Shown: positions 1 through 64,000 of the stretch, in pieces
How positions within the stretch are numbered: position 1 is the stretch's first letter
Layout: each line of letters starts with the position of its first letter
Source: an uncultured Pseudomonadales bacterium
Lineage (GTDB): Bacteria > Patescibacteriota > Microgenomatia > UBA1400 > PJMF01
Assembly: GCA_964583795.1 (NCBI GenBank)
Contig: CAZOWX010000003.1
Location: 23,978-87,977, forward strand
DNA length: 64,000 nucleotides
Reading direction: 5' to 3'
Program-made: the position numbers and the translations under genes
The notes under the pieces: generated by a model
The model's database searches: none
What the model saw: only the letters and a program-made list of their open reading frames with translations
Told to the model about the DNA's origin: nothing

Positions 1-52
1 ACTGAGCATTCTCGAACCATTTTCTCAATAAACTAGAGAAATAAAGGAAGAT

Positions 53-472
53 ATGTCTACTGGAGTAGAAACACTAAAGTATTTAGCAGCAATTACTGCT
101 GAAGATGAAGAAAACACTCAGATTAGAGAATGGACACGATTCGGGTTGCCTTTGGAGGGAGGCCAAAATATCGTTATTACTCCGATTACTTTAGACGATG
201 AAAAACTCATTCAAACGTTAAGTGATGTCATCCAAAAACTCTGGCAAGAACAACCAGATTTAATGTTGAGCCTTTTTTGTTTTGGTTTTGACTATGGAGT
301 TTTGAGAATGCTAAAAGCATTTGAAAAAGTAGGAGTGCAGGTAGATATGAAGCAATCTACGACTAGGGTTATTGATCCAAGCGAGCTTCAAAGACATCCT
401 CTCAAGGATTATACTCATTTCCCATTTGGTAAGTTATTACTGGTAACGCTAAAGCGCCAAAGAGTGCAATAA
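53..472 (+). CDS. hypothetical protein
   Basis: 139-aa ORF with no recognisable motifs. It sits upstream of the kbl-like gene. Confidence 0.35.
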   Translation: MSTGVETLKYLAAITAEDEENTQIREWTRFGLPLEGGQNIVITPITLDDEKLIQTLSDVIQKLWQEQPDLMLSLFCFGFDYGVLRMLKAFEKVGVQVDMKQSTTRVIDPSELQRHPLKDYTHFPFGKLLLVTLKRQRVQ

Positions 473-629
473 CGTTTGGTTTGTTAACATACGTTATCAA
501 CTTTAGTAATCTCAATTCACCATACACCCCCAAAACTCACAAATCGTAGTATAGTACTCTCAAAAGTTGCTGATTTGAAATGGGTCCCGCACTGCGGGAT
601 GATGTTTATTTGTAGCCGAAAGGAGCTCT

Positions 630-1868
630 ATGTCACGAGCCAATTTTGTCAAAGCCATGCAGAGTGAGGTGAGTCGGATTGACGGTACCAAAACACAAAA
701 GCGCCAAGAGAAAGTGATTGAAGGGTTCACCAAAGATGTGTCGCCTCGCGCGCTGATCGATGGTCGTGAAGTGCGAATTTTTAACTCCAATGATTATTTA
801 GGATTGCGCCATCACCCGAAAGTGAAAAAGGCAGAGCATGAAGCTAGTGAATTGTATGGGGCAGGTCCTGGGGCAGTGCGATTTATTTCTGGGAGTTTGA
901 AAGTGCATCGCGATCTTGAAAATGCGTTGGCAAAATTCCACGGACGTGAAGCAGGGATGATTTTTTCTAGTGCCTTTGCTACTAACATGGCTGTGCTGTT
1001 TTGTTTACTCAAAGGACAGAATAAAGACTCACTCATCACCGGCCGTGCATTAGTGATTAGCGACGCGCTCAACCACCGCAGTATTATTGATGGCATCCGA
1101 GTAGCTGGACTTGATGCTGACCAGAAAGAAATTTTTAACCACATGGATGCAGACAGTTTGCGTGAAGTGCTGGCAAAAAATACTGGCAAATTCGAGCGAG
1201 TCATTGTGGTGACTGATGGGGTGTTTAGTATGCTGGGTGAGTATCAGGATTTAAAGGCTCTTCGCAAAGTGGTGGATGAGTTTGATGGGAAGTTTGATCA
1301 TGGAGTCTGGTTAGTGATGGATGATGCGCACGGCGTTGGAATTGGCGGTGAGACTGGTCGAGGTACTGAAGAGGTAAGCGGTGCTCGGGTGGATATCTTG
1401 ATCGGGACAATGGGTAAAGCGTTTGGAACTGATGGGGGATATGTGGTTGCAGATCAAAGTGTGATTGATTTCTTGCGAGAATCAGCGGCAACGTATATTT
1501 ACTCGAATAATATTGCTCCGGGAACTGCGGGAGCGGCACTGGCATCAGTGCAGATTGTGGGAAGTGCGGAAGGGAAAGCCCTTTTGACCCAGTCACGCGC
1601 TAATGTCGATCGATTCAAACATTTGATGAAAGAAGCAGGGTTTACGTTTGCCGCCGACTCACATCATCCAATTCAGCCGATTTTAATTGCAGAACCGGTG
1701 AAAACCAAGGCACTCACTGATGCATTGTTCGAGGCTGGATTTTTAGTCACCAACATTAACTACCCAGTCGTACCCAAAGGCAAAGATGAGATCCGGGTAC
1801 AATTAAGCGCCACTCATACGCTTCAGGACATTGAAGCGTTTGTAAAGGCGGCGGAACGCCTTGCTTAG
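630..1868 (+). CDS. PLP-dependent alpha-oxoamine synthase (glycine C-acetyltransferase / 8-amino-7-oxononanoate synthase family)
   Basis: Class-II aminotransferase fold with the PLP lysine motif GTMGKAFG and a DDAHGVG region. Full length is 412 aa. Confidence 0.8.
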   Translation: MSRANFVKAMQSEVSRIDGTKTQKRQEKVIEGFTKDVSPRALIDGREVRIFNSNDYLGLRHHPKVKKAEHEASELYGAGPGAVRFISGSLKVHRDLENALAKFHGREAGMIFSSAFATNMAVLFCLLKGQNKDSLITGRALVISDALNHRSIIDGIRVAGLDADQKEIFNHMDADSLREVLAKNTGKFERVIVVTDGVFSMLGEYQDLKALRKVVDEFDGKFDHGVWLVMDDAHGVGIGGETGRGTEEVSGARVDILIGTMGKAFGTDGGYVVADQSVIDFLRESAATYIYSNNIAPGTAGAALASVQIVGSAEGKALLTQSRANVDRFKHLMKEAGFTFAADSHHPIQPILIAEPVKTKALTDALFEAGFLVTNINYPVVPKGKDEIRVQLSATHTLQDIEAFVKAAERLA

Positions 1869-2155
1869 GTACCAGAGCGTCGGGTTTCAGGTATAAGGGA
1901 CGATGTAAGTCTATACTGCCTCGTCTTTAGTCCGTTGATGAAGATGTAACTCTGAAAAACAGTTAAAAATAAAAAGTCGTCATCCCGAACAGATCTGGTG
2001 AGGAACGAACCAGACAGATTCGGGATCTAAAGTTTGAGCACTTTTTTGTCATAATAAATGAAATCGATAATTTCTGTTTAACTTCGAAGTATTTTGACTT
2101 TAGATCCCGATGTTCATCGGGATGACGACTTTATTATTTACCTTCATCCAAATCA

Positions 2156-2659
2156 TTAGCTCTTTTGTTGTTTGCAATACAGATCGGGCAAGATTGAACG
2201 ACTAGGTCTCTCTGGATCGACATAGATCACTACTTCACCACCCTCATTCATCTGTTTAGGAACCGGCAAGCAGTATTCAATTCCAGTGTACTGTTGCCCA
2301 TTAAACGAATAGTTATAAACGATGCCCCACCGATGAATTTGAGAAAAAATTGATATTGGTGTGACAATAAAACCCGATTGCGTGATCTTTCCCATGAGTT
2401 CTATATGGTGAGTGAAAAAATACTGTTTTTGCTTGATATTGCGATAAATAGGTAGTAAACCAAGAAGTGGAATAAACAAAAGTAAGAGGAGGGGACTGAA
2501 TGGATTTCCTTTATCTATCTCTGGAGAGGTTGTAAGCACATAGATATATGAAACCAAAAAGCTCAATGATTGAAAGGAAAAGATCGCCAAAAGACCAGCG
2601 ATCGTAGCAGTCACTAGATTTTTTGAAAAATAAAGCTCAATCGAAAATTTTCTTTCCAT
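2156..2659 (-). CDS. DUF3592-like two-TM membrane protein (paralog 1)
   Basis: N-terminal MERKFSIE, two TM helices, C-terminal beta region ending ...VVIYVDPERPSRSILPDLYC. It is the tandem paralog of the adjacent gene. Confidence 0.55.
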   Translation of the reverse strand: MERKFSIELYFSKNLVTATIAGLLAIFSFQSLSFLVSYIYVLTTSPEIDKGNPFSPLLLLLFIPLLGLLPIYRNIKQKQYFFTHHIELMGKITQSGFIVTPISIFSQIHRWGIVYNYSFNGQQYTGIEYCLPVPKQMNEGGEVVIYVDPERPSRSILPDLYCKQQKS

Positions 2660-2661
2660 AG

Positions 2662-3180
2662 CTATCCATTGCTCGAATTTTGGTTGTGATTGTTGGGTTT
2701 ACAATACAAATCAGGCAAGATTGATCGATCTGGTTTTTCTGGGTTGAGATAGACCGCCACTTCATCACCAACTTTAAGTTCCTTTGGTATTGGCGCTATG
2801 TATGTAACGCCCATATATTCTTGACCGTTGTACGAATAGGTATAACGAATTCCATGTGTGGGTGAATCTGAAAGGACATCAACCAGTGATCCGATGTATC
2901 CTGTTTGTGTTATTTTTCCAGTAACTTCAGCATGATGTTGAAAGAATTTTTTTGTGTTTCGAATACCTATCCAGACAACCAAGAGTAGAACATAGGGAAT
3001 CAAAATCCAAAGCATTTGGACACTCAAATGAAAGCTTCTTCGTTCAGAAATGAGGAACGTGATTCCGAAAATTAATCCTATTACAAAAAACTGTGCAGCA
3101 AATATGATCCCCAAAACAGCAAGAAATGCAGCAGGAAGGTTTGATTTAAAGTATTGTTCAATCGAGAATTGTCTTTCCAT
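2662..3180 (-). CDS. DUF3592-like two-TM membrane protein (paralog 2)
   Basis: MERQFSIE... and ...VAVYLNPEKPDRSILPDLYC. It shares conserved blocks with 2156-2659, including the N-terminal MER(K/Q)FSIE motif and the C-terminal RSILPDLYCK. Confidence 0.55.
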   Translation of the reverse strand: MERQFSIEQYFKSNLPAAFLAVLGIIFAAQFFVIGLIFGITFLISERRSFHLSVQMLWILIPYVLLLVVWIGIRNTKKFFQHHAEVTGKITQTGYIGSLVDVLSDSPTHGIRYTYSYNGQEYMGVTYIAPIPKELKVGDEVAVYLNPEKPDRSILPDLYCKPNNHNQNSSNG

Positions 3181-3385
3181 ATAAAGATATCATAGAAAAG
3201 AGAGTGGGGGATGTAAATGTGATAGGGAAATCTTTGTTTTTATTTCCCAATAGACATAGTTGCGGTAACAAAGTGCTGGTATAGAGGGGAAGAGCAAAGT
3301 TGTTCTGTTGTTGGGTGGTTGAGTTGTTATAATGCACGTAATCACTTAACAACCCAACAACTAACAACATAACAACCCAGTTTCA

Positions 3386-5128
3386 ATGTCTTGGTATCGT
3401 ACCTACCGGCCACAAACAGTCAGCGCACTTCATATTGATAGTGTCCGAGAGAGTTTGCAAAAAATGCTTCAGTCTGGGAACCTCCCTCAGGCGCTCCTAT
3501 TTTCTGGGCCAAAAGGAACAGGAAAAACCTCAAGCGCTCGGATCATTGCCAAAGTACTCAACTGTGAACACAATGCCAAGCACGAGGCTGGCAAACCGTG
3601 GAAAGAACCATGTAATACTTGTGAGTTGTGTGTACTGATTACCAAAGGTTCGGCACTGAATGTCGTGGAGATGGATGGCGCGAGCAATCGGCGCATCGAT
3701 GATATTCGTGCACTCAAAGAGCGTCTGTATCTTCCTCCGTCGCAGGGACAGAAAGTGGTGTACATCATCGATGAAGTGCACATGTTGACCAAAGAAGCCT
3801 TCAATGCGCTTTTGAAAATGTTGGAGGAGCCACCAGAACATGTGGTGTTCATTTTTGCTACGACCGACCCGCAAAAGATTCCAGAAACGGTCATTTCTCG
3901 TGCGACCAGAGTGCAGTTTACCAAAGCATCCGTGTCAGAATTGGCCAAATCACTGCAAGAAATATCAAAAAAAGAAAAAATTGAGGTTGACCAACAAAGC
4001 CTCGAACTTATCGCCCAGAGTGCCGATGGCAGTTTTCGCGACGCTGTGAAGCTATTCGAGCAGTTAGTGAGCAGAGCGAAAGCAGACAAGAGTGTCATAA
4101 ACACGCAATGGGTAGAGAATGTTCTTTCGACTGTTTCGAGCGATGGGGTAGTGAAATTATTGCAAAGCATTTTAGCCAAAGACGAAAAAGCAGTGGTAGC
4201 CTATTTTCAAACCATTCGCTCGCAAAACGTGGAAGCGACAGTGATTCACAAGCAGTTGCTCGCTTTTTTACACACAGAGCTGATCAAAGCGCTCACAAGC
4301 AGCGAGGAACCGTTTACCCGCAAAGAGGTGTTGCTGTATTTGCTCAAACAATTTAGCGGCGTGGATATCCCCCAGTTGCATCCGTTCCCATTGTTACCGC
4401 TAGAGCTATGCGCAATTGAAATGGTGCTCAAAAGCAAAGAAAAAGATCGAACTGGCGGAGCAAATAGCAATAGTGTAAAAAATACAAAACACGAAGAAAA
4501 TGCGAAACTTGATAAAGTTGAAAGTCCCCCTCCTTCGTCCCGCAGTGCGGGAAAATTACAACTTGATCATCAGTCAGGTTTCCATTCAAGTGACTTCGGC
4601 GGGCAAAGTAAGTTGCAAGTTGTAAGTAATAAACAGGATGAAAACAATGATACTGTTTCTGATGCTGTTACGACGTTCGATATTTCTGAAGATTTTGCAG
4701 CTGATGATTCTCTTGTCAGTACTGAGTCTGCTGCGATGAAACCAGAATTCAACGATGCGACGGTAGAAGTTATTGAGTCAACATCAAACCAAGCGGATGG
4801 TTCTTTAGTTGGTCAAAAATGGCAGGAGTTATTGAAAATGATTGGAAAACATAACTTGTCTCTTGAAGCTATTTTACGCAGTGCCCGGTTTGCCAAGGGT
4901 GAACTCGGTCGAGCAACGATCAACGTGTTTTACTCATTTCACAAAGAACAGTTGGAGTTGCAGCGTTACCGAAACATTGTTGAACAAGCCATTTTTGAGT
5001 TACTTGGTGGACGTGTGCAGTTTGAGTATATCCTATCCCAGCCTCAGTCATCACAAGCCTCCGATGATAACGTTCGGGGGAATGTTGATAAAGAGTTTGT
5101 GAGCACGATTGAGGATGCACTGCTTTAG
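3386..5128 (+). CDS. dnaX: DNA polymerase III subunit gamma/tau
   Basis: Walker A GPKGTGKTS, zinc module CNTCELC, DEVHML box. A low-complexity linker carries an in-frame repeat insertion. Confidence 0.9.
   Translation: MSWYRTYRPQTVSALHIDSVRESLQKMLQSGNLPQALLFSGPKGTGKTSSARIIAKVLNCEHNAKHEAGKPWKEPCNTCELCVLITKGSALNVVEMDGASNRRIDDIRALKERLYLPPSQGQKVVYIIDEVHMLTKEAFNALLKMLEEPPEHVVFIFATTDPQKIPETVISRATRVQFTKASVSELAKSLQEISKKEKIEVDQQSLELIAQSADGSFRDAVKLFEQLVSRAKADKSVINTQWVENVLSTVSSDGVVKLLQSILAKDEKAVVAYFQTIRSQNVEATVIHKQLLAFLHTELIKALTSSEEPFTRKEVLLYLLKQFSGVDIPQLHPFPLLPLELCAIEMVLKSKEKDRTGGANSNSVKNTKHEENAKLDKVESPPPSSRSAGKLQLDHQSGFHSSDFGGQSKLQVVSNKQDENNDTVSDAVTTFDISEDFAADDSLVSTESAAMKPEFNDATVEVIESTSNQADGSLVGQKWQELLKMIGKHNLSLEAILRSARFAKGELGRATINVFYSFHKEQLELQRYRNIVEQAIFELLGGRVQFEYILSQPQSSQASDDNVRGNVDKEFVSTIEDALL
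4523..4582 (+). repeat. Intergenic-type repeat (CCCCTCC...TCCCGCAGTGCGGGA...GTCAGGT) inserted in frame within dnaX
   Basis: Same motif architecture as the intergenic copy at 55005-55060 and the ychF insert at 43299-43355. It encodes ...PPPSSRSAGKLQLDHQSG... in the DnaX linker. Confidence 0.55.
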
Positions 5129-5139
5129 ATTGTTGATGG

Positions 5140-5180
5140 TGCCAGTCCTAGACAGGTCCGCCTTGGACGGAGAATGTGGG
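5140..5180 (+). repeat. Double-hairpin repeat, degenerate copy (TGCCAGYCCAAGGCTGG-TCCGCCTTGGGCGGAGAGTGTG family)
   Basis: Immediately 3' of the dnaX stop. Matches the copies at 13446 and 50387. Confidence 0.5.
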
Positions 5181-5242
5181 TGGTGTTTTGTTTATCTGAA
5201 AAAAAACAAATACTGCATCGAAAGTAAGAAATCTTAAATGTT

Positions 5243-5313
5243 GTCATCCTTGACCCGATGAATGAACCCGGCCAACGGCCGAGCAAAGCCATCGAGATCG
5301 AGGATCTGACTCT
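5243..5313 (+). repeat. Hairpin MITE-like repeat, long subfamily (GTCATCCTTGACCCGATGAATGAACCCGG...GAGGATC)
   Basis: Shares CGTCATCC / GGATC termini and the GACCCGATGAATGAACC core with copies at 60428, 56956 and 14305. Confidence 0.55.
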
Positions 5314-5372
5314 ACTATCTTTATAGTATTGATCTGTAAGTAGCCTTAAGAATTGATATACTTGTTTTAGAT

Positions 5373-5909
5373 ATGAAACACAAAACATCTCAAAAGTTCC
5401 CTACCTGGCTAATCATCCTTGGGGTGATTGGAGCATTTCTTTTTATTGTTGTCCCCCTAGTTGTTTTTTTTCTGATAAAACCCGTGCAAATTGTAGGAAA
5501 AGCGATGGAACCAGGTTATCGCTTAGGTGAGTACTACCTGACCGATCGACAGGCCTACCTGTTTGCCACGCCAAAGCGATCTGATGTGGTGGTTTATCGC
5601 TACAATTTTGATGGAAAAAATGTGTTGATTATTTCTCGAGTTATTGGACTACCCGGTGATCGTATTGAAACAAAAAATGGTGTTGTGTGGATCAACGGAC
5701 AAAAGTTTGATGAACCATATCTTGAAGCAAATACAAAAACGACCATTGCGGGTCAGGATTTTAATCGAATTTTGTCTGATCAGGAGTACTTTGTATTGGG
5801 AGATAATCGAGAGCACAGTATGGATTCCAGAAAAAATGGCCCGATTAAGCAAAGTGATATCAAAGGAAAAGTCACGACTCGATACTGGCCAATTGAGAGA
5901 GTTGAGTAG
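5373..5909 (+). CDS. lepB: Signal peptidase I (S26) homolog with substituted catalytic dyad
   Basis: N-terminal TM anchor. Box C RSDVVVYRY, box D RVIGLPGD and box E GDNREHSMDSR are conserved. Box B reads GKAMEPG (Ala where Ser is expected) and box D is preceded by Ser where Lys is expected. Confidence 0.75.
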   Translation: MKHKTSQKFPTWLIILGVIGAFLFIVVPLVVFFLIKPVQIVGKAMEPGYRLGEYYLTDRQAYLFATPKRSDVVVYRYNFDGKNVLIISRVIGLPGDRIETKNGVVWINGQKFDEPYLEANTKTTIAGQDFNRILSDQEYFVLGDNREHSMDSRKNGPIKQSDIKGKVTTRYWPIERVE

Positions 5910-6070
5910 TGTACTATGTTATCGTGCTGGTGTTGTAAATTGATTAGTGAGACTTGTATCGTCTGTCAACTTTTGCCTTTTTACCTTTGACTTTTAACCT
6001 TTCCAACTTAAGTGTGACAACCCGGTACAATTTGATATAATCGACAAAATAGCGAAAGCGAAAGGACCGT

Positions 6071-6358
6071 ATGGCAGGTAACCCATTTAAAGCACTTGGC
6101 GATCTGAATCAACTGCGCAAGCAAGCACAGCAGATGCAAAAAGATTTAGCTGCAGAAGAAATAACCGTACAACGTGGTGACATTGTGGTGGTCATTAGCG
6201 GTGATCAAAAAATTCGTCAATTTAGTGTCCAGGGAATTACTTCTCAAGATGCTATTGATGTACTCAACGAAGCAATCAAGAAATCACAAGAGTTAGCCGC
6301 AAAGAAACTTCAATCCATGACTGGTGGTCTTGGTGGACTAATGGGACAAGGGAAGTAA
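6071..6358 (+). CDS. ybaB: Nucleoid-associated protein YbaB/EbfC
   Basis: 95 aa, MAGNPFKALGDLNQLRKQAQQMQKDL... typical of the YbaB family. The dnaX-ybaB-recR neighbourhood is preserved but interrupted by other genes. Confidence 0.85.
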   Translation: MAGNPFKALGDLNQLRKQAQQMQKDLAAEEITVQRGDIVVVISGDQKIRQFSVQGITSQDAIDVLNEAIKKSQELAAKKLQSMTGGLGGLMGQGK

Positions 6359-6407
6359 TCTTTAGGTGTCAGAGCGTCGGGTTTCAGGAGTCAGTGGCTA
6401 CCACTTT

Positions 6408-6468
6408 CGTCATCCTGAACAGTCTAGTGAGCTTGCGAACGAGACGGATTCAGGATCTAATGTCAGAA
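6408..6468 (+). repeat. Hairpin MITE-like repeat (CGTCATCCTGAACAGTCTAGTGAGC...GATTCAGGATCTAATGTCAGAA)
   Basis: Stem ATCCTGAA / TTCAGGAT. Related to the copies at 24577 and 55436. Confidence 0.55.
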
Positions 6469-6663
6469 TTCATTTTGTGCAGTCTTTCTGGTGCTTTTGC
6501 CACATAACAAAATAGAGTTATTGTCCAAGATCCTGCAACAAGTATGAATCTTGTGAATCCTGGCTCCTCATATTCCGCTATGGATTCACGATCTGATTGA
6601 ATTGATTAAAAAGTGTATCAGTTTAGTTCAGTCGAGGATGACGTACTTTTCTCTTCAACCATA

Positions 6664-6712
6664 TAACCACGTAACACCATAACCACATAACCACATAACC
6701 ACATAACAACCC
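6664..6712 (+). repeat. Tandem repeat of AACCACAT-type units
   Basis: Direct reading: cataaccacataaccacataaccacataac. Confidence 0.6.
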
Positions 6713-6903
6713 AGTAACTCTTTTAGATAGGTTTTCTTAGTAACAAAGCAACTAAACAACTAAGCAACAAACCAACCAACCAACCCCCACAGCCCCTAGA
6801 CACCGTCATTTTTCTATAGTACTTTGAGTCATTGCGATGCAACGGTTCAACCAGTCATTGCATTCCCTATATACTATATACTAACCCCTACATACTTATT
6901 CCC

Positions 6904-7848
6904 ATGCGACTCATCCTCACTGGCTCCATCGCCATCGATAGAATTCTAAACTTTAGCGGCAAGTACGCTGATGTTATTGCCCCTGATAAACTGCATGTAT
7001 TATCTCTTTCCGTGTTGGTCGATAACTTAGTTGATACTCGTGGGGGAATTGCCGCCAATATTGCATATGGATTAGCGCTACTGGGGGAAAAACCAGTGTT
7101 ATTGGGCAGTGTCGGTCATGATGCGAAAGGGTATATGAATGATTTGGCAGCGCTTGGGATCGATACTTCACATGTTCATTTTTCAAAGAAACCAACCGCC
7201 AGTTTTACGGTGATGACCGATACCGCTGATTGCCAAGTCGGTGGCTTTTATTCTGGCGCGATGAGTGACTCAAGTAGTTTGACGCTCGACGCTTTTGATC
7301 CGGCACGTGATTTTATAGTCATTTCGCCACATGACCCCAAAGCCATGGCGTTGCAGGTCAAGCAAGCGACTGATCGAGGGTTCCATTACTTTTATGACGT
7401 TGGTCAGCAAGTGAGTAATGTGCCTGATGAAGATGTAGTCAATGGAATTGCTAAAGCATCACTACTCATTGTGAATGATTATGAAATGGGAGTAATTGAA
7501 AAGAAAACGAAATTAACTCAAGCCCAGATTGTGAAAAATGTCCCTGTGGTAGTTATTACCTTAGGAGAAAAAGGATCGTTGATTTTTGATCATGGAAAAA
7601 AGCATGAAGTGAGTGCCGTTCCAGTGAAAAAAGTGGTTGACCCAACCGGTGCAGGCGATGCGTTTCGATCAGGATTTTTATTTGGCTATGTTCGTGATTG
7701 GCCAATTGTACAGTGTGCAAAGCTCGGCTCAATTGTGGCTACATTTGCGATTGCACAGCATGGAACACAAGAGCATCACTTTTCCAAAGCTGATATTGAA
7801 AAGATTGCGAAAAAGCAATATAAATTGGTTCTAGGTTCTAGGTTCTAG
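6904..7848 (+). CDS. PfkB-family carbohydrate/nucleoside kinase (adenosine-kinase-like)
   Basis: Ribokinase-like fold with the GG dipeptide and a C-terminal DPTGAGDAF anion-hole motif. The likely start is MRLILTG at 6904 rather than the upstream ORF start at 6832. The last five codons (LGSRF) are encoded by the (GGTTCTA)n array. Confidence 0.75.
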   Translation: MRLILTGSIAIDRILNFSGKYADVIAPDKLHVLSLSVLVDNLVDTRGGIAANIAYGLALLGEKPVLLGSVGHDAKGYMNDLAALGIDTSHVHFSKKPTASFTVMTDTADCQVGGFYSGAMSDSSSLTLDAFDPARDFIVISPHDPKAMALQVKQATDRGFHYFYDVGQQVSNVPDEDVVNGIAKASLLIVNDYEMGVIEKKTKLTQAQIVKNVPVVVITLGEKGSLIFDHGKKHEVSAVPVKKVVDPTGAGDAFRSGFLFGYVRDWPIVQCAKLGSIVATFAIAQHGTQEHHFSKADIEKIAKKQYKLVLGSRF

Positions 7849-7880
7849 GTTCTAGGTTCTAGGTTCTAGGTTCTAGGTTT
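7827..7880 (+). repeat. (GGTTCTA)n heptamer tandem array, about 7.5 units
   Basis: Direct reading. The same array recurs at 47671 and 57984. Confidence 0.8.
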
Positions 7881-8035
7881 GGTTGTTGCTTTGTTATTAA
7901 GAACTACTTACAGACAGATAAAGCAAATCGAAAAGAAGTGGCACTTGTCGCTTGAGGCTTGAAGCATGAAACTTGAAGCCAAAATAAAAGCTTGTAGCTT
8001 TTTTATTAACAAAATTTCTATTAAAAAGGACATTT

Positions 8036-9436
8036 ATGCCAAAGCAAAACTACCAAGTCAAAGATATCAAGCTCGCTGACTGGGGCAGAAAAGAGATTGA
8101 TCTGGCAGAGCAAGAAATGCCAGGACTGATGAGCTTGCGTGAACAGTATGGTAAGAAAAAACCCCTCAAAGGTGCTCGAATTACTGGCTCACTGCACATG
8201 ACGATTCAAACTGCTGTGTTGATAGAGACACTGCAAGCACTCGGAGCACAAGTCCGTTGGGCTTCGTGTAATATTTTTTCCACGCAAGATCACGCTGCCG
8301 CAGCTATTGCTAAAGCTGGGACAACAGTATTTGCATACAAGGGTGAGTCACTCAAGGATTATTGGGAATATATTGACCAAACATTGGATTGGGGAAACGG
8401 CTTGGGACCAAATCTTATCTTAGACGACGGAGGAGATCCCACTCTTTTTGTGCATTTAGGATACAAGGCAGAGGAAGATCCGAAAGTATTGGATAAAAAG
8501 CCAGAGAGTGAAGACGAAGAGTTTTTACTGAAACAGTTAAAAATTTCTTTGAAAAAAGACCCAAAGCGCTTTCATCGCATTATCAAAGACATTCGAGGTG
8601 TGAGTGAAGAAACCACCTCGGGAGTGCATCGTCTATATCATATGCAAGATACCGGTGAGCTGCAATTTCCAGCATTCAACGTCAATGACTCAGTCACCAA
8701 ATCAAAATTTGATAACACCTATGGCTGTCGTCACTCATTGGTTGATGCTATCATGCGAGCAACTGACGTGATGTTGTCTGGGAAAGTAGCAGTCATTGCT
8801 GGCTACGGCGATGTTGGAAAAGGATGTGTGCAGTCACTCAAAGGTCAAGGAGCTCGAATTATTATTACCGAGATTGACCCCATTTGTGCGCTGCAGGCAG
8901 CGATGGAAGGGTATGAAGTGATGCAGATGAGTGATGCATGCAAAATTGGTGATATTTTTGTGACCGCAACAGGTTGTGAACATGTCATTACTCTAGAGCA
9001 CATGAAGCAGATGAAAGACAAGGCCATTGTGTGTAATATCGGTCACTTTGATGCGGAGATTGAAGTTGCCAAATTGCGTAAATTTAAATGGACCAATATC
9101 AAACCGCAAGTTGATTTGGTTCACTTGTCTAAGACAAAAAGTATTATTTTGCTTGCTGAAGGGCGATTAGTGAATCTCGGTTGTGCGATGGGTCACCCGA
9201 GTTTTGTGATGTCCAATAGCTTTACCAATCAAGTGTTGGCTCAAATGGAGCTTTTTGAAAAATTCGAGTCGTACGAGCCAAAGGTGTATCGACTGCCGAA
9301 AAAGTTGGATGAAGAAGTTGCCCGACTACATTTGGGTAAACTGGGAGTCAAACTCGATACATTAACGACTGCACAGGCAAAGTATCTCAATGTTCCAGTG
9401 GATGGACCATTTAAGCCAGAACACTACAGATACTAG
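8036..9436 (+). CDS. ahcY: Adenosylhomocysteinase
   Basis: Full-length 466-aa match to the SAH hydrolase architecture, including the NAD-binding GYGDVGKG motif. Confidence 0.95.
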
Positions 9437-9475
9437 ACTATAGACTTAAGACTATAGTCTATAGACTGGAATTGT

Positions 9476-17525: not shown

Positions 17526-19358
17526 ATGCAAAGCAGCGAACACAGCTCCCAGCATCACTCAGTAACCTCACAAGCCAGAACATTTTTTCATCACGTGTCT
17601 AAGCACCCCTCCCGATTTATGCCCATAGTGGTTATGGTGGCTTTGGTCAGCTCAGTGGTGATGGGAGTTCTGACCTTGGCTGGAACAAAAAATTACGATC
17701 TAAGAAGTCAAGCAGCATACCCATTGTATCAAGCCTGTGTTGTTAACAGTGACTGTCAAAGTAATGTCTGTCGCACTTGTCGTGCTGGTGAAGTGTGTCC
17801 TGATGTGATTGGAAAGTTTTGTTTCTCACCAGATCCCACCAAGATTGTTTCGACAGTCACCCCAACTTGTGTGAGGTCGGGAAACCAACAGGGAACTGGA
17901 CAGTGCTGTTCAGGTGTAAGTTCAGTAACTGATAAGGCAGGTGTTCGTTGGTGTGGGGCAGCCCCGCTACCGACAAAAGTACCTGATTCGAGAAAGCAAT
18001 TATTTGTTAACCAGGGTTGCACACCAGGTGATCCTGAAAATGTTTGTCCCCCTGGAACTTTGTGCATGAACGACCCTAACAGTACTGATGGAAACATGCA
18101 AACGAAATGCATCTCTTCTGAAGGAACAAGTTCTTTGTGTAGTTATACGAGTGTTCGCGGAGAAGTATTATCAATGCAAGTTGGTGCCTATGCCACTTCG
18201 AATGATGGGAAATGTTACCATTGTGGCTTGCGTGGAGCGCCTTCAATAGTGAGTGACACTGCTTGTGTACAACCGACAGATCCACGAACAAGTTGTTACG
18301 AGCAAGGTGACGTGAAGCAATTGAGTAGCGTTCCATGTTGTGCGGGATTGGGTGTGAAGAGGACTGCAAATGGTGAGGTGTGTGATGTGGTGGACACATC
18401 AGAAGAGTGTTATGCTGCTGGAGAAAGAATGGTTGATTTTTCGATCCCGTGTTGTAATCATGAAGCGCCGGATCATAACAGTGATGGTACTATAACAATT
18501 TGTGGTCCGACTGATATTCGGCGATGTCCCTTTGTGAGTACAGATGGAAAGCTTGAATATGTTCAAGTAGGTGTTTGTCGTGGGAGTCAACGTTGTCAAG
18601 AAAACGAGCGAATGGAGACGGATGTGACCTGCGGAACGTCACCAATTGCAAAGCCGTGTTACTCTGGTCTGTTGTGTGCTGACGTTACCTTTGTGAATCG
18701 AAGTGAAAGCTGTCCAGTAGGCACATTTGACTCATATGATGCGTGTAAAAGTGAAGGGGCAAAGACTGGAAGTCCAAAGGTGCAAAGTACTACCAGTAGT
18801 TTAAACACTGAAACGACCAAAGTCGCTGCAAATGTCAGTCAAAAGTACGGCATAACTGTGGACGTTTCTCAAAACAAGACGATGCTGCCAGATACCGTGA
18901 AGACCCTCGATACCACTTTAGATAAGTTACCGCAATCATTCGTTGTTCAGGCGAAAAATATTACTTTTGTCGATGGCCAACAGAAGAGTTCAAGCAATGA
19001 TTTAAAGGGAAATATTGTGGTGAGTTGTGATCCCACGAAGGCGATTGAATGTCAAGAAAATGTGGTGCACCTCATCGCCATAGGCTCAACGGAAAAACCA
19101 GTGGTAACTTCGACCTGTAAAGATGGGTGCAGTGCTCTGGATGCGTTTCACAAAGTGATAACTGCAAATAAACTGTTATCAGTGAACTCGCAAGGAGTGA
19201 TTGACCCTACGAGTTCAAAACTACAGTTGCCATCAAAGTTAGCGCCAACCGAAAAAGAAGCGTTTGCATATTATCAGGCAAAGGCGATTTTGGACCCCAA
19301 AGCACTGAGCAGTGAGTCCAGTGAGCTAGCCAAATTATTTGCAGAAATGGGAAAATAA
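17526..19358 (+). CDS. Cysteine-rich secreted or surface protein (N-terminal signal anchor)
   Basis: 610 aa. A TM helix near the N-terminus is followed by more than 45 Cys in repeated C-x-C / CC contexts, consistent with a disulfide-rich extracellular domain. Confidence 0.6.
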   Translation: MQSSEHSSQHHSVTSQARTFFHHVSKHPSRFMPIVVMVALVSSVVMGVLTLAGTKNYDLRSQAAYPLYQACVVNSDCQSNVCRTCRAGEVCPDVIGKFCFSPDPTKIVSTVTPTCVRSGNQQGTGQCCSGVSSVTDKAGVRWCGAAPLPTKVPDSRKQLFVNQGCTPGDPENVCPPGTLCMNDPNSTDGNMQTKCISSEGTSSLCSYTSVRGEVLSMQVGAYATSNDGKCYHCGLRGAPSIVSDTACVQPTDPRTSCYEQGDVKQLSSVPCCAGLGVKRTANGEVCDVVDTSEECYAAGERMVDFSIPCCNHEAPDHNSDGTITICGPTDIRRCPFVSTDGKLEYVQVGVCRGSQRCQENERMETDVTCGTSPIAKPCYSGLLCADVTFVNRSESCPVGTFDSYDACKSEGAKTGSPKVQSTTSSLNTETTKVAANVSQKYGITVDVSQNKTMLPDTVKTLDTTLDKLPQSFVVQAKNITFVDGQQKSSSNDLKGNIVVSCDPTKAIECQENVVHLIAIGSTEKPVVTSTCKDGCSALDAFHKVITANKLLSVNSQGVIDPTSSKLQLPSKLAPTEKEAFAYYQAKAILDPKALSSESSELAKLFAEMGK

Positions 19359-19367
19359 GGAAAAGCA

Positions 19368-20027
19368 ATGATTAGTGAACTCTTTGTACTACCATTACGA
19401 TCGAGTGTTGAACAAGTGCAAGCCCAGTTAGGTCTGCCGTTGCAAACCACTAGTGAAAATGGAGAAGATATCCTATGGTATGAGTCAGTTGTTCCAGACT
19501 ATGCCACGCACTACTTTATCCAGGCTGGGAGACTCGAGAGAATAGCGGTAAATACCAACAAGCGACAGCTGACGGTTGCAGACATTGAGGCAGAACTTGG
19601 AAAACCTGCTTGGGCAGTACGACGTTTTGCTGCAGTTGATGATTCTTTAGAACAAGTGATCATGGTATGGCCACAACAAGGGTACAGTGTTGTTGCGACT
19701 ACCATGGGCCAGCAGAGTGCAAAAGTGATTCGAGTTGAGCAGTTTAAGGCTAGGAGTCTAGCGGAATACAAGAGTAATTTGGGAATGCAGTACGCTGGTC
19801 ATGAAGAGATCGCAATGCTTAGCGAAGAACAGCAAGAGCCAAGTGCGAATGTGACAACTGCAATTATTGCGCCATCAGTCCCCAAACAAGCCAAGTCGAC
19901 TGTTGTAAGTTTTGATATTGCAATCTTGCTGATCATTTTAGTTGCGATTGTTGGGGCAGGTATGGCGATGTATCTGTCAACGAAGAAAAAGCCAGTTGAG
20001 AAGCAACAACCTCCTGAAGTAAGTTAA
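19368..20027 (+). CDS. hypothetical protein with a C-terminal TM anchor
   Basis: 219 aa with a hydrophobic helix near the C-terminus, followed by KKKPVEKQQPPEVS. Confidence 0.5.
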   Translation: MISELFVLPLRSSVEQVQAQLGLPLQTTSENGEDILWYESVVPDYATHYFIQAGRLERIAVNTNKRQLTVADIEAELGKPAWAVRRFAAVDDSLEQVIMVWPQQGYSVVATTMGQQSAKVIRVEQFKARSLAEYKSNLGMQYAGHEEIAMLSEEQQEPSANVTTAIIAPSVPKQAKSTVVSFDIAILLIILVAIVGAGMAMYLSTKKKPVEKQQPPEVS

Positions 20028-20170
20028 ACAAACTTCTTTCTTAGCGACTCCGTATCGCTACTCTCATCTTTTACTTGAAATTTCTTTTATACTTCTTCTG
20101 AGTCTTTTCCAAAAAGTGGAGCAAAAATTATTTGAAAAGCTGAACCTGAAATAAAGTTAGAGATTATTTT

Positions 20171-22717
20171 TTGGCCCTATATACCATATACGATATACCA
20201 ACTACAGTCTCTCAATGGTACGATAGACAGATTATGAACAGCGGTCTCAACTCCAAGCAAGTGCAAGAAAAACTTGAAAAATATGGGTACAACGTTTTAG
20301 CAAAAAAACGATCGTTTTCGGTTTTTTCACTGCTGATTTCTCAGTTTCGCTCACCACTAATTTACATTTTACTGATAGCTGCCAGTATTACCTTTTTCTT
20401 ACATGAGTATGTAGACATGTCGGTGATTATATTGGCGGTAGCAGTGAATGCCGCGCTTGGATTTATTCAAGAATATAAAGCTCAAAATGCGCTTGAAGCA
20501 TTATCAAAAGTGTTGCCTCGAACGGTGAGTGTGGTTCGTGATGGTCGGTTAACAATTATTCCCGTAGAGGAAGTTGTGCCGCTTGATATTATTCATGTTG
20601 AGACAGGAGAGCAAATTTCCGCAGATGGTGTGATACTCCACAGTAAATCTCTGAGTATTAACGAGGCAGTGCTCACCGGAGAAAGTATTGCGGTTGAAAA
20701 AAAAGCAATAGCACCAGACCACAGTGTTGAAGTGATCCCGACGACTGATGATGAAAAAGCGGTACATTTTGGATATATGGGAACGACTGTTCATTCAGGG
20801 CGGGCCGTAATCCAAATCATGGCGACAGGAGCAGACACAGCTTTGGGCAAAATCTCTACGAGTTTGCAATCAACTCCCGAAATTGAAACTCCGCTGCAAC
20901 AGAAATTGCGACTGTTTAGTCGCAAATTAACCATAGTGGTTCTCGTTGCCTCTGGGTTTATTTTTGTGTTTGGGATGCTTTATGGTAGAGCTTTATCCGA
21001 GATGTTTACCCTTTCTGTAGCGGTAGCAGTCTCATCAATTCCTGAAGGATTAGTCATTTCACTGACCGCAATTTTGGCTATCGGCATGCAACGAATTTTG
21101 AAACGCAAAGCATTAGTCAGAAAATTGGTGGCAGCAGAGACATTGGGAAGTGTCAGCGTGATTTGTACAGATAAAACGGGGACACTGACAAAAGGGGCGC
21201 TGAGTGTTTTTCATATTGAATCAGACGACAAGCCACTGATGCACTCCATCGCGCGCAGCGTAACCGATGGCAGCGATCCATTGGAAATTGCCATCCGTGA
21301 TTGGGCCAGTGAGCACGCGATGCACCTGAAAGAACCCTATTTGATCGATGAAGAGCCATTTAGTAGTGAGCGCAAATACTCGGTGCGTCTGACCGATCAG
21401 CGATTGATTGTCTTGGGTGCGCCAGAAGTGTTACTGTCCTTATGTAAAAAAGCAGATCACTCAGAAATTCATGAGGCAATAAAAGTATTTACTTCTCAAG
21501 GTTACCGTGTGGTTGGTGCAGCAACACGCCAAACAAAAAAAGACGAAACCGCAATTGTGCTCAATCAACTGTCCGATTTAGAGTGGGCGGGGTGTTTTGT
21601 GTTTCAAGACGAAGTGCGTGGCGGATTAACTGAAGTGTTTCATCTAGCTAGACAAGCAGGGATTGCTGTGAAAGTCATCACCGGTGATTATGCAGAAACA
21701 GCCAAGTCGGTGATGAAAGACTTGAAACTCGAAGTGAAACCCAGTGAAGTGATGCTTGGCAGTGATTTGAAGGTGATGTCACGAGCTCAACTGAAACAGC
21801 GTATCCCTGAGACAAAATTGTTTGCGCGAACGACACCCGACCAAAAGCTGGTGATTGTGGAAATATTGCAGGAGCTGGGGGAAGTTGTGGCTATGACTGG
21901 AGATGGAGTAAACGATTCGCCAGCCTTGAAACGAGCCGATATTGGTATTGTGGTGAGTAGCGCGTCTGATGTGAGTAAAGATACCGCTGATATAGTCTTG
22001 CTCGACGATAACTTTGGGACAATTGTAGCCGCCGTGGAAGAGGGACGGGGTATTTTTGAGAACTTACGCAAAGTGATTTTATACTTATTATCGGATTCAT
22101 TCACGGAAATCATCTTGGTGATGGGTGGAGTGATTTTGGGATTACCGCTGCCGATTAGTGCTGCCCAAATTTTGTGGGTGAACTTGATCGATGATGGTTT
22201 GCCAAATTTAGCGCTGACAATGGACCCCAATGGCAAAGAGCTGTTTTATGAAAAGCCAAGAAGACGTGGGGGATCATTGCTGGATGGAGAAATACTCACC
22301 TTGATTGCTTTGATTAGTGCCATTACTGGAGTGTTTGTGTTAGCGGCATTTTATTGGGTGTATCAGACTACAGGAAGTTTGAGTGAAGCACGAACGATTG
22401 CATTTACGCTGTTGGGTGTAGATTCGCTGCTGTACGTATTTTCCTCGAGAAGTTTACGTAACCCTATATGGCAAGAGGGTATTATGAAAAACTTGTGGCT
22501 TTTATGTGCTGTTGTCATTGGATTTATATTTCAATTGGTTGCATTGTATGTGCCGTTTTTTCAAAGATGGTTTCAAACACGACCGCTCTCAAGTTTGGAG
22601 TGGACTATTGTCTTCGCATCTTCTTTTGCACTCATTGGAGTTGTTGAGTTTGTGAAATGGTTATGGCAGCCAACACAACAGATTCGAATGCGAAAATTAC
22701 TTTCTTTATCGTCATAA
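20171..22717 (+). CDS. Cation-transporting P-type ATPase (P2-type, Ca2+/Mg2+-like)
   Basis: DKTGTLT phosphorylation motif, TGES, GDGVNDSPALKRADIGI, and 10 predicted TM helices. The true start may be MNSGLNS at 20234. Confidence 0.9.
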   Translation: MALYTIYDIPTTVSQWYDRQIMNSGLNSKQVQEKLEKYGYNVLAKKRSFSVFSLLISQFRSPLIYILLIAASITFFLHEYVDMSVIILAVAVNAALGFIQEYKAQNALEALSKVLPRTVSVVRDGRLTIIPVEEVVPLDIIHVETGEQISADGVILHSKSLSINEAVLTGESIAVEKKAIAPDHSVEVIPTTDDEKAVHFGYMGTTVHSGRAVIQIMATGADTALGKISTSLQSTPEIETPLQQKLRLFSRKLTIVVLVASGFIFVFGMLYGRALSEMFTLSVAVAVSSIPEGLVISLTAILAIGMQRILKRKALVRKLVAAETLGSVSVICTDKTGTLTKGALSVFHIESDDKPLMHSIARSVTDGSDPLEIAIRDWASEHAMHLKEPYLIDEEPFSSERKYSVRLTDQRLIVLGAPEVLLSLCKKADHSEIHEAIKVFTSQGYRVVGAATRQTKKDETAIVLNQLSDLEWAGCFVFQDEVRGGLTEVFHLARQAGIAVKVITGDYAETAKSVMKDLKLEVKPSEVMLGSDLKVMSRAQLKQRIPETKLFARTTPDQKLVIVEILQELGEVVAMTGDGVNDSPALKRADIGIVVSSASDVSKDTADIVLLDDNFGTIVAAVEEGRGIFENLRKVILYLLSDSFTEIILVMGGVILGLPLPISAAQILWVNLIDDGLPNLALTMDPNGKELFYEKPRRRGGSLLDGEILTLIALISAITGVFVLAAFYWVYQTTGSLSEARTIAFTLLGVDSLLYVFSSRSLRNPIWQEGIMKNLWLLCAVVIGFIFQLVALYVPFFQRWFQTRPLSSLEWTIVFASSFALIGVVEFVKWLWQPTQQIRMRKLLSLSS

Positions 22718-22736
22718 ATGGAGGTACAATTCGAGT

Positions 22737-23540
22737 ATGAGTAATCAGGTTTCAGGTTCCGGGTTTCAGGTTTCAGGGGATGCAATCCAAGCGCAACCTG
22801 TTGTGAATGGTGATGTAACAGTCAGTAGTCAGTTGTCAGTTGTTAGTGATCCCGCTACCGCTCAAGGTAACGGAGGAGCACAGCAGACGTCAGTCGTCAG
22901 TGGACAAGGGACAATTCAACAACCTAACACCCCAACCACTCTACAATCCATCCCTGATCCAGCTGTGGATGAAGCAGTAGCACAGGCGAAAAAAGTGCAG
23001 GATTTATTTGCGAGAAATGATGCGCTAGCGGCAACTGCGCAAACACCAGTTTCAAGTGTTCCAACATCAGTTTCGCCACTTCCTTCGAATCAAGACAATC
23101 AGATCCTGAAACAAGTTCAGGATGACGGGTCTTTTGCCTCACAATCAATGACAACTGATAACACACAACAATCAGCTAGCGATCAGCCAGCACTTCAGAA
23201 TCCAATAACCAATACCCAACAACCAATACCCAGCTCTGATGATCAAAAAAGCCCGCTTGATATTTTAGAAGAAATCCTGCGCAAAGAAGAAAAAAAACAA
23301 GCTGAAAAAGAAGCGGTTGTATCGCAAGAGGAAACTGAGAATCAAAAGCAACTTGAAGCACAGCAAGAAGCAGAAAATCAGGCATTGATTGAAGAAGCAC
23401 GAAAAAAAATGATTCAAGAAACCGCCACAGAAGAACAGAAACAACGAGACGCCATTCGTCAACAACAAATTGATGCGAATAAAGTACATAATCCGTACGA
23501 GATTCGGCAGTTGGAACATGTGAAGAGGGGGCAGGGGTAG
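22737..23540 (+). CDS. low-complexity Q/S/T-rich protein with a K/E-rich coiled-coil C-terminus
   Basis: The first codons are encoded by TCAGGT-type repeats, so the real start is uncertain. Confidence 0.35.
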   Translation: MSNQVSGSGFQVSGDAIQAQPVVNGDVTVSSQLSVVSDPATAQGNGGAQQTSVVSGQGTIQQPNTPTTLQSIPDPAVDEAVAQAKKVQDLFARNDALAATAQTPVSSVPTSVSPLPSNQDNQILKQVQDDGSFASQSMTTDNTQQSASDQPALQNPITNTQQPIPSSDDQKSPLDILEEILRKEEKKQAEKEAVVSQEETENQKQLEAQQEAENQALIEEARKKMIQETATEEQKQRDAIRQQQIDANKVHNPYEIRQLEHVKRGQG

Positions 23541-23791
23541 TGGATTATCGATGATAGATTATAGAGTGTTTACCCGGCCAACTTTTCTGGCCAACAGGCA
23601 AAAAAAGTTTGACAGGTGGAAAGTAGATTTAGTGATTGGCGACTAGCTATTAGTGGTTGACATGATGAAGATGAATTAAGTAGCAACTGGAAGAGGTTGT
23701 TGGGTGATTGGGTTGTTGTGTTGTTGGAAAACTTTTTATCTGGTCATAACAACACAACTACACAACAACCTAACAACATATCCATATCAAT

Positions 23792-24400
23792 ATGCAAAAA
23801 GCTCCCCCTGGCAGCATGCCCGGAATGGTCCCACCAGATGTCAAATCGATGATGGAGCAAGGTTTCGCGCAGCAAGCGGTCAAGCAAAAAACTAATATTA
23901 CTCAAGCCCCGTCATCAAGTGGACCTGGTGTTGCGGCCCAAGCTGGTTTAACTGCATCACAAGCCAATAAGCCTGGTGCTCCACAAGGGTTCCAACATCA
24001 GCACACTCCCAGAGGTATGGGGACGCCCACAGAAGAGGCCAAGATGGCCGTGAGTGATGTGGCTGAAGGATTACTTTCAATTCCGCAGAGCATCCTTGAC
24101 ATGTTAGGATTGGGACGTCCTGCGAAAGATCCTCAAGAGCAAGCTGAACTAAAGACATTTCACGAACGTCACAAGGCACTTGATGATCAGCAGAAGCGGG
24201 TGTTTGATCAGCGAATGGAGGCTGAAAAACAGAAAAAAGAGGCTGATGAAGAAATGAAAAAGCAAAAAGAGTTGCAAAAGAAAAAAATGGAAGAGCAACA
24301 AAATAGTCAAAACTTTATTCCTCACGGGAAAGTCAGTGGCCAGGCAGCACTACAAAAGATGCAACAGGATCGAAAAGGGATGGGTGGGGCATCAGGTTAG
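23792..24400 (+). CDS. low-complexity / coiled-coil hypothetical protein
   Basis: 202 aa with a G/P/Q-rich N-terminus and a KEQ-rich C-terminus resembling the preceding ORF. Confidence 0.4.
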   Translation: MQKAPPGSMPGMVPPDVKSMMEQGFAQQAVKQKTNITQAPSSSGPGVAAQAGLTASQANKPGAPQGFQHQHTPRGMGTPTEEAKMAVSDVAEGLLSIPQSILDMLGLGRPAKDPQEQAELKTFHERHKALDDQQKRVFDQRMEAEKQKKEADEEMKKQKELQKKKMEEQQNSQNFIPHGKVSGQAALQKMQQDRKGMGGASG

Positions 24401-24576
24401 GGTTCAGGCCATAGGGGTTAGGGCTTGGGTCTAGGAAGTCGTCAGGTGTCTGGCATCAGGCATATAGAAAGGTGAGTTGGTAGTTTATCGTTACTAGTTT
24501 GTAGTGATGATACTTTGTAATGTTGGAGAATTATTAAGGAAAGAAAACTGAATCGTAAGCAGAAAACATAAAAAGA

Positions 24577-24629
24577 CGTCATCCGCTGCAGTCTAGCGAG
24601 CCAGACAGATTCAGGATCTCAAGTCAGAG
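24577..24629 (+). repeat. Hairpin MITE-like repeat (CGTCATCCGCTGCAGTCTAGCGAGCCAGACAGATTCAGGATCTCAAGTCAGAG)
   Basis: Related to the copies at 6408 and 55436. Confidence 0.55.
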
Positions 24630-24693
24630 TTGTCTGTCAGTGTTTTTCAAAAGAGTGTGAACTACTTACACACTTCTACTTATCAGGAGCCGT

Positions 24694-25419
24694 ATGAAAA
24701 ATGTATTAATTACAGGTGCCATGAGAGGCATTGGCTTGTCGGTATTACAAACTTTACATGATGAAGGGTATGCGATTACAGCAATCTATAATGCGAGTGA
24801 AGAAAGCGCAACCTTGGTATTAAAACAGTTTCCAAACGTGGAAGGGTACAAAGTTGATTTGTCCAAAAGGAACGAGATTGAGTCTTTTGTAAAAAAACTG
24901 GCAGACAAGGCACTCTATGCCATTATCAATGTTGCAGGAGTGGCTATGGATGATTCTGTTGCGAATTTTGACATGGACAAATGGGATAAAACCATCGCAA
25001 TTAACTTAACTGCTCCGGTCCTTTTTTCTACGAAACTCAGATCAAATTTGGAAGAAGGCGGGGCAATTGTGAATGTTGCCAGCATTTTTGGAGCAGTGTA
25101 TGGCATGAATATGAGTCTTTCATATGGTGCTTCAAAGGCAGCCTTGATCAACTTAACAAAATCACTGTCATATCAACTCAGACAAAAAAAAGTTCGTGTC
25201 AATGCTATTGCTCCTAGTATTGTGGATACAGACATGACGTCCCTTGATACAAAAGAGATGTTGGATGAGGTTTCTAGAAGGTCAGGTATCGGTAGAATTG
25301 CTCAACCTGAAGAAATTGCTAGTATTGTCAGCTTTTTGATTTCAAAAAAAGCAAGTTACATTAATGGGCAGACGATTATCGCTGATGGTGGATACAGTGC
25401 GTGGGATGGGATTTATTAG
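24694..25419 (+). CDS. SDR-family oxidoreductase (FabG-like)
   Basis: TGAMRGIG nucleotide-binding motif, NVAG, catalytic YGASK. Confidence 0.85.
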   Translation: MKNVLITGAMRGIGLSVLQTLHDEGYAITAIYNASEESATLVLKQFPNVEGYKVDLSKRNEIESFVKKLADKALYAIINVAGVAMDDSVANFDMDKWDKTIAINLTAPVLFSTKLRSNLEEGGAIVNVASIFGAVYGMNMSLSYGASKAALINLTKSLSYQLRQKKVRVNAIAPSIVDTDMTSLDTKEMLDEVSRRSGIGRIAQPEEIASIVSFLISKKASYINGQTIIADGGYSAWDGIY

Positions 25420-25467
25420 CACGATAAGAACCATGAGTCTGAAAATTCAATTTGATAAAATATCTCC

Positions 25468-25956
25468 ATGAAAAAATCAAGCGCAACCGTTTATCTGATT
25501 TGCGGATTCATCGGTGCAGGAAAAACGACTTTTGCCAAAAAACTTGAGCAGAAGACAGGAGCAGTGCGAATAACCAAAGACGAGTGGTTAATTTCTTTGT
25601 TTGGTCATGATCCAACAATTGAGCATTTTGAAATGTATGATAATACTATTTGCAGATTGGCGAATGACATTGCTTTTGAATTTATAAAAAGGGGCGTTGA
25701 TGTCATTATCGATGATGGTTTTTGGATCCGAAAACAAAGAGATGAGATGCGAGAGAAGATCAAACATGTTGGTGGAAAGGTGATTTTGTATTATCTTCCA
25801 ACACCCATGGAAGCCATGAAAAAACGTGTCGTAAACAGAAATCAACGACTTTCTAAAGACTCTTTTGAAATAAGTGAAGTACTTTTTGAAAAATATCAAC
25901 AGTATTGGGAACCACCACAGGCTGATGAGGAGTTTATCTTGGCTGAGCTGGTGTAA
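25468..25956 (+). CDS. P-loop NTPase / predicted kinase (AAA_33-like)
   Basis: Walker A GFIGAGKTT. Small size, 162 aa. Confidence 0.65.
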   Translation: MKKSSATVYLICGFIGAGKTTFAKKLEQKTGAVRITKDEWLISLFGHDPTIEHFEMYDNTICRLANDIAFEFIKRGVDVIIDDGFWIRKQRDEMREKIKHVGGKVILYYLPTPMEAMKKRVVNRNQRLSKDSFEISEVLFEKYQQYWEPPQADEEFILAELV

Positions 25957-26073
25957 ACCTAAGATTCGATTTTGTTTTCATTTGACAATCACTTCCTACC
26001 TGCTATCATTCAACTCATGTTCTTAAATATAGTTTCCTGTTGTCACTTCAAGCGTTAATAAACCTCTTGGAGT

Positions 26074-26370
26074 TTGTGTGTTAATCCGTCCAAGAGACGG
26101 ATTTTTTTATTATTTAGATTAATGAGGGAGCTCGTTATGGAATTAGGAATTGCGACAGAAATAGCATTGCGCTATGCAAGTATGGTGCTTGGTATGAAGC
26201 AAAGTGAAGGTTCACCTTATACTGATCCCAACTTTTGGACATTCCATGATTTAGTTCAAGTAATACCGCAAGCACACCTAGAATTGATCTCACAAATACA
26301 TAGACATGTGCCCCATGCAATAGCATCGGGAGAGATTCTTGCATCTCGGATGGCAAGACTGGAAACCTAA
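26074..26370 (+). CDS. hypothetical small protein
   Basis: 98-aa ORF. The start may be downstream at MRELV or MELGI. Confidence 0.3.
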   Translation: MCVNPSKRRIFLLFRLMRELVMELGIATEIALRYASMVLGMKQSEGSPYTDPNFWTFHDLVQVIPQAHLELISQIHRHVPHAIASGEILASRMARLET

Positions 26371-26413
26371 TCTGTTACAATTACTGGTAATCCAGTAATA
26401 GCGATGAATTCTT

Positions 26414-27847
26414 ATGCGCCTGTTTAACACCCTCACCCGAAGCGTCGAAGAAATAGCTCCCATTGCGCCACCAGCATTGGGACTGTATGCGTGTGGTTTT
26501 ACTGTGTACGACTACACCCATCTAGGACATTTACGTAAATACACCATGGATGATGTGTTGATTCGTTCCCTTCGTCATGCTGGATTTCAACTCAAGTTTG
26601 TCCAAAATATTACTGATGTGGGGCATCTCGCATCGGATGCTGATACTGGTGAAGATAAACTGGAAAAAGGGGCCAAAAAATACAATAAAAGCGTGTGGGA
26701 TATTGCCAAAGAGTTTGAACGGTACTTTTTTTATTCGATGGATACCATGGGAAATGTGCGACCGGACGTCAGCTGCAGGGCGACCGAACATATTCCAGAG
26801 CAGATCGCTATGGTGCAAGCACTTGAGCAAAAGGGATTTACCTATGTTATTCCTGGTGATGGCGTCTACTTTGATACGTCGAAAATTGATGATTACGGTA
26901 AGCTCGCTGGTTTCGATCCCAAGATGTTACAAGAAGGGGCGAGAGTGGAAACTGTAGCCGGAAAGAAAAATCCAACCGATTTTGCCCTATGGAAGTTTGA
27001 GCGAGAAGGAGAAAACAGGGCGATGGTATGGGAAAGTCCATGGGGGAAGCGCACTTTTCCTGGTTGGCACATTGAGTGCAGTGCGATGGCAATGGAGTAT
27101 TTAGGGCAGCAGTTTGATATTCACACTGGTGGTATCGACCATATTCCAGTGCACCACACCAATGAGATTGCTCAAGCCGAAGCGGCGACAGGGAAGCAGC
27201 CTTTTGTGCGCTACTGGGTACATCACAATCATTTGATGGTTGAAGGCACCAAGATGAGTAAGAGTTTGGGCAACTTTTTTACAGTTGATGATGTGATCAA
27301 GCGAGGCTTTGATCCGATGGCCTTGCGACTGCTATTTCTTTCCACACATTATCGTTCCCAGATGAACTTCACTTGGGAAAACTTGGCTGGATCCCAGACT
27401 GCATGGAAGACTTTGAGTACAAAAATTACTCAATTTAAACACGAAACAGAGCGCTTGACGCTATCCGAAGAAAAGCTGAAGCAAATTGCTGATTATCGAG
27501 CACGATTCTTTGCCTACATTGAGGATGATTTGCGCACGCCTGAAGCGGTGGCGCTGATGTGGGAAGTGTTTAAATCAAATATTCCGAGCATTGATAAGTA
27601 TGATTTGATTGTGGAATTTGATGAAGTATTGGGGCTGGGTCTGAAAAAACTGGCTGAGACTGCTTCTCAGAGCGTCGAAGTGAATGTCAAAGATCTACCG
27701 GAGGAAGTGCAAAAGCTCTTAGAGCAACGTGAACAAGTGAGAGCTCAGAAGAATTGGAATGAGTCCGATCGCTTGCGTGATGAACTGACAAAATTGGGGT
27801 ATAAGGTGTTGGACACGGGGAGTGGGTTGAAGGTGATGAGAAATTAG
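26414..27847 (+). CDS. cysS: Cysteine--tRNA ligase
   Basis: HIGH-type motif YTHLGH and KMSKS. 477 aa. Confidence 0.95.
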   Translation: MRLFNTLTRSVEEIAPIAPPALGLYACGFTVYDYTHLGHLRKYTMDDVLIRSLRHAGFQLKFVQNITDVGHLASDADTGEDKLEKGAKKYNKSVWDIAKEFERYFFYSMDTMGNVRPDVSCRATEHIPEQIAMVQALEQKGFTYVIPGDGVYFDTSKIDDYGKLAGFDPKMLQEGARVETVAGKKNPTDFALWKFEREGENRAMVWESPWGKRTFPGWHIECSAMAMEYLGQQFDIHTGGIDHIPVHHTNEIAQAEAATGKQPFVRYWVHHNHLMVEGTKMSKSLGNFFTVDDVIKRGFDPMALRLLFLSTHYRSQMNFTWENLAGSQTAWKTLSTKITQFKHETERLTLSEEKLKQIADYRARFFAYIEDDLRTPEAVALMWEVFKSNIPSIDKYDLIVEFDEVLGLGLKKLAETASQSVEVNVKDLPEEVQKLLEQREQVRAQKNWNESDRLRDELTKLGYKVLDTGSGLKVMRN

Positions 27848-27900
27848 TCGTCAGAGGTTGGTTGTGTGCTGTCTGAGTAACAAGTTTCTGCCCCAACGCT

Positions 27901-28331
27901 CGTCATCCCGGCGAAGGCCGGGATCCATTTTTTTGTGTGACTCACTGAGTTGTTTTGCTCTTGCAGATGTCATTTTCATGTCACAATTTTGTAGTTTAAT
28001 CGCAATATGGACAAGAAAGGATATGTCTATATCTTGGCGTCAAAACCGTATGGAACCTTGTACATTGGGGTTACTTCGGATTTGATAGGGCGAGTGTGGG
28101 ATCATAAGCACAATATCATAAAGGGGTTTACACAAAAATATAACGTCCATATGCTTGTGTGGTATCAAGAGTCTGAACTAATAACTGATGCGATTTACAA
28201 GGAAAAGCAACTAAAAGAATGGCATAGAAATTGGAAAATACGACTCATTAAAGAAACAAATCCTTGTTGGAAAGATTTGTATGAAAAAATTATTGAATAG
28301 TACGTGGATCCCGGCCTTCGCCGGGATGACG
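27901..28331 (+). mobile_element. Candidate small mobile element: GIY-YIG nuclease gene flanked by perfect 27-bp terminal inverted repeats that are themselves hairpins
   Basis: Left TIR CGTCATCCCGGCGAAGGCCGGGATCCA (27901-27927) is the exact reverse complement of TGGATCCCGGCCTTCGCCGGGATGACG (28305-28331). The TIRs belong to the hairpin repeat family scattered through the window. Confidence 0.55.
28007..28300 (+). CDS. GIY-YIG nuclease-superfamily protein (YhbQ/UPF0213-like)
   Basis: GYVYIL...GTLYIGVTSDLIGRVWDHKHN...KYN...KEKQLKEW matches the standalone GIY-YIG (YhbQ) pattern. Confidence 0.85.
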   Translation: MDKKGYVYILASKPYGTLYIGVTSDLIGRVWDHKHNIIKGFTQKYNVHMLVWYQESELITDAIYKEKQLKEWHRNWKIRLIKETNPCWKDLYEKIIE

Positions 28332-28443
28332 AAGGTCACTGTGTCAAAAGAATTTATAGATCGCAATGTGATTTTCTTGTCCAAAGCGCAATCAAATTTC
28401 TACGCAACTAGTCAACCCCCCAACGAACTCCTATACTGAAACC

Positions 28444-29103
28444 ATGTCGCATTTTTCTCTGAATTTGCTGAAGTTTGCGGTGTTCTTTCTCCTACTCAAT
28501 GGTGGAGGAATGTGGTTTGTGTTGTATCGTGATCACCAGACAATACAGCGGTTGCAACAGCTCGATAATGCTCCTGCAGTCAAAGTAGAGCCAACTCCAA
28601 CGCCGCGTTCATTCCCGAGCATCGAGTCGCGACTCGATGTGCTGGAAAGTTCTCAAGAAGCGATACAGTCAAGAGTGAATGATCTTGAAGATTCGCAATC
28701 GAAAAGCAAATCAACAAAAACATATACTCAAAGCACGAGCTCAAAAAGCCCCAAAGAGTACACCCTGTATCTCGGTGAAGGCTCTACAGTGAGTCGCGAG
28801 TGGACTACGGTGCAGTCAACCACAATCTCAATTGATACCAGTAAGTACAAGGGCATTACTGCAGTGTACTTCGAGTCAGGTTTGTCGATTATTGGCGGAG
28901 AGGCATATGCACAACTGATTGACGCAGAGTCAGGAGCAATACTCACCAGTCGTGCTTTAGTGAGTAACACACCAAATCCGGTTTGGAAATCGATTCAGAT
29001 TAATTTGGAGTCAGGGAATCACATGTATGTGGTGCAGTTACGTTCATCGAGTGGGGAGCTAGCAACGCTCAGTGGGGCGAGGATACGGATTATGGCTGAG
29101 TGA
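28444..29103 (+). CDS. hypothetical membrane-anchored protein
   Basis: 219 aa with an N-terminal TM helix. Confidence 0.5.
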   Translation: MSHFSLNLLKFAVFFLLLNGGGMWFVLYRDHQTIQRLQQLDNAPAVKVEPTPTPRSFPSIESRLDVLESSQEAIQSRVNDLEDSQSKSKSTKTYTQSTSSKSPKEYTLYLGEGSTVSREWTTVQSTTISIDTSKYKGITAVYFESGLSIIGGEAYAQLIDAESGAILTSRALVSNTPNPVWKSIQINLESGNHMYVVQLRSSSGELATLSGARIRIMAE

Positions 29104-29119
29104 TTCTAGGGGTTAGGAA

Positions 29120-29182
29120 GTTAACAGTGGACAGTGGAACAGTTAATAGTTAGGTTGCAAGATGCAAGCTTCAAGTTGCAAG
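29120..29182 (+). repeat. GTTAAYAGTGGACAGT...TGCAAG-rich repeat family
   Basis: Related copies at 15949, 40519 and 55088 (+) and at 16313 and 58055 (-). Confidence 0.5.
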
Positions 29183-29316
29183 TAAACACCCTTCATACCC
29201 AGGAGTAATTCTGGGGATCAAAAGTACTTGTATTGTATCAAAAGCGAGAAAAATCGCCACCCTTGACTGAACTGATACACTCTTCAAATCAGCTCAGTCA
29301 GATCGTGAATTCCTGG

Positions 29317-29331
29317 TCCCGCACTGCGGGA
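29317..29331. repeat. 15-bp palindrome TCCCGCACTGCGGGA
   Basis: One of six copies. The others are at 585, 4538, 12664, 29539 and 47881. This copy lies in a ~75-bp unit duplicated at 29490-29560. Confidence 0.6.
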
Positions 29332-29398
29332 TGAGGAGCATGGCGATACGGGATAAGTCTTCAGTAGTCAGAAAACTTTCTTTATCCCAACCCCGTTT

Positions 29399-29434
29399 GT
29401 CATCCCGAATTCGATTCGGGATCTAAAGTCAGAG
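29399..29434 (+). repeat. Hairpin MITE-like repeat, core copy (GTCATCCCGAATTCGATTCGGGATCTAAAGTCAGAG)
   Basis: Near-identical to 13524 and 55257. Forms an inverted pair with 29667-29704. Confidence 0.65.
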
Positions 29435-29666
29435 CTCTTCATCGAAGCGGGGAAAAACGATCCTTCTAGATATTGAAAAGGTTTTTCAAAAGTGAGAAAA
29501 ATCGCCACCCTTGACTGAACTGATACACTAATTTCTGGTCCCGCACTGCGGGATGAGGAGCCAGAATTCGCAAGATCAATACTGTTGTTTCAGGATCTGG
29601 CATGGGAAGCCCTTGTCGGAAGCCAAAAAAGAAACCTCTCTGCTTCAGTTCTCAATAAGAGTAGAT

Positions 29667-29704
29667 CTCTGACTTTAGATCCCGATTTTCATCGGGATGA
29701 CGAC
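29667..29704 (-). repeat. Hairpin MITE-like repeat, inverted orientation (CTCTGACTTTAGATCCCGATTTTCATCGGGATGACGAC)
   Basis: Shares the extended flank CTCAATAAGAGTA with the copy at 55436. Confidence 0.55.
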
Positions 29705-29792
29705 TTTTTATTTTTCTTGCTTTCGAGTAAGGATTTTTTATTCAACAACACACCAATCCAACCACATAACAACTTTTCGAAAGCAAAAAAAA

Positions 29793-29839
29793 CGTCATCC
29801 TTGATTTTGCATGTTGAACTTTAAATCAAGGATGACGAG
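29793..29839. repeat. Palindromic hairpin repeat (CGTCATCCTTGATTT - 14 nt - AAATCAAGGATGACG)
   Basis: 15-bp inverted arms carrying the family termini. A related fragment AATCAAGGATGGCGA lies at 29943. Confidence 0.55.
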
Positions 29840-29998
29840 TCTAACTATCAACAACTCAACTACCCAACTACCCAACTACTTAACAACGTTTCTATAGCGA
29901 AAAAATCGCCACCCCTGATAACGAAAGTGTCAATTCAAATCAAGGATGGCGAATGTAACTATCCAACTAAGCAACCAAGCAACTGACTAACTACTGAA

Positions 29999-30667
29999 TT
30001 ATTGCCCCGCTGACTTTTTCATCATCTCTTCAAATTGCTGTTTTTCTTCTGCACTCATTCCCTCTTGTGCACTTTCTGCTGCATTTTTCATCATGACACT
30101 AAAATCAGCAAACTTGACGTTAGCTGGTGGTACAAACTCACTGTCACTAACGATTGTCGGATTACAATCTAGTTTCATGCCTTCATTTTCCAGTTTTTCG
30201 ATTTCTTCTTCACTGGAGAAATCAGGAGTCTGAGGGGCATTTTTGATCGCGTCCTTTGCTTGATCTGCAGATTTCTTCTGCTCTTCTTCAGATGGGATGG
30301 CCATTTTGAAGCCTTCATTTTTGGTAGAGTCCCAAGTGTACAGGAAAGACTCGTCTACGATCATCTCACCGGTGGTCGCTTTCTGATCATTACTTGTAAC
30401 GATCCCTGACATGTGCATTTTTTTACCTTTGGCAACATACTGCGAGGTAGTGTTGGTTTTAGTGTCGGTCATAGTGCATTTCAGTCCACCACCAACTTTC
30501 AGTGCATCAGTCCAACTTTTGAACTTATTTGTGTCTGAATTTTGTGCTGCAGTAGTTGGTGTTTGATCTTGAGTGGGAGTCGTGGTGGTAGTAGTTGATT
30601 TGGAAGTACAGCCAGCTAACACTACTGAGCCGACAAAAACGCTGGTAATGAGCGCGTATTTTTTCAT
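29999..30667 (-). CDS. Lipoprotein (hypothetical)
   Basis: Lipobox LAGC after the signal peptide MKKYALITSVFVGSVVLAGC. T/Q-rich linker. The ORF start was trimmed to MKKYA. Confidence 0.6.
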   Translation of the reverse strand: MKKYALITSVFVGSVVLAGCTSKSTTTTTTPTQDQTPTTAAQNSDTNKFKSWTDALKVGGGLKCTMTDTKTNTTSQYVAKGKKMHMSGIVTSNDQKATTGEMIVDESFLYTWDSTKNEGFKMAIPSEEEQKKSADQAKDAIKNAPQTPDFSSEEEIEKLENEGMKLDCNPTIVSDSEFVPPANVKFADFSVMMKNAAESAQEGMSAEEKQQFEEMMKKSAGQ

Positions 30668-30726
30668 AAATGACCCTTCAAAAATAATTGTTATTATTAG
30701 ACTTGTCAAATTATAGCAGATCAAAG

Positions 30727-30897
30727 TTAAGGCCTCTTCCTGTAATTAAGTGATCAAAATCCCTCTGGATTTTTAGATGAAATTCTAGGCATTAAGCAAC
30801 ATTAGTACTAGATGTACTTGGGTTGATTAAAACGCACGAATTTCACTAAAAAGACAGGTCAGTTGGCGTCAGCTAATTACAGGAAGAGGCCTAAGTG
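30727..30897. repeat. 22-bp imperfect inverted repeat pair (TTAAGGCCTCTTCCTGTAATTA / CTAATTACAGGAAGAGGCCTAA) about 120 bp apart
   Basis: Direct reading. One mismatch. MITE-like or a long bidirectional stem. Confidence 0.4.
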
Positions 30898-30914
30898 AAA
30901 GTGTTGGAAGAATT

Positions 30915-31655
30915 TTACAACACAAACTTCTCAATGACATCCGCTAAACCATCTTCTTCAACGCTTGGAGCGATGTAGTCGGCAATCGCTTTGAGCTCGT
31001 CAACAGCGTTGCCCATAGCAACTTTTAATCCACAAGCCATAAGTAGGGGAATATCATTATGACCATCACCGACTCCAATAATCTCTGAAGGATGAATGTG
31101 AAGCAGTTTAGCAATTTGAAGCACCCCGTGCTCTTTGGTAGCTTGGTTATGAATAGCCCCGACATCAACTTTCCCCAATGAATGAGATTGTAACTTATGA
31201 ATGATGACTTGTGGGATATGTGCAATTTGTTTTATTAGAATATCTGCAAGCATCTCGTCAATTCCTTTTACAACAATTCCAAGTGGGTTCTGAGGAACGT
31301 ATTGGTTACCTAATATCCCATCTTGGTTTCCTTCATTGATAATTACTTGAAAAGAGTGTGGTTTAAGAATACTGATGATCTGGTCGTACTGTTCAAGTTC
31401 AAGTGGCTTTTCCCACAGCACTTTTTTTGATTTTGCATTATAAATTTGCGCCCCACCAGAAACGATGGAGAGACCAGAAAACTCAATGTCGTCAAAGATA
31501 TGCTGGACAAAATGAGGTGGACGGGAGGTGGCAATACCAATATGAATTTTATCCTGTGCCGCCATAATCGCTTTGCGCACCCGAGAAGAAGGAAGACCAT
31601 GTGGAGTACTCACGATCAGGGTTCCATCAACATCAGCTAACAAGGCTTTGTACAT
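30915..31655 (-). CDS. Cof-type HAD-IIB hydrolase (sugar phosphatase-like)
   Basis: Motif I DVDGTL, GVGDGHNDIPLL, 246 aa. Confidence 0.85.
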   Translation of the reverse strand: MYKALLADVDGTLIVSTPHGLPSSRVRKAIMAAQDKIHIGIATSRPPHFVQHIFDDIEFSGLSIVSGGAQIYNAKSKKVLWEKPLELEQYDQIISILKPHSFQVIINEGNQDGILGNQYVPQNPLGIVVKGIDEMLADILIKQIAHIPQVIIHKLQSHSLGKVDVGAIHNQATKEHGVLQIAKLLHIHPSEIIGVGDGHNDIPLLMACGLKVAMGNAVDELKAIADYIAPSVEEDGLADVIEKFVL

Positions 31656-31770
31656 AGGTACTTATTGTAACTTCAATAGATGCGAGTAGAAAGAGATATT
31701 TCCTTGTTGATTCGATAATTTCCTATAGACGAGTGGTGTGTTTTCAAGTTAAAGTAGACCAGTTGGTTTT

Positions 31771-32835
31771 ATGATAAAAAGATTTTTCTTCAGATCAATA
31801 TTACTCACTTTATTGCTTGTTGCAGGGGCTATATTTGTTGCAAAGCATTCTGTGGTGGCTGCTCAAGCGAATACCTGCGCTGAAGACATTAACGTTGATT
31901 TCAAAGTCGATTTGCTGGATTACTCGGTCTTAGTGCGCAATTTTCTCAAAATTCATCCCGATAATCCTCGAGCTGATATTGATCAAGATGGCAACGTGGG
32001 TTTGATGGATTATTCACGTTTGGTGGGTGCCTTTTTGCAACCCTGCATTGCCCCATCAAGCACTCCCACGCAAGTACCCAGTGCAACACCAACAACCACG
32101 CAAGCTCCTGTCCCCACCGCAACTCCAAATCGAGTAATTTTGCTTCAAACAGGATTTGAAGACAACAGTTTGGCAATGTTTTCAAAAGAAATTTGCTGCT
32201 CATACTCGGCGCTCATTATTAACTCAATTCCTGCTCACCAAGGGAGTCGGCTGCTACAATTTGATTTGCGCAAAACTGACCCAGTGGTCAACCTTGGTAT
32301 TCGCTCGGAAATGGCTACCAACAAACTACAGTACAACACCGATTATTGGTATCGATTTAGTATGTTTATCCCTGCCAATTGGCAGTACGACAAAAGTAAA
32401 GAAATCGTGGCACAATGGCACAGTGAGCCGGATTTTAACTTGGGTGAAACTTGGCGCAATCCACCGTTTTCACTACGCATTTTTGGCGACAACCTGGAAG
32501 TTCGTACTATCTGGGATAGCCATCCACTAACGCAACCAAATGTCTACCAGGGTGATCAGTACATCAATCTCGGCCCGTATGCAAAAGGAGTGTGGACCGA
32601 GTATTTACTACATTCGCGCTGGTCGTACACGAATGACCAGTCTGGGTATTTGGAGTTATTCAAAAATGGTCAATCCATCTATACCAAGGTAGGTCCCAAC
32701 GCGTTTAACGATGTCAAGGGACCGTACTTCAAGTTTGGAATCTATAAATTTGACTGGAAAGACAACCAGCAAAATAGCTCTACATCACAGCGAACACTAT
32801 ATTTTGATGATATCTCGATTGAGCAGGGACCATAA
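31771..32835 (+). CDS. Secreted protein with an N-terminal dockerin-like repeat pair and a C-terminal PL7/alginate-lyase-2-like beta-jelly-roll domain
   Basis: Signal peptide. Two Ca-binding-type repeats, DINVDFKVDLLDYSVLV and DIDQDGNVGLMDYSRLV. T/P-rich linker. C-terminal YFKFGIYKFDW resembles the conserved YFKAGVY of PL7 lyases. Confidence 0.5.
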   Translation: MIKRFFFRSILLTLLLVAGAIFVAKHSVVAAQANTCAEDINVDFKVDLLDYSVLVRNFLKIHPDNPRADIDQDGNVGLMDYSRLVGAFLQPCIAPSSTPTQVPSATPTTTQAPVPTATPNRVILLQTGFEDNSLAMFSKEICCSYSALIINSIPAHQGSRLLQFDLRKTDPVVNLGIRSEMATNKLQYNTDYWYRFSMFIPANWQYDKSKEIVAQWHSEPDFNLGETWRNPPFSLRIFGDNLEVRTIWDSHPLTQPNVYQGDQYINLGPYAKGVWTEYLLHSRWSYTNDQSGYLELFKNGQSIYTKVGPNAFNDVKGPYFKFGIYKFDWKDNQQNSSTSQRTLYFDDISIEQGP

Positions 32836-33024
32836 CAGTGTGACAAATGTGTGGCTTGGTTCTGCCTAGTCGAGCTGCGCTCATCTGGAAGACGGTGGTG
32901 GATAGTATTAAAAGTCAAACTGTGCTACAATATTGTTCTTCGGTTTGAAGTCCTGCATAGCACGACAATGTCATTCTCTCCGTGAGTTGTTAATTTTTGA
33001 CCTTTTTTAGGTCTAGGAAGTCAT

Positions 33025-34215
33025 ATGTCATACCCTAATAGAGGGCGATCTGGTTCATTTCAGTCTCGGCGTCGTCCCCCCATGCAGCGATCTCGGTTTC
33101 CAATTGTGTCTCAGGTCCGTCCAGAGCAGTACGTGAACAAACGAGTCGTTGAAGAAGTTATTACTGAGTATCAACCGCAGCATCGGTTTACTGATTTTGG
33201 TTTAGCTGCTGAAATTATCAGAAACGTCACTGAGCATGGATACACACAGCCTACCGCCATTCAGGATCAAGCTATTTTGCCACTAATGGCTGGGCGCGAT
33301 GTTGTCGGAATTGCCAACACTGGAACCGGTAAAACAGCCGCATTTTTACTGCCACTGATTCATAAAATCATGAACAACTCGCATCAAGGAGTGTTAATTT
33401 TGGCCCCAACGCGTGAGTTAGCACTGCAAATTCATGATGAGTTCTTGGCCTTCAGTAAAGGGCTTCGGATGGGTGTTTGTCTGTGTATTGGGGGTGCTAA
33501 CTTGGAAAAACAGGTGACGCGGCTTCGGTCAAATCCTCATTTTGTGATTGGGACGCCAGGGCGAATTACTGATTTGATCAATCGTGGAGCATTTGATACC
33601 AGAATGTTTACCAACATTGTTTTGGATGAGGTTGACCGGATGTTGGATATTGGTTTTGTTAAAGACATTCAGTTTTTGATTTCCAAATTGCCAAATGAGC
33701 GACAAAGTGCTTTTTTTAGTGCCACGATGAATAAAACTGCCCAGTCGATCATGGAGGCATTACTGCGTGATCCTGTTCAGGTGACAGTCAAGAGTCAGCA
33801 GACGAGTCACGCCATCCATCAAGATGTGATCAGAATTGCTCCCGGTGGGAGTAAGATCGAGGTGCTGCATCAGCTGCTCAAGAAACCGGAATTTTCCAGA
33901 GTGATTGTGTTTGGCCGGACCAAGCATGGTATTAATAAGCTGGAGTCGGTATTGATTGCCCGGGGTATCAAAGTATCAGCAATTCATGGGAATAAAACTC
34001 AAGGCGCGCGTCAGCGATCACTGCTGCAAATTAAACAAGGGCAGGTACAAGTGTTACTCGCTACAGACGTGGCAGCCCGTGGTATTGATATCGATGATGT
34101 GTCGCATGTGATTAACTTTGATGAACCGCTAACCTTTGAGGACTATACTCACCGCATTGGTCGTACTGGTCGAGCAGGGAAGCGAGGCAAAGCGATTACC
34201 TTTTTAGCACGATAA
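33025..34215 (+). CDS. DEAD-box ATP-dependent RNA helicase
   Basis: Q motif, GTGKTAAF, DEVD, SAT and HRIGRTGRAG, with an R-rich N-terminal extension. Confidence 0.9.
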   Translation: MSYPNRGRSGSFQSRRRPPMQRSRFPIVSQVRPEQYVNKRVVEEVITEYQPQHRFTDFGLAAEIIRNVTEHGYTQPTAIQDQAILPLMAGRDVVGIANTGTGKTAAFLLPLIHKIMNNSHQGVLILAPTRELALQIHDEFLAFSKGLRMGVCLCIGGANLEKQVTRLRSNPHFVIGTPGRITDLINRGAFDTRMFTNIVLDEVDRMLDIGFVKDIQFLISKLPNERQSAFFSATMNKTAQSIMEALLRDPVQVTVKSQQTSHAIHQDVIRIAPGGSKIEVLHQLLKKPEFSRVIVFGRTKHGINKLESVLIARGIKVSAIHGNKTQGARQRSLLQIKQGQVQVLLATDVAARGIDIDDVSHVINFDEPLTFEDYTHRIGRTGRAGKRGKAITFLAR

Positions 34216-34272
34216 ATCAAACAGAAAAAATTACCCATTTTCTAACTTTCATCTCGATGAAATGAACGTATA

Positions 34273-35469
34273 ATGGTGAGTCTTATGTTGAAAAAAAATA
34301 AGAACTTATTGATTATTGCCCTCATCGCCATGGTCAACATGTTGGGGTATGGCATTATTATTCCCATTTTGTATGCCTATTCAAAAAAGTTTGGTTTAAG
34401 TGATTTTCAAAACGGACTGCTGTTTGCTGCGTACAGTGTGTGTCAATTTATCTCAACACCAATCATTGGTCGATTGTCTGACAAGTATGGTCGCCGGCCA
34501 ATGTTACTAATCTCCATTATTGGTACAGCAGCCTCTTTTTTCATCATGGCTTTTGCGCCAAGCGCTCTGTTTTTGTTTTTAGCAAGGATGTTGGATGGGA
34601 TTACTGCTGGAAATATCCCGGTCGCGTTTGCTGTGCTTTCTGACACCACCAAGCCAGAAGATCGTCCCAAGGCGTTTGGGTTAATTGGCGCTGCCTTTAA
34701 TTTTGGCTTTGTGTTTGGTCCTGCTGTGAGTGCGTTTACGGTGGGATTTGGTACAGCCGTGCCTTTTTTAATTGCTGGAGTGGTTACGATGGTGGCGGTC
34801 GTATTAACCGCATTATTTTTGCCAGAAACAAATACGCATATGGGAGAGGTACAGAAAGGGAAATTATTTGATCTGCCACTTTTGTTCAAAACTTTGTTTG
34901 ATCCCAATGTGGGTGCGACCTTTTTGATCTCGCTGGTGTTCTTTTTGGCTTTTGCGTGTTCACTGATTTACGGCTTCCAACCGTTTACGATGAATATTTT
35001 ACATGTGAATGAGTCTCTCAACGCGGTCTTGTTTACCATTTTCGGGGTTATTGGTTTGATTTCACAGACTTTCTTAGTGAGTAAAATTACGAAAGTGCTG
35101 GGGATGAGAAAAGCCTTTCAGGTCTCAATTTTGTTTACAGCGATCTCATTTGTGATGATGTATTTTTCTGTTTCGCTCCCGTTGTTTATTGCAGCAATGT
35201 TGGTGTTGGGGGTGTTCAATAGTGTTGCTCAAACACTGATTCCAACCATACTGTCACAAGAGGCGGATGCTAAATCTCAGGGATCGATACAGGGACTCAA
35301 TGCTTCATATCAAAGTATTGGGATGATTTTTGGTCCGATTTTGGGTGGAGTAGTGGCCACGGTTTCCATTGCGTTTCCGTTTTTGGTTGGCGCGGTTTTG
35401 ATCCTGGTTTGTTTTGGGTTGTCGTTCAAAGTGTTGCGACCGGGCGTACATAAAGAGAGTGCGTTCTAG
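34273..35469 (+). CDS. MFS transporter
   Basis: 12 TM helices. The GRLSDKYGRRP motif lies between TM2 and TM3. Confidence 0.85.
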   Translation: MVSLMLKKNKNLLIIALIAMVNMLGYGIIIPILYAYSKKFGLSDFQNGLLFAAYSVCQFISTPIIGRLSDKYGRRPMLLISIIGTAASFFIMAFAPSALFLFLARMLDGITAGNIPVAFAVLSDTTKPEDRPKAFGLIGAAFNFGFVFGPAVSAFTVGFGTAVPFLIAGVVTMVAVVLTALFLPETNTHMGEVQKGKLFDLPLLFKTLFDPNVGATFLISLVFFLAFACSLIYGFQPFTMNILHVNESLNAVLFTIFGVIGLISQTFLVSKITKVLGMRKAFQVSILFTAISFVMMYFSVSLPLFIAAMLVLGVFNSVAQTLIPTILSQEADAKSQGSIQGLNASYQSIGMIFGPILGGVVATVSIAFPFLVGAVLILVCFGLSFKVLRPGVHKESAF

Positions 35470-35471
35470 CT

Positions 35472-36008
35472 CTAGAATGTGACCCTAACTATCCCAAGTA
35501 ATGCTGCACGTCTATTTTGTGGATTATTGAAGGTATATGTACAGTTTTCACTGAGTGACAATTGGTTGAGATCATATACGGCAAATACTCCGTGGTTTGC
35601 TTTAACATCGAGGTTTTGCATATGAGAAATGATAGGTTGCATCTTGTGATCAAGGGGAAATTGTTCCTGATCGCTTCGAGGGAAGTCTCGTAGTGTACAA
35701 CATCGAATTGAGTTTTTGCGTCCACTTGAAGAGACGCACCCAAATTGTTTTACTTCTTCCATTTGTTTATCATGAGCGACAAATGCACAATACCCACATT
35801 GAGGTCCCCAGAGATTGACTTTCTGTAACCCAGCTCTAATAGCTCTGCGCTCTGCAGTGGGATCACCTTTTAACTTTCTTAAGTCAATTTGTATTTTTTG
35901 AATGGCAGGAACGACTACTTCTGGTGTGGGTTTGGTAGTAGTAGCTGTTTTTCCTTGCTCTTTGAGCCAAGCACTAAAATTAAAATGCTTTGGTGGTGGT
36001 TCAATCAT
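35472..36008 (-). CDS. hypothetical Cys-containing protein (WGPQCGYC motif)
   Basis: The ORF reaches 36176, but the plausible start is MIEPPP at 36008. It overlaps and abuts a plus-strand ORF. Confidence 0.35.
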   Translation of the reverse strand: MIEPPPKHFNFSAWLKEQGKTATTTKPTPEVVVPAIQKIQIDLRKLKGDPTAERRAIRAGLQKVNLWGPQCGYCAFVAHDKQMEEVKQFGCVSSSGRKNSIRCCTLRDFPRSDQEQFPLDHKMQPIISHMQNLDVKANHGVFAVYDLNQLSLSENCTYTFNNPQNRRAALLGIVRVTF

Positions 36009-36479
36009 ATGCGTACACACTCGTATCGAGAATTTTTTTGGGAACTTGTAGTTCTCAGTGTTGCTCAAGGTGTGACGCTTTTGAGAGCTGTCGATCGATT
36101 TTTTTATAAGATAAACTATCGCTTTTTGCTGAATAACACCCAATTGAAAGTTGAGTATGGTGGAGTTCATAAGCACTCACTGCAAGTTCCACTCCAACTG
36201 ATTTCATATGTTTATGTTGAATATACTGAAAGAGGGCGAAGAAGCTACCGAATTTTTCCTTCGGTGGTGGTTGAGTTTGTACCGAAACATACGATGATGA
36301 AAGCGGAAAGTATTTCTACTGAAAAATTACGACCAGATAGAAATAGAGTAGAGCTGAAAGGTTTTTCAACTGAGCAAGCGAAACAGATAAAACAAGCGAT
36401 TGTTGATCGAATAGAACGCTACCATAAACATAATACGGTCTATAATCATCGCTTAGATGAGTTGTTGAGTGAGTACTGA
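36009..36479 (+). CDS. hypothetical protein (possible bacterial PH-like)
   Basis: 157 aa from MRTHSYREFFWELVV. It is back-to-back with the minus-strand gene start, so one of the two start assignments is probably wrong. Confidence 0.3.
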   Translation: MRTHSYREFFWELVVLSVAQGVTLLRAVDRFFYKINYRFLLNNTQLKVEYGGVHKHSLQVPLQLISYVYVEYTERGRRSYRIFPSVVVEFVPKHTMMKAESISTEKLRPDRNRVELKGFSTEQAKQIKQAIVDRIERYHKHNTVYNHRLDELLSEY

Positions 36480-36549
36480 AGAAAAAGTAATTTCTAACTC
36501 TGTGAGGATCTATTTGCTTGTTTTGCTAAGTAAATAGTACTGGTGTTAC

Positions 36550-37917
36550 TTACAGTTTTTTATTAAAGCGATCTTGAATAAGTTCAAATGTAGACTGGTT
36601 CTCTCCCTGTGGAACGACTTGTAAGTCGTGTCCAATAAAGTATGGTTCGCCATTCCATGAGAAAAAGACCCCTGTTGAATTTTGTTTTCTTCCTAGAGCT
36701 GTAACGACTTTATCAATAAGGGAAGTAAGATTTTTTTCCTCGCCTGTTTCTATAGGGTAGTTTCTCGATCCGATGGAGTTGTCCTCTTGTTCATAACGTA
36801 AAATTTCAGAAATTGGGGCTAAATCGATTTCTGAAGTTTGAGTCAGAGTTAGAACCTTTTGCCTCATCAAATTTATTAGTTGAGAAATTTCTGCTCTTCG
36901 AGTCGAAGCAATGTTTTTTAATACTGAAAGGTCAAGTACTCTTAATCCCTTGGTATCAACTTTTCTGATTGGTGAAGAAACTGACAACATAATTCTTATT
37001 ATTTGCTCTCTTAGTTTTGCAAGACCAATTTTTACTGACTGAGTTGTTGTTTCATCCACTTCAAATAGTTCTGGGAAGTAATGTTGGATCATTACTACAC
37101 CTTCTGCAACCAATGGAGTAGCAAAAGAATTGCCGGAAAATGAGCCAAGACCTCTTTGTTTCCAACTACTTATAAATCGTACATCTGTGGAGTCTGGTCT
37201 ACAGTTTTTTTCTCTAAAGACATCACTAATTGCTTGTGCATTTGGGACTGCTGGGTGCACTATAGTTATTCCTGCCACTGAAATTGATTGATTTAAAAAA
37301 GCTGTATTCTCATTTAGCTCGTCTGGGCTTGTCTGATTCGTTGTAGACACTACGAAAATAAATCCGAACTCTCGTAATTTAGTAATAGCTTGTGTGTATT
37401 GCTTGATATAGTGATCATACATTTGTAAAAATCCGGCAAGGTCAACGCTCTCTCCCCATACTTTTATTGTACCTTGAGAGTCTTCGTGTCTATCCAAATA
37501 ACGATTAAACTCGGTTTCAAGTTGTGTCCTGGTAAAACGAAGGGGGTGAGTTGAAATAGAAATTACTCTCCCTAACTCGTGGCGATATTCAACCATTTGT
37601 TCAAATAAATTATTGAAGAGTCTAAATCCGTATAAAACGCCCTCGAGCGCATTTTTAGGAGTAACACCATCTGCTAGTTCTAAAAATCGAACATTGTTAG
37701 GATAAATACTCGTTGTACTCACTAAACTTTCAATTTCTGTGCCATGTGGATCAGAAGTCAAATTTACGCCAAAAAGGCCGTTACTCCAAATTAATGAATA
37801 TTTGTCGATTATAATAAGTTGGTGATCCCCAAAGTCTGTTTCTCGAAGAGAGTCTATTCCTGAAATTTGTCTAAGATATCCCAAAGCTTCAGTGATAAAA
37901 CGATCTTTTTCATTCAT
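36550..37917 (-). CDS. S8 (subtilisin)-like serine peptidase, cytoplasmic, with a ~200-aa C-terminal extension
   Basis: Asp, His and Ser triad candidates in S8 order: IIIDK, HGTEIESL and GNSFATPLVAEG (GTSxAxP-like). No signal peptide. Confidence 0.45.
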   Translation of the reverse strand: MNEKDRFITEALGYLRQISGIDSLRETDFGDHQLIIIDKYSLIWSNGLFGVNLTSDPHGTEIESLVSTTSIYPNNVRFLELADGVTPKNALEGVLYGFRLFNNLFEQMVEYRHELGRVISISTHPLRFTRTQLETEFNRYLDRHEDSQGTIKVWGESVDLAGFLQMYDHYIKQYTQAITKLREFGFIFVVSTTNQTSPDELNENTAFLNQSISVAGITIVHPAVPNAQAISDVFREKNCRPDSTDVRFISSWKQRGLGSFSGNSFATPLVAEGVVMIQHYFPELFEVDETTTQSVKIGLAKLREQIIRIMLSVSSPIRKVDTKGLRVLDLSVLKNIASTRRAEISQLINLMRQKVLTLTQTSEIDLAPISEILRYEQEDNSIGSRNYPIETGEEKNLTSLIDKVVTALGRKQNSTGVFFSWNGEPYFIGHDLQVVPQGENQSTFELIQDRFNKKL

Positions 37918-38019
37918 AGTATTATTATATAATTTATAACTAAAAAAACTGTGTCAACTTCTGGGTGAAAAATATAAAAAAATGTATCCTTTGGGTAATA
38001 ATAATTATTTTTTTGTTTC

Positions 38020-38751
38020 ATGAAAATTTTACTCAGCAGCATAATAACAACTACTGACGATGGCGTAGTTGGTAGTAAAGCAACTAATTTAGCCCAATTG
38101 AATGATTTTGGTTTTATTGTCCCGTCATTTTTCGTTATTGAATTAGATTTAGGTGAAAAAGTTTCTCAATATAAAGATGAAATTCTTAAGCAGTTTGACA
38201 CGCTTCGCAGTGATGAAGTATCGGTGCGTAGTAGCTCTAGCGTTGAGGACTCAAAAAATTATAGCTTTGCCGGATTGTTTGATACTTACCTACATGTAAC
38301 AAGAGACCAAGTAATAGAAAAAATCGAAGCCTGTTTTGCTGCGGTTCGCAATCAACGGGTGGAGGAGTACTGCAAAGTAAATGGTATTGATGCTGACCTA
38401 GTCAAGATGGCAGTTATTGTGCAGACCATGATAAGTGCAGAGTATAGCGGTGTGTGTTTTACCAAAAATCCAGTGACCAATAACGAGAGTGAAATTATGA
38501 TAGAGGTAGCACAGGGGGATGGAGAGAACGTGGTAGCAGGAATTGTGACTCCGGATAATTTTGTGATTCAAAAAAATGACCTCACTTTCACCAATGAAAG
38601 TGCCAACTTGCCAGAATCAAAAACAGTTGCACAGCAAGTTGCATCAATCGCGAAAGAAATCGAGCACAAGTTTGGCTATTTTGCCGATATCGAGTGGTGT
38701 TTTAAGGATGGAGTGGTGTTTGTCTTGCAGGTGCGGCCGATTACGAGTTAG
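38020..38751 (+). CDS. PEP-utilizing enzyme N-terminal ATP-grasp (PPDK_N) domain protein, stand-alone
   Basis: GSKATNLAQL, VRSSSSVEDSKNYSFAGLFDTYL and DIEWCFKDGVVFVLQVRPIT match the nucleotide-binding domain of PEP synthase and rifampin phosphotransferase. Confidence 0.8.
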   Translation: MKILLSSIITTTDDGVVGSKATNLAQLNDFGFIVPSFFVIELDLGEKVSQYKDEILKQFDTLRSDEVSVRSSSSVEDSKNYSFAGLFDTYLHVTRDQVIEKIEACFAAVRNQRVEEYCKVNGIDADLVKMAVIVQTMISAEYSGVCFTKNPVTNNESEIMIEVAQGDGENVVAGIVTPDNFVIQKNDLTFTNESANLPESKTVAQQVASIAKEIEHKFGYFADIEWCFKDGVVFVLQVRPITS

Positions 38752-39427
38752 TCGATTTGTTTGCTGGGTTGATGTACCATACTTCTCCATAAGTAGGATC
38801 ATCCCAAGCAAACTCAAGAATTTCAGCAATGGCTCCCAAAACTTCTTCATGACAAACCATTAAGAAAGGGAATGTGTCAGCCAACTGAAAAACAGTGAAA
38901 AGTGCTTGTCTGACTCTTTCTCGCACCATATCAGGACTTTCCTCGCCCTCGTAGAACTGCATTCCGGCCTTCGCTTTGCGTTTCCAAGCTCGAAACCAAT
39001 TCTCACCTTCTAACATGTTTGCTTCCCAGCGAGCGTATGAGTTTGGCATTGTATCCGTGGGACCAATGACTTTGACATCGCGCAAGTCGGGTACTACTTG
39101 TTGCTTGCAGTTGATACCTGCTTTTGTCAGAGTATCAATAACAATCTCAGTCGTTTGCAGACAACGGCGTTTTGGACTGGTAAAAACAGTAAAGGAAGTA
39201 ATGTTGTGCTCCCGAAGGTACTGCACAATTTCATCAGCTGCAGCGACAACGATTTGTTTGCCTTTTTCTGTTAGTGTCCCTTCAACATTGTCGCCGCCGC
39301 GATCTTCTTCCGGTGTATATGCTGCTTGGCCATGACGCATAGCAATGAATGGATTTGAGAGTTCTGCACGAGTACTTTGAAATATCCGGGAACTCATTGG
39401 TTTACCGATACGTTCTGCAAGTGACAT
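38741..39427 (-). CDS. Histidine phosphatase superfamily protein (phosphoglycerate-mutase-like)
   Basis: RHG catalytic motif (RHGQAAY) near the N-terminus. 228 aa. Confidence 0.7.
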   Translation of the reverse strand: MSLAERIGKPMSSRIFQSTRAELSNPFIAMRHGQAAYTPEEDRGGDNVEGTLTEKGKQIVVAAADEIVQYLREHNITSFTVFTSPKRRCLQTTEIVIDTLTKAGINCKQQVVPDLRDVKVIGPTDTMPNSYARWEANMLEGENWFRAWKRKAKAGMQFYEGEESPDMVRERVRQALFTVFQLADTFPFLMVCHEEVLGAIAEILEFAWDDPTYGEVWYINPANKSTNS

Positions 39428-39436
39428 AGGTTCCTT

Positions 39437-40471
39437 TTAAATGATTGTAACAGTGCCTTTTTCTCCGTCAATTTCCACTTCCTGACCATTTTTCAGGATT
39501 TCTGTGGCGCTGTGGGTGCCAACAACACAAGGAATTTTCATTTCACGCGCGATAATGGCAGCATGACTCAGGATCCCACCTTCGTCAGTAATAATACCTG
39601 AGGCTTTATGACACGCGATGGCAAGTTTGGGTTGGGTGCTTTCGCTGACTAATATGGCACCATGGGGCATTTTGGCCATGCACTCTTCTACATTTTGATT
39701 AGCAAGTGAGACGACATAGACTTTACCGCGAATGATGCCTTTACTGGCACCGAGTCCAGCTAATTGACTTACTATCTTTGAAGAGTTTGGCATGAGTTTC
39801 TGGAAGTTTTTTCGAGCTGTTTCACCATAAACGTACTGAAGTGAGCCGTCTGGATTTTTGGTGATTAGAAAATGGGATTTGCGCTCTACTAGTTGTGCTG
39901 AAGTGATTGGGGCAAGTGATAAGTGCAGGATTTCGTCAAAGTTTAAAAACTGGACATCACTTTTGGTGAGCTGATGTTGTTTGCCAATGAGTGTGGCAAC
40001 TTCATACAAATCTTCTGTTGCCAACACACACGTTTCAATAAATTGCAGGCGAAACTCTCCCACGATTTTGATGATTTTTTCATCTTTCATAGGGTGAAGT
40101 AGCGTCGTGTGAAACTCTTCAGTGGTAAAATACAGTCGGTAACTTTCAGCAAGGACAGTGCTTAGTCTGTCAAATAATGTGGATAATTGCCGCTCATTTT
40201 CATCCACTTTCTTCACTGATGCATGTAATTGTCGACCTTGCCCGGTGAGTTTTTTAGCACTCAAGAAAAGTTCAGCAATTTTTTCTTGATTCCTCAAATG
40301 GTGGAGACCTTTTTTGGCCAAGACTGGTAGCTCTTTTTGGGCGACAAACCCTTTGACTTTATGGTTTGTGTAGTAGACAAAAGATCGTGAACCACCCCAG
40401 TACGGTAGCCAAGTGCTGATCGAAAGGACTTTATCGAGTCCATCGGTGAAGATGTGTTGGTAGGAGGACAT
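39437..40471 (-). CDS. PEP-utilizing enzyme phosphohistidine (swivel) domain protein
   Basis: C-terminal GGILSHAAIIAREMKIPCVVG...EIDGEKGTVTI is the mobile His domain. The N-terminal ~230 aa resemble the central domain of the RPH/PpsA family. Confidence 0.75.
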   Translation of the reverse strand: MSSYQHIFTDGLDKVLSISTWLPYWGGSRSFVYYTNHKVKGFVAQKELPVLAKKGLHHLRNQEKIAELFLSAKKLTGQGRQLHASVKKVDENERQLSTLFDRLSTVLAESYRLYFTTEEFHTTLLHPMKDEKIIKIVGEFRLQFIETCVLATEDLYEVATLIGKQHQLTKSDVQFLNFDEILHLSLAPITSAQLVERKSHFLITKNPDGSLQYVYGETARKNFQKLMPNSSKIVSQLAGLGASKGIIRGKVYVVSLANQNVEECMAKMPHGAILVSESTQPKLAIACHKASGIITDEGGILSHAAIIAREMKIPCVVGTHSATEILKNGQEVEIDGEKGTVTII

Positions 40472-40518
40472 GATTGATAGTATATCGTATGTGGTATGGA
40501 GTATGTAGGGAGGAGAGA

Positions 40519-40578
40519 GTTAATAGTGGATAGTTGAACAGTTAATAGTTAGTTACAAGTTTAGAGTACAAGTTTTAG
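40519..40578 (+). repeat. GTTAATAGTGGAYAGT...TACAAG repeat family copy
   Basis: Upstream of the peroxiredoxin gene. Related to the copies at 15949 and 29120. Confidence 0.45.
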
Positions 40579-40688
40579 TTGGACTACGAATAATAAACTA
40601 TGGATAAGGTGATTGAATTGAGGAAGAGATGACCTGAGATTGATTCTGATAGCTTGTTGTTTATCCTGGTGTTAAAATTGGAATCACT

Positions 40689-41255
40689 ATGATCAAAATC
40701 AACGACACGCTTCCAGAAATTACGCTCGAAGCTTTTTACCAAGACAAATTTGAGAAAATTAATTTCGCTGACTATCGGGGTAAATGGTTAATTGTGTTAT
40801 TTTATCCGGCTGACTTTACTTTCATTTGCCCAACAGAGTTGGAAGAAGCAGCCAAAATGGAGAGCAAATTTAAAAATGAGGGAGCGCAACTGGTAAGTGT
40901 TAGTACTGATAGCGCGTATGTGCACAAGGCTTGGCATGATGAGTCGGCAGCAATTGGCAAAGTGAAATTTCCGATGTTGGCTGATCCTACGGGGAAAGTG
41001 AGCAGGATGTTTGGCTCATACATTGAGGACGAAGGGGTATCGCTTCGAACCACATTGATCATTAATCCCGATCAGAAACTCATTGCAATTGATATGCATG
41101 ATAACAGCATTGGTCGCTGTATTGATGAGATTTACCGCAAGTTCCAAGCGGCGAAGTTTGTCCATGACAATCACGGAGCGATAGTCTGTCCTGCAAGCTG
41201 GCGTCCAGGGGAGAAAACACTAAAACCTGGAATTGACCTAGTCGGAAAGATTTAA
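40689..41255 (+). CDS. 2-Cys peroxiredoxin (AhpC/Prx1 family)
   Basis: FYPADFTFICPTEL peroxidatic Cys motif and a resolving-Cys region. Confidence 0.9.
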   Translation: MIKINDTLPEITLEAFYQDKFEKINFADYRGKWLIVLFYPADFTFICPTELEEAAKMESKFKNEGAQLVSVSTDSAYVHKAWHDESAAIGKVKFPMLADPTGKVSRMFGSYIEDEGVSLRTTLIINPDQKLIAIDMHDNSIGRCIDEIYRKFQAAKFVHDNHGAIVCPASWRPGEKTLKPGIDLVGKI

Positions 41256-41280
41256 AATACTCCGATTTTGCTTGAGAGTT

Positions 41281-42033
41281 TTACTTCAAACTAAACTTCA
41301 TCATACTACCTCGATCAGTAACCAAGTAGATATATTGATTGTGGTCTTCGATGAATCCAACCAAGCAAGTTTCCATGGTAAGAGTGAACAATTTCCCTGA
41401 ATTATCTCGAGGATATGCGGTGAGGGTGGTGCGTTCTCTGTCTTCTCCCGAATCACACTCGCGATATGGTACAGGATTTGTCGCTTCCACCTTTTTTTGT
41501 TTTTTACTGTCAGTAAAAAAACGAGTTTGGATGACAAAAAGATGATCTGCTGAATTAATGACCTCTTCACCTTCAAGTGGGTGATAGTTTTCAAAATCCG
41601 TATTCACAGGAATTTCCCAATTGGTGCCGAAAGCATGCTTTTTTGAGGGGTTTGCTTTGTCAATAATCCAGTCAGTAGCTCCATCTTGTGTCCGTAAGGT
41701 TCCTGTTGCAGGGTCAATATAAACTCTTTTAGGTTTGTAGTAAGTAGAGAATTCTCCCCTGCCGCTATGTTCTTGGAGTTCAAAAACAATTTCGTTGTTT
41801 ATCACATCAAGATTGTTTACATCGACTTCCTTACCTCTGCGAATCTTTGGAGTATAGTATCCAATCAATTTTGGAGTAATCGCTCCTGGAGTGGTTGTGA
41901 GCTTGGGTTGTTGTGGAGTGTAGTATGTCCACGGGAGATACTCTTCACTTAAACCCCAAACAAAATAAGCAACCACAAGTGCGACACACGCTAAAGCAAG
42001 GTACTTAAAAAGTTTCTCAAAAAGTGGTTGCAT
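41281..42033 (-). CDS. hypothetical protein, N-terminal TM anchor
   Basis: 250 aa with no recognised motifs. Confidence 0.45.
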   Translation of the reverse strand: MQPLFEKLFKYLALACVALVVAYFVWGLSEEYLPWTYYTPQQPKLTTTPGAITPKLIGYYTPKIRRGKEVDVNNLDVINNEIVFELQEHSGRGEFSTYYKPKRVYIDPATGTLRTQDGATDWIIDKANPSKKHAFGTNWEIPVNTDFENYHPLEGEEVINSADHLFVIQTRFFTDSKKQKKVEATNPVPYRECDSGEDRERTTLTAYPRDNSGKLFTLTMETCLVGFIEDHNQYIYLVTDRGSMMKFSLK

Positions 42034-42171
42034 ACTGTCATTAAGTAAATCAGAAAGGGAGATAGTGTCAACAGGGGTCGAAGGGGGCGTTTAGCTGTAG
42101 TGACGCAATATGGATTGTTAGTGTATAGGTACATCTGATTGTAATTTTTTCTTGTAGTACAATAGCATGCA

Positions 42172-42633
42172 ATGATTGATATCAAGACAACGACCAGAAA
42201 ACAGGTTTTTCAAAAAATCGATGTAAATGGCGAAGAGGTAATGTCTTTTGACGATTTACCAGAAGATATTAAGCAAAAGCTGGATAAAAATGGGGATAAA
42301 CAAATCGATGTATTGCAACAGCTGGAAAATAACGAGTGGATACAACAGTTAGTATCAAGCAGTCTGGAAGTGAATGGAAAAAAGGTAGCAATCTGGGAAC
42401 ATGTGCCAAAAGCACTGCAACCATTAAAACAATTGACTGATCAGCTGCATGCAAATGACAATGAGCAGAGTGTAGAAATGAAGTTTGAACCGCTTGAGTC
42501 CACAAATTCTGAGAACAAGCCGATTCAAGTTTCTCATCCACTTGAAAGTCTTTGGACAAAGTTGATCGTGGCTTTCATTATTTTGGGAGTGTTCTTTTTT
42601 CTTTTTGCTAAAGACCTTCATGGGTGGAAGTAA
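42172..42633 (+). CDS. hypothetical protein, C-terminal TM anchor
   Basis: 153 aa. Confidence 0.4.
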   Translation: MIDIKTTTRKQVFQKIDVNGEEVMSFDDLPEDIKQKLDKNGDKQIDVLQQLENNEWIQQLVSSSLEVNGKKVAIWEHVPKALQPLKQLTDQLHANDNEQSVEMKFEPLESTNSENKPIQVSHPLESLWTKLIVAFIILGVFFFLFAKDLHGWK

Positions 42634-42656
42634 GAAATTCTGCTATAATCCACCTC

Positions 42657-43787
42657 ATGTCACTTTCTGTTGGTATTGTTGGTCTACCCAATGTTGGCAA
42701 GTCCACACTCTTTAACGCATTATTAAAGCGCCAGGTTGCGCTGGCGGCGAACTACCCGTTTGCCACCATTGATCCAAACACTGGTATTGTGCCGGTGCCA
42801 GATGATCGATTAGCAGTACTTGCCAAGATTGTTCAGACTTCAGTTTTGAAACCCGCAACAGTAGAGTTTGTGGATATTGCAGGTCTTGTCAAAGGGGCAA
42901 GTGAAGGAGCAGGACTGGGTAATCAATTTTTATCTCATATTCGTGAGACTGATTTGATTTGTCATGTCGTGCGAGGTTTTAGTGATAACGATGTCATCCG
43001 CGAGGGAAGTGTTGACCCAAAAACCGACAGAGAGACGATCGAAACTGAGTTATTACTTGCTGACTTATCCACTTTAGAAAAACAAAAAGCACCTAAAAGT
43101 GCAGTGACACCGGCTGAAAAAGAGCGTTGGAATATTATTTCTGAACTAAAAGCTGCCGCTGATACTGGATTGCGAAGTGAGGTGTTTAAGGTGAGTATAA
43201 AAAGTGAAGAACATGCCAAAGTCGCCAAAGAACTATCACTTTTATCAACAAAAGTGATGTTGTATGTGGTGAATGTGGATGAAGGGGAGGTAGGTGAAAG
43301 GTGTTCCCCCTCCGCTGAAAGCTCCGGAGGGACGCAGCAGTTGTCAGGTGTCAGGGAGATTGCCAATGAGTTGGGAGTAACTGAAAACCAAGTTGTAGTG
43401 ATTAGTGCGAAGATTGAGTCAGAGCTGTCTTCACTGTCTGAGGAAGACCAAAAGATGTACTTGAAAGATTTAGGATTAGAACAAAGCGGATTAGAACGAT
43501 TGATTCAGAAAGCGTATCAACTGTTAGGACTGCAAAGTTTCTTGACAGCCGGAGAGCTGGAAGTGCGGGCTTGGACCATCAAACATGGCACCAAAGCTCC
43601 TCAAGCAGCGGCTGTGATTCACACTGATTTTGAAAAACACTTTATCAAAGCCAATGTCGCTTCATACGATGATTTTGTGGAACTCAACGGGTGGAAAGGT
43701 GTCAGAGACGCTGGCAAGATGCGAATGGAAGGAAAAGAGTACGTCATGCAGGAAGGGGACGTGGTGGAGTTTATGATAGGGAAGTAG
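42657..43787 (+). CDS. ychF: Ribosome-binding ATPase YchF
   Basis: GIVGLPNVGKSTLFNAL and ANYPFATIDPN, plus a C-terminal TGS domain. Carries a ~20-aa in-frame insert encoded by a repeat. Start assigned at MSLSVGIVG. Confidence 0.9.
   Translation: MSLSVGIVGLPNVGKSTLFNALLKRQVALAANYPFATIDPNTGIVPVPDDRLAVLAKIVQTSVLKPATVEFVDIAGLVKGASEGAGLGNQFLSHIRETDLICHVVRGFSDNDVIREGSVDPKTDRETIETELLLADLSTLEKQKAPKSAVTPAEKERWNIISELKAAADTGLRSEVFKVSIKSEEHAKVAKELSLLSTKVMLYVVNVDEGEVGERCSPSAESSGGTQQLSGVREIANELGVTENQVVVISAKIESELSSLSEEDQKMYLKDLGLEQSGLERLIQKAYQLLGLQSFLTAGELEVRAWTIKHGTKAPQAAAVIHTDFEKHFIKANVASYDDFVELNGWKGVRDAGKMRMEGKEYVMQEGDVVEFMIGK
43299..43355 (+). repeat. Intergenic-type repeat inserted in frame in ychF (GTTCCCCCTCCGCTGAAAGCTCCGGAGGG...GTCAGGTGTCAGGG)
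   Basis: Matches the intergenic copy at 55005-55060 and the dnaX insert. Encodes ...GERCSPSAESSGGTQQLSGV... Confidence 0.55.
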
Positions 43788-43790
43788 ATA

Positions 43791-43831
43791 CAACGAATAG
43801 AAACGAATGAGAACGAATGGAAGCGAATGAT
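43791..43831 (+). repeat. ACGAATNGAA-type tandem repeat (4 units) directly after the ychF stop
   Basis: Direct reading. Related arrays at 44473 and 47299. Confidence 0.55.
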
Positions 43832-43885
43832 TGCGAGACTGTAAAGTGTGGGGTGTTAGATCAAACCGGAACAAGAAAAAAGGTG

Positions 43886-44155
43886 TTAGTATACTTGGTT
43901 ATGGGAACCTACGTCATAAAAACGGATGGTGTCATGCTCAATTCGATATATTACCCTGATGTCTCCCGTAACTGAAAACGAACGAAATGTTTTGAGTGAA
44001 CCAGTGAGTGGGTGATCTCTCAGTAGAGGATTAGGGTTATGTGGATTTTTCAAAAACGCTTGCAGCCTTTGTTCAAATTTTGCTTTCAAGTTCTTATAAG
44101 GGAAAACTCTTTGTTCTAAATGCTTCTGGAAATTTTTCTGATATTTAATCGTCAT
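43886..44155 (-). CDS. Type II toxin, RelE/YafQ family mRNA interferase
   Basis: ...RDHPLTGSLKTFRSFSVTGDIRVIYRIEHDTIRFYDVGSHNQVY matches the YafQ/RelE C-terminal fold motif. Confidence 0.75.
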   Translation of the reverse strand: MTIKYQKNFQKHLEQRVFPYKNLKAKFEQRLQAFLKNPHNPNPLLRDHPLTGSLKTFRSFSVTGDIRVIYRIEHDTIRFYDVGSHNQVY

Positions 44156-44429
44156 GAAGCCCTAACTGCTCAAAAAATTCTTGGGCAGAAGAAGCTGTGA
44201 AGACATTTTTATTATTATCAAAATCTTTATCCATCGCATTATATCTACGATCATTTTTTTCTGACAACTTGATCGTTTTTGACCAACCGATGGAAATGCG
44301 CTTGCTGGAGAGTTGAGTCAAAAAAACACGGACCGCTTCCTGAAGAGAAGAGAATCCCTGAGCCATAGCTGCCTGGGTCGCGGCTTGCTTTAAGTCACTA
44401 GTAATGGGTACCTGGAGTGTTGTTTTCAT
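44145..44429 (-). CDS. Antitoxin (DinJ/RelB-like) upstream of and overlapping the toxin gene
   Basis: 94 aa with a ribbon-helix-helix-like N-terminus. Overlaps the toxin gene by 11 nt. Confidence 0.55.
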   Translation of the reverse strand: MKTTLQVPITSDLKQAATQAAMAQGFSSLQEAVRVFLTQLSSKRISIGWSKTIKLSEKNDRRYNAMDKDFDNNKNVFTASSAQEFFEQLGLHDD

Positions 44430-44472
44430 AATATTATTATATTGTTTTGATATTATTTTGTCAAGGAGTTAG

Positions 44473-44516
44473 AGAGCGAATGGAAACGAATGAGAACGAA
44501 AAAGAACGAATGGAAG
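44473..44516 (+). repeat. ACGAATNGAA-type tandem repeat
   Basis: gagcgaatggaaacgaatgagaacgaaaaagaacgaatggaagg. Confidence 0.5.
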
Positions 44517-44520
44517 GTTT

Positions 44521-45423
44521 TTACAAGGCTAGTAACACAATCCCAATCACCACCAATCCAATTGGTACCATCCTTTCCCGAATTTTTTCCCGAAAAAACA
44601 ATTTTCCAAACACTGCGCTAAAGACGATGCTGCTGCGTTTGAGCGAGATAGTGATGACTGAAGAAGCGATGAGCCCCTGAGACAGATACTGGAAAAGAGA
44701 AGAGGTTCCCTCCAGAATTCCAACCGGTGCTAAAATTTTAATGTCACTCCCATTTTTGAGAATTCTCAGTTGGCTTTTGTTTTCCCTGATTAATAAAACA
44801 AAATAGAGAAGTGTTAGTAATGCATAGCTTATGCCGGTGTAAAACAGTGGATTGCTATCAGTGATCCCGATTTTATGGAGTGAGCCAGCAAAACCCCAGA
44901 GAATGGAAGTCATCAGCATGTAGCGAACTCCGATGTTTTGGTAAATTTGTTTGATCGGAGCCAAGAGTTCAACTTTTCCTTTTTGAATATTGAGCCAGTA
45001 GGCGCCGGTAATGATCAGCATAATTCCTAGCAGCGCCAACGATGAAACAGTTTGATGAAAAAACAGAAATGAGATGATCAGGACAAATACTGGGGTAAAT
45101 GCCAGCATTGGCAGTGATAGTGATAAATCAGTGAACTTGAGGGATTTGAGATAAAAAATATAGCCGTAGAAATCGAGAGCCGTGACAGCGGCGAAAATGA
45201 CGATCAATTCCAGAGAAATAAAATTAGGGATTGAGAATAAAGCCAGGGGAACCGTTACGACCGAGGCAAACAACATCCAGGTAAAAGTGATCAGGGTCTC
45301 TGAGTACGAAGAAGTATCTTTTTTAGCCAGCACATTTTTGATCGAGTCAAAAAAACCAGCGAGAAGACCAAAGAGAATGCCAATGGACCAATTATACTTG
45401 TCGTCAAAAGCATTGACGGACAT
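44521..45423 (-). CDS. EamA/DMT-superfamily transporter
   Basis: 10 TM helices with an internally duplicated EamA-like architecture. Confidence 0.75.
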   Translation of the reverse strand: MSVNAFDDKYNWSIGILFGLLAGFFDSIKNVLAKKDTSSYSETLITFTWMLFASVVTVPLALFSIPNFISLELIVIFAAVTALDFYGYIFYLKSLKFTDLSLSLPMLAFTPVFVLIISFLFFHQTVSSLALLGIMLIITGAYWLNIQKGKVELLAPIKQIYQNIGVRYMLMTSILWGFAGSLHKIGITDSNPLFYTGISYALLTLLYFVLLIRENKSQLRILKNGSDIKILAPVGILEGTSSLFQYLSQGLIASSVITISLKRSSIVFSAVFGKLFFREKIRERMVPIGLVVIGIVLLAL

Positions 45424-45464
45424 GTTTTTCTGTTATAACATAACGTTATAACGAAAGGTGTATC

Positions 45465-45776
45465 ATGTCAGGAAAACTCAAATACCAAAAAATCATCAAA
45501 GTTGGCAACAGTTTAGCCGTGACGCTGGACCGTGACTTTGTGACGCAAACTGGTGTGAAGCATGGCGATGAAGTAGCCGTGAACTATCAGGCTGACCAGA
45601 AGGTGGTCAGTTATGCTCCAGTAGAGCCGTCTGGTGCAATGGAAGTAGCTGAGTCGATGGAGAAGTACAACGCGAAGGCGAAAGTGGCTGCGGTAGTGAC
45701 GCCTGAGCTGGAAGAGTGGACAGAGAACTTTATCGAGGAAAATAAGCAAGCACTCAAAAAGTTGGCAAACCTATGA
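45465..45776 (+). CDS. AbrB/MazE-family antitoxin
   Basis: KVGNSLAVTLDRDFV swapped-hairpin motif. Overlaps the Doc gene by 4 nt. Confidence 0.65.
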   Translation: MSGKLKYQKIIKVGNSLAVTLDRDFVTQTGVKHGDEVAVNYQADQKVVSYAPVEPSGAMEVAESMEKYNAKAKVAAVVTPELEEWTENFIEENKQALKKLANL

Positions 45777-46171
45777 CGAATTTTCAAGCGCTTACCATTG
45801 AAGTTGTTCTTTTTATCCATGAGCATATTATTGCTAAGGCTGGAGGAAAACAAGGAATCAGAGATTTTGCCTTGCTTCATAGTGCTCTTGAACGATGCAA
45901 AGTCACTTTCGGTGGAGAGGATTTGTACCCCACACTACTTCAGAAAACTGCGGCGTTGTGGCACTCGATGACGATGAACCACCCTTTTTTGGATGGAAAC
46001 AAGCGGACGGCTTTTGCAACAGTTTCACGGTTTTTATATCTCAATGGTTATCAGATTACTGCCTCTCAAGACGAAATAGTGCGGATTTGTATCAGCGTCG
46101 ACAATGACGGGCTGAAGTTGAGTGAAATTGTGAGTTGGTTGGAAAAGAACACTAAAGACTATAGACTATAG
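45773..46171 (+). CDS. Fic/Doc-family toxin (Doc)
   Basis: HPFLDGNKRT matches the Doc signature Hx(F)x(D/N)GNKR. Confidence 0.85.
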   Translation: MTNFQALTIEVVLFIHEHIIAKAGGKQGIRDFALLHSALERCKVTFGGEDLYPTLLQKTAALWHSMTMNHPFLDGNKRTAFATVSRFLYLNGYQITASQDEIVRICISVDNDGLKLSEIVSWLEKNTKDYRL

Positions 46172-46321
46172 ACTAAGTACTTGTTGTTGGCCAATTCCTC
46201 TGGTACAATACCCATCACAACTTTAACACTTGCCGTTGCCATCCCAAACCTTCCAGGTGAAGGAGTCCATTAAGCCTAGCAACAGCACAGTTATCCCGCA
46301 ACGCGGGAAAGAAGGGCCCTT

Positions 46322-46666
46322 ATGATCAAAACATACGAATTTGTTGTCTTGTTTTCTCCAGAACTTAGCGAGAGTGAGTTACAAACCACTCAAGAGTCAC
46401 TGATTTCATTGGTAAAAAAACACAAAGGGAAAGTTGGGTCTGTAGAGACTTGGGGAAAGCGACCATTAGCCTACGCGATCAACAAATTTACCGAAGCAAA
46501 TTACCTCTTCTTTGTTCTTGAGCTCGATACTTCAGCAGTTGAACCTTTCACAAAAGACGTCAAGCTTAACACAAGTGCTATCCGTTCTTTGCTTGTGATT
46601 CAAGAACCCCACTATAAAAAGGGTACGGCAACTGAAGAGCACGTTCAATCGGAAAAATCCGAGTAG
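46322..46666 (+). CDS. rpsF: 30S ribosomal protein S6
   Basis: MIKTYEFVVLFSPEL... Confidence 0.9.
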   Translation: MIKTYEFVVLFSPELSESELQTTQESLISLVKKHKGKVGSVETWGKRPLAYAINKFTEANYLFFVLELDTSAVEPFTKDVKLNTSAIRSLLVIQEPHYKKGTATEEHVQSEKSE

Positions 46667-46790
46667 CCGATGTCAGATTCTTGTCATAATCGGGAGTATA
46701 CTAATAGTTACACATACCAATAAACCAGAGATGAAGAGTCGAGCGGTTATTATCTGATTCGAAATGCTCTCTGAGAAAAAAGGAGTACAC

Positions 46791-47294
46791 ATGTCAGTTC
46801 GATCACTCAATAAAGTGATGATAATAGGCAATCTCACTCGAGATCCACAGATGCGATTCACCCCGACAGGGACCGCTGTGTCAACCTTTGGCATTGCCAC
46901 AAATCGCAGCTGGGTACCTGGAGATGGCGGTGAGCGACAAGAAGAGACTGAGTTTCACAATATTGTGGCTTGGTCAAAGTTAGCGGAAATTTGTGGGCAG
47001 CTGCTACACAAAGGTGACAAAGTCTACGTTGAAGGAAGAATCCGTACTCGAGATTGGAAAACTCAGGAAGGTGATGATCGTCGAACCACAGAGATCATTA
47101 TTGATAACATGATGTTGTTGAGTTCTCGTGGTGGATCAGCGGGCGGATATGCGTCGAGTGATATGGGGTCAGGAACGTCTGATGCTGGGACTCGTGGAGC
47201 TTCACAGCAGTCTGGAAAATCGAGTTCGACAGTCGCACCTGAGCCAGCTGAAGAAGTAGCGGTTGAAGACGTCAGTGACGACATCCCATTTTAA
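46791..47294 (+). CDS. ssb: Single-stranded DNA-binding protein
   Basis: OB fold, G/S-rich tail ending in the acidic DDIPF tip. Confidence 0.9.
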   Translation: MSVRSLNKVMIIGNLTRDPQMRFTPTGTAVSTFGIATNRSWVPGDGGERQEETEFHNIVAWSKLAEICGQLLHKGDKVYVEGRIRTRDWKTQEGDDRRTTEIIIDNMMLLSSRGGSAGGYASSDMGSGTSDAGTRGASQQSGKSSSTVAPEPAEEVAVEDVSDDIPF

Positions 47295-47298
47295 AAAT

Positions 47299-47340
47299 AA
47301 CGAATAGAAGCGAATAAAAACGAATGTAAGCGAATTGTAG
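47299..47340 (+). repeat. ACGAATNNAA-type tandem repeat after the ssb stop
   Basis: aacgaatagaagcgaataaaaacgaatgtaagcgaattgtag. Confidence 0.5.
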
Positions 47341-47426
47341 AATTATGAGATTAGGCCTATTTATTAACAAGTAATTCATAATAAACGAATTTATATATTT
47401 GTTTAAATTCGAAAAGGTAAAAATTT

Positions 47427-47663
47427 ATGTCAAAGCTTTTTCAAAAGAAACGTCGAAAAAACTTGCCTCAGGTTAAAAAAGCACCCGCAAGTTTGAGTTT
47501 CGACTACAAAGATGCTCGCACTTTGCAGCGCTACCTAAGTGAACATGGTGCTATTGAGGGGCGCGATCGGACAGGGTTATCAAATAAACAACAACGTCAG
47601 CTATCTCGAGAGATTAAACGTGCTCGACACCTGGGGATGATGCAGTTTACGCAGACACTGTGA
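47427..47663 (+). CDS. rpsR: 30S ribosomal protein S18
   Basis: ...FDYKDARTLQRYLSEHGAIEGRDRTGLSNKQQRQLSREIKRARHLGMM... Confidence 0.9.
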   Translation: MSKLFQKKRRKNLPQVKKAPASLSFDYKDARTLQRYLSEHGAIEGRDRTGLSNKQQRQLSREIKRARHLGMMQFTQTL

Positions 47664-47670
47664 TAGATTA

Positions 47671-47724
47671 GGTTCTAGGTTCTAGGTTCTAGGTTCTAGG
47701 TTCTAGGTTCTAGGTTCTAGGTTT
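47671..47724 (+). repeat. (GGTTCTA)n heptamer tandem array, about 7.5 units, directly after the rpsR stop
   Basis: Direct reading. Followed by GTTTTGGGCGGAGAGTGTAGAGTG, which resembles the tail of the double-hairpin repeat. Confidence 0.8.
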
Positions 47725-47880
47725 TGGGCGGAGAGTGTAGAGTGCGAAATGTGGATTATAGATTGTGGATGATGGATTTTTTGTACTTGGCTTGAGAGAA
47801 TAGACTTGTAGCTTGTCATTTTGACAGGCTCAATGTAAAAGCTTGCTTGCCCGCCGTAGCTTTACTGTGTCCTCTCGTAG

Positions 47881-47895
47881 TCCCGCAGTGCGGGA
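47881..47895. repeat. 15-bp palindrome TCCCGCAGTGCGGGA
   Basis: Direct reading. Confidence 0.6.
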
Positions 47896-47966
47896 CGAAG
47901 TGGGAGCGGAGGAGGGTAGCTTGTATCTCGTCAACTTCCCCTTATTATCAAAAAGAAGAGAAGCTT

Positions 47967-50276
47967 CTAGCGCTTTTTCTCGTTTGGTTTCGCACTGAGC
48001 GTTGCTATGGCATCTAGCCTTGCCTTTACAGGAGCATTGTCCGGAGAGATTTTCTCAAGGATGTACTGATACTGAGTTGTTGCGCCACTGTAATCGTGTT
48101 CATTTTCTAACAGTTGTCCCAGAAGGTATCGAGCTGAATCATAGTTTGCTTTCATCTCAATCGCTTTGTATAGGCTTGTCTTTGCAGCTGCCAAATCACC
48201 TTTGGCATTTTCTACTAGACCTTCGTAGTACACCAGCTTGGCATCAGTCGGAGAGAGTTTTTGTGCAACTTGGAGTGTTACCAAGGCATCATCGTACAGT
48301 GAAGCACGCGCTTGGGCGAGGGTAACGAGTACTTGGTTTCTGGATTTGTAAAAATTTAAGTGCACAGGATTGAGGCTAATACTTGCATCACTTGCTTCAA
48401 TTGCTGACTTTGCGAACTGTGAGCCGGATGAGTTGTCACCGCTTTCAAGCAACGCAATGGCATACTGACTAGAAATTTTGCTATACAGTTCGTAGTAGAG
48501 AGCTTCTTTGGGTGAAAGTTCAATTGCTAACTTCATTTTTTTCAAAGCAGTCTCGAAGTCATTGGCAATGTATGCCTGTTTGGCCTGTGAGAAGTAGTGG
48601 TCGGCAAACCAGATAGTAGCGACTTGTATCAGTAAAAAAATTGAGATCATTGTAACGAGACTTATGAGCATCCATTGACCTACTGAGATATTTGGGGAAG
48701 AAAGTGGTGTGTGTTTTGTTTTTTCAGGATTAAAGTATTGACTGATCCATGAGAAAAGTTTTGAGAACTTTGTTTTGGGAGTAATTCCAGTTGCACTGTG
48801 AAATGAAAATATTGACCAATGGATTTCTTTCTCACGTGGGATAAATGCAAGTGCTAGTGCCGGGAGGGTGTACATGAGCAGGCTGACCATAACAGTTGAG
48901 AAGCCAAAAAAGTTGGAAATATGAAGCGAAATGAGACCACCGAAAATTGCTGCACTGAACAGTCTTTGATTGAACTCTTTGGCAAACACTGCCTCTTTGA
49001 ATAAAAACCATCCGATTACTACTTGTAAAGCAAGATATGCCCCAAGTCCAAAAATTCCAGTGGTAGCCAGAAAGTTTAACTCTTCGTTATGGGCTTTGTT
49101 GTATAAAAAATCCCACTCGGAAACGAGGTTGTGCTCCATCGGACGATCTTTATAGTAACTGTAGGCGAAGGTCTCTACCCCTGAGCCAAACAGTGGGTAG
49201 CGCTGCCAAACTGCCAAAGCACCCTTCCAAACGATGCGGCGAATATCTCCAGAGTCAGTTCCACCAATCTCAAGCCGATTAACAACTTGTGTAGGGTTTG
49301 CTTGAGTTGCGAAGTCAGGTGATGATGGGGGTTGGTGTTGCAAAGAGAGTGCTTTAGTAAAGGGAGTTCCAAAGACGACACCGGTGATGATGAGTACTGC
49401 AGTGACAAGTATTGCCCATACTGGACGACTCGATCGAAGTTGGCGCTCTTTGAGATATGACACTCCCGCGAGCAATGCGAAAACGATCCAGCCAAGAGAA
49501 AACCCCAAAAAACCAGAGCGCGATTTCGTAAAAAGTAGAGTGGCGAAGACAACAAAACAAAGAGCTACTCCAACGAGCTTAGCTACAGTCGGTGAGGATT
49601 TGGATGGTTTTTCCCAATGTTGTGTCTGAAATAATGCTAAAGCACTCGTCAGTGGTAACAAGAGGGCAAGATATGCTGCCAACCAATTGGGTTGACCAAA
49701 TGTCCCAAACACCCGAGTTTGGACATCCTGAATCCAACAGTTCGCGTCAAACTCGTGTGTGAGCAGTAAACAGCTTGGAGAATGGCCAAAATGCTCTGGA
49801 AAGGCGTACATGGTACTCAGTGTCACACCGACAAAAACAAAGAAAAGCGAAGAGCGCACGTGTTTGCGTTGAACAAACGTTGCCGTTGCGTAAAACAAGA
49901 TGATGTAGGAAATGGTTGACATCAGTCCACCATGAAACCGGGTATAGTAACCAAATATGGAGGTTCGAGGATGGATAGAGAGCGCGGTTGAAATAAGCTG
50001 AGACAAGAAAAACAGTAGCACGTACCGATCAAATGGAGTTTTTCTCCAGTAGATTTTTTTGTCAACAATGGTTTTAGTAAACCATGCGGCAGTGATGACA
50101 ATCACGCCAAAGTACGTCACGATCATTTTGTTAAACTCAAAAATTTCTTCATTTTTCACTAAAAAAACCAATGGTAAAAAAGCAAACAAGCCAAACAGGG
50201 TGAAGCGAATGAGAGCAGAACATGCTAAAGAGAGTAAGTAGCGATTTTCATGTTGTGACTGCATTCGATACGACAT
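47967..50276 (-). CDS. Large polytopic membrane protein: O-antigen-ligase/Wzy-like domain with C-terminal TPR repeats
   Basis: More than 10 TM helices, a Wzy_C-like central region, and a C-terminal ~250 aa of TPR-like repeats. Start chosen at MSYRMQSQ; the ORF extends to 50387. Confidence 0.65.
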   Translation of the reverse strand: MSYRMQSQHENRYLLSLACSALIRFTLFGLFAFLPLVFLVKNEEIFEFNKMIVTYFGVIVITAAWFTKTIVDKKIYWRKTPFDRYVLLFFLSQLISTALSIHPRTSIFGYYTRFHGGLMSTISYIILFYATATFVQRKHVRSSLFFVFVGVTLSTMYAFPEHFGHSPSCLLLTHEFDANCWIQDVQTRVFGTFGQPNWLAAYLALLLPLTSALALFQTQHWEKPSKSSPTVAKLVGVALCFVVFATLLFTKSRSGFLGFSLGWIVFALLAGVSYLKERQLRSSRPVWAILVTAVLIITGVVFGTPFTKALSLQHQPPSSPDFATQANPTQVVNRLEIGGTDSGDIRRIVWKGALAVWQRYPLFGSGVETFAYSYYKDRPMEHNLVSEWDFLYNKAHNEELNFLATTGIFGLGAYLALQVVIGWFLFKEAVFAKEFNQRLFSAAIFGGLISLHISNFFGFSTVMVSLLMYTLPALALAFIPREKEIHWSIFSFHSATGITPKTKFSKLFSWISQYFNPEKTKHTPLSSPNISVGQWMLISLVTMISIFLLIQVATIWFADHYFSQAKQAYIANDFETALKKMKLAIELSPKEALYYELYSKISSQYAIALLESGDNSSGSQFAKSAIEASDASISLNPVHLNFYKSRNQVLVTLAQARASLYDDALVTLQVAQKLSPTDAKLVYYEGLVENAKGDLAAAKTSLYKAIEMKANYDSARYLLGQLLENEHDYSGATTQYQYILEKISPDNAPVKARLDAIATLSAKPNEKKR

Positions 50277-50386
50277 GGCGGTTAGTATATAGTATTTTGT
50301 ATATGGTATGTAGAGGGAAGGGATTGGGGAGTGGGGATTATAGATTATGGATATATGGATGGTGGATTGTGGAATGTGCCAGTCCA

Positions 50387-50425
50387 AGGCTGGTCCGCCT
50401 TGGGCGGAGAGTGTGGATTTAGCGA
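50387..50425 (+). repeat. Double-hairpin repeat (TGCCAGTCCAAGGCTGGTCCGCCTTGGGCGGAGAGTGTG)
   Basis: Identical to the copy at 13446. Confidence 0.6.
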
Positions 50426-50474
50426 CTAGGGATTAGTGCTTGACTTGATGAGTGTGGGTTGTTGCAATTGATTC

Positions 50475-50541
50475 TTGCGGCTTGCGGCTTGCGGCTTGCG
50501 GCTTGCGGCTTGCGGCTTGCGGCTTGCGGCTTGCGGCTTGT
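50475..50541 (+). repeat. (GCGGCTT)n tandem array, about 9 units
   Basis: Direct reading, immediately upstream of mreB. Confidence 0.8.
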
Positions 50542-50552
50542 AGAATGGGGCT

Positions 50553-51638
50553 ATGTTTCGAGATTTTCTGAAGATAAATCATGGGTTAAGCAATGCATTT
50601 TCAAATACAGTTGCTATTGACTTGGGGAGTTATCAAACTCGGTTGATGCTTTCAACGCAAACCCAACCGGTGGTTGTGCCATCGTACTTGGTGCAAAATA
50701 AAGAAGCAGATCGTTTACTGTCGATTGGGCAAACTGCTCTTGAGATAGTTGGTCGCAGTGGAGCAAAGCTTGAAATTATTCGACCAATCAGGGAGGGAAA
50801 CTTTACCGACTATCAGTATGCGAAAGTGTTTCTCGAGCACTGTTTTTCTCTTCTCAAATCGAAAGGACAAAAAAGGGGAGTTTCTTTACCCCAAACGGTC
50901 TATTTTTTTGTTTCATCGCAAATGAATGAGGTTCAGCATCGGGCTTTACTTCGGATTGCTCAAGAAATTGGAATTGCGCATACCCATTTATTAGTGCGAC
51001 CGTTGATTGCAGCCTTGACGAAGCATGCACAGCCCTCTTTACAAGCAATTCAGCCGTTGCAACTGCTTATTGATTGTGGCTATGAATCAACAATTTTTTC
51101 AGTACTTCAGTTTGGAAAAGTATTGCGACATCACCAAGCATGGTATGGAGGAAAGGATTTGACAAAAGCGATGATTCGCTTTTTGAGAACCGCTCATCAT
51201 CTAGAGATTGGTTCACAAGCAGCTGAACGCTTAAAGCAAGAGTGCGCAGCTGTGTTGATAACGACCGATGCACTCAAGCGCAAAGAGTACTTTGTGGTTG
51301 TGCGAGGGCGTGATGTGATGAGTGGGTTACCCAAAACGCATCGACTCAGTGCATTTGAGTTTGAATCGCTATTTGTGCAATTTGTTCAGACGGTGATGGA
51401 TCAACTTGCTTGGGTGATTGATGAATTGGGACCTGAGTTAATGGAAGAACTTATTTTGAAGGGGTTTATGGTGTTTGGAGGAATGGCAATTATTGATCAA
51501 CTAATCAGTACGATTGAGTCTCAGTATGGTACTGTCGTTTTTCGTCCTGCTCAGCCAGATGTGTTATATCATCAGGGTTTTTTGCTGTTTCAACAATTAT
51601 CACACAGCGAGCAGCGTGAGTTTTATTTTTCTTTATGA
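50553..51638 (+). CDS. mreB: Rod-shape-determining protein MreB (divergent actin-like ATPase)
   Basis: VAIDLGSYQTRL phosphate-1, IIRPIREGNF, LLIDCGYESTI phosphate-2, and GGKDLTKAM...ERLKQE align to MreB blocks. Confidence 0.75.
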   Translation: MFRDFLKINHGLSNAFSNTVAIDLGSYQTRLMLSTQTQPVVVPSYLVQNKEADRLLSIGQTALEIVGRSGAKLEIIRPIREGNFTDYQYAKVFLEHCFSLLKSKGQKRGVSLPQTVYFFVSSQMNEVQHRALLRIAQEIGIAHTHLLVRPLIAALTKHAQPSLQAIQPLQLLIDCGYESTIFSVLQFGKVLRHHQAWYGGKDLTKAMIRFLRTAHHLEIGSQAAERLKQECAAVLITTDALKRKEYFVVVRGRDVMSGLPKTHRLSAFEFESLFVQFVQTVMDQLAWVIDELGPELMEELILKGFMVFGGMAIIDQLISTIESQYGTVVFRPAQPDVLYHQGFLLFQQLSHSEQREFYFSL

Positions 51639-52438
51639 TAAAAAAAATGAGTGTACAGCAACGATGGGCGGTGGGGGGCATCTACTGCACCATGTTGGTG
51701 CTTGCGTGTGTCGATACATATTCTCACTTACTGTTCATACGCCAGCCATTTTCTTGGGTGCTGCGCCCGATGCTTCGTGCTGAGCGCTTTTTTGAAACCA
51801 GTGTTAGGTTTCCTGTCCATTTTCTTGCGAATGTCATGCGCTCAGAACAAATGATTGCAGATTTGCAGAGTAAAAACATTCAGCTGCAAGTACAGATTGC
51901 TCAAGCAGAGTTTACGAAGCAAGAGAATCTTCGGTTGCTTCAAGAATTGGAAAAAACGACGAAGTTACCCAACACAGATGTGTTTAAAGTGAGTGTGATC
52001 TCACATTTAGTCCATGTTGATGCAATTAGCGTGCTTGATAAAGGAACTGATGACTTAGTGAAACCTGGTGGGTTGGTATTTATTCAAGGAGTTTTATTTG
52101 GCAAAATTAAAGAAGTAGACCAATTTTTTTCACGGGCTATTTTCTTTAACCAAGGGAGTTGGAGTACGGTCGCCCAGACGCAATCGGGGGTTAAAGGAGT
52201 GATTGTTGGGAAAAAAAATCAAGTCCTTTTTACTCAAGTAGCAGCAGGTGAGCACATTGAGGCTGGGGATCAGCTATTTACTGTCGGGTCCTACGTTGAC
52301 TCAGTACCACCTGGATTATTTTTAGGGCAGATTGGTCAGGTGCAAGAACATATTGGAGCACCAGTACAAACAGCTGTTGTTTCCCAACTGGTTGATATTC
52401 AAGCAACCAAACTTGTGACGATTAAAATGCGGGAATAA
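51635..52438 (+). CDS. mreC: Rod-shape-determining protein MreC
   Basis: N-terminal TM and coiled coil, then a beta domain, with conserved glycines in the C-terminal beta domain (e.g. GGLVFIQGVLFGKIKEV). Overlaps the mreB stop. Confidence 0.7.
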   Translation: MIKKMSVQQRWAVGGIYCTMLVLACVDTYSHLLFIRQPFSWVLRPMLRAERFFETSVRFPVHFLANVMRSEQMIADLQSKNIQLQVQIAQAEFTKQENLRLLQELEKTTKLPNTDVFKVSVISHLVHVDAISVLDKGTDDLVKPGGLVFIQGVLFGKIKEVDQFFSRAIFFNQGSWSTVAQTQSGVKGVIVGKKNQVLFTQVAAGEHIEAGDQLFTVGSYVDSVPPGLFLGQIGQVQEHIGAPVQTAVVSQLVDIQATKLVTIKMRE

Positions 52439-52673
52439 AGCCAAATACGAGCCAGATAATGATTCCGGCTAAGATTAAAAAGAGCAAAAAGAGGCCTAAA
52501 TTGGATTTAAGATTTTTGTTGCGCTGGTCCGAGCGAACGGTATCGACACTAATAATAATAGTAAAGGCAATGATTCCCCAAATAACGAAACGAACAATGA
52601 CTGACCAGACGCTATCGACAGCAAACAAAGTTTGAAAAAGGGATTTTGCTTGATCAAAAAGTGTTGAGTTCAC
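52422..52673 (-). CDS. hypothetical small two-TM protein
   Basis: 83-aa ORF on the opposite strand between mreC and mreD. Could be spurious. Confidence 0.25.
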   Translation of the reverse strand: MNSTLFDQAKSLFQTLFAVDSVWSVIVRFVIWGIIAFTIIISVDTVRSDQRNKNLKSNLGLFLLFLILAGIIIWLVFGFIPAF

Positions 52674-52767
52674 ACATCAAGCATACGAAAGTTTTGTGTG
52701 TTTGACAACTACAGACGAAAAAGAATTAATCGCTTTAAGGCTATTAACCTTGAGCTGAGGTAACACG

Positions 52768-53241
52768 ATGTTGCATACCAATATTTTCAAACTGCTCTCG
52801 CTTATTGTAAGTTACTTCTTATTGATGATTCTGGACGCAAGTTTGGGTGTACACACCATGAGTACGGGATTTTTACTGGCACTGTTGTTATTTACCCCTA
52901 TATCAAGGACTCTATTGTTACTGCTTTTTTTGACTTTGACTCACGACGTACGCTTTGCACTACCTTTGGGGGGAAGTTTTGTGGGTATTGTCCCGTTTTA
53001 CTTTGTGTTGCCATACTTGATCAAAGTTTTGCGCTCACGTTTTGTCGTGTTGCTGTGTTACCTGATCATTGTTTCCCTGATATTTTCATTGACTGAGCTT
53101 GGGGAGTTGATGAGCTTTTCAACTCTGCTTAAAACAGGCCTGAGTGCTTTTGGTTGGGTATTTGTGGTTTATTTGTATGCCCTGCGACGCTATCAGGACT
53201 TTTCATTTAGTACCAAACAAAAACACATCCGTTTTGATTAA
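52768..53241 (+). CDS. MreD-like membrane protein
   Basis: 157 aa, about 5 TM helices, in the mreBCD position upstream of PBP2. Confidence 0.45.
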   Translation: MLHTNIFKLLSLIVSYFLLMILDASLGVHTMSTGFLLALLLFTPISRTLLLLLFLTLTHDVRFALPLGGSFVGIVPFYFVLPYLIKVLRSRFVVLLCYLIIVSLIFSLTELGELMSFSTLLKTGLSAFGWVFVVYLYALRRYQDFSFSTKQKHIRFD

Positions 53242-53246
53242 TCCTT

Positions 53247-54998
53247 ATGAACCTTCATTCACTTGAACAACCAAAGAAGACTCGAGCTTGGTTGATGCCG
53301 TCAGTCAGTGTGGCACTATTTATGTTGTTGGTGGTGCGAGTGGTTGATTTACAAGTTGTCCAGGCTGCCAAACTTCGCTCTGTCGCCGAAAGCAATCGTT
53401 TTTTTCATAAAGTTCTTGGATCTGATCGTGGATTGATCGTGGATCGGTTTGGAATGCCGTTGGTATTCAATAAACCGGTGTATTACCGCTTAAGTTCACC
53501 AAGTCGGTTGTATAGCCAGAGGACTTTAGTTGATGAAAGTGATGCGCTGCAGCTCATTGCCACCGCCAGCAGTAGTGTGTTTATGCAACAGTTTCGAGAA
53601 TATAAGTATCCAGAAAGCTTATCCCAAATTACCGGATATGTGGGATCTGTGACCCGAGAAGATCTCGATAGAGATCCCGATTTGTTGCTCACTCACCAAA
53701 TTGGAAAGGTGGGGTTAGAGAGTACCTATCAATCAATACTACAAGGTGAGGATGGTGAGATGGTGTATGAAACAGATGCGAAAGGAGAAATTATTCGCAC
53801 TGTGAGTGAAAAAGACCCGGTTGCGGGAAAACATATTCAAACAGCTGTAGATGCTGAGTTATCGGAGTATGCGTTTGGACTGCTCAAAGGGAAAAAGGCA
53901 GCGATTTTAGTGGGTAATCCCAACACAGGTGAGTTGTTAACGCTCGTTAGTAGTCCCACGTTTAATGCGAACCAATTTACCATCCCAAGTATGAGCGAAA
54001 CACAGGAGTTAGAAAAACGGACCCTGCTCGCGTCCTATTTTCAAAATCCTGATAAGTTGTTCTTTAATCGAGCGTTGGCTGGTGGTTATCCCCCTGGAAG
54101 TGTGTTTAAAACGGTGACGGCATTGGGTGCTTTGGAAGATGGCGTGATTGATGAGGAGACGAGTGTGGATGATCAGGGAGTGCTAAAAGTAGGTGATTTT
54201 CAGTATGGAAATTGGTATTACCGGCAGTATGGACGGGTAGAAGGTTCAATCCAACTTGTTCGTGCGATTGCCCGAAGCAATGATATTTATTTTTATAAAG
54301 CTGCAGAGTGGTTGGGGCCCGATCGACTGGCGCAAATGGCGAGACTGGTGGGGTTTGGTGCCAAAACAGGCATTGAGCTACCTGCTGAAGCGTTGGGAAT
54401 TGTTCCAGACCCAGAGTGGAAAGAAAAGGCTGTTGGGACAAAGTGGTATTTGGGGGACACGTATCATGTGGGAATTGGTCAGGGAGACTTATTGGTGACG
54501 CCAGCACAGGTTTTTCAAGCGATGACTGTGTTTGCGAATAAAGGAAAACTGTGCGCTCCGACGTTGATCAAAGGAAAGAGTGGCAACTGCAAAGATATTT
54601 CTGTGGACAGTGCACATCTTGATACCATAAATAAAGGTTTGGAGGGGGTTTGTTCAGCTGGCGGGACGGCGTTCTCATTTTTTCCTTGGAATGCTAAAGA
54701 GACACAGAAGGTTTTTTGTAAAACGGGTACCGCTGAGTTTGGGGCAGCTGATGCGAAAGGTCATCGCAAAACGCATGGGTGGTTTATCGGGTTCACTCAT
54801 CTCAATACGCACAGTAGTGACGTGCGATTGGTAGAAAATGGCAGAGTGACAGAGCAAACTGTTTCAGAGCAGTATCCTCAGGATATTTTGATGGTGGTAC
54901 TGGTTGAAAGTGACGAGGACAAGCCATTTAAGGAAGGCTCAGCTGATGCAGCGCCGATTGCGCTGGAGATTTTGAAATGGATTGATGGGCATCGGTAG
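53247..54998 (+). CDS. mrdA: Penicillin-binding protein 2 (class B transpeptidase)
   Basis: N-terminal TM, GSVFKTVTAL (SxxK), SND-like, KTGTAE (KTG). Confidence 0.9.
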   Translation: MNLHSLEQPKKTRAWLMPSVSVALFMLLVVRVVDLQVVQAAKLRSVAESNRFFHKVLGSDRGLIVDRFGMPLVFNKPVYYRLSSPSRLYSQRTLVDESDALQLIATASSSVFMQQFREYKYPESLSQITGYVGSVTREDLDRDPDLLLTHQIGKVGLESTYQSILQGEDGEMVYETDAKGEIIRTVSEKDPVAGKHIQTAVDAELSEYAFGLLKGKKAAILVGNPNTGELLTLVSSPTFNANQFTIPSMSETQELEKRTLLASYFQNPDKLFFNRALAGGYPPGSVFKTVTALGALEDGVIDEETSVDDQGVLKVGDFQYGNWYYRQYGRVEGSIQLVRAIARSNDIYFYKAAEWLGPDRLAQMARLVGFGAKTGIELPAEALGIVPDPEWKEKAVGTKWYLGDTYHVGIGQGDLLVTPAQVFQAMTVFANKGKLCAPTLIKGKSGNCKDISVDSAHLDTINKGLEGVCSAGGTAFSFFPWNAKETQKVFCKTGTAEFGAADAKGHRKTHGWFIGFTHLNTHSSDVRLVENGRVTEQTVSEQYPQDILMVVLVESDEDKPFKEGSADAAPIALEILKWIDGHR

Positions 54999-55167
54999 GA
55001 TATTTTAGGTGTCAGGTGTCCCTCCTTCGCTGAAGCTGCGGCGGGCGCGGCAGGTGTCAGCAGTTAGCGACTAGCGACTAGGGGTTAGTGGAACAGTGGA
55101 CAGTTAATAGTAGACAGTGATCAGTAGTCAGGATTCAGGGTTTAGGCCTTAGGGAATAGAAATACTT

Positions 55168-55228
55168 GTCATCCCCCGTCTCTTTGGTGGTCAGGCCTGA
55201 TGTCCATCGGGGGATCTAAAGTCAGAGC
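55168..55228 (+). repeat. Hairpin MITE-like repeat (GTCATCCCCCGTCTC...CCATCGGGGGATCTAAAGTCAGAGC)
   Basis: Stem ATCCCCCG / CGGGGGAT. Confidence 0.5.
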
Positions 55229-55256
55229 ACTTACTCTAAAGCAAGAAAACTAAAAA

Positions 55257-55295
55257 GTCGTCATCCCGAATTCGATTCGGGATCTAAAGTCAGAG
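55257..55295 (+). repeat. Hairpin MITE-like repeat, core copy (GTCGTCATCCCGAATTCGATTCGGGATCTAAAGTCAGAG)
   Basis: Near-identical to 13524 and 29399. Confidence 0.65.
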
Positions 55296-55435
55296 TTCCC
55301 GATCGAAAGTGCAATACCCATTGTTATCCGGCGAACTCGTGCCCTAAGGGTAAAACAGGATCTATCTCATCGAACAGAAAATGCAACTCAAAAGCAAAAA
55401 AAAAGATCTGTTTCAATTCTCAATAAAAGTACCTA

Positions 55436-55498
55436 TCTGACTTTAGATCCTGAATCCGTCTTGCTCATATCTTCGCTAGACTGTTCAGGATGACGACT
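55436..55498 (-). repeat. Hairpin MITE-like repeat, inverted orientation (TCTGACTTTAGATCCTGAATCCGTC...CTGTTCAGGATGACGAC)
   Basis: Inverted relative to 55257. Related to 6408 and 24577. Confidence 0.55.
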
Positions 55499-55792
55499 TT
55501 TTATTTTCTCTGCTTTCGAGTTAAATTTTCTTACTTTAACGGTTTAGATGTGGTCATTTTTTCAACCTTGATACTTACAATTTAAAAACATGCAATTTTT
55601 ACTGACCAGTAATATCAATTGAAGTGGTAACGTTTGTGTCACTTGCAACCTGCAACTTGCATCTTGTAACCACTACAGAGCTTGCAACTTGTAGCTATTA
55701 AAATCCCTAATCTTGGAATTTTTGACTTGGAATTTGGAATTTGCTTTGAGCAATGTCACTTTCTTGTCAGAATTGATGTGTATGATCAACTC

Positions 55793-64000: not shown

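What the first reader, a model, noticed from the sequence alone, without database searches (positions are those of the whole stretch)
585..47895. Six copies of a perfect 15-bp palindrome TCCCGCAGTGCGGGA (or its CACTG-centred variant)
- **Locations:** 585-599, 4538-4552 (inside dnaX), 12664-12678, 29317-29331, 29539-29553 and 47881-47895.
- **Expectation:** a specific 15-mer should occur far fewer than once in 64 kb.
- **Flanks:** several copies are flanked by GGTC/GGATGA half-sites that tie them to the CGTCATCC/GGATC hairpin family.
- **Duplicated unit:** two copies (29317 and 29539) lie in a ~75-bp unit AAAAGYGAGAAAAATCGCCACCCTTGACTGAACTGATACACT...TCTGGTCCCGCACTGCGGGATGAGGAGC that contains TTGACT. 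This suggests a repeated promoter/operator module or a protein-binding site.
Basis: seen in the sequence. Interest (0 to 1): 0.5.

Follow-up and report, generated by a model that had tools for sequence, protein, structure and literature searches.

The report
Mini-hairpin repeat allied to Ssn nuclease motifs
The six identical 15-base palindromes are real, and they are most likely the shortest members of a family of DNA hairpin repeats scattered between the genes of this candidate-phyla bacterium, the kind recently shown in Neisseria to be bound in single-stranded form by a small nuclease that is also encoded in this window; they do not look like a gene-regulator binding site.

Summary
**Observation:** confirmed. 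TCCCGCASTGCGGGA occurs six times (none expected). The two "variants" are one sequence read from opposite strands.

**Host:** a repeat-rich Patescibacteria (CPR) genome.

**Link to a known hairpin family:**
- Four copies carry the oriented flanks TCA|palindrome|CC.
- They share the module TCATCCCG...CGGGA with seven longer hairpins of the CGTCATCC...GGGATC family.
- Two of those seven match the published Ssn-related motif (SRM) pattern exactly. In inverted orientation they flank a 97-aa GIY-YIG ORF (28007-28300).
- That ORF is 56% identical to the Neisseria SsnA-type protein.

**The other two copies:** 47881 and the in-frame dnaX copy share a different flank. The 47881 copy sits at the centre of a ~70-nt element, which a 91%-identical relative carries at another locus.

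**Distribution:**
- A more distant syntenic relative has none of these hairpins.
- Matches in other organisms are single and have no ssn gene in the stretch fetched.

**Verdict:** the palindrome is the minimal-loop core of an SRM/NTS/dRS3-like hairpin repeat set in mosaic intergenic regions. It probably acts as single-stranded DNA, as a site for the Ssn nuclease or a decayed one. It does not meet the strict SRM pattern, and binding is untested. The operator/promoter reading is not supported. Interest is modest: a new variant of a known kind, in a phylum the Ssn paper does not mention.

The parts
582..602 (-). Palindrome copy 1 (core 585-599), subfamily 1. On the - strand it reads caTCA|TCCCGCAGTGCGGGA|CCc. 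It lies in the intergenic region 31 nt upstream of the aminotransferase ATG.
   Evidence: The flanks beyond about 5 nt are unique in the window. It also scores as a weak terminator-like site.
4524..4552 (-). Palindrome copy 2 (core 4538-4552), subfamily 2, in frame in the dnaX linker (SPPPSSRSAG). On the - strand the palindrome is followed by CGAAGGAGGGGG, as in the 47881 element.
   Evidence: Logan contig L121 ends right at this copy, an assembly break at a repeat.
12661..12682 (+). Palindrome copy 3 (core 12664-12678), subfamily 1: TCA|palindrome|CCAG. It occupies the terminal mini-hairpin slot of a CGTCATCC element that reads on the - strand from 12708.
   Evidence: (D15, I14).
29313..29334 (-). 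Palindrome copy 4 (core 29317-29331), subfamily 1, in a repeat mosaic 1.0 kb downstream of ssn. The same site in the related Logan contig L156 (run SRR33126934) reads TCCCGCACTACGGGA.
29535..29556 (-). Palindrome copy 5 (core 29539-29553), a local duplicate of copy 4. It is nested in the outer hairpin AATTTCTGG...CCAGAATT.
47849..47917 (+). An element of about 70 nt with palindrome copy 6 (47881-47895) at its centre; subfamily 2 (palindrome|CGAAGTGGGAGCGGAGGAGGG).
   Evidence: The same element is present in L120 at 3700-3775, at a different locus (downstream of recR) where the window has none.
28007..28300 (+). ssn-like gene: a 97-aa single-domain GIY-YIG nuclease.
   Evidence: - Pfam PF01541, E = 1e-12.
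- 56% identical (E = 1e-36) to the 94-aa N. gonorrhoeae protein that sits in a cluster of 9 NTS repeats.
- 65% identical to a Ca. Doudnabacteria homolog.
27901..27928 (+). Canonical SRM hairpin upstream of ssn: CGTCATCCCGGCGAAGGCCGGGATCCAT.
   Evidence: Exact match to the published SRM search pattern. There are 2 matches in the window against 0.16 expected. It is one arm of a perfect 28-nt inverted repeat (I11).
28304..28331 (-). Canonical SRM hairpin downstream of ssn, in inverted orientation.
2105..2125 (-). CGTCA|TCCCG-loop-CGGGA|TC hairpin of the same superfamily. Others lie at 13526-13547 (+), 29400-29421 (+), 29680-29700 (-) and 55261-55282 (+).
   Evidence: and the alignment.
6541..6571 (-). 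Decayed relative of the 29539 element. At the palindrome position it has ATAGCGGAATA (left arm lost), followed by the shared TGAGGAGCCAG.
   Evidence: (I15).

Best explanation
The 15-mer is the core of a short-loop subfamily of dispersed DNA hairpin repeats. These are of the same kind as the Ssn-related motifs (SRM; Neisseria NTS/dRS3) that fill the intergenic regions of this Patescibacteria genome.

**Shown:**
- The genome encodes an SsnA-type GIY-YIG nuclease flanked by two canonical SRM hairpins.
- Four palindrome copies share the 5' module TCA|TCCCG and the 3' CGGGA|(C) with those hairpins.
- The copies sit in mosaic intergenic repeat blocks that differ between close strains.

**Inferred:**
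- When the DNA is single-stranded (replication, repair, incoming transforming DNA), the hairpin forms and is bound by the Ssn nuclease, or was before it decayed. In Neisseria, Ssn cuts a few bases upstream of its motif and so modulates recombination of incoming DNA.
- The copies spread, and are kept identical, by the same little-understood process that multiplies SRM/NTS repeats: recombination between repeats, or Ssn-linked copying.
- The dnaX copy is a tolerated in-frame remnant in a disordered linker.
For: 1. **Enrichment.** Six copies against 0 expected.
2. **Shared module.** TCATCCCG-N(3-14)-CGGGA occurs 11 times against 0 expected, as four palindromes plus seven CGTCATCC hairpins. The alignment puts the palindromes in register with the window SRMs and with the Neisseria NTS.
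3. **Stem identity.** The stem TCCCGC/GCGGGA is identical to the inner stem of the Neisseria NTS, CGTCATTCCCGCGMAVGCGGGAATCYRG (PMC11893778; N. gonorrhoeae copies).
4. **The base after the palindrome.** The paper found the C immediately 3' of the palindrome to be the base most crucial for SsnA binding. It is present in 5 of 6 copies, when each is read in the orientation set by its flanks.
5. **The ssn locus.**
   - The published SRM pattern matches exactly twice, on either side of the 97-aa GIY-YIG ORF.
   - That ORF is 56% identical to the Neisseria protein.
   - Two palindrome copies lie 1.0-1.2 kb downstream of it.
6. **Location.** Five of six copies are intergenic, although 81% of the window is coding.
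7. **Plasticity between strains.**
   - The 70-nt palindrome element is present downstream of recR in L120 and absent there in the window.
   - At the 29317 site, L156 has a point variant and a different upstream mosaic.
8. **Lineage specificity.** The syntenic relative L154 has no such hairpins in 21.7 kb.
9. **Another CPR genome.** L158 shows the same arrangement of an ssn gene flanked by SRM hairpins, plus many CGTCATCC repeats.
Against: - The palindrome units do not match the published SRM search pattern, and are not among the sites within 2 mismatches of it.
- The G of the conserved GTC upstream triplet is absent (TTC, ATC or CTC instead). The paper found those three bases to matter most for cleavage.
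- The hairpin is shorter than any SRM described.
- Two copies (4538, 47881) lack the TCA flank and belong to a different flank family. Relative to that flank their centre base is flipped.
- No binding or cleavage data exist for this protein.
- Only 64 kb plus a few kb of the genome could be examined. Another enzyme, or a second ssn paralog, elsewhere in the genome cannot be excluded.
Confidence: 0.6

Rival explanations
1. An independent REP/MITE-like mini-hairpin module, unrelated to Ssn. It would be multiplied by a transposase encoded outside the window (for example a REP-associated tyrosine transposase). Its resemblance to SRMs would come only from a generally favoured GC-rich stem.
For: - It fails the strict SRM pattern.
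- The 47881 copy is preceded by GTAG, the tetranucleotide typical of REPs (own knowledge of REP/RAYT systems).
- The 70-nt element sits at different loci in two strains.
- The copies are nested inside other repeats.
Against: - No Y1-transposase or any other transposase was found among about 60 ORFs of the window (Pfam).
- GTAG is present in only 1 of 6 copies.
- The shared 8-nt TCATCCCG module plus CGGGA with the ssn-flanking hairpins is far beyond chance.
Confidence: 0.2
2. An operator for a dimeric DNA-binding regulator, repeated in front of a regulon.
For: - A 7-N-7 inverted repeat is the classical shape of an HTH-dimer site.
- Copy 585 lies 31 nt upstream of a start codon and overlaps a weak promoter-like match.
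Against: - Three copies lie between convergent gene ends, and one lies inside dnaX.
- The copies are embedded in strain-variable mosaics.
- The TTGACT of the duplicated unit has no -10 partner.
- The neighbouring genes are functionally unrelated and no regulator is adjacent.
- The oriented asymmetric flanks (TCA...CC) are not expected for a symmetric dimer site.
Confidence: 0.05
3. Transcription terminators or mRNA 3'-end stabilising hairpins.
For: - Four copies lie downstream of gene ends.
- The RNA hairpin folds at -8.9 kcal/mol.
- Copy 585 followed by GATGTTTATT passes the terminator-like scan.
Against: - Only one copy has any T-rich tail.
- The copies occur in both orientations relative to the upstream gene, and one is inside a coding region.
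- Identical sequence at unrelated sites is not needed for termination.
- At best this is a secondary use of some copies.
Confidence: 0.08
4. A DNA uptake signal for natural transformation, like the Neisseria DUS or the Haemophilus USS.
For: - CPR bacteria are thought to rely on DNA uptake (own knowledge).
- The window encodes DprA, RecR and SSB.
Against: - The density is about 1 per 10 kb, against about 1 per kb for known uptake sequences (own knowledge).
- The copies are nearly all intergenic, whereas 34% of DUS lie within coding sequences (PMC11893778).
- The motif is absent from a syntenic relative.
Confidence: 0.03

Closest known systems
Ssn-related motifs (SRM) / Neisseria Transformation Sequence (NTS), bound and cut as ssDNA by SsnA-family GIY-YIG nucleases (Chenal et al. 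2025, PMC11893778)
   Same: - A multi-copy, mostly intergenic, hairpin-forming semi-palindrome with oriented non-palindromic flanks.
- The inner stem TCCCGC/GCGGGA is identical to that of the NTS.
- TCA lies immediately 5' and C immediately 3' of the palindrome.
- An SsnA homolog (56% identity) is encoded in the same window and is itself flanked by two canonical SRMs.
   Different: - The loop is 3 nt (5 nt between TCCCG and CGGGA), against 8-9 nt in the window's canonical copies.
- The outer A-T pairs are missing.
- The G of the GTC triplet is not conserved.
- It does not match the published degenerate SRM pattern.
- Two copies have quite different flanks.
- The host is a Patescibacteria genome, a group the paper does not mention.
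Neisseria dRS3 repeats and the neisserial intergenic mosaic elements they delimit
   Same: - A short exact palindromic repeat, of which only a subset carries the oriented NTS-type flanks.
- It sits in intergenic blocks made of shuffled repeat modules that vary between strains (the mosaic-element comparison rests on my own knowledge).
   Different: - The dRS3 pattern ATTCCC[N8]GGGAAT is not met.
- The copy number seen here is small (6 in 64 kb).
- No evidence that it serves as a phage integration target.
REP elements / BIMEs with RAYT transposases
   Same: - Short GC-rich extragenic hairpins.
- Clustered with other repeats into mosaics.
- A single-strand hairpin is the likely active form.
   Different: - No RAYT gene in the window.
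- The GTAG head is present in only one copy.
- The associated enzyme here is a GIY-YIG nuclease, not an HUH tyrosine transposase.
Small dispersed repeats (SDR) of heterocyst-forming cyanobacteria (Elhai et al. 2008; recalled from memory, the paper could not be read here)
   Same: - Very small units (about 20-27 nt), some of them hairpins.
- Found nested inside other repeats and occasionally inside genes.
   Different: - A different phylum and different sequences.
- No enzyme partner is known for SDRs.
- The comparison is a lead, not a test.

Membership tests
SRM/NTS hairpin repeats (applied to the 15-mer units) | Forms a hairpin from a semi-palindrome of roughly 20-50 nt | tested here: inconclusive
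   It does fold: 6-bp stem and 3-nt loop, DNA -6.5 kcal/mol. But the conserved unit is only 15-22 nt, at or below the lower size limit given in PMC11893778.
SRM/NTS hairpin repeats (applied to the 15-mer units) | Matches the published search pattern HGTCWYN(0-2)YYVSBRHN(0-5)WNVSBRGN(0-2)RNCYNB | tested here: not met
   The pattern matches only 27901-27928 (+) and 28304-28331 (-). No palindrome copy is among the sites within 2 mismatches.
SRM/NTS hairpin repeats (applied to the 15-mer units) | Conserved, oriented 5' flank (CGTC before the palindrome) | tested here: inconclusive
   TCA is conserved in 4 of 6 copies, identical to the last three bases of CGTCA in the canonical copies. The G is replaced by T, A or C. 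Copy 47881 keeps CGT but reads CGTAG.
SRM/NTS hairpin repeats (applied to the 15-mer units) | Cytosine immediately 3' of the palindrome (the base most crucial for SsnA binding in Neisseria) | tested here: met
   GGGA|C in 5 of 6 copies when each is read in the orientation set by its flanks, including dnaX on the - strand. The exception is 29317/29539/585-type orientation-independent: all four subfamily-1 copies and both subfamily-2 copies were checked, and only one reading fails.
SRM/NTS hairpin repeats (applied to the 15-mer units) | Multi-copy, above the shuffled expectation, and mostly outside genes | tested here: met
   Six copies against 0 expected. Five of six are intergenic in a window that is 81% coding.
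SRM/NTS hairpin repeats (applied to the 15-mer units) | An ssn gene is present in the same genome | tested here: met
   The ssn-like ORF lies at 28007-28300. Copies 29317 and 29539 lie 1.0-1.2 kb from it.
SRM/NTS hairpin repeats (applied to the 15-mer units) | Bound as ssDNA and cleaved upstream by the cognate Ssn, on one strand only | not testable with these tools
   Needs purified protein and oligonucleotides.
Ssn nuclease family (applied to ORF 28007-28300) | Single-domain GIY-YIG protein of about 94 aa | tested here: met
   97 aa. PF01541 covers residues 4-78 and there is no other domain.
Ssn nuclease family (applied to ORF 28007-28300) | Homolog of Neisseria SsnA at E < 1e-10 | tested here: met
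   - tblastn E = 3e-26 to a single N. gonorrhoeae locus.
- That locus encodes a 94-aa protein surrounded by 9 exact NTS matches in 3.3 kb.
- Pairwise identity is 56%, E = 1e-36.
- That this locus is ssnA is inferred from its length and NTS context, not from an annotation.
Ssn nuclease family (applied to ORF 28007-28300) | Gene flanked on both sides by SRM hairpins (NTS-ssnA-NTS) | tested here: met
   Exact SRM matches lie 79 nt upstream and 4 nt downstream of the ORF, in inverted orientation.
Ssn nuclease family (applied to ORF 28007-28300) | Assignment to CDD family cd10448 | not testable with these tools
   No CDD search is available. NCBIfam gave no hit and no homolog has a solved structure.
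dRS3 | ATTCCC[N8]GGGAAT | tested here: not met
   The palindrome is TCCCG-N5-CGGGA and lacks the outer AT pairs.
REP/RAYT | GTAG-type head 5' of the hairpin, and a RAYT gene flanked by REPs | tested here: not met
   GTAG is present only at 47881. No Y1 transposase domain was found in any ORF of the window. The rest of the genome was not seen.
Classical MITE | One consensus element with terminal inverted repeats and target-site duplications | tested here: not met
   The flanks fall into at least four unrelated contexts. The possible 8-nt duplication at the L120 insertion lies inside a heptamer array and is uninformative.
Intrinsic terminator | GC-rich hairpin followed by a T-run, oriented with the upstream gene | tested here: not met
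   Only copy 585 passes the scan. No palindrome copy in 29100-30000 passes it.

The most novel reading that the evidence does not exclude
The SRM-ssn-SRM cassette is an active, IS-like element in candidate-phyla bacteria. The 15-mer would be a minimal 'seed' hairpin that it copies in trans by Ssn nicking of single-stranded DNA followed by template switching. Such a seed could nest into other repeats, and even insert in frame into essential genes such as dnaX. This would make a roughly 20-nt unit one of the smallest mobile DNA elements known, and would give a mechanism for how NTS-type repeats multiply.
Probability: 0.12. Interest if true: 0.65.

Novelty: new variant of a known kind. Interest (0 to 1): 0.35.

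Why it matters
- Ssn nucleases and their hairpin motifs were described only in 2025, mainly from Proteobacteria. How the motifs multiply, and what they do outside Neisseria, is still open.
- This window shows a complete SRM-ssn-SRM locus together with a large, strain-variable expansion of related hairpins in a Patescibacteria genome. Such genomes are usually regarded as streamlined and are thought to depend on DNA uptake.
- The 15-mer subfamily escapes the published search pattern. Surveys based on that pattern would therefore undercount these repeats.
- It offers a natural minimal substrate for asking which parts of the motif are needed for Ssn binding and which for cleavage.
- In practice these repeats break short-read assemblies. 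Logan contigs end exactly at them, which affects the quality of CPR genome bins.

Tried and rejected
2. **19-mer scan of metagenome contigs.**
   - It gave 32 stretches, about 18 distinct loci.
   - Nearly all are high-GC soil or peat contigs with one copy each.
   - None has an ssn gene in the fetched DNA, and none matches the SRM pattern.
   - The one low-GC locus (L125/L128) is unrelated to the window.
   - I treated these hits as indistinguishable from chance.
3. **SRM pattern relaxed to 2 mismatches.** It gave 67 mostly random sites, so it is not a usable test.
4. **Initial hypothesis of a heterocystous cyanobacterium with SDR repeats.** Rejected: the DnaX homologs point to Patescibacteria.
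5. **Elhai 2008.** The paper could not be read.
6. **Literal sequence searches in papers.** Nothing relevant was found.
7. **RNA scans.** Rfam and the tRNA scan found no RNA gene at any copy.
8. **Exact-protein look-ups.** Several of those meant to recover the same sites in other strains failed.
9. **dnaX insertion.** Alignment with orthologs could not delimit an insertion, because the linker is hypervariable.

Full report
**1. The observation**

TCCCGCASTGCGGGA occurs exactly six times, at 585, 4538, 12664, 29317, 29539 and 47881. None occurred in 100 dinucleotide-preserving shuffles.

Allowing two mismatches in the 13-nt core adds only one unrelated hairpin, at 46295. All copies in the window are therefore identical.

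- The CAGTG- and CACTG-centred forms are reverse complements of each other. They are one sequence in two orientations.
- A 15-mer has an unpaired centre base. As a single strand it folds with a 6-bp stem and a 3-nt loop (DNA -6.5 kcal/mol; RNA -8.9 kcal/mol).
- Copies 29317 and 29539 lie in a local duplication. There are five independent sites.

**2. The host and its surroundings**

No tRNA or Rfam family was found in the window.

The DnaX protein has its nearest named relatives in Candidatus Woesebacteria and the 'Patescibacteria group'. The source is a 90.9-kb NCBI contig.

Pfam annotation of about 60 ORFs shows ordinary chromosomal genes: dnaX, ybaB, recR, hpf, cysS, ssb, rpsF, mreBC, a PBP2-type transpeptidase, dprA, topA, fpg and others. 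There is no transposase, and no regulator lies next to any copy.

The window is 81% coding. The remaining 19% is packed with repeats:
- heptamer tandem arrays;
- AAC-rich octamer arrays;
- many small hairpin families.

**3. Anatomy of the six copies**

When each copy is oriented by its flanks, two subfamilies appear.

| Subfamily | Copies | Form |
|---|---|---|
| 1 | 12664 (+); 585, 29317, 29539 (-) | yTCA\|TCCCGCAGTGCGGGA\|CC(AG) |
| 2 | 47881 (+); 4538 (-) | palindrome\|CGAAG followed by a G-rich tract |

In subfamily 2 the centre base is flipped between the two copies relative to that flank.

Beyond these few bases the flanks are unrelated to one another. The copies are therefore not sub-parts of one MITE. 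Each is instead a module inside a different composite:
- Copy 12664 fills the terminal mini-hairpin slot of a CGTCATCC element. In sister copies that slot holds other hairpins with 3-nt loops, such as TGGCC-AGC-GGCCA.
- Copies 29317 and 29539 sit inside an outer hairpin, TTCTGG...CCAGAA. A relative of that element at 6541-6571 has lost the left arm of the palindrome.
- Copy 47881 is the centre of an element of about 70 nt.
- Copy 4538 is in frame (SRSAG) in the hypervariable linker of an otherwise intact DnaX.

**4. Related sequences**

| Locus | Relation to the window | What it shows |
|---|---|---|
| L121 | 100% identical | Ends exactly at the dnaX palindrome (an assembly break at a repeat) |
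| L120 | About 91.5% identical | Carries the 70-nt palindrome element inside the heptamer array downstream of recR, where the window has an uninterrupted array |
| L156 | 99.75% identical over ssn and the next ORF | At the 29317 site it reads TCCCGCACTACGGGA, with a completely different mosaic upstream |
| L154 | Syntenic, 64% DnaX identity | No TCCCG...CGGGA hairpin and no SRM in 21.7 kb; short intergenic spacers |

The L120 difference is a presence/absence polymorphism at a different locus. The L154 result shows that the expansion is recent and lineage-specific.

Matches to the 15-mer or 19-mer in other organisms have these properties:
- each is a single copy;
- they are mostly in high-GC contigs;
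- no ssn gene lies in the fetched DNA.

I treat them as chance.

**5. The link to Ssn nucleases**

The ORF at 28007-28300 is a 97-aa single-domain GIY-YIG protein. It is flanked by a perfect 28-nt inverted repeat, and each arm of that repeat is itself a hairpin (I11).

Chenal et al. 2025 (PMC11893778) report the following:
- About 94-aa GIY-YIG proteins (SsnA) bind hairpin repeats only as single-stranded DNA.
- The repeats are the Neisseria NTS, CGTCATTCCCGCGMAVGCGGGAATCYRG, and more generally the SRMs.
- The protein cuts a few bases upstream of the hairpin.
- In Neisseria this lowers integration of transforming DNA that carries the repeat.
- ssn genes are typically flanked by the repeats.

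The window meets these features:
- The published SRM pattern matches exactly twice, at 27901-27928 (+) and 28304-28331 (-), against 0.16 expected.
- By tblastn the window protein hits one locus in N. gonorrhoeae chromosomes, which are filed as plasmids in PLSDB.
- That locus encodes a 94-aa protein surrounded by nine exact NTS copies in 3.3 kb.
- The two proteins are 56% identical, E = 1e-36.
- A Candidatus Doudnabacteria genome (L158) has a 65%-identical homolog between grpE and dnaK. It is again flanked by SRM hairpins and accompanied by many CGTCATCC...GGATC repeats.

**6. How the palindrome relates to these motifs**

CGTCATCC occurs 20 times in the window, against 1.2 expected.

The module TCATCCCG-N(3-14)-CGGGA occurs 11 times, against 0 expected. 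Four are palindrome copies and seven are canonical CGTCA-type hairpins, including the two that flank ssn.

In the alignment the palindromes sit in register with the window SRMs and the Neisseria NTS:
- The inner stem TCCCGC/GCGGGA is identical to that of the NTS.
- TCA precedes the palindrome.
- A C follows it in 5 of 6 copies. The paper found this C to be the base most crucial for binding.

The differences are:
- The loop is minimal.
- The outer A-T pairs are missing.
- The G of GTC is not conserved. The paper found the three bases upstream of the palindrome to matter most for cleavage.

As a result, no palindrome copy matches the SRM pattern, and none is among the sites within two mismatches.

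**7. Interpretation**

The best-supported reading is that the 15-mer is the core of a short-loop, partly decayed or re-specialised subfamily of SRM-type hairpin repeats. It is embedded in intergenic mosaics that recall the neisserial dRS3/NTS landscape.

- *Shown:* the enrichment, the shared modules, the ssn locus, the strain polymorphism, and the absence from a more distant relative.
- *Inferred:* that the hairpin acts as single-stranded DNA and is a binding site for the Ssn nuclease, possibly binding-competent but poorly cleaved. Also inferred is that the system modulates recombination of incoming DNA in an organism that encodes DprA, RecR and SSB nearby.

How the copies spread is unknown, here as in Neisseria.

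Rivals, with my confidence in each:
- An Ssn-independent REP-like module: about 0.2.
- Terminator use of some copies: about 0.08.
- An operator for an HTH dimer: about 0.05. Against it are the positions of the copies, their asymmetric flanks, and the lack of a promoter partner for TTGACT.
- An uptake sequence: about 0.03.

**8. Novelty and verdict**

The kind is known: Ssn/SRM systems and dRS3-like palindromes.

What is new is modest:
- a variant that escapes the published motif definition;
- a recent expansion in a Patescibacteria genome, a group the Ssn paper does not mention;
- one in-frame copy inside dnaX.

I rate it a new variant of a known kind, with interest about 0.35.

Noticed in passing
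window 27900-28332: A complete SRM-ssn-SRM cassette. A 97-aa SsnA-type GIY-YIG nuclease gene is flanked by a perfect 28-nt inverted repeat whose arms match the published SRM pattern. The cassette lies between cysS and an unknown ORF.
   Followed up: yes
window, 20 sites (e.g. 1978, 6408, 11543, 12420, 16248, 24577, 29793, 55259, 57024, 60673): The CGTCATCC...GGATC superfamily: 20 copies of CGTCATCC against 1.2 expected. It has several sub-families with different internal hairpins. All but one copy (23120, inside ORF 22737-23540) are intergenic.
   Followed up: partly
window 7813-7894, 47643-47752, 57957-58052, 50460-50550; also 6657-6792, 23740-23788, 29736-29999, 61502-61541: Tandem heptamer arrays, (GGTTCTA)n at three loci and (CTTGCGG)n at one, plus AAC-rich octamer-like arrays in many intergenic regions. 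This is unusual for a supposedly streamlined CPR genome.
   Followed up: no
window 13647-13718 (+) and 14119-14189 (-): Two inverted copies of about 70 nt score below threshold as tmRNA, with only the tRNA-like domain present (RF00023, 24.8 and 31.8 bits against a gathering score of 47). They flank the small ORF 13881-14171. ARAGORN calls neither a tmRNA nor a tRNA.
   Followed up: partly
window 13441-13488, 50372-50419, 5135-5182, 58720-58767: Another double-hairpin repeat family, GCCAGCCCAAGGCTGG-TCCGCCTTGGGCGGA. Two copies are 96% identical and one copy lies inside topA (D6).
   Followed up: no
L156 and L120 (both from Logan run SRR33126934) compared with the window: The ssn gene plus the next ORF is 99.75% identical to the window, while the recR region from the same run is only 91.5% identical. 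Either two strains are present or the ssn segment was transferred recently.
   Followed up: no
L158 (Ca. Doudnabacteria GCA_041389225.1, JAWKSI010000002.1), 9972-10330 and 13900-18600: An ssn homolog is inserted between grpE and dnaK with SRM hairpins on both sides, and there are dense CGTCATCCTGAGC...GAAGGATCTC repeats. Ssn/SRM systems therefore exist in other CPR lineages.
   Followed up: partly
window 10623-11026 compared with L119 2773-3095: ORF 9987-11066 (359 aa, no Pfam hit) is 27 aa shorter in a 99%-identical contig (332 aa). The ORF therefore contains an internal variable segment.
   Followed up: no
PLSDB records NZ_CP119140.1 and NZ_CP119142.1: Two N. gonorrhoeae chromosomes of 2.17 Mb are filed as plasmids in the plasmid collection.
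   Followed up: no

Follow-up and report, generated by a model that had tools for sequence, protein, structure and literature searches.

How does a short palindromic repeat of the kind found between genes come to lie in frame within an intact housekeeping gene? The question is raised by dnaX in the stretch of DNA analyzed here (the window; all of its counts cover these 64 kb), which is part of a metagenome-assembled contig from a small-genome bacterium of the Patescibacteria, Microgenomatia-like and a member of the candidate phyla radiation. An earlier note on this DNA proposed that intergenic-type repeats are inserted in frame in both dnaX and ychF, at surface or linker positions. Our analysis confirms the proposal: both open reading frames are intact (dnaX, 3386-5128; ychF, 42657-43787), the gain in ychF is lineage-specific, and the copies fall in a linker of DnaX and in a surface loop of YchF. 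The sequences that it quoted were recovered with a shift of at most 4 nt (1-4 nt), and they encode exactly the peptides given. Its description of the repeat itself, as set out below, needs revision.

The dnaX segment that opens with GTCCCCCTCC begins at 4524. Here a head, GTCCCCCTCCTTCG, is fused to a perfect palindrome, TCCCGCAGTGCGGGA (4538-4552), and the copy as a whole (4524..4552, forward strand) encodes SPPPSSRSAG. As DNA, its hairpin has a folding energy of -6.4 kcal/mol (z -2.9). The copy joins the CCCTCCTTCG head to a separate palindrome family, TCCCGCAsTGCGGGA, within a variable linker. The closest dnaX orthologue in the protein collection searched is 64% identical, and relative to it the DnaX linker shows a net gain of 13 aa (39 nt). 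The excess over the sister orthologue, DHQSGFHSSDFGG, is placed at 4565..4603 (forward strand), where gap placement is uncertain, and it holds a heptamer-like GTCAGGT. At 64% identity, and with an unalignable linker, the exact insertion point in dnaX is not fixable.

Both parts of the dnaX copy recur in the window. The 15-nt palindrome occurs six times against 0.00 expected, with five copies being intergenic and one in dnaX; the intergenic copies (family D8) include those at 585..599 (unstranded), 12664-12678, 29317-29331, and 29539-29553. The head motif CCCTCCTYCG is present in four copies against 0.09 expected. The 24-nt block of the dnaX copy, CCTCCTTCGTCCCGCAsTGCGGGA, is also present in other genomes. 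A scan of viral sequences with the palindrome returned no matches, which lends no support to carriage by phage.

In ychF, the segment GTTCCCCC is located at 43303, inside an in-frame insertion of 42 nt (43299..43340, forward strand) that adds the 14 aa RCSPSAESSGGTQQ and contains the hairpin CCCTCCG-N10-CGGAGGG at 43308-43331. The alignment to orthologues that the earlier note had suggested as a check, which for DnaX yields 13 aa at no fixable point, has a clear outcome for YchF. The 42 nt are identical in L001, an independent Logan assembly from another sample, whereas neither the sister genome nor any of 12 further orthologues has them; the 14 aa are a lineage-specific gain. With net gains of 13-14 aa, the earlier figure of about 20 aa added per copy was too high. 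The insertion lies directly after the G4 motif NVDE and has no counterpart in solved YchF structures. In a structure model, residues 212-229 are predicted as coil with pLDDT <50; they connect the G4 strand to the helix that follows it. A metagenome scan with the exact ychF hairpin, CCCTCCGCTGAAAGCTCCGGAGGG, gave no matches. YchF, which the earlier note called essential, is regarded as universally conserved, yet it is not known to be essential in E. coli.

The insertion in ychF is followed by TTGTCAGGTGTCAGG (43341..43355, forward strand), which encodes L-SGVR, is heptamer-like, and has a 15-nt match to an intergenic heptamer array at 12353. The GTCAGGT within this "tail" had been taken as part of the repeat. 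A more distant YchF orthologue (L104) has SGVRE with similar codons, and another (L105) has SGLQQ. Because distant orthologues share SGVRE, the tail in ychF is probably ancestral coding sequence, or a heptamer-like flank or target, and not element; GTCAGGT is accordingly assigned to coding sequence or to flanking heptamer array.

The intergenic copy with which the two genic ones had been compared is located at 55005-55060. It contains a 31-nt element, CCCTCCTTCGCTGAAGCTGCGGCGGGCGCGG (element X; 55020..55050, forward strand), within a degenerate heptamer array of AGGTGTC / CAGTxxx units (55006..55150, forward strand). With just these 31 nt deleted, the heptamers fall back into phase, better than with any other excision tried. 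Element X is a clean insertion around which the array stays in phase (ambiguity, 1 nt or less), and it has neither inverted termini nor a target-site duplication. The fold of this copy is not better than that of shuffled sequence. The best non-self alignment of X in the window is to the ychF insert, with a score of 26 against a maximum of 23 in three shuffled windows, which is modest support for their kinship. The view that all three sites hold one shared element does not stand in that form: the motif CCCCCTCC is common to dnaX and ychF, but the hairpins differ (that of ychF has 7 bp) and none of the three is a plain copy of another. In dnaX the first base of the shared motif falls at codon position 1, in ychF at position 2, so the two copies are read in different frames and there is no conserved encoded peptide.

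Other intergenic copies show that these elements nest. At 47849..47920 (reverse strand), downstream of a Wzy-like gene, a composite consists of an X-type element with a 42-nt palindrome-bearing unit nested in its loop. The same composite is found in L001 at a different locus, 42 nt upstream of ahpC, where the window does not have it. A degenerate X-like copy, GTCAGGGATCCCTCCTTCGCGCTTGAGGCTACGAAAG, lies between genes at 14521..14567 (reverse strand). In the topA tail, an antisense stretch (60294-60308) that agrees with X at 14 of 15 positions was dropped as probably due to chance.

Genic copies extend to topA and fpg. The topA copy (58725..58760, forward strand; family D5) is a double-hairpin repeat, TCAGCCAAAGGCTGA plus TCCGCCCCGGGCGGA, that encodes SQPKADPPRAEK in a variable loop; it folds at -11.6 kcal/mol (z -4.0) and matches the intergenic consensus at 25 of 29 nt, with both stems intact. 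The intergenic reference for this family is at 13441..13488 (forward strand), and more copies lie at 50372-50419 and 5135-5182. In fpg (mutM), a lineage-specific in-frame insertion of 16 aa relative to the sister genome (VDPNKKDRIRNPANGG; 62206..62253, reverse strand) has the hairpin TCCCGCCATTGGCGGGA at 62205-62221. The topA and fpg sites both coincide with breaks in the alignments to solved structures. Reading frames are intact in dnaX, ychF, topA, and fpg, and each of the three datable net gains is a multiple of three without a stop codon. Two further open reading frames were left out of the count of genic copies. One (22737-23540) has a GTCATCC hairpin in antisense as well as heptamer arrays, and its 5' third may be noncoding; the other (28444-29103) contains a palindrome, CATCGAGTCGCGACTCGATG, that has no intergenic relatives.

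The setting of these genes is rich in repeats. The spacers of the window are packed with heptamer arrays and with small G+C-rich hairpin repeats of many families, and 10 of the 15 strong hairpins lie in the non-CDS part, which makes up 23% of the window. Within CDS, five G+C-rich hairpins are observed against 2.3 in codon-shuffled CDS, a number reached in 5 of 100 shuffles. None of the repeat families of the window is present in the 60 kb of the sister genome that we examined, and over one syntenic stretch the sister genome is 94% coding versus 86% in the corresponding part of the window. On either side of a gene for a small GIY-YIG protein in the window lie perfect 28-nt inverted hairpin repeats. 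A Pfam scan of 60 window ORFs, including all large ones, detected no Y1_Tnp, DDE, or other transposase. Rfam gave zero matches to the window at gathering scores; at E values up to 5 the only notable matches were tmRNA-like fragments, with no repeat family among them, and ARAGORN reported neither tRNA nor tmRNA. Our search of the literature on repeats or heptamer arrays in Patescibacteria/CPR found nothing specific.

Taken together, these data are probably best explained by tiny, non-autonomous selfish repeats, of the REP, small-dispersed-repeat, or MITE kind, that multiplied in this lineage and whose genic copies were filtered by selection. Such hairpin repeats, G+C-rich and about 30-45 nt long, normally reside in spacers, inside heptamer arrays and nested in one another, and an occasional copy would land in, or be copied into, a gene. 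The copies that survive selection would be those in length-tolerant surface loops and linkers, with the frame kept and no stop introduced. They would be read out as short loops rich in Ser, Pro, Gly, and Ala that are probably disordered and change the protein hardly or not at all. Translation and near neutrality of these copies are inferred, and so is the route of movement, for which the candidates are transposition of single-stranded hairpins in the REP/RAYT manner and template switching at hairpins. Several results weigh against this reading: the transposase-free Pfam scan, the unfixable insertion point in dnaX, the small net gain in topA, the modest similarity of the X-type copies, and the merely twofold or so excess of G+C-rich hairpins in CDS over codon-shuffled CDS.

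A different account, which we regard as rather unlikely, is that intergenic donors replace loop sequence by patch copying, with heptamer-like motifs and other microhomologies as the points of template switching or short-patch gene conversion. Although a full double hairpin is present in topA, the net gain over the sister genome is only 3 aa (9 nt), and the sister sequence at this position is unrelated; since the stretch is nearly the same length as in orthologues, simple insertion is insufficient for topA. Similarly, the dnaX palindrome pairs with orthologue residues without a gap in the alignment, and heptamer-like flanks are seen both at the ychF site and at intergenic copies. The comparison of ychF with L001 points the same way, as the gene is a mosaic in which a 74-nt identical run spans the insert while the gene overall is 84% identical. 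Against replacement are the clear net gains in ychF (42 nt) and fpg (48 nt) and the clean 31-nt addition that is the intergenic X. Furthermore, loop lengths at the topA site differ widely among orthologues, so that insertion followed by deletion is equally possible there.

The hairpins within genes might instead be selected cis-acting signals, such as RNA structures that stall ribosomes or guide processing, or binding sites of the protein or DNA-uptake type, and not tolerated parasites. This we consider improbable, although the stems are well kept: perfect stems of 7-8 bp are found in 4/4 genic copies, and in topA the outer pair is altered on both sides with the stem preserved. Two lineages with 16% divergence elsewhere show no difference over the ychF insert and its flanks, and the same hairpin as in dnaX is conserved in many phyla and belongs to a proposed RNA motif, Acido-Lenti-1. 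However, the same genes of the sister genome have none of the hairpins, the hairpin families differ from gene to gene at unrelated positions, and the majority of copies are intergenic, inside repeat arrays. The run of identity in ychF is, moreover, one of several in a mosaic gene. Finally, chance resemblance or an artefact of assembly or binning is very unlikely: the X-type copies score barely above shuffled sequence, CDS shows only a weak excess of hairpins, and the contig comes from a metagenome, but the palindrome count far exceeds its expectation, the ychF insert recurs unchanged in an assembly from another sample, and the frames are intact with flanks colinear with those of orthologues.

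Selfish repeats filtered by selection remain the reading that we prefer, and they bear on how these genomes are viewed. Patescibacteria are regarded as streamlined. Here nearly a fifth of the window consists of spacer filled with heptamer arrays and nested hairpins, of which 60 kb of the sister genome has none, and selfish DNA has thus clearly expanded in such a genome, and recently. The in-frame copies in addition mark where DnaX, YchF, TopA, and Fpg tolerate extra residues. A bolder extension, to which we assign a low likelihood, is that the 24-nt core defines an unrecognised class of ultra-small mobile hairpins, spread over Verrucomicrobiota, Acidobacteriota, Lentisphaerota, and several Patescibacteria, the Acidobacteriota copies having been read as the Acido-Lenti-1 RNA. 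Such hairpins would enter heptamer arrays, each other, and coding loops with neither inverted termini nor duplication of the target, and the enzyme behind their movement would be one to which no role in transposition has yet been ascribed, such as the hairpin-bracketed GIY-YIG protein.

Among known systems, bacterial MITEs (Coxiella QMITE, ERIC, BOX, Correia) are non-autonomous and sometimes extend or interrupt ORFs in frame (PMC5896051, PMC10969869). Such MITEs span 50-500 bp and end in inverted repeats, mostly with duplicated target sites, whereas the 31-nt X has neither of these terminal features. Separate GTCATCC...GGATGAC elements in the window do resemble MITEs. A second point of comparison is Acido-Lenti-1 (RF01687; Weinberg et al. 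2010, PMC2864571), a proposed non-coding RNA of Acidobacteria and Lentisphaerae. Its 3' hairpin in several Acidobacteriota copies, GTCCCGCAsTGCGGGAC, is the dnaX palindrome, and as a two-hairpin multi-copy unit it is like the double-hairpin family of the window. Acidobacteriota loci with the palindrome hairpin score 37-49 bits against the RF01687 covariance model. The first hairpin and linker are missing here, and the model has no match in the window at E values up to 5. The recurrence of a 17-24 nt hairpin across phyla suggests that this Rfam "sRNA" motif may be a dispersed DNA repeat.

REPs and REPINs are short (20-40 nt), G+C-rich imperfect palindromes that are mobilised by RAYT (Y1) transposases and seldom reported inside coding sequence (PMC3116915). 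The window repeats are likewise short, G+C-rich, multi-copy, and mainly extragenic. They differ in that the window has no RAYT gene among the 60 ORFs scanned and no inverted doublets: the two members of the only close pair of palindromes (29308-29339 and 29530-29561) lie 222 nt apart and point the same way. As to the GTAG-type tetranucleotide that accompanies REP hairpins, CGTAG is 5'-adjacent to the palindrome hairpin once in the window (47876) and at 16 loci in other genomes, and the remaining five window copies have none. The small dispersed repeats (SDRs) of Nostoc and its relatives, the subject of work by Elhai et al. in 2008, reportedly measure a few tens of nt (units of 21-27 nt) and have hairpin potential. 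They are said to lack both inverted termini and duplicated targets and to nest in other repeats, including heptamer arrays; in-frame genic copies were reportedly not a focus of that work. The host there is cyanobacterial; here, elements of 31-42 nt nest in a heptamer array and in another element.

The closest parallel for the genic copies is the one drawn at the outset, with the Rickettsia palindromic elements (RPEs). RPEs are palindromic repeats dispersed between genes and in frame inside genes (Ogata et al. 2000, 2002, as summarised in PMC10969869 and PMC3184786), and survival of palindromic repeats in frame within genes is known for RPEs and for other MITEs (PMC10969869; PMC3184786). The likeness consists of intergenic copies together with in-frame copies in unrelated housekeeping genes, the addition of a fold-compatible peptide, and a small-genome bacterium as host. 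As a functional analogy the comparison is fair, and it extends to topA and fpg; as a claim of family membership it fails. RPEs are about 100-150 bp long with a long palindrome, versus 31-48 nt for the elements here, and each RPE family specifies a conserved peptide from a single reading frame, whereas the dnaX and ychF copies use different frames. The elements here are also set apart by a host from the Patescibacteria instead of Rickettsia and by nesting in heptamer arrays and in one another. They are not RPE members, and it is only the mode of persistence that is alike. These repeats provide a second, independent system besides Rickettsia in which to ask whether such inserts are carried along neutrally or can supply material for new protein loops.

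The statistical support for a repeat copy within dnaX is strong. The palindrome TCCCGCAsTGCGGGA has six copies in the window, five of them intergenic and the other in dnaX, and appears in none of 100 shuffles. For the head motif CCCTCCTYCG, 0.09 occurrences are expected and four are found, one of them in dnaX and three intergenic. An earlier note had placed one intergenic repeat, with a shared GTCAGGT tail, in frame in both dnaX and ychF. The sequences it quoted for the two genes and the spacer lie where it put them to within a few bases, and both genic copies are in frame with their ORFs intact. The DnaX linker is not alignable, the closest orthologue being 64% identical; the linker of the window is 13 residues longer, and the gap falls beside or over the palindrome, depending on the alignment. 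By its sequence, the dnaX copy resembles the 5′ portion of a composite of the type found at 47849–47920, lacking 11 nt between two CTTCG repeats (dnaX and composite compared: CCCTCCTTCG-TCCCGCAGTGCGGGA versus CCCTCCTTCGCTCCCACTTCG-TCCCGCA...).

For the ychF insertion, the comparison of orthologous sequences is decisive. Fourteen extra residues, RCSPSAESSGGTQQ, are present in the window YchF and in P0002, a 91% identical relative from a different sample's Logan assembly, and are absent from the next YchF relative (85–88% identical) and twelve others. At the DNA level the gain is 42 nt, of the same sequence in both carriers, and it contains a perfect 7-bp hairpin, CCCTCCG-N10-CGGAGGG. The insert comes just after the G4 motif NVDE, opposite a gap in solved YchF structures; a moderate-quality AlphaFold model (mean pLDDT 70) has residues 212–229 as coil with pLDDT <50, between the G4 strand and the helix that follows it. 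Compared with L001 (2044–3174), a contig of the window's closest relative from an independent Logan assembly, ychF (42657–43787) is 83.6% identical at the DNA level and forms a mosaic of near-identical blocks and blocks that are 25–35% divergent. The longest identical run, 74 nt, lies over the insert and is one of several near-identical blocks. Lineages may have recombined here, or the assembly may mix strains.

The intergenic element, X, is a discrete 31-nt unit at 55020–55050 within a heptamer array (55006–55150). When every excision around the site was tried without bias, removal of exactly these 31 nt best restored a continuous array (TAGGTGT CAGGTGT CAGGTGT CAGCAGT TAGCGAC ...), and no target duplication was seen at X beyond an ambiguity of 1 nt. 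Therefore, the GTCAGGT "tail" is host array and lies outside the element. Its counterpart in ychF, TCAGGTGTCAGGGAG, encodes SGVRE; the same residues, in similar codons, appear in a more distant YchF orthologue, and SGLQQ stands there in another, so that this stretch is most simply read as probably ancestral coding sequence, heptamer-like by happenstance. The dnaX and ychF copies have the head of X in common, and their hairpins differ. The ychF insert is the top non-self alignment of X in the window, but its score of 26 is barely above shuffles (23), and the three sites are not simple copies of one element. An X-type element at 47849–47920 (minus strand) holds in its loop a 42-nt unit bearing TCCCGCAsTGCGGGA. 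The head-plus-palindrome composite also occurs in L001 (1–69), 42 nt upstream of ahpC, cut short within the palindrome by the end of the contig; the orthologous window spacer (40470–40688) lacks it and has heptamer arrays in its place.

Within topA (58092–60347) lies a member of another repeat family, of double-hairpin type, whose intergenic copies are at 13441, 50372 and 5135. The topA copy matches the family at 25 of 29 core positions and keeps both stems, one outer pair being altered on both its sides; its DNA fold is −11.6 kcal/mol (z = −4.0). It encodes SQPKADPPRAEK in a loop of variable length among orthologues, with a net gain of just three residues relative to the related, syntenic genome SRR33452760 (the sister genome). 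A second TopA insertion relative to that genome (KGSTSKTIP, 9 aa, 58407–58433) shows no hairpin or repeat match. Compared with the sister genome, fpg (61537–62433, minus strand) has an insertion of 16 aa that includes TCCCGCCATTGGCGGGA and falls at a break in the alignment to solved MutM structures. Among orthologue pairs at least 60% identical between the two genomes, insertions of at least 9 aa are those of dnaX, ychF, topA (the second, hairpin-free one) and fpg. A blind scan for perfect G+C-rich hairpins with stems of at least 7 bp returned 15 in the window: 10 in the 23% that is non-CDS and five in CDSs, four of the latter being exactly the dnaX, ychF, topA and fpg sites. Codon shuffling predicts 2.3 CDS hairpins, which makes the observed five an excess of just ∼2-fold, and the argument therefore rests on identity to spacer families and on orthologue comparisons, not on counts.

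The window otherwise has an ordinary housekeeping set by Pfam (DnaX, YbaB, RecR, CysS, a DEAD-box helicase, AhpC, YchF, S6/SSB/S18, MreBC, a PBP, DprA, TopA, Fpg and others), with no transposase among the 60 ORFs scanned, which include all large ones, a G+C content of 42% and a steadily positive GC skew. Its YchF, DnaX and TopA have their top matches among Patescibacteria; some YchF relatives carry the names Cerribacteria or Woesebacteria, and one is on a contig labelled Microgenomatia UBA1400. Two gene pairs lie between ychF and rpsF (43886–44429, 45465–46171): a YafQ/ParE-type toxin gene preceded by a small ORF, and a Fic/DOC gene together with a small partner ORF. Both pairs are shared with L001 and are not at the same position in the sister locus L002. 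Two ∼71-nt pieces at 13647–13718 (+) and 14119–14189 (−), inverted and ∼400 nt apart, resemble joined tmRNA 5′ and 3′ ends (acceptor stem, T arm) at 31.8 and 24.8 bits, under the Rfam gathering score; an ARAGORN search of the window is negative for tmRNA and tRNA.

The coding share is 81.5% with repeat-made small ORFs left out, and the spacers are unusually long, packed with three kinds of repeat: tandem heptamer and octamer arrays, a large set of G+C-rich hairpins (GTCATCC-stem-loop-stem-GGATCT) and several small palindrome families. The arrays occupy most spacers, often beginning at or just past a stop codon. They include GGTTCTA arrays with TAG on each strand (7827–7879, 47669–47723, 57983–58023), a CTTGCGG array (50474–50540), an octamer array (6657–6784) and many more. 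Such arrays are known in heterocystous cyanobacteria and Beggiatoaceae (PMC4679880); we found no literature report of them in Patescibacteria. The hairpin superfamily, (AAAGTC)GTCATCC-stem-loop-stem-GGATCT(AAAGTCAGAG), has ∼25 sites with variable, nested loops (for example 1979, 2126, 13525, 29399, 29701, 55260 and 55494) and a 260-nt unit at 55246–55510; some pairs make MITE-like units with termini GTCGTCATCC. A 97-aa GIY-YIG domain ORF (28007–28300, within 27900–28332) lies between perfect 28-nt inverted copies of such a hairpin (27900–27927, 28305–28332), and could represent a small mobile unit or, alternatively, a gene with a repeat inserted on either side. ORF 22737–23540 (267 aa, no Pfam family) has heptamer arrays (22745–22847, 23202–23232) and an antisense GTCATCC hairpin (23096–23126) in its first 500 nt; either the called start is wrong or here, too, the repeats are translated.

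Three loci of the sister genome, 60 kb in total, are syntenic with the window, with YchF, TopA and DnaX 85, 78 and 64% identical by pairwise BLAST. They contain none of these palindromes, heads or heptamer arrays, and the repeat load of the window is therefore recent and lineage-specific. Over one 22-kb stretch the sister genome is 94% coding, compared with 86% in the syntenic part of the window.

The palindrome hairpin of dnaX recurs across phyla. Among genomes sampled at one per species, YCRTCCCGCASTGCGGGACY was found in 99 stretches (100 copies) against ∼17 expected by chance, a rough estimate. Many matches (GTCCCGCAsTGCGGGAC) are multi-copy within a MAG, in Verrucomicrobiota, Acidobacteriota, Lentisphaeria, Bacteroidota and several Patescibacteria (L005–L103); in other Patescibacteria MAGs, ...GGGATGACA contexts similar to those of the GTCATCC superfamily flank the palindrome. 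The exact 24-nt dnaX sequence, CCTCCTTCGTCCCGCAsTGCGGGA, has seven copies in six loci of other genomes, and a scan of viral contigs found no copy of the hairpin. Acidobacteriota have the hairpin as the 3′ stem-loop of Acido-Lenti-1, an Rfam motif with several, up to four, occurrences per 8 kb there, a density that suggests dispersed repeats in the DNA and not one RNA gene. The Acido-Lenti-1 model has no match in the window.

These observations are most simply read as a burst of tiny selfish hairpin repeats, of which selection would have retained only those genic copies that kept the frame, brought no stops and fell in a tolerant loop or linker. All three net gains that could be dated (39, 42 and 48 nt) are multiples of three, as expected for inserts that are translated, not removed. 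No inverted termini, target duplication or window transposase was found for these elements, and topA and the ychF mosaic between the window and L001 allow for copying through template switching or short-patch conversion in place of classical insertion. The in-frame intergenic-type repeats are real, as evidenced by repeat identity for dnaX and orthologue comparison for ychF; the earlier interpretation was right in kind and mistaken on the size of the element, on its tail and in taking all three copies as one element.

In REP elements, short palindromes mobilized by Y1 transposases (RAYTs), GTAG adjoins the hairpin, as it does in one of the six window copies and in 16 copies in other genomes. 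Of the other hallmarks of REP/RAYT systems, a RAYT gene was not found among the window ORFs scanned, and inverted doublets are lacking. Persistence in genes through the same selective filter is described for Rickettsia palindromic elements and some MITEs (PMC10969869; PMC3184786). The elements are not members of the Rickettsia family, and the likeness lies only in how they persist. The in-frame repeats are a new example of a known phenomenon, in a new phylum and on a smaller scale.

Follow-up and report, generated by a model that had tools for sequence, protein, structure and literature searches.

Can a function be assigned to a protein which family models recognize as a type I signal peptidase (SPase I), but which lacks both residues of the catalytic dyad? 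The question is raised by a gene between dnaX and ybaB in a 64-kb window, that is, the whole stretch of DNA analysed here, from an uncultured Patescibacteria-like lineage. A sequence-only reading of the locus had described the gene product as a signal peptidase homolog with alanine in place of the nucleophilic serine and serine in place of the general-base lysine, and had considered it either an inactive pseudo-peptidase or an enzyme with an unusual catalytic arrangement.

The gene (5373–5909, plus strand; described here on the basis of the open reading frame list, PF10502, TIGR02227, AF2/Foldseek and dN/dS) starts with ATG and encodes a product of 178 amino acids followed by a stop codon. This product matches the Pfam family Peptidase_S26 (PF10502) over profile positions 9–168 of 168 (E = 1.2e-37, 129.9 bits, cutoff 22.9) and the NCBIfam equivalog model TIGR02227 (sigpep_I_bact) with 137.9 bits at a cutoff of 47. 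Other branches of the family score lower. Membership among the ER/SipW-type enzymes with a Ser-His dyad was rejected, as the dyad positions are Ala44 and Ser88 and the archaeal-type model TIGR02228 reaches 21.7 bits, under its cutoff of 51.85; the conjugative TraF and SodX subfamilies were likewise dismissed, with TIGR02771 at 40.6 (cutoff 100.25) and TIGR02754 at 24.5 (cutoff 63.25). The nearest solved structures are those of Staphylococcus aureus SpsB, the SPases I of Bacillus anthracis and Enterococcus faecalis, E. coli LepB and Streptococcus pyogenes SipA, with HMMER matches at E = 1e-19 to 3e-21 for 4wvg/4wvh and at E = 1e-20 for 4nv4. An AlphaFold2 (AF2) model built from a 27-sequence alignment (mean pLDDT 84.7) predicts a long helix at residues 11–34 followed by a beta-domain, and a Foldseek search with this model returned the SpsB, LepB and SipA structures with probability 1.00 (E = 4e-10 for SpsB, 4wvj; E = 3e-8 for SipA, 4n31) and no match besides these. 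Homology and modelled fold clearly mark the window protein as a homolog of the type I signal peptidases of family S26.

The predicted helix coincides with the hydrophobic stretch WLIILGVIGAFLFIVVPLVVFFLI (5403–5474, plus strand) and agrees with the N-terminal transmembrane anchor that had been read from the sequence. It is preceded by the basic N-terminus MKHKTSQK, and following the positive-inside rule the protein would be oriented with its N-terminus inside and its domain outside the cell.

The conserved boxes of the family can be placed with the same precision. Box B (GKAMEP, 5496–5513, plus strand) aligns with the SpsB motif GESMDP containing Ser36, and residues 41–45 (VGKAM) align with the Ser90 motif PSGSM of E. 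coli LepB; Ala44, encoded by GCG at 5502–5504, occupies the position of the nucleophilic serine (SpsB Ser36, LepB Ser90) in the HMMER alignments to 4wvh and 1t7d, in the MAFFT alignment and upon inspection of the codon. In box D (IISRVIGLPGD, 5628–5660, plus strand), which pairs with YVKRVIGVPGD of SpsB and YIKRAVGLPGD of E. coli LepB, the alignments and the codon TCT at 5634–5636 put Ser88 where the general-base lysine is expected (SpsB Lys77, LepB Lys145). HMMER, MAFFT and hmmalign give the same placement of Ala44 and Ser88, and the MAFFT alignment of 27 sequences has no gaps in the columns around positions 44 and 88. An alignment shift that restores a Ser/Lys or Ser/His pair was rejected since three methods concur and no gaps lie near either site, and no such pair emerged against E. 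coli LepB or SpsB after allowing for small indels. Both replacements proposed by the sequence-only reading hold, as does the conservation it ascribed to the remaining boxes: the core of box D (RVIGLPGD), box C (RSDVVVYRY, 5577–5603, plus strand), which in the SpsB alignment contains Val74 as the equivalent of the S3-pocket residue Val66 (PMC4704075), and box E (GDNREHSMDSR, 5799–5831, plus strand) are canonical in the alignments, box E fully so.

How unusual the two replacements are can be seen from the query together with its 120 best word-index homologs, where the dyad columns hold Ser in 118 of 121 and Lys in 115 of 121 sequences. In the same set, the Gly, Asp, Asn, Arg and Asp columns of box E are invariant, its two Ser columns are conserved in 120 and 119 of 121 sequences, and the last Arg column is occupied by Arg in 110 cases and by His in 11. 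The Ser column found in 120 of 121 is that of Ser149 of the window protein, which we take to be the equivalent of LepB Ser278. Judged by these alignments, the window protein lacks the serine of box B and the lysine of box D, the two residues that define an active type I signal peptidase. The Ser-Lys mechanism is established for SPase I (reviewed in PMC4704075, PMC12414704), and a protein with alanine at the nucleophile position cannot perform Ser-Lys catalysis.

The unusual pair is not confined to one assembly. P0001 and P0388, two proteins of 183 amino acids from Logan assemblies of other runs, are 90% identical to the window protein and both carry Ala/Ser, so that a comparison with orthologs, which had been suggested as a check, sustains the replacements. 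On the contig of P0001, L004, the gene order is dnaX, S26-like gene and ybaB as in the window, and the codons GCG (Ala44) and TCT (Ser88) are identical. A sequencing or assembly error, or a lepB hit by a point mutation, was discarded because L004 shares these codons and P0388 these residues, both stemming from other runs.

Of 1.84 billion cluster representatives scanned exhaustively with HMMER, only P0001 and P0002 scored above 140 bits. P0002, 49% identical to the window protein, is encoded on a contig with 36.8% GC in another gene context, downstream of a TPR protein and two proteins without a Pfam match; its motifs GSSMNP and IISRVIGLPGE amount to a Ser/Ser pair in which the serine is kept and the lysine replaced by serine. 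P0390 and P0391, S26 proteins with a Ser/Gly dyad, came to light in a profile search; in L086 and L089 they occupy a conserved position, a few kb away from ybeY-dnaX and near a DUF4258 gene. P0002, P0390 and P0391 group with the query in a neighbour-joining tree computed after removal of the two catalytic columns, a weak method that may have drawn degenerate sequences together by long-branch attraction. Because the only near relatives also lack the lysine (one Ser/Ser, two Ser/Gly), the simplest history we infer is that the lysine was lost first and that the serine followed on the branch to the window protein. A scan of GTDB species representatives with the window protein gave only matches of at most 45% identity, mostly canonical LepBs of Patescibacteria and Chloroflexota. 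The canonical LepB P0392 was considered as an enzyme of the same lineage and put aside as uninformative, coming from unrelated samples and a different context. By sequence relationship, the nearest relatives are Patescibacteria-type LepBs, so the loss of the dyad is independent of that in SipA.

How frequently S26 domains depart from Ser/Lys depends on the set considered. With the query excluded, a non-Ser/Lys dyad is present in 5 of the 120 word-index hits, in 3 of 114 profile hits and in 10 of 95 S26 open reading frames from L001–L004, L085 and 80 GTDB loci, the last set including degenerate S26 copies close to canonical ones in L058, L068 and L070. Among the 148 nearest 50%-cluster representatives other than P0001 and P0002, the number rises to 51, a count inflated by the query's own alanine and serine, which favour such matches, and by the clustering at 50%, which over-represents fast-evolving proteins. 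The pairs in this representative set include Ala/Lys, Ser/Ser, Ser/Ala, Ser/Gly and Ser/His, and several of the non-canonical representatives fall into clades of 19 and 7 in the neighbour-joining tree. On the aligned motifs, S26 domains that lack the dyad clearly recur.

Such relatives bear on the question whether the window protein may still be a peptidase, with another nucleophile or base or with assistance by the substrate, and even the working signal peptidase of its lineage. The Ser/Ser pair of P0002 and the Ser/Gly pairs of P0390 and P0391 would allow the clade a mechanism that does without lysine, serine is combined with Ala, Gly, Ser or His in the base column of many metagenomic S26 representatives, and a canonical lepB is not seen in the 64 kb. 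In the window protein, however, the nucleophile itself is alanine, and the box B stretch IVGKAMEPGY has no Ser, Thr or Cys beside position 44 that might stand in for it; the neighbouring Lys43 is replaced by Arg in the 90% relatives, and at position 88 there is Ser instead of the His of ER/SipW-type enzymes. The S36A form of SpsB, in which the same position is changed, is the inactive form in the uncomplexed crystal structure (PMC4704075), and SpsA, which also has serine at the lysine position, is without activity (PMC12414704). We regard continued proteolysis by a non-canonical arrangement as most improbable, and the second of the two options left by the sequence-only reading thereby finds no support.

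A related view concerns the clade more than the protein. The Lys-less S26 proteins with Ser/Gly, Ser/Ser and Ala/Ser might together be the lineage's own line of signal peptidases, either working independently of lysine or functionally replaced by an unrelated enzyme. We hold this to be very unlikely; if true, it would mean that Ala-X-Ala signal peptides are removed without a Ser-Lys SPase I, and that many metagenomic S26 representatives share an unrecognised function, either as enzymes that do without lysine or as pseudo-enzymes. The organism itself appears to need a conventional enzyme. A polysaccharide lyase encoded at 31771–32835, which starts MIKRFFFRSILLTLLLVAGAIFVAKHSVVAAQA/NT and has a signal peptide ending in AQA, is a classical SPase I substrate, and since such substrates are made, an active SPase I would be expected elsewhere in the genome. 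Within the 64-kb window, neither tblastn nor a six-frame hmmsearch with filters off revealed another S26-like open reading frame, in line with the earlier claim that this is the sole LepB-like gene of the stretch.

If the protein is not a peptidase, it has to be asked whether the gene still does anything. Its surroundings indicate how it came to its place. To its left, dnaX (DNA polymerase III gamma/tau by Pfam; 3386–5128, plus strand) is about 98% identical to that of L004 up to the stop codon, where the alignment is lost; homology resumes exactly at a promoter-like site before ybaB/ebfC (6071–6358, plus strand; PF02575 and synteny). Neither the upstream intergenic arm of this island (5129–5372) nor the downstream one (5910–6012), where L004 has about 240 nt, can be aligned with L004. 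In three contigs of relatives with DnaX proteins of 62–65% identity (L086, L087/L088 and L089), dnaX is directly followed by ybaB, and the order continues with pfkB, ahcY and HAD and, in the longer L086 and L087, on to DUF5671 and recR. The S26-like gene is inserted between dnaX and ybaB, and the adjacency of these two genes in the three related contigs marks the insertion as specific to the window lineage. The DnaX of the window is identical to an NCBI protein from a MAG contig, and its homologs, together with the many open reading frames that have no Pfam match, suggest a Patescibacteria (CPR)-like organism. With a GC content of 0.406 and GC3 of 0.369, the gene lies inside the range of its neighbours, and base composition was accordingly set aside as uninformative on a foreign origin.

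The site at which homology resumes is a strong sigma-70-like promoter (6014–6041, plus strand; GTGACA, 16-nt spacer, TG-TATAAT, 11/12 in the promoter scan) that is identical in L004 and serves ybaB, so that ybaB could be transcribed independently of the S26-like gene. Signals for the inserted gene itself are less obvious. The promoter scan of 5129–5372 gave nothing at 9/12 or above, although the raw sequence can be read to contain an extended −10 element, TGaTATACT, at about 5354–5363. No Shine-Dalgarno sequence is seen in the raw sequence before the ATG of the window copy, while the L004 copy has AGGAG there. A regulatory RNA in the upstream 244 nt was considered and dropped, as Rfam gave no family match and the RNA fold z-score is −0.65. 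Membership in a defence system was also discarded, PADLOC giving no match.

Despite the turnover around it, the coding sequence is preserved. Against L004, it shows 51 nucleotide differences (dN 0.056, dS 0.29, omega 0.19), compared with 5 in the 3′ end of dnaX (dN 0.010, dS 0.05, omega 0.19) and 7 in ybaB (dN 0.005, dS 0.10, omega 0.04). This corresponds to a nucleotide identity of 90.5% for the S26-like gene versus 97–98% for the dnaX 3′ end and ybaB, and to an evolution about 4–5 times faster than that of the flanks. About 22 of the 51 changes are nonsynonymous, versus the 77% expected under neutrality (binomial p = 1.3e-7), giving 17 amino-acid differences, and three strains carry an unbroken reading frame. 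Purifying selection acts on the gene.

These data weigh on the possibility that the gene is an evolutionary remnant, a duplicated or transferred lepB copy which is inactive, functionless and too young to have been disrupted. Such a copy could well have dN and dS several-fold above those of the flanking genes and substitutions concentrated at the ex-active site, lie in a hypervariable inserted island and lack a clear Shine-Dalgarno sequence or promoter, as does the window copy, and SpsA has long been seen as a possible product of a pseudogene (PMC12414704). An omega of 0.19, at p = 1e-7 against neutrality, speaks against a functionless copy, and the frame has stayed intact in three strains while the adjoining non-coding DNA diverged beyond alignment; a coding sequence preserved inside an island which turns over so fast argues against a decaying pseudogene. 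Should P0002 be related by descent, box E and the cleft residues have moreover remained canonical across 49% divergence from a copy which is itself already without the lysine. A mere remnant is, on balance, unlikely.

The residues of the binding cleft can be compared with those of SpsB. In that enzyme, the pockets that accommodate the Ala-X-Ala motif are lined by Ile32, Met37 and Val76 (S1) and by Tyr30, Leu41 and Val66 (S3) (PMC4704075). The HMMER alignment maps these onto Ile40, Met45 and Ile87 and onto Val38, Tyr49 and Val74 of the window protein, respectively, Ile87 being the equivalent of Val76, the residue that bridges S1 and S3 in SpsB. P0001 has the same residues at all six mapped positions, and P0002 has hydrophobic ones, with Ile at 38 and 74. 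By sequence mapping only, the window protein would keep the hydrophobic S1/S3 residues of an Ala-X-Ala cleft. Of the 17 amino-acid replacements relative to L004, five fall within residues 41–52 around the ex-active site (Fisher p = 0.002), a clustering that could reflect relaxed constraint on the cleft entrance.

Two studied proteins offer a precedent for an S26 domain of this kind. SipA of S. pyogenes has an Asp/Gly dyad, has kept its cleft, is devoid of peptidase activity and is indispensable for the polymerisation of pili (PMC4049620). SpsA of S. aureus, with Asp33/Ser75, has no activity in assays and a function that is unclear (PMC12414704). With SipA (also LepA; PDB 4n31, 4k8w) the window protein appears to share the S26 fold, the N-terminal transmembrane anchor and the replacement of both dyad residues, and may likewise have retained the peptide-binding cleft; the AF2 model compares to 4n31 with a Foldseek TM of 0.58–0.74 at about 29–30% identity. 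The dyad of SipA is however Asp/Gly and not Ala/Ser, SipA departs from LepB at further active-site positions (Gly272, and Asn274 in the Omega subzone) whereas box E of the window protein is canonical, and SipA is encoded in a sortase/pilin cluster whereas the window gene lies between dnaX and ybaB, with no sortase or pilin among the approximately 45 window open reading frames scanned by domain. SpsA resembles the window protein as a short SPase I homolog of the Gram-positive type with a single transmembrane anchor and the general-base lysine replaced by serine, but it has Asp at the nucleophile position where the window protein has Ala, its gene directly adjoins the active spsB whereas no active paralog lies within 64 kb of the window gene, and the window organism belongs to another, Patescibacteria-like phylum. 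Active enzymes such as E. coli LepB, SpsB and the B. anthracis SPase I have in common with the window protein the order of boxes B to E, the predicted topology and the S1/S3 pocket residues, and differ by the Ser-to-Ala and Lys-to-Ser replacements that make dyad chemistry impossible in the latter. The ER, archaeal and SipW-type enzymes, which belong to the same superfamily and also hold another residue at the lysine position, keep the serine and have His, in contrast to the Ala and Ser found here. As far as can be inferred, the window protein may work like SipA and SpsA without being their ortholog, since dyad substitutions, gene context and phylum differ.

With scaffold, box E and cleft residues intact and the dyad gone, a non-catalytic mode of action is the most likely one. 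The window protein is probably a non-catalytic, peptide-binding pseudo-peptidase analogous to SipA and SpsA that arose independently, a view which draws on alignment, predicted fold and analogy. It would be a membrane protein of type II, anchored by its N-terminal transmembrane helix and with the S26 domain outside the cell, and could not cleave peptide bonds by the S26 mechanism, having Ala44 at the nucleophile position and Ser88 at that of the general base. Its cleft may bind an extended peptide of an exported protein, for example a stretch resembling the C-region of a signal peptide, and hold or present it without cleavage, in a role as chaperone, assembly factor or modulator as has been proposed for S. 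pyogenes SipA. Both the retained binding of peptides and a chaperone-like role would thereby be extended from SipA to the window protein by analogy. Of the options raised by the sequence-only reading, the inactive pseudo-peptidase is the one favoured by the Ala/Ser dyad, the modelled S26 fold, the fixation of the pair in independent strains and purifying selection.

Some observations count against a peptide-binding pseudo-peptidase. The neighbouring genes are dnaX, ybaB, pfkB and ahcY, with the housekeeping genes dnaX and ybaB directly adjoining, and P0002 is found in a different context, so that no client is hinted at. No conserved operon partner pointing to a client occurs across the contexts of the window gene, P0002 and the Ser/Gly relatives. 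The fast evolution of the gene, its changes near residues 41–52 and the window copy's lack of an obvious Shine-Dalgarno sequence likewise count against this explanation.

Instead of serving as a chaperone for a particular client, the protein could regulate the active signal peptidase or the Sec/YidC machinery, or act as a partner of either, for example by competing for cleavage sites or by forming a heteromer. Membrane anchoring and cleft residues as in active SPases would bring it to the same substrates at the same place, and dead paralogs often adjoin active ones in other genomes, as do spsA and spsB (PMC12414704). The window holds no adjacent active paralog, the S26 systems examined give no evidence for heteromers, and sequence data cannot separate a regulator from a peptide-binding chaperone; we consider a regulatory role quite unlikely, slightly more so than a remnant.

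A probable pseudo-peptidase of this kind has consequences for how such genes are named and how the family is viewed. With 138 bits against a cutoff of 47 for TIGR02227, naming by model score alone would yield a false active LepB, a misnaming that matters for inferences on the secretome and on essential genes in reduced genomes. An independent pseudo-signal-peptidase maintained by selection in an uncultured Patescibacteria-like lineage would join SipA and SpsA, the two cases studied in Gram-positive bacteria. If its relatives share descent, they suggest a stepwise path on which the lysine disappeared first, with scaffold and cleft kept, and the serine followed later. The 51 non-canonical dyads among 148 representatives, a biased count, hint that dead or altered S26 domains may occur far more often in environmental bacteria than published work indicates.

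Between the window and the contig of a second strain with the same gene order (L004), dnaX and ybaB are 97-98% identical, whereas the S26-like CDS inserted between them shows an identity of only 90.5%, with a dS ~3-6 times higher than that of dnaX/ybaB, and the intergenic DNA which flanks this CDS (within window positions 5129-6012) is unalignable with its L004 counterpart. This contrast suggests either that recombination has replaced the allele or that evolution has been locally accelerated. The intergenic regions of the window also hold families of short repeats of 25-60 nt, with copies at 5243-5271, 14347-14374 (-), 57005-57030 (-) and 60430-60454 (+) and further copies at 6407-6467 and 55436-55496 (-), one of the families containing the hairpin ATCCTGAA...TTCAGGAT. 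A related element is located downstream of the S26-like gene in L004, but not at that place in the window. Such repeats, as possible small mobile elements or terminator-like elements, may add to the turnover of the intergenic DNA of the island.

Deviation from the Ser/Lys dyad extends to other S26 proteins. The syntenic homologs P0390 (contig L086, 4255-4755, -) and P0391 (contig L089, 6774-7298, +) of related Patescibacteria-like contigs keep the nucleophile Ser, while the catalytic Lys is replaced by Gly; in P0390, box E is degraded as well (ADNRPYAEDSR). Among the nearest S26 cluster representatives from metagenomes, the dyad is non-canonical in 51 of 148, a count biased by the query and by the clustering, with pairs such as Ala/Lys, Ser/Ser, Ser/Ala, Ser/Gly and Ser/His, among others. 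Some of these non-canonical representatives form neighbour-joining clades of 19 and 7, and many are proteins of 300-340 aa with a C-terminal S26 domain; the representative P0121 harbours two S26 domains in tandem, the first of which is Ala/Lys.

Directly upstream of dnaX, where related contigs carry a ybeY/S21 block, the window encodes instead two tandem paralogous DUF3592 membrane proteins (2156-2659 and 2662-3180, both -). Pyruvate phosphate dikinase/PEP synthase-like domains (PPDK_N and the PEP-utilizers mobile domain) are found as separate ORFs on opposite strands, at 38020-38751 (+) and 39437-40471 (-), with a histidine phosphatase gene in between. Across the whole 64-kb window, neither tRNA genes nor Rfam families at the gathering threshold were found, and about one third of the scanned ORFs (some 15 of ~45) lack a Pfam match, as is typical for genomes of the candidate phyla radiation.

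A polysaccharide lyase (PF14099; 31771-32835, +) begins with a textbook Sec signal peptide ending in VVAAQA/NT, and a neighbouring ORF (29999-30724, -) displays the lipobox LAGC after an internal Met. Given this signal peptide and this lipobox, the organism possesses ordinary substrates for signal peptidase I as well as signal peptidase II.

Follow-up and report, generated by a model that had tools for sequence, protein, structure and literature searches.

Small nucleases of the GIY-YIG superfamily that act on the hairpins flanking their own genes were described in March 2025 as the Ssn/SRM system (Chenal et al., Nat Commun 2025; 16:2388; PMC11893778). The Neisseria meningitidis protein SsnA and three homologues bind the flanking NTS/SRM hairpins only as single-stranded DNA and cleave a few nucleotides 5' of the hairpin, and mutation of SsnA residues Y6, Y17 or E64 abolishes cleavage (PMC11893778). 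With the N. meningitidis enzyme, binding depends chiefly on the C that directly follows the stem on its 3' side, and cutting on the three nucleotides that directly precede the stem; Neisseria SsnA is inactive on stems of altered sequence even when the structure is kept (PMC11893778). Deletion of ssnA in N. meningitidis causes a five-fold rise in transformation with NTS-containing DNA, an effect abolished by point mutations in the NTS (PMC11893778). The family, whose definition includes the CDD model cd10448 (GIY-YIG_unchar_3), is found mainly in Pseudomonadati, though it is widely distributed; the same authors drew the analogy with IS200/IS605 and REP/BIME systems and raised mobility of the ssnA unit as a hypothesis (PMC11893778). 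Our literature search found no later paper demonstrating Ssn mobility.

Here we describe a locus in a Patescibacteria (CPR) bacterium that very probably consists of ssnA and its cognate SRMs in the typical SRM-ssnA-SRM arrangement. It lies in what we call the window, the whole 64-kb stretch of DNA that was analysed. The Ssn kind of system is already described, and the locus is already explained by it; what is new here is comparative evidence for an insertion in a CPR lineage, together with hairpin variants that fall outside the published motif. A first-pass annotation, made from the letters alone, had reported the gene, its terminal hairpins and their tie to a dispersed hairpin family, all of which are real, and had suggested a functional link between nuclease and hairpins, which is correct and has been shown biochemically for Ssn family homologues (PMC11893778). 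Its remark that such a role was not established is outdated, the role having been established for the Ssn family since March 2025. The core of the locus comprises three features:

27900 to 27928, plus strand: upstream SRM/NTS-like hairpin, left arm of the inverted repeat (exact repeat, SRM pattern match, fold)
28007 to 28300, plus strand: ssnA homologue, a single-domain GIY-YIG nuclease of the Ssn family, 97 aa (Pfam, BLASTP, residues, AF2 model)
28304 to 28332, minus strand: downstream SRM/NTS-like hairpin, right arm, inverted with respect to the left (exact repeat, SRM pattern match, fold)

The 97-aa protein matches the Pfam GIY-YIG profile over positions 1-77 of 78 (protein residues 4-78, E 9.6e-13), its sole significant Pfam domain, and thus has the make-up by which Ssn proteins are defined, a single GIY-YIG domain in fewer than 150 aa. 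By BLASTP it is 56% identical to the 94-aa SsnA of N. gonorrhoeae (E 1e-36, 90 of 94 residues, 96% coverage), an ortholog of the same length as the N. meningitidis protein that we used as reference in place of the authors' CAX49033.1; judged against this ortholog, the match lies within the family limits of E < 1e-10 and at least 75% query coverage to Neisseria SsnA. A second Neisseria homologue is 54% identical (E 9e-41). The catalytic residues Y6, Y17 and E64 of SsnA align with Y8, Y19 and E66 of the window protein, and these positions are invariant across 27 homologues. An AF2 model (pLDDT 94.5) has GIY-YIG folds as its top PDB matches, the best structural match being 1ZG2. Searches with the protein gave no match in NCBIfam and none among PDB sequences at E <= 0.01, and an Rfam gathering scan of the whole window returned no family.

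The two hairpins form an exact inverted repeat. A repeat search of the window placed CGTCATCCCGGCGAAGGCCGGGATCCA at 27901-27927 on the plus strand and at 28305-28331 on the minus strand with 0 mismatches, and the identity reaches 27900 and 28332, so that the perfect repeat first reported at 27 nt around the GIY-YIG ORF is in fact 28 nt long. No further match to CGTCATCCCGGCGAAGGCCGGGATCCA occurs in the window at up to 3 mismatches (0 expected in shuffles), and the exact stem sequence is confined to this pair. As had also been proposed, each arm holds a hairpin of its own: folded as single-stranded DNA, it has an 8-bp stem and a 4-nt loop (-9.7 to -11.8 kcal/mol, z -3 to -4). The reported distance of 4 nt from stop codon to 3' repeat agrees with a stop ending at 28300 and a repeat starting at 28305. 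The left hairpin, tCGTC-ATCCCGGC-gaag-GCCGGGAT-CCAt with T7 after it, is scored as terminator-like and also looks like the terminator of the upstream gene cysS. When the published SRM search pattern, HGTCWYN(0-2)YYVSBRHN(0-5)WNVSBRGN(0-2)RNCYNB (Chenal et al., PMC11893778), was run over the window, its matches were exactly the two ssnA-flanking hairpins, at 27901-27928 (+) and 28304-28331 (-), against 0.19 matches per shuffled window. The window ssnA therefore carries an SRM in both its 5' and its 3' 500-bp flank, where the family definition asks for at least one in each.

Related hairpins are dispersed through the window. The heptamer GTCATCC occurs at 30 sites on both strands of the 64 kb, where 6.1 are expected and the largest count in a shuffle was 11, and a rough ORF map that assigns 83% of the window to coding sequence places 21 of these 30 between genes. 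About 23 sites begin an element of the form GTCATCC, stem-loop, GGATC, and the earlier count of more than 20 related hairpins was thus essentially right. Both the many dispersed, mostly intergenic copies and the orientation expected of SRMs, with GTC just 5' and C just 3' of the stem, are found within the window. The remaining ~20 hairpins fall outside the published SRM pattern; their stems are AT-richer or compound, they measure 24 to 67 nt, and their conserved 3' tail, TAAAGTCAGAG, differs from that of the ssnA-flanking pair. Eight of 10 adjacent pairs face outward like the ssnA unit. With 27 homologues as tblastn queries, no ssnA remnants were detected in the ORF-less modules and no extra or decayed ssnA in the window beyond the one gene. 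The hairpin-bounded modules, clusters and solo elements, listed without strand where they span both, are as follows:

1979 to 2126: ORF-less hairpin-bounded module of 148 bp between SRM-like hairpins of 49 nt (+) and 24 nt (-) whose GTC ends face outward
5243 to 5306, plus strand: solo compound SRM-like hairpin
6409 to 6642: hairpin-bounded module, SRM-like hairpin of 49 nt (+) at one end and degenerate GTCATCC (-) at the other
11544 to 11691: hairpin-bounded module, left GCCGGCGAAAGCCGGGATCCATTT, the closest relative of the ssnA-flanking hairpin, right TAAAGTCAGAG tail
12421 to 12707: hairpin-bounded module with a ~67-nt compound hairpin at each end
13525 to 13549, plus strand: solo SRM-like hairpin GTCATCCCGAATTCGATTCGGGATC, core identical to those at 29399 and 55260 (family D7)
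16213 to 16254, minus strand: solo 42-nt SRM-like hairpin, ending in GGGATCCATTT like the left ssnA hairpin
23102 to 23126, minus strand: SRM-like hairpin GTCATCCTGAACTTGTTTCAGGATC, in frame within a conserved 267-aa ORF
24578 to 24622, plus strand: solo SRM-like element with imperfect stem and tail CAAGTCAGAG
29399 to 29836: hairpin cluster, a module at 29399-29701 (+/-) followed by a perfect palindrome at 29794-29836, which is CGTCATCC on both strands
55168 to 55494: three-hairpin cluster, 55168-55216 (+), 55260-55284 (+) and 55446-55494 (-)
56999 to 57030, minus strand: solo GTCATCCTTGACCC-type end, compound-hairpin family D14
60613 to 60679, minus strand: solo compound SRM-like hairpin of 67 nt, closely similar to 12421-12487

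These ~20 other GTCATCC...GGATC hairpins are most likely further substrates of the window SsnA, or relatives of its substrates, and they form intergenic mosaics of the NIME/BIME kind. Cleavage of the bulk hairpins by the window enzyme is not certain, because Neisseria SsnA needs the stem sequence and the bulk stems differ. Their escape from the published pattern suggests that SRM counts in AT-richer genomes have been underestimated.

The association of gene and hairpin extends well beyond this genome. In a survey of 80 homologous loci from many phyla, a plus-oriented hairpin was found within 300 bp upstream of 59 and a minus-oriented one downstream of 57, with both present at 47, at median distances from the homologue of 26 nt upstream and 14 nt downstream; beside the homologues, hairpins were 13 times as dense as in the farther flanks. 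At 15 of 27 loci the same arm is shared by the left and the right hairpin, where permutation gives 5.2. Both-sided changes occur in five of the eight stem pairs, two of which take all four Watson-Crick types, and across many phyla the GTC 5' of the stem and the C(C/T)A 3' of it are conserved while the stem covaries. Positions G7, T8, C9 and C30 are invariant in 91 ssnA-flanking hairpins, partly by construction, the search having required GTC and C.

Comparison with related genomes bears on how the unit came to its present site. Five related CPR genomes were sampled, of which three (L091, L094, L095) carry another gene downstream of cysS and give no information on this point. In the other two, cysS is followed by the gene orthologous to that downstream in the window, with no ssnA between them; the gap measures 49 bp and has no hairpin in one (L092), 128 bp with a solo hairpin in the other, and 596 bp in the window. 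Because a multiple alignment of the intergenic DNA is not meaningful between coding anchors, pairwise local alignment was used instead, and alignment of the 49-bp with the 596-bp intergenic region shows the extra DNA to be the SRM-ssnA-SRM unit plus ~17 bp on its left and ~80 bp on its right, with approximate boundaries:

27884 to 28412, no strand: extra DNA relative to L092, approximate extent (local and anchored alignment, flank-gene orthology)

In this CPR lineage the unit thus appears to have been inserted between cysS and the gene that follows it, as judged from sequence comparison with relatives that are ~79% identical to the window in CysRS, where the unit may conceivably have been lost instead. 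Almost no such hairpins are present in the ~8 kb examined per relative. The 8-bp sequence CCCCAACG is directly repeated, at 27891-27898 and at 28418-28425, the latter copy ~90 bp from the right hairpin, and no clear target-site duplication is seen at the window ssnA unit. No closer relatives came up in two metagenome scans, one that used the downstream 219-aa protein by itself and one that used it in an alignment. The first-pass annotation had proposed looking for empty sites and additional copies: the 49-bp and the 128-bp solo-hairpin gaps answer to the former, in relatives at this CysRS distance, while the window holds no further copies of the same repeat.

How the enzyme would act can be sketched from the Ssn family. 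A single-stranded CGTC-ATCCCGGC-loop-GCCGGGAT-C would fold into a hairpin; the 97-aa GIY-YIG protein, like its characterized homologues, may bind this hairpin in a strand- and orientation-specific manner, and would then hydrolyse the strand on the 5' side of the motif, a few nucleotides away. The inverted orientation of the two flanking motifs puts one predicted cut on each strand, immediately outside the unit. The mechanism is known for the Ssn family and we infer it by analogy for the window copy, as we do that copy's activity, its choice of hairpins to cut and its role in the CPR cell.

Two readings go further into what the unit does. By the first, SRM-ssnA-SRM is an autonomous mobile element, IS-like or homing-like, in which SsnA nicks the single-stranded hairpins at the ends and the move is finished by host replication or repair; the ORF-less modules would be its non-autonomous (MITE- or NIME-like) relatives. 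The first-pass annotation had likewise suggested an autonomous or founder unit that may mobilise the hairpin repeats. This reading is compatible with the Ssn/SRM identity, to which it adds a claim of mobility. We hold it tentatively, as a possibility rather than an expectation, and the hypothesis is one shared by Chenal et al. (PMC11893778). The empty and solo-hairpin sites at the same cysS junction in relatives, the direct repeat CCCCAACG near the edges of the extra DNA, the exact 28-nt inverted repeat and the outward-facing arrangement of most adjacent hairpin pairs all speak for it, but the extra DNA runs on past the right hairpin, so that the hairpins are not clean ends, and the modules, besides carrying no ssnA remnants, have a subterminal sequence, TAAAGTCAGAG, that differs from the ssnA unit. 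The GC content of ssnA (35%, against ~46% in neighbouring genes) and the 60-67% identity between proteins of homologues from very distant phyla also favour mobility, as do the unrelated contexts of the homologues (one lies between a histidine kinase and its response regulator), the very short contigs that carry many of them, and the near-identical contig L001, which is bounded by hairpins at both ends. Against this, the 64 kb contain a single ssnA. An identical protein at more than one locus would have been a sign of recent transposition, but the multi-contig proteins P0075 (11 contigs) and P0081 (8 contigs) always lie at the same locus. No homologue was found in a phage collection, and 32 of 33 matching records in a plasmid collection are typed non-mobilizable; these records include 2.17-Mb N. 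gonorrhoeae entries that are chromosome-sized though filed as plasmids. The ends of IS200/IS605 differ from the two hairpins here, which are on opposite strands. Enzymes of the GIY-YIG superfamily hydrolyse DNA and are not known to carry out strand transfer, which also counts against a mobile element. The more specific proposition that the unit is, or recently was, self-mobilising by means of its GIY-YIG single-strand endonuclease, with the ORF-less modules, including in-frame gene insertions, as its non-autonomous offspring, we regard as unlikely.

By the second reading, the Ssn system is domesticated and the flanking hairpins simply mark or regulate their own gene, which we likewise hold as a possibility rather than an expectation. 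The NTS-dependent effect of ssnA deletion on N. meningitidis transformation noted above (PMC11893778) fits a resident function, but that function has been shown in one genus only, and the window offers nothing that relates to DNA uptake. The single chromosomal gene copy, at an intergenic site in a neighbourhood of housekeeping genes, and the dispersed, intergenic hairpins of the window are likewise what domestication would leave; against this, the close relatives sampled have neither the gene at this site nor the hairpins, and the system is therefore not a conserved trait of the lineage.

That the hairpins are ordinary transcription signals not specifically tied to the nuclease, a cysS terminator and, after the small ORF, an mRNA-stabilising or terminator hairpin, is very improbable: CCA and T7 follow the left hairpin, the sole terminator-like call in 27700-28500, but the right hairpin has no T run on the coding strand, the GTC and C(C/T)A are kept across phyla while the stem covaries, as terminators do not behave, around the homologues of 80 genomes the motif is enriched 13-fold and biased in orientation, and homologues have been shown to bind and cleave such hairpins directly (PMC11893778), on which grounds the terminator-only reading was rejected.

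With the Ssn/SRM assignment, a small GIY-YIG ORF that has CGTCAT[TC]CC...GG[AG]ATC hairpins on both sides becomes assignable to a described system, and the known range of Ssn gains a clean CPR example with an exact inverted pair. The series of empty, solo-hairpin and occupied states at a single cysS junction lends slight support to the idea that ssnA may spread its own hairpins; were the self-mobilising reading true, the unit would belong to a class of prokaryotic transposable elements so far undemonstrated, an idea already proposed by Chenal et al. As Ssn enzymes are under development as site-specific cutters of single-stranded DNA, a divergent pair of enzyme and site could be a useful reagent.

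Among other known systems, the GIY-YIG homing endonucleases (I-TevI, I-BmoI, phage Seg/Mob) share the catalytic domain and a tie to selfish or mobile DNA, but they have a separate DNA-binding domain, make double-stranded cuts and reside in introns or phage genomes; the window protein is a 97-aa single domain at a chromosomal intergenic site with no match in the phage collection, and does not belong with them. REP/BIME-RAYT and IS200/IS605 TnpA offer a small nuclease gene flanked by hairpins that are recognised as single-stranded DNA, and dispersed intergenic mosaics. RAYT and TnpA, however, are HUH/Y1 transposases with covalent intermediates, whereas the window protein is a GIY-YIG hydrolase with that domain as its only significant Pfam match, and the end hairpins of IS200/IS605 lie on the same strand where those of the window lie on opposite strands, so that membership in either group was rejected. 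E. coli YhbQ/UPF0213 (PDB 1ZG2, 1YWL) resembles the protein in fold and size, and the initial label 'YhbQ-like' holds at the level of the GIY-YIG superfamily; it does not hold for the family, with 24% identity over 66 aa (E 1e-3) to YhbQ against the 56% to Neisseria SsnA. The C-terminal motif of the Ssn group, KxWxRxWKxxLIxxxNPxWxDL, has no alignment in YhbQ, and the surroundings of E. coli yhbQ show no SRM-type hairpin.

The Neisseria systems are among the closest known. The dRS3 repeats have a 20-bp palindrome-type core, ATTCCC-N8-GGGAAT, comparable with ATCCCGGC-N4-GCCGGGAT in the window, and in the NIMEs inverted copies bound short intergenic modules, with repeats clustered between genes, as they do here; the genus, the phylum and the module sequences are different. 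Relative to published Ssn systems, the window differs in its Patescibacteria (CPR) host and in that its pattern-matching hairpins are the flanking two only. Like the Neisseria system, it has a single-domain GIY-YIG protein of ~95 aa with the catalytic residues kept, a gene set between two hairpins as in NTS-ssnA-NTS, and numerous further copies scattered between genes. The flanking hairpins fit the NTS consensus CGTCATTCCCGCGMAVGCGGGAATCYRG except at one stem position and at one stem pair with a compensated T-A to C-G change.

The ssnA gene of this locus lies between two exact, inverted hairpin arms. A search of the window places CGTCATCCCGGCGAAGGCCGGGATCCA at 27901-27927 (+) and 28305-28331 (-) with no mismatches, with no third match in the window at up to three mismatches and none expected in shuffled sequence. 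The first-pass annotation had described a 27-bp inverted repeat around a 97-aa GIY-YIG reading frame, with a hairpin in each repeat and a 4-nt gap between stop codon and 3' repeat; this description holds exactly, except that the identity, read from the sequence, extends one base further, to 28 nt.

27900-27927 (plus strand): left arm
28007-28300: ssnA, 97 aa, the sole ORF between the arms
28305-28332 (minus strand): right arm, starting 4 nt past the stop codon

Folded as single-stranded DNA, both arms form an 8-bp stem closed by a 4-nt loop (-9.7 to -11.8 kcal/mol, z about -3 to -4), and their exact stem sequence is found nowhere else in the window. The protein covers nearly the full Pfam GIY-YIG profile (E 9.6e-13), and its confident AlphaFold model (pLDDT 94.5) finds GIY-YIG folds as best PDB matches: UPF0213 protein BH0048 (1ZG2), Slx1, EF2693 and the UvrC N-terminal domain. 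A PDB sequence search with the protein returned no Ssn structure.

A system of this kind was defined by Chenal et al. (Nat Commun 2025; 16:2388; PMC11893778), who described the Neisseria transformation sequence (NTS), CGTCATTCCCGCGMAVGCGGGAATCYRG. This sequence includes the older dRS3 repeat ATTCCC-N8-GGGAAT and is linked across bacteria to one small gene, ssnA. A degenerate Ssn-related motif (SRM) lies near 71% of homologues and on both sides in 42%. The purified SsnA of N. meningitidis (94 aa, CDD family cd10448) needs the NTS in single-stranded DNA form for binding and cuts a few nucleotides upstream; it is inactive on the complementary strand, duplex DNA and RNA, and loses cutting with Y6A, Y17A or E64A. 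For binding the C right after the palindrome weighs most, for cutting the three nucleotides ahead of the palindrome; the enzyme is sensitive to stem sequence, and three more homologues cut beside their own motifs; in N. meningitidis, SsnA reduces transformation by NTS-bearing DNA (PMC11893778).

On sequence grounds, the locus is an instance of this Ssn/SRM system. By BLASTP the window protein and the 94-aa N. gonorrhoeae SsnA share 56% identity over 90/94 residues (E 1e-36), far inside the authors' membership cut-off (E < 1e-10, 75% coverage against Neisseria SsnA), and a second Neisseria homologue matches at 54% (E 9e-41). That N. gonorrhoeae ORF, beginning MQPAVYILASQRNGTLYIGVTSDL, has NTS copies on both sides in 2.17-Mb records that are chromosome-sized though filed as plasmids. 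Residues Y8, Y19 and E66 of the window protein align with SsnA Y6, Y17 and E64 and are invariant in 27 homologues, and the authors' SRM pattern has exactly two matches in the window, the two repeat arms, against 0.19 per shuffled window. The earlier label 'YhbQ-like' is loose: E. coli YhbQ shares only 24% over 66 aa (E 1e-3), and no SRM-type hairpin was seen around E. coli yhbQ.

The same architecture recurs among the thousands of homologues at 60-67% identity, whose named members include Dehalococcoidales, Doudnabacteria, Massilia, Deltaproteobacteria and Pedobacter. We compared 80 homologous loci, one genome per species, spanning Proteobacteria, Chloroflexota, Planctomycetes, Nitrospirae, Verrucomicrobiota, Cyanobacteria, Omnitrophota, Saccharibacteria and other Patescibacteria, among others, with a detector requiring GTCAT, six or more stem pairs counted from the A, then C. 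A plus-oriented hairpin lies within 300 bp upstream at 59/80 loci, a minus-oriented one within 300 bp downstream at 57/80, and both at 47/80; density is 4.3 per kb near the gene versus 0.32 per kb in farther flanks, and median distances are 26 nt before and 14 nt after the matched region. The consensus of 91 distinct 24-nt hairpins is YGTC-ATTCCCGC-GAAR-GCGGGAAT-CCAG. Both-sided changes occur in 5/8 stem pairs, two of which take all four Watson-Crick types; choosing the hairpins for pairing makes the figure of 99.6% paired partly circular, but not the compensatory pair types. Left and right hairpins share the same 8-nt arm at 15/27 loci, where permutation expects 5.2 (maximum 12 in 2000 permutations). 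At five unrelated loci (L048, L057, L059, L067, L011), the two flanking hairpins differ by the same compensated pair, with ATTCC.../...GGAAT on one side of the gene and ATCCC.../...GGGAT on the other, the window's ssnA hairpins being of the ATCCC type. At three loci from a metagenomic proteobacterium-like lineage (L082/L083/L084), the ssnA homologue separates a histidine kinase gene from that of its sigma-54 response regulator, and the spacers on both sides vary in length from sample to sample, suggesting that hairpin number varies.

Within the window, GTCATCC occurs at 30 sites on both strands (6.1 expected; largest shuffle 11), 21/30 of them intergenic on a rough ORF map that makes 83% of the window coding. 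About 23 sites open an element with the layout (AAAAAGT)CGTC-ATCC...stem-loop...GGAT-C, in line with the more than 20 related hairpins first reported. Their stems vary, from short 24-25-nt hairpins, such as GTCATCCCGAATTCGATTCGGGATC (three copies), to compound hairpins of 42, 49 and ~67 nt; the ssnA-flanking pair has its own stem but shares their termini. Most of these bulk copies conserve a tail, TAAAGTCAGAG, 3' of GGATC, in place of which the ssnA pair has CCA; two other elements, at 11544 (+) and 16213-16254 (-), also continue with CCA, with GGGATCCATTT after the stem. Among adjacent hairpins less than 450 bp apart, 8/10 pairs point their GTC ends outward, the layout of the ORF-flanking pair, and enclose ORF-less modules of ~150-300 bp. 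One palindrome amounts to two outward-facing half-sites without a module between them:

29794-29836: perfect palindrome CGTCATCCTTGATTT...AAATCAAGGATGACG, with the CGTCATCC end on both strands

Another hairpin, GTCATCCTGAACTTGTTTCAGGATC at 23102-23126 (-), lies in frame inside ORF 22737-23540 (+), a conserved 267-aa protein, where it is translated as ...NQILKQVQDDGS... in a variable linker; the 47% identical ortholog of one relative (L091) has other, shorter sequence there. This recalls the in-frame insertions of Rickettsia palindromic elements. The same hairpin also borders ssnA homologues at loci of Alphaproteobacteria and Sulfurovum (L024, L054, L060). Further repeats in the window are as follows:

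7813-7894, 47643-47752, 57957-58052: intergenic tandem heptamers, (GGTTCTA)n
50460-50550: intergenic tandem heptamers, (CTTGCGG)n
6657-6792, 23740-23788, 29736-29999, 61502-61541: tracts of 8-nt period, AACNACNN, A/C-rich on the plus strand, often beside hairpin modules (families D2, D3, D5)
5135-5182, 13441-13488, 50372-50419, 58720-58767: ~48-nt second family (D6), GTGCCAGCCCAAGGCTGGTCCGCCTTGGGCGGAGAGTGTG, two adjacent short hairpins; two copies 96% identical, sequence unrelated to the SRM family
576-607, 12655-12686, 29308-29339, 29530-29561, 47872-47903: third hairpin family (D9), GGTCCCGCACTGCGGGA, at times nested in compound SRM-like elements

Upstream of the unit lies cysS, whose nearest relatives, at 79-80% identity, belong to Patescibacteria; named matches include Pacebacteria. 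In two of five cysS relatives examined, L092 and L093, the window's downstream gene follows cysS (59% and 43% identical, respectively, to its 219-aa protein). A search for empty sites, as first proposed, recovered a junction of 49 bp without a hairpin in L092 and one of 128 bp with a solo hairpin, CTGTCATTCCGAATTTATTTCGGAATCC (-), in L093, compared with 596 bp in the window. The L092 intergenic sequence aligns pairwise to 27861-27883 and 28413-28441, and the extra DNA is therefore roughly 27884-28412, approximate bounds that reach ~80 bp past the right hairpin. Close to these edges lies an 8-bp direct repeat, CCCCAACG (27891-27898 and 28418-28425), whose left copy stops 2 nt short of CGTCATCC, near the predicted SsnA-type cut; chance could account for it (roughly 1% for one 8-mer across this span). 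The same insertion is present in a near-identical contig, L001 (protein 99% identical), both ends of which fall at hairpins. The relatives have almost no such hairpins in ~8 kb each, and ssnA has 35% GC against ~46% in its neighbours; both agree with acquisition in the window's lineage together with hairpin expansion, although at such divergence absence in the relatives may reflect loss.

By the mechanism shown for homologues, the motif strand would fold when single-stranded, and SsnA would bind it and cut a few nucleotides 5' of CGTC; because the flanking motifs are inverted, two cuts are predicted just outside the unit, one per strand. The bulk hairpins retain the GTC and 3' C that matter in Neisseria, but given their different stems and the stem-sensitive Neisseria enzyme they are only candidate substrates of the window's SsnA. 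The unit may be a selfish, IS-like or homing-like element, as the empty, solo-hairpin and occupied states of the cysS junction, the outward-facing modules and the low GC of ssnA would suggest; however, the window holds a single ssnA copy and its modules no ssnA remnants, identical homologue proteins are always at one locus, clean ends are lacking, and GIY-YIG enzymes are hydrolases. By analogy with Neisseria, and compatibly with a selfish origin, ssnA may also have been domesticated to restrict single-stranded DNA or to modulate its recombination. The left hairpin and the T7 behind it score as a terminator for cysS as well, perhaps as a secondary use; a reading as terminators alone fits neither the conserved flanks nor the cross-phylum association.

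The nuclease-hairpin link and the IS200/REP analogy of the first-pass annotation are already part of the published system, whose authors liken NTS-ssnA-NTS to an insertion sequence, with IS200/IS605 and REP/BIME as analogies, and offer mobilisation only as a hypothesis (PMC11893778). To that system the window adds a clean case from the CPR whose two hairpins are exact inverted copies, some 20 hairpins outside the published SRM pattern, including one that lies in frame within a gene, and a series of empty, solo-hairpin and occupied states at one junction that bears on the mobility hypothesis.

Follow-up and report, generated by a model that had tools for sequence, protein, structure and literature searches.

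The 895-bp stretch from 29104 to 29998 is a gene-free spacer in an uncultured Patescibacteria (CPR) genome, of which a 64-kb window (the whole 64,000-nucleotide stretch of DNA analysed here) was studied. It is the second-longest intergenic gap of the window, and the two genes flanking it, one for a 219-aa protein (28444..29103, +) and one for a lipoprotein-like product (29999..30667/30724, -), converge on it with their stop codons facing it. The only ORFs inside it are hairpin read-throughs of 45–79 aa without a Pfam match, so that the statement of an earlier note on this DNA that no ORF is plausible holds; hairpins of this kind generate spurious small ORFs. ARAGORN found neither a tRNA nor a tmRNA, and blastn of the spacer against plasmid and phage collections returned no match. 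Its content consists of six units of the type of the Ssn-related motif (SRM), together with low-complexity modules of 7–8 nt (Table 1). Two units are canonical and inverted with respect to each other, two are degenerate with long loops (97% identical), and two are tandem double-headed palindromes.

Table 1. Repeat units and modules of the spacer and the nuclease cassette upstream of it (positions in the window).
Feature	Position	Strand	Remarks
SRM-ssnA-SRM cassette	27900..28332	+	upstream of spacer
ssnA homologue, GIY-YIG gene, 97 aa	28007..28300		0.8 kb upstream of spacer
Low-complexity 7-8-nt periodic modules	29120..29183	+	directly 3' of the stop of the 219-aa gene
U1, degenerate long-loop SRM-type unit	29238..29347	+	direct repeats D2, D3
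U2, canonical SRM	29399..29434	+	GTCATCC-CGAA-ttcga-TTCG-GGATCTAAAGTCAGAG; left end of 0.33-kb composite cassette
U3, second degenerate CGCCACCC long-loop unit	29486..29583	+	nested within composite cassette
U4, canonical SRM	29667..29731	-	CTCGAAAGCAAGAAAAATAAAAAGTC-GTCATCC-CGAtgaaaaTCG-GGATCTAAAGTCAGAG; right end of composite cassette
U5, double-headed palindrome	29777..29837	-	CGTCATCCTTGATTT, 15-nt loop, AAATCAAGGATGACG; I7 100% complementary
U6, diverged tandem copy of U5	29892..29951	-	CGCCACCCCTGA...TCAAGGATGGCG; tandem repeat, period 114
CAAC-rich octamer modules	29849..29998	+	CAACTACC x3.9 at 29849-29879; CAACTAAG x2.6 at 29964-29984 (TRF)

The earlier note had described the spacer as a patchwork of nested repeat fragments, and every repeat on its list was recovered, no more than a few bases from the position given and far above chance. 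The module at 29120, given there as ending in TGCAAG, is GTTAACAGTGGACAGTGGAACAGTTAATAGTTAG followed by 4.3 copies of GTTGCAA at 29154–29183 (TRF), with AACAGTGG-type repeats, and has relatives at 15948, 40518 and 55086. The first copy of the duplicated unit of ~75 bp is split by 26 extra nt (29238–29281 plus 29308–29339) and the second is contiguous (29486–29561), at 97–98% identity (blastn E 6e-17 and 9e-10). These copies belong to U1 and U3. U1 is composed of a 5' extension (TCAAAAGCGAGAAAAAT), a CGCCACCC head in which GTC has become GCC, a loop holding one of the 15-bp palindromes (TCCCGCACTGCGGGA, 29317–29331) and a closing stem, ATCGCCA/TGGCGAT; it folds as DNA at -22.1 kcal/mol (z = -4.5), and its head and loop have homologues in the element ends at 6642(-) and 12707(-). 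U3, without the 26-nt block of U1, is homologous to 6541–6643(-). The second palindrome lies at 29539–29553, and the window holds six against 0 expected. Variant heads were located at 29255, 29503 and 29907 (CGCCACCC) and at 29944–29951 (GGATGGCG).

The core hairpin U2 and its inverted partner at 29667–29702 have arms that are 96% complementary (inverted repeat I1), and this canonical pair delimits a composite cassette with a degenerate unit inside it, which is the nesting that had been claimed. Alignment of the composites gave this cassette ~170 nt more than its sister at 55230–55525. U2 is 100% identical to 55260–55295 and 13525–13557 (33–36 nt), fits the covarying frame described below and forms a DNA hairpin of -8.0 kcal/mol (z = -3.0); U4 (-7.6 kcal/mol, z = -3.2) keeps the conserved A-rich 5' extension, and repeats I5, I18 and family D14 match 1965–1988 and 55230–55269. 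The palindromic element of U5 (29793–29837) has perfect 15-nt arms and a DNA fold of -14.7 kcal/mol (z = -6.4). A 114-nt tandem duplication at 29758–29963 (1.8 copies, 76% matches by TRF) had escaped the earlier note. The octamer modules, GTTG-rich when read in the sense of the lipoprotein mRNA, constitute families D2 and D5, with copies at 6679–6792, 16262–16321, 22905 and 61502. Overall, modules of the spacer recur at 1965, 6541, 12661, 13525, 15948, 40518 and 55086–55521; with six units and interleaved modules in 895 bp, in both orientations and in common with other loci, the spacer falls within the 200–2700 bp range of NIME-type arrays.

The hairpins share the frame CGTCATCC-stem-loop-stem-GGATCYRA, which is the architecture of the Neisseria NTS, or SRM. 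The window holds 20 copies of the head CGTCATCC where 1.2 would be expected (20 is reached in 0 of 100 shuffles), and 21 of 30 GTCATCC heads lie in intergenic DNA, which makes up 17% of the window. In the aligned hairpins the GTC before the palindrome is invariant and the C after it is present in at least 90%. The four inner stem pairs covary, with 95% of cells paired and 28 cells changed on both sides as opposed to 8.7 after shuffling (28 is reached in none of 500 shuffles); they thus vary freely with compensation, and the loops range from 3 to ~45 nt. A conserved 5' extension rich in A (TCGAAAGCAAGAAAAA...) and a 3' tail (AAAGTCAGAG) are further features of the units. At least 24 units were counted in the 64 kb; at this density a megabase would contain several hundred. 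The family is therefore one of oriented, over-represented and mostly intergenic hairpins with a conserved CGTC 5' flank and a 3' C, and in this sense it is SRM/NTS-like.

The published SRM pattern, HGTCWYN(0-2)YYVSBRHN(0-5)WNVSBRGN(0-2)RNCYNB (PMC11893778), matched only twice in the window (shuffle mean 0.19), at 27901–27928(+) and 28304–28331(-), both sites bracketing ssnA, and matched no unit within 29104–29998. Most copies miss it because of differences in stem sequence and loop length: in U2 and U4 the stem positions (CGAA/TTCG) do not fit, in U1 and U3 the loop length does not, and we therefore class them as SRM-like variants and not as strict SRMs. With its two matches the pattern proved too stringent for this lineage, and the analysis turned to a frame based on anchors together with a covariation count. 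Scans of JGI metagenomes for the hairpin subtype with the AAAGTCAGAG tail gave 0 matches. A Logan contig was seen to begin and finish exactly in hairpins.

The earlier note had also suggested an insertion hot spot or graveyard for the hairpin family. Accumulation is evident, but with four exact heads in 0.9 kb the density is not significantly greater than in other long gaps of the window, so the locus is one large instance of something that occurs across the genome and no special hot spot. Similarly, decayed units are present, but not all units are dead, U2 and U4 being intact.

The gene that the strict motifs bracket encodes a single-domain protein of 97 aa in which Pfam recognised GIY-YIG (residues 4–78, E 9.6e-13) and no other domain, in keeping with the ~90–100 aa of such nucleases, and it is the sole GIY-YIG gene within the window; further ssn paralogues or other enzymes may be encoded outside these 64 kb. 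Perfect 28-bp inverted repeats, TCGTCATCCCGGCGAAGGCCGGGATCCA, lie on its two sides at 27900–27927 and 28305–28332 (I11, 100% complementary). With the gonococcal ortholog serving as a proxy for N. meningitidis SsnA, BLASTP gave 56% identity without gaps to the 94-aa gonococcal protein (E 1e-36), the catalytic Y/Y/E residues being in register (Y8/Y19/E66 here, Y6/Y17/E64 in the gonococcal protein), and tblastn against the N. gonorrhoeae chromosome gave E 3e-26, far below the E < 1e-10 used in PMC11893778. The gonococcal ssnA locus itself has 16 NTS copies in 3.3 kb. A PDB sequence search with the nuclease returned noise only, and exact-protein look-up found neither the GIY-YIG nor the lipoprotein product on record. 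The genome encodes DprA, SSB and RecR, machinery that handles single-stranded DNA. The repeat and nuclease system was characterised in Neisseria by Chenal et al. (2025, Nat Commun, PMC11893778), who reported that SsnA binds and cuts NTS as single-stranded DNA only, that the critical NTS bases are the GTC upstream of the palindrome and the C downstream of it, that ssnA genes are typically flanked by SRMs and that the Ssn system is enriched in host-associated bacteria. We thus conclude that the present repeat-plus-nuclease locus is a further example of this system.

Comparison with relatives indicates that the mosaic is confined to this lineage. At four syntenic loci (L082, L085, L086 and L090) the mosaic is absent and its position is taken by spacers of 13–295 bp or by a gene for 5-FTHF cyclo-ligase (3 of 4 relatives, 549–618 bp); ssnA was not found in the four, GTCATCC was at background frequency in all of them, and a scan for SRM hairpins in L082, L085 and L086 found none. 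GTDB genome searches with the 219-aa protein gave no orthologous locus, and those with CysRS gave only relatives of at most 53% identity, from which the repeats are absent. A near-identical strain (L001), whose contig was found by exact look-up of the 219-aa protein, has 196 bp of the mosaic exchanged for a different 131 bp, with 3 differences in 1215 positions of the flanks; it has GGGGTTG/GGGGTTA-type sequence at the site of the 29120–29183 module, and the left two-thirds of U1 differ. Base-for-base conservation across relatives and a significant Rfam match had been named in the earlier note as outcomes that would refute accumulated insertions. The first is at odds with the four relatives and the strain just described, and Rfam at gathering score produced 0 hits over the whole window. 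Insertion, as opposed to local duplication or recombination, is a putative mechanism by which the mosaic may have arisen.

Taken together, these observations lead us to interpret the spacer, with a probability of about three in four, as a lineage-specific intergenic mosaic of SRMs of the NTS/dRS3 type, their decayed derivatives and low-complexity modules, that is, as a Patescibacterial counterpart of the Neisseria NIMEs. By homology with the Neisseria system, U2 and U4 would fold to hairpins whenever the DNA is single-stranded, as in transforming DNA, replication or repair, and the 97-aa nuclease would bind the hairpin and nick the strand on the 5' side of CGTCAT, a few nucleotides from this head. 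Such nicking would fragment the single strand, and we propose that fragmentation in turn modulates recombination around the adjacent lipoprotein gene. Either the nuclease-hairpin pair or recombination between copies would be the probable cause of the duplications, the nesting and the replacement seen between strains. The majority of the units in the mosaic would not be substrates of the nuclease: those with CGCCACCC (U1, U3 and U6) would be disarmed through loss of the GTC on which cleavage in Neisseria critically depends, and the double-headed U5 and U6 through lack of the C beyond the palindrome, a base critical to binding. As activity in Neisseria depends on stem sequence, the local nuclease may not cut the CGAA/TTCG subtype either. 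U6 and U5 may have been retained as Rho-independent terminators of the lipoprotein gene.

This last role has to be weighed as an explanation in its own right, in which the spacer would simply provide the two convergent genes with terminators or with regulatory hairpins at the RNA level and the similarity among units would reflect terminator families and not a system acting on DNA. As minus-strand RNA, U6 reaches -27.1 kcal/mol (z = -5.1), compared with -8.2 for the plus-strand DNA, through a 14-bp stem that is closed by G.U pairs, so that pairing is kept on the minus strand only, and is followed by A-U6; U5 reaches -21.7 kcal/mol (z = -5.1) with a U8 tail directly after it. Their predicted folds make both of them candidate strong hairpin-plus-U-run terminators on that strand. 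U6 begins 48 nt past the lipoprotein stop codon, a terminator scan also picks up the 3' part of its hairpin with the T-run, and it is likely the primary terminator of the lipoprotein gene, U5 being a second terminator-like hairpin downstream of it. Moreover, an A-run, and hence a T-run on the opposite strand, stands before most SRM heads of the window. However, in canonical units 6 nt separate the stem from the T-run, the ~560 nt after the 219-aa gene are free of plus-strand terminators, units are also located in front of genes and flank ssnA as an inverted pair, and U1–U4, which make up 60% of the spacer, are left unaccounted for. Nor would a role in termination explain the invariant GTC and C flanks, which are not part of the stem. 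As an account of the whole spacer we therefore consider termination possible but doubtful. The structured RNA locus that the earlier note had offered as an option stands only in so far as the palindromic U5 and U6 would terminate transcription of the lipoprotein gene well; no Rfam family was found, and a permissive Rfam search of the spacer gave eukaryotic miRNA and snoRNA models only, at E >= 0.1 and at best 25 bits against a gathering score of 83, which are meaningless. That several segments fold better than shuffles, and that three of four syntenic relatives have a 549–618-bp gene at the same position, would be expected of a structured non-coding RNA gene or a decayed cyclo-ligase remnant. 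Either is nevertheless highly improbable, given this absence from Rfam, the absence of the region from relatives and its partial replacement in the near-identical strain. A pseudogene remnant was rejected after tblastn and a profile HMM built from three cyclo-ligases found no trace in any frame (best -1.9 bits).

Transposition offers a further alternative, one that extends the preferred explanation and does not exclude it. SRM-bounded cassettes would here be non-autonomous, MITE-like transposons, SRM-ssnA-SRM would be the autonomous form with the GIY-YIG nuclease as its transposase, and the nesting would record successive transpositions. Inverted pairs of heads enclose 45, 150, 236, 289, 304, 237 and 431 bp, the last carrying ssnA; sub-terminal sequences and the outer A-rich extension are conserved among cassettes, copies are 100% identical across 33–36 nt, and cassettes and ssnA are both absent from relatives. 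In other genomes ssn cassettes are found within conserved operons, between grpE and dnaK in a Doudnabacteria MAG and between sucC and sucD, and the authors of PMC11893778 remarked on the IS-like architecture. Yet there is no convincing target-site duplication, the sole candidate being a weak 8-bp repeat (CCCCAACG) around the ssnA insertion; a pair of empty and filled sites was not recovered, Ssn has no known strand-transfer activity, and the interiors of the cassettes are mostly unrelated, as in the RS modules of NIMEs. We hold this reading to be unlikely, and its specific form, in which SRM-ssnA-SRM is an active IS-like element mobilised by the 97-aa GIY-YIG ssDNA nuclease and the 45–330-bp cassettes of the spacer are its MITE derivatives, to be distinctly improbable. 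Were that form true, the spacer would record nested transposition with some copies later domesticated as terminators, and the element would represent a new mechanistic class of prokaryotic DNA transposon. The general look of the spacer, a mosaic array of extragenic palindromes and inverted pairs, also recalls REP/BIME arrays moved by a RAYT (an IS200/IS605-like tyrosine transposase) or MITEs moved by a DDE transposase. We regard movement of this kind as scarcely credible: Pfam found no transposase, RAYT or integrase in the 65 of 66 ORFs of at least 80 aa that were scanned (the exception being one of 83 aa), the head is CGTCAT and not of the GTAG type of REPs, and the gene bracketed by repeats is a GIY-YIG gene, with no HUH/Y1 transposase among the window ORFs scanned.

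Under the preferred reading, an intergenic mosaic of SRM-type units, the Ssn nuclease and hairpin system has expanded in a member of the Patescibacteria with an ultra-small genome and a probably episymbiotic lifestyle, its repeats assembling into NIME-like mosaics that make intergenic spacers longer and differ among near-identical strains. The mosaic studied here takes the place of a gene found in relatives and supplies predicted terminators. With their varied stems, loops of 3–45 nt and near-fixed flanks, the units form a natural mutagenesis series that could define Ssn recognition, and the repeats explain assembly breaks in this lineage, as when a contig ends in hairpins.

Among known systems, the closest likeness is to NTS/SRM. 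The Neisseria repeat, CGTCA-TTCCCGCG-loop-CGCGGGAA-TCYRG, can be set beside CGTCA-TCCNNNN-loop-NNNNGGA-TCYRA of the spacer family, the conserved bases of which are those critical in Neisseria; in both, a motif that is strongly over-represented and mostly intergenic also brackets the gene for a single-domain nuclease of ~95 aa. The differences are that the host is an uncultured Patescibacteria (CPR) lineage in which the system is known from sequence, that inner stems are free to vary with compensation and loops in length, and that units carry the A-rich 5' extension and the 3' tail. NIMEs consist of dRS3 repeats and RS modules in arrays of 200–2700 bp clustered beside surface-protein genes (PMC3898611). 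Like them, the spacer interleaves short hairpin repeats in both orientations with modules of 30–160 bp in an intergenic array of 0.2–2.7 kb, adjoins a surface or lipoprotein gene and varies among strains. The module sequences differ, however; because the 895 bp had no blastn match in a plasmid collection that includes two gonococcal chromosomes, relatedness to the Neisseria RS modules is unlikely. The Patescibacteria array also adds degenerate and double-headed units predicted to serve as terminators and tandem modules of 7–8 nt, and its spacing is less regular than the ~75-nt alternation of the gonococcal locus. With REP/BIME-RAYT systems it shares extragenic palindromes recognised as ssDNA hairpins, mosaic clusters and a cognate gene between inverted repeat copies, but the enzyme is a GIY-YIG nuclease and not an HUH tyrosine transposase, the head motif is another, and Pfam found no RAYT among the window ORFs scanned. 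Uptake-sequence pairs of Neisseria and Haemophilus and Correia elements are genome-wide inverted pairs that double as Rho-independent terminators, and U5 and U6 are likewise repeats that would serve as terminators. Nothing points to the spacer motifs being uptake signals, however. Correia elements differ in having TA duplications, and their 26-bp inverted repeats are unrelated to the hairpins of the spacer.

The spacer between two convergent genes (29104-29998, 895 bp) is a mosaic of repeats, each of those listed in the earlier note being found there with coordinates off by a few bases at most. These are a low-complexity module at 29120; a duplicated unit (29238-29281 plus 29308-29339 vs 29486-29561, 97-98% identity) whose first copy has 26 extra nt; a 15-bp palindrome at 29317 and 29539; a core hairpin at 29399 with its inverted partner at 29667; a perfect palindrome at 29793-29837 (fold z = -6.4); and the variants CGCCACCC and GGATGGCG. 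A tandem duplication of 114 nt at 29758-29963 (76% matches) was missing from that list. The repeats are far above chance (blastn E down to 6e-17), and the spacer had no match in plasmids or phages. That it holds no plausible ORF was borne out, as its ORFs (only 45-79 aa) cross hairpins and gave no Pfam matches.

We drew the frame of the hairpin family from every GTCATCC in the window, listed with its sequence context. Some two dozen copies follow it; it reads 5' to 3' as an A-rich 5' extension, CGTCATCC, a variable 3-5-nt stem, a loop (3 to ~45 nt), the stem's complement, and GGATCYRA, often then AAGTCAGAG. The window has 20 copies of the head CGTCATCC vs 1.2 expected. Among 19 anchor-aligned copies, 95% of stem cells were paired and the four inner stem pairs covaried, with 28 cells changed on both sides vs 8.7 in shuffles (0 of 500); pairing dropped to 20-59% in slid registers. 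In these copies the GTC 5' of the palindrome is invariant, and the C 3' of it is kept in at least 90%. Most GTCATCC heads (21 of 30) are intergenic, a fraction making up 17% of the window, and they sit in its long gaps. The spacer is the second-longest of these, with a head density not significantly above that of the others. A subtype with a AAAGTCAGAG tail was absent from JGI metagenome contigs.

This architecture is that of the Neisseria Transformation Sequence (NTS), CGTCATTCCCGCGMAVGCGGGAATCYRG, and of Ssn-related motifs (SRMs) generally. Chenal et al. 2025 (PMC11893778) showed that NTS is bound and cut solely as ssDNA by SsnA, a GIY-YIG nuclease of 94 aa with a single domain; that the three bases 5' of the palindrome govern cleavage and the C 3' of it governs binding; and that the motif typically flanks ssnA genes on both sides. 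The only GIY-YIG gene in the window has perfect 28-bp inverted repeats, TCGTCATCCCGGCGAAGGCCGGGATCCA, on both sides, and these two are the only sites in the window that strictly match the search pattern published for SRMs (mean of 0.19 in shuffles). A tblastn search of a plasmid collection with its 97-aa product returned two N. gonorrhoeae chromosomes (E 3e-26); these records, NZ_CP119140.1 and NZ_CP119142.1, are 2.17-Mb chromosomes misfiled as "plasmids" in PLSDB. The gonococcal locus holds, amid 16 NTS copies in 3.3 kb, a 94-aa ORF with Y6, Y17, and E64, the SsnA residues mutated by Chenal et al. (PMC11893778). Because the window protein aligns to this ORF without gaps (56% identity, E 1e-36) with Y8/Y19/E66 in register, it is, on alignment and by the criterion of PMC11893778, an SsnA homologue. 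The nuclease family is very large, with >8000 matching database proteins, the best 58-69% identical and from across phyla. The hairpins of the window are thus SRM/NTS-like repeats with an ssnA gene adjacent, an example in a new phylum of the kind described in 2025, and the earlier proposal that a hairpin family had accumulated here is supported.

Features of the spacer (U1-U6, SRM-type hairpin units), its neighboring genes, and low-complexity modules of the window
Feature	Position	Strand	Remarks
GIY-YIG gene, 97 aa	28007..28300		0.8 kb upstream of spacer; Pfam E 9.6e-13
219-aa gene, function unknown	28444..29103	+	left neighbor of spacer
Periodic low-complexity modules, 7-8 nt	29120-29183		
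Small hairpin	29198-29215		
U1, degenerate long-loop unit	29238-29347	+	head CGCCACCC; 15-bp palindrome in loop
Hairpin spacer	29350-29388		
U2, canonical unit	29399-29434	+	
U3, copy of U1	29486-29583	+	
U4, canonical unit	29667-29731	-	conserved A-rich extension
U5, double-headed palindrome	29777-29837		
CAAC octamers	between U5 and U6		
U6, diverged tandem copy of U5	29892-29951		
CAAC octamers	from U6 to lipoprotein stop codon		
Lipoprotein-like gene, signal peptide MKKYALITSVFVGSVVLAGC	29999..30667	-	right neighbor of spacer
GGTTCTA xN	7813-7894, 47657-47738, 57971-58038		
CTTGCGG xN	50460-50550		
CCTGAAA xN	11700-11727, 22747-22777		
CGAATGnnAA	43794, 44477, 47291		
CAAC-rich modules	6679-6792, 16262-16321, 61502		

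U2 and U4 bound a composite cassette of 0.33 kb with sisters at 1965-2139, 6395-6655, and 55230-55525; all share their ends and ~45 nt of right sub-terminal sequence, and their interiors differ. The nesting described earlier is real, because U3, inside this cassette, makes up most of its ~170 extra nt. U1 and U3 share homology with the long-loop heads at 6642(-) and 12707(-). Since the three CGCCACCC heads lie in the spacer alone, save one coding match, it seems that one variant was duplicated locally. Low-complexity modules of tandem heptamers and octamers stand at gene ends throughout the window, with the same motif at distant loci.

The units differ in predicted competence. U2 and U4 are plausible SsnA-type substrates because GTC, hairpin, and C are all kept. 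In U1, U3, and U6 the GTC is changed to GCC, and in U5 and U6 the palindrome is followed by G or nothing where C should stand; with these GCC heads and/or the missing C, all four should be poor substrates, as predicted from Neisseria mutagenesis. Along the minus strand the lipoprotein stop codon is followed after 48 nt by U6, whose RNA would form a stem of 14 bp (-27.1 kcal/mol, z = -5.1) with A and six U residues behind it; U5, next on that strand, folds at -21.7 kcal/mol (z = -5.1) with a tail of eight U residues. Where T is changed to C in the U6 head, minus-strand RNA has G.U pairs and the plus strand has C.A mismatches, its DNA fold reaching only -8.2 kcal/mol; in these fold models, this pattern fits selection for a minus-strand terminator. 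A terminator scan of the plus strand after the 219-aa gene found none before U4.

The organism belongs to a Patescibacteria lineage (best CysRS matches 53% identical, in Patescibacteria and Daviesbacteria MAGs), and orthologs of the flanking genes (49-59% identity) led to four syntenic loci. Three (L082, L086, and L090) have the order CysRS, 219-aa ortholog, 5-formyltetrahydrofolate cyclo-ligase, and lipoprotein ortholog on the opposite strand, with spacers of 3-20 bp; the cyclo-ligase gene (6673-7221, 6655-7272, and 5686-6234, respectively) lies at the exact position of the mosaic. In the fourth, L085, that gene is missing and ordinary terminators lie in a spacer of 295 bp. The 64-kb window has no copy of the cyclo-ligase gene, and the spacer as its remnant was rejected, as neither tblastn nor a profile HMM found a trace of it there (best score -1.9 bits). 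None of the four loci has a GIY-YIG gene, no strict or relaxed SRM was found in L082, L085, or L086, and the frequency of GTCATCC is that of the background in all four. The spacer between the CysRS and 219-aa genes is 49 bp in L082 vs 596 bp in the window, the latter including a 433-bp ssnA cassette, and the 49 bp align to its outer parts. Together these comparisons indicate that the repeats and ssnA are gains in the window's lineage.

Between strains the spacer also differs. L001, a Logan contig (SRR33126934) ending at both sides exactly in hairpins, has 3 differences from the window in 1215 bp spanning ssnA and the 219-aa gene. Window positions 29117-29312 (196 bp, the low-complexity module and left two-thirds of U1) are replaced there by 131 bp, whose first part is unrelated and whose last part is ~65% identical with an intact GTCATCC head, after which identity resumes. 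In the aligned sequences this bears the signature of segment replacement, not point mutation. In this near-identical strain, L001, a GGGGTTG/GGGGTTA-type module takes the place of the one behind the 219-aa gene.

By homology, the adjacent nuclease would recognize the hairpins as ssDNA and nick 5' of the head. Nicking in Neisseria restricts recombination of transforming DNA, and it may act likewise around the lipoprotein gene here; duplication, nesting, and strain replacement could arise from cleavage, or from recombination among copies. The window encodes DprA, SSB, RecR, TopA, and Fpg, and the cell thus has the machinery handling incoming single-stranded DNA. Two of these genes, dprA (55682..56905) and recR (11730..12332), process single-stranded DNA for recombination. 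SRM cassettes adjoin both, at 55168-55525 directly upstream of dprA, which comes immediately after the sister cassette at 55230-55525, and at 11544-11691 and 12421-12707 on either side of recR. Two convergent tRNA-like elements of ~70 nt lie 404 nt apart. One (13647-13718, +) aligns to the two ends of the Rfam tmRNA model and lacks the whole mRNA-like part between them (24.8 bits, E 8e-8, under the gathering score), and the other (14123-14189, -) is a weak tRNA-Sec match (27.3 bits); ARAGORN made no call for either, and by sequence they look like minigenes of the tmRNA tRNA-like domain alone.

SRM-bounded cassettes may transpose. Their inverted ends, identical copies, and absence from relatives favor it, as do ssn cassettes within conserved operons elsewhere, each SRM-flanked; against it stand the lack of a clear target duplication or an empty site and the absence of any known joining activity. 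Among 65 of the 66 window ORFs of at least 80 aa (an 83-aa ORF was left out), none matched transposase, integrase, or RAYT families. The ~520 bp in excess of the 49-bp spacer of L082, which include the SRM-ssnA-SRM cassette, are bracketed by an 8-bp direct repeat, CCCCAACG (27891-27898 and 28418-28425), which could be a target duplication or chance within CAAC-rich sequence. Elsewhere, ssn lies between grpE and dnaK in L091 (9972-10331; Candidatus Doudnabacteria MAG, GCA_041389225.1) and between sucC and sucD in L092 (9970-10331; GCA_013298695.1). These nucleases are close homologues of that in the window (64-65% identity), and within 20 kb the strict SRM pattern found only one flanking copy at each, the second flanking hairpin being read by eye; the arrangement fits ssn having been inserted as a discrete cassette.

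Built from Ssn-related hairpins, the spacer is a mosaic resembling the Neisseria intergenic mosaic elements (NIMEs), which combine dRS3/NTS hairpins with 30-160-bp RS modules in intergenic arrays of 200-2700 bp and are associated with surface-protein genes (PMC3898611). Compared with the known SRM/NTS kind, the window family differs in its free compensated stems, long loops, conserved extensions, and double-headed terminator derivatives.
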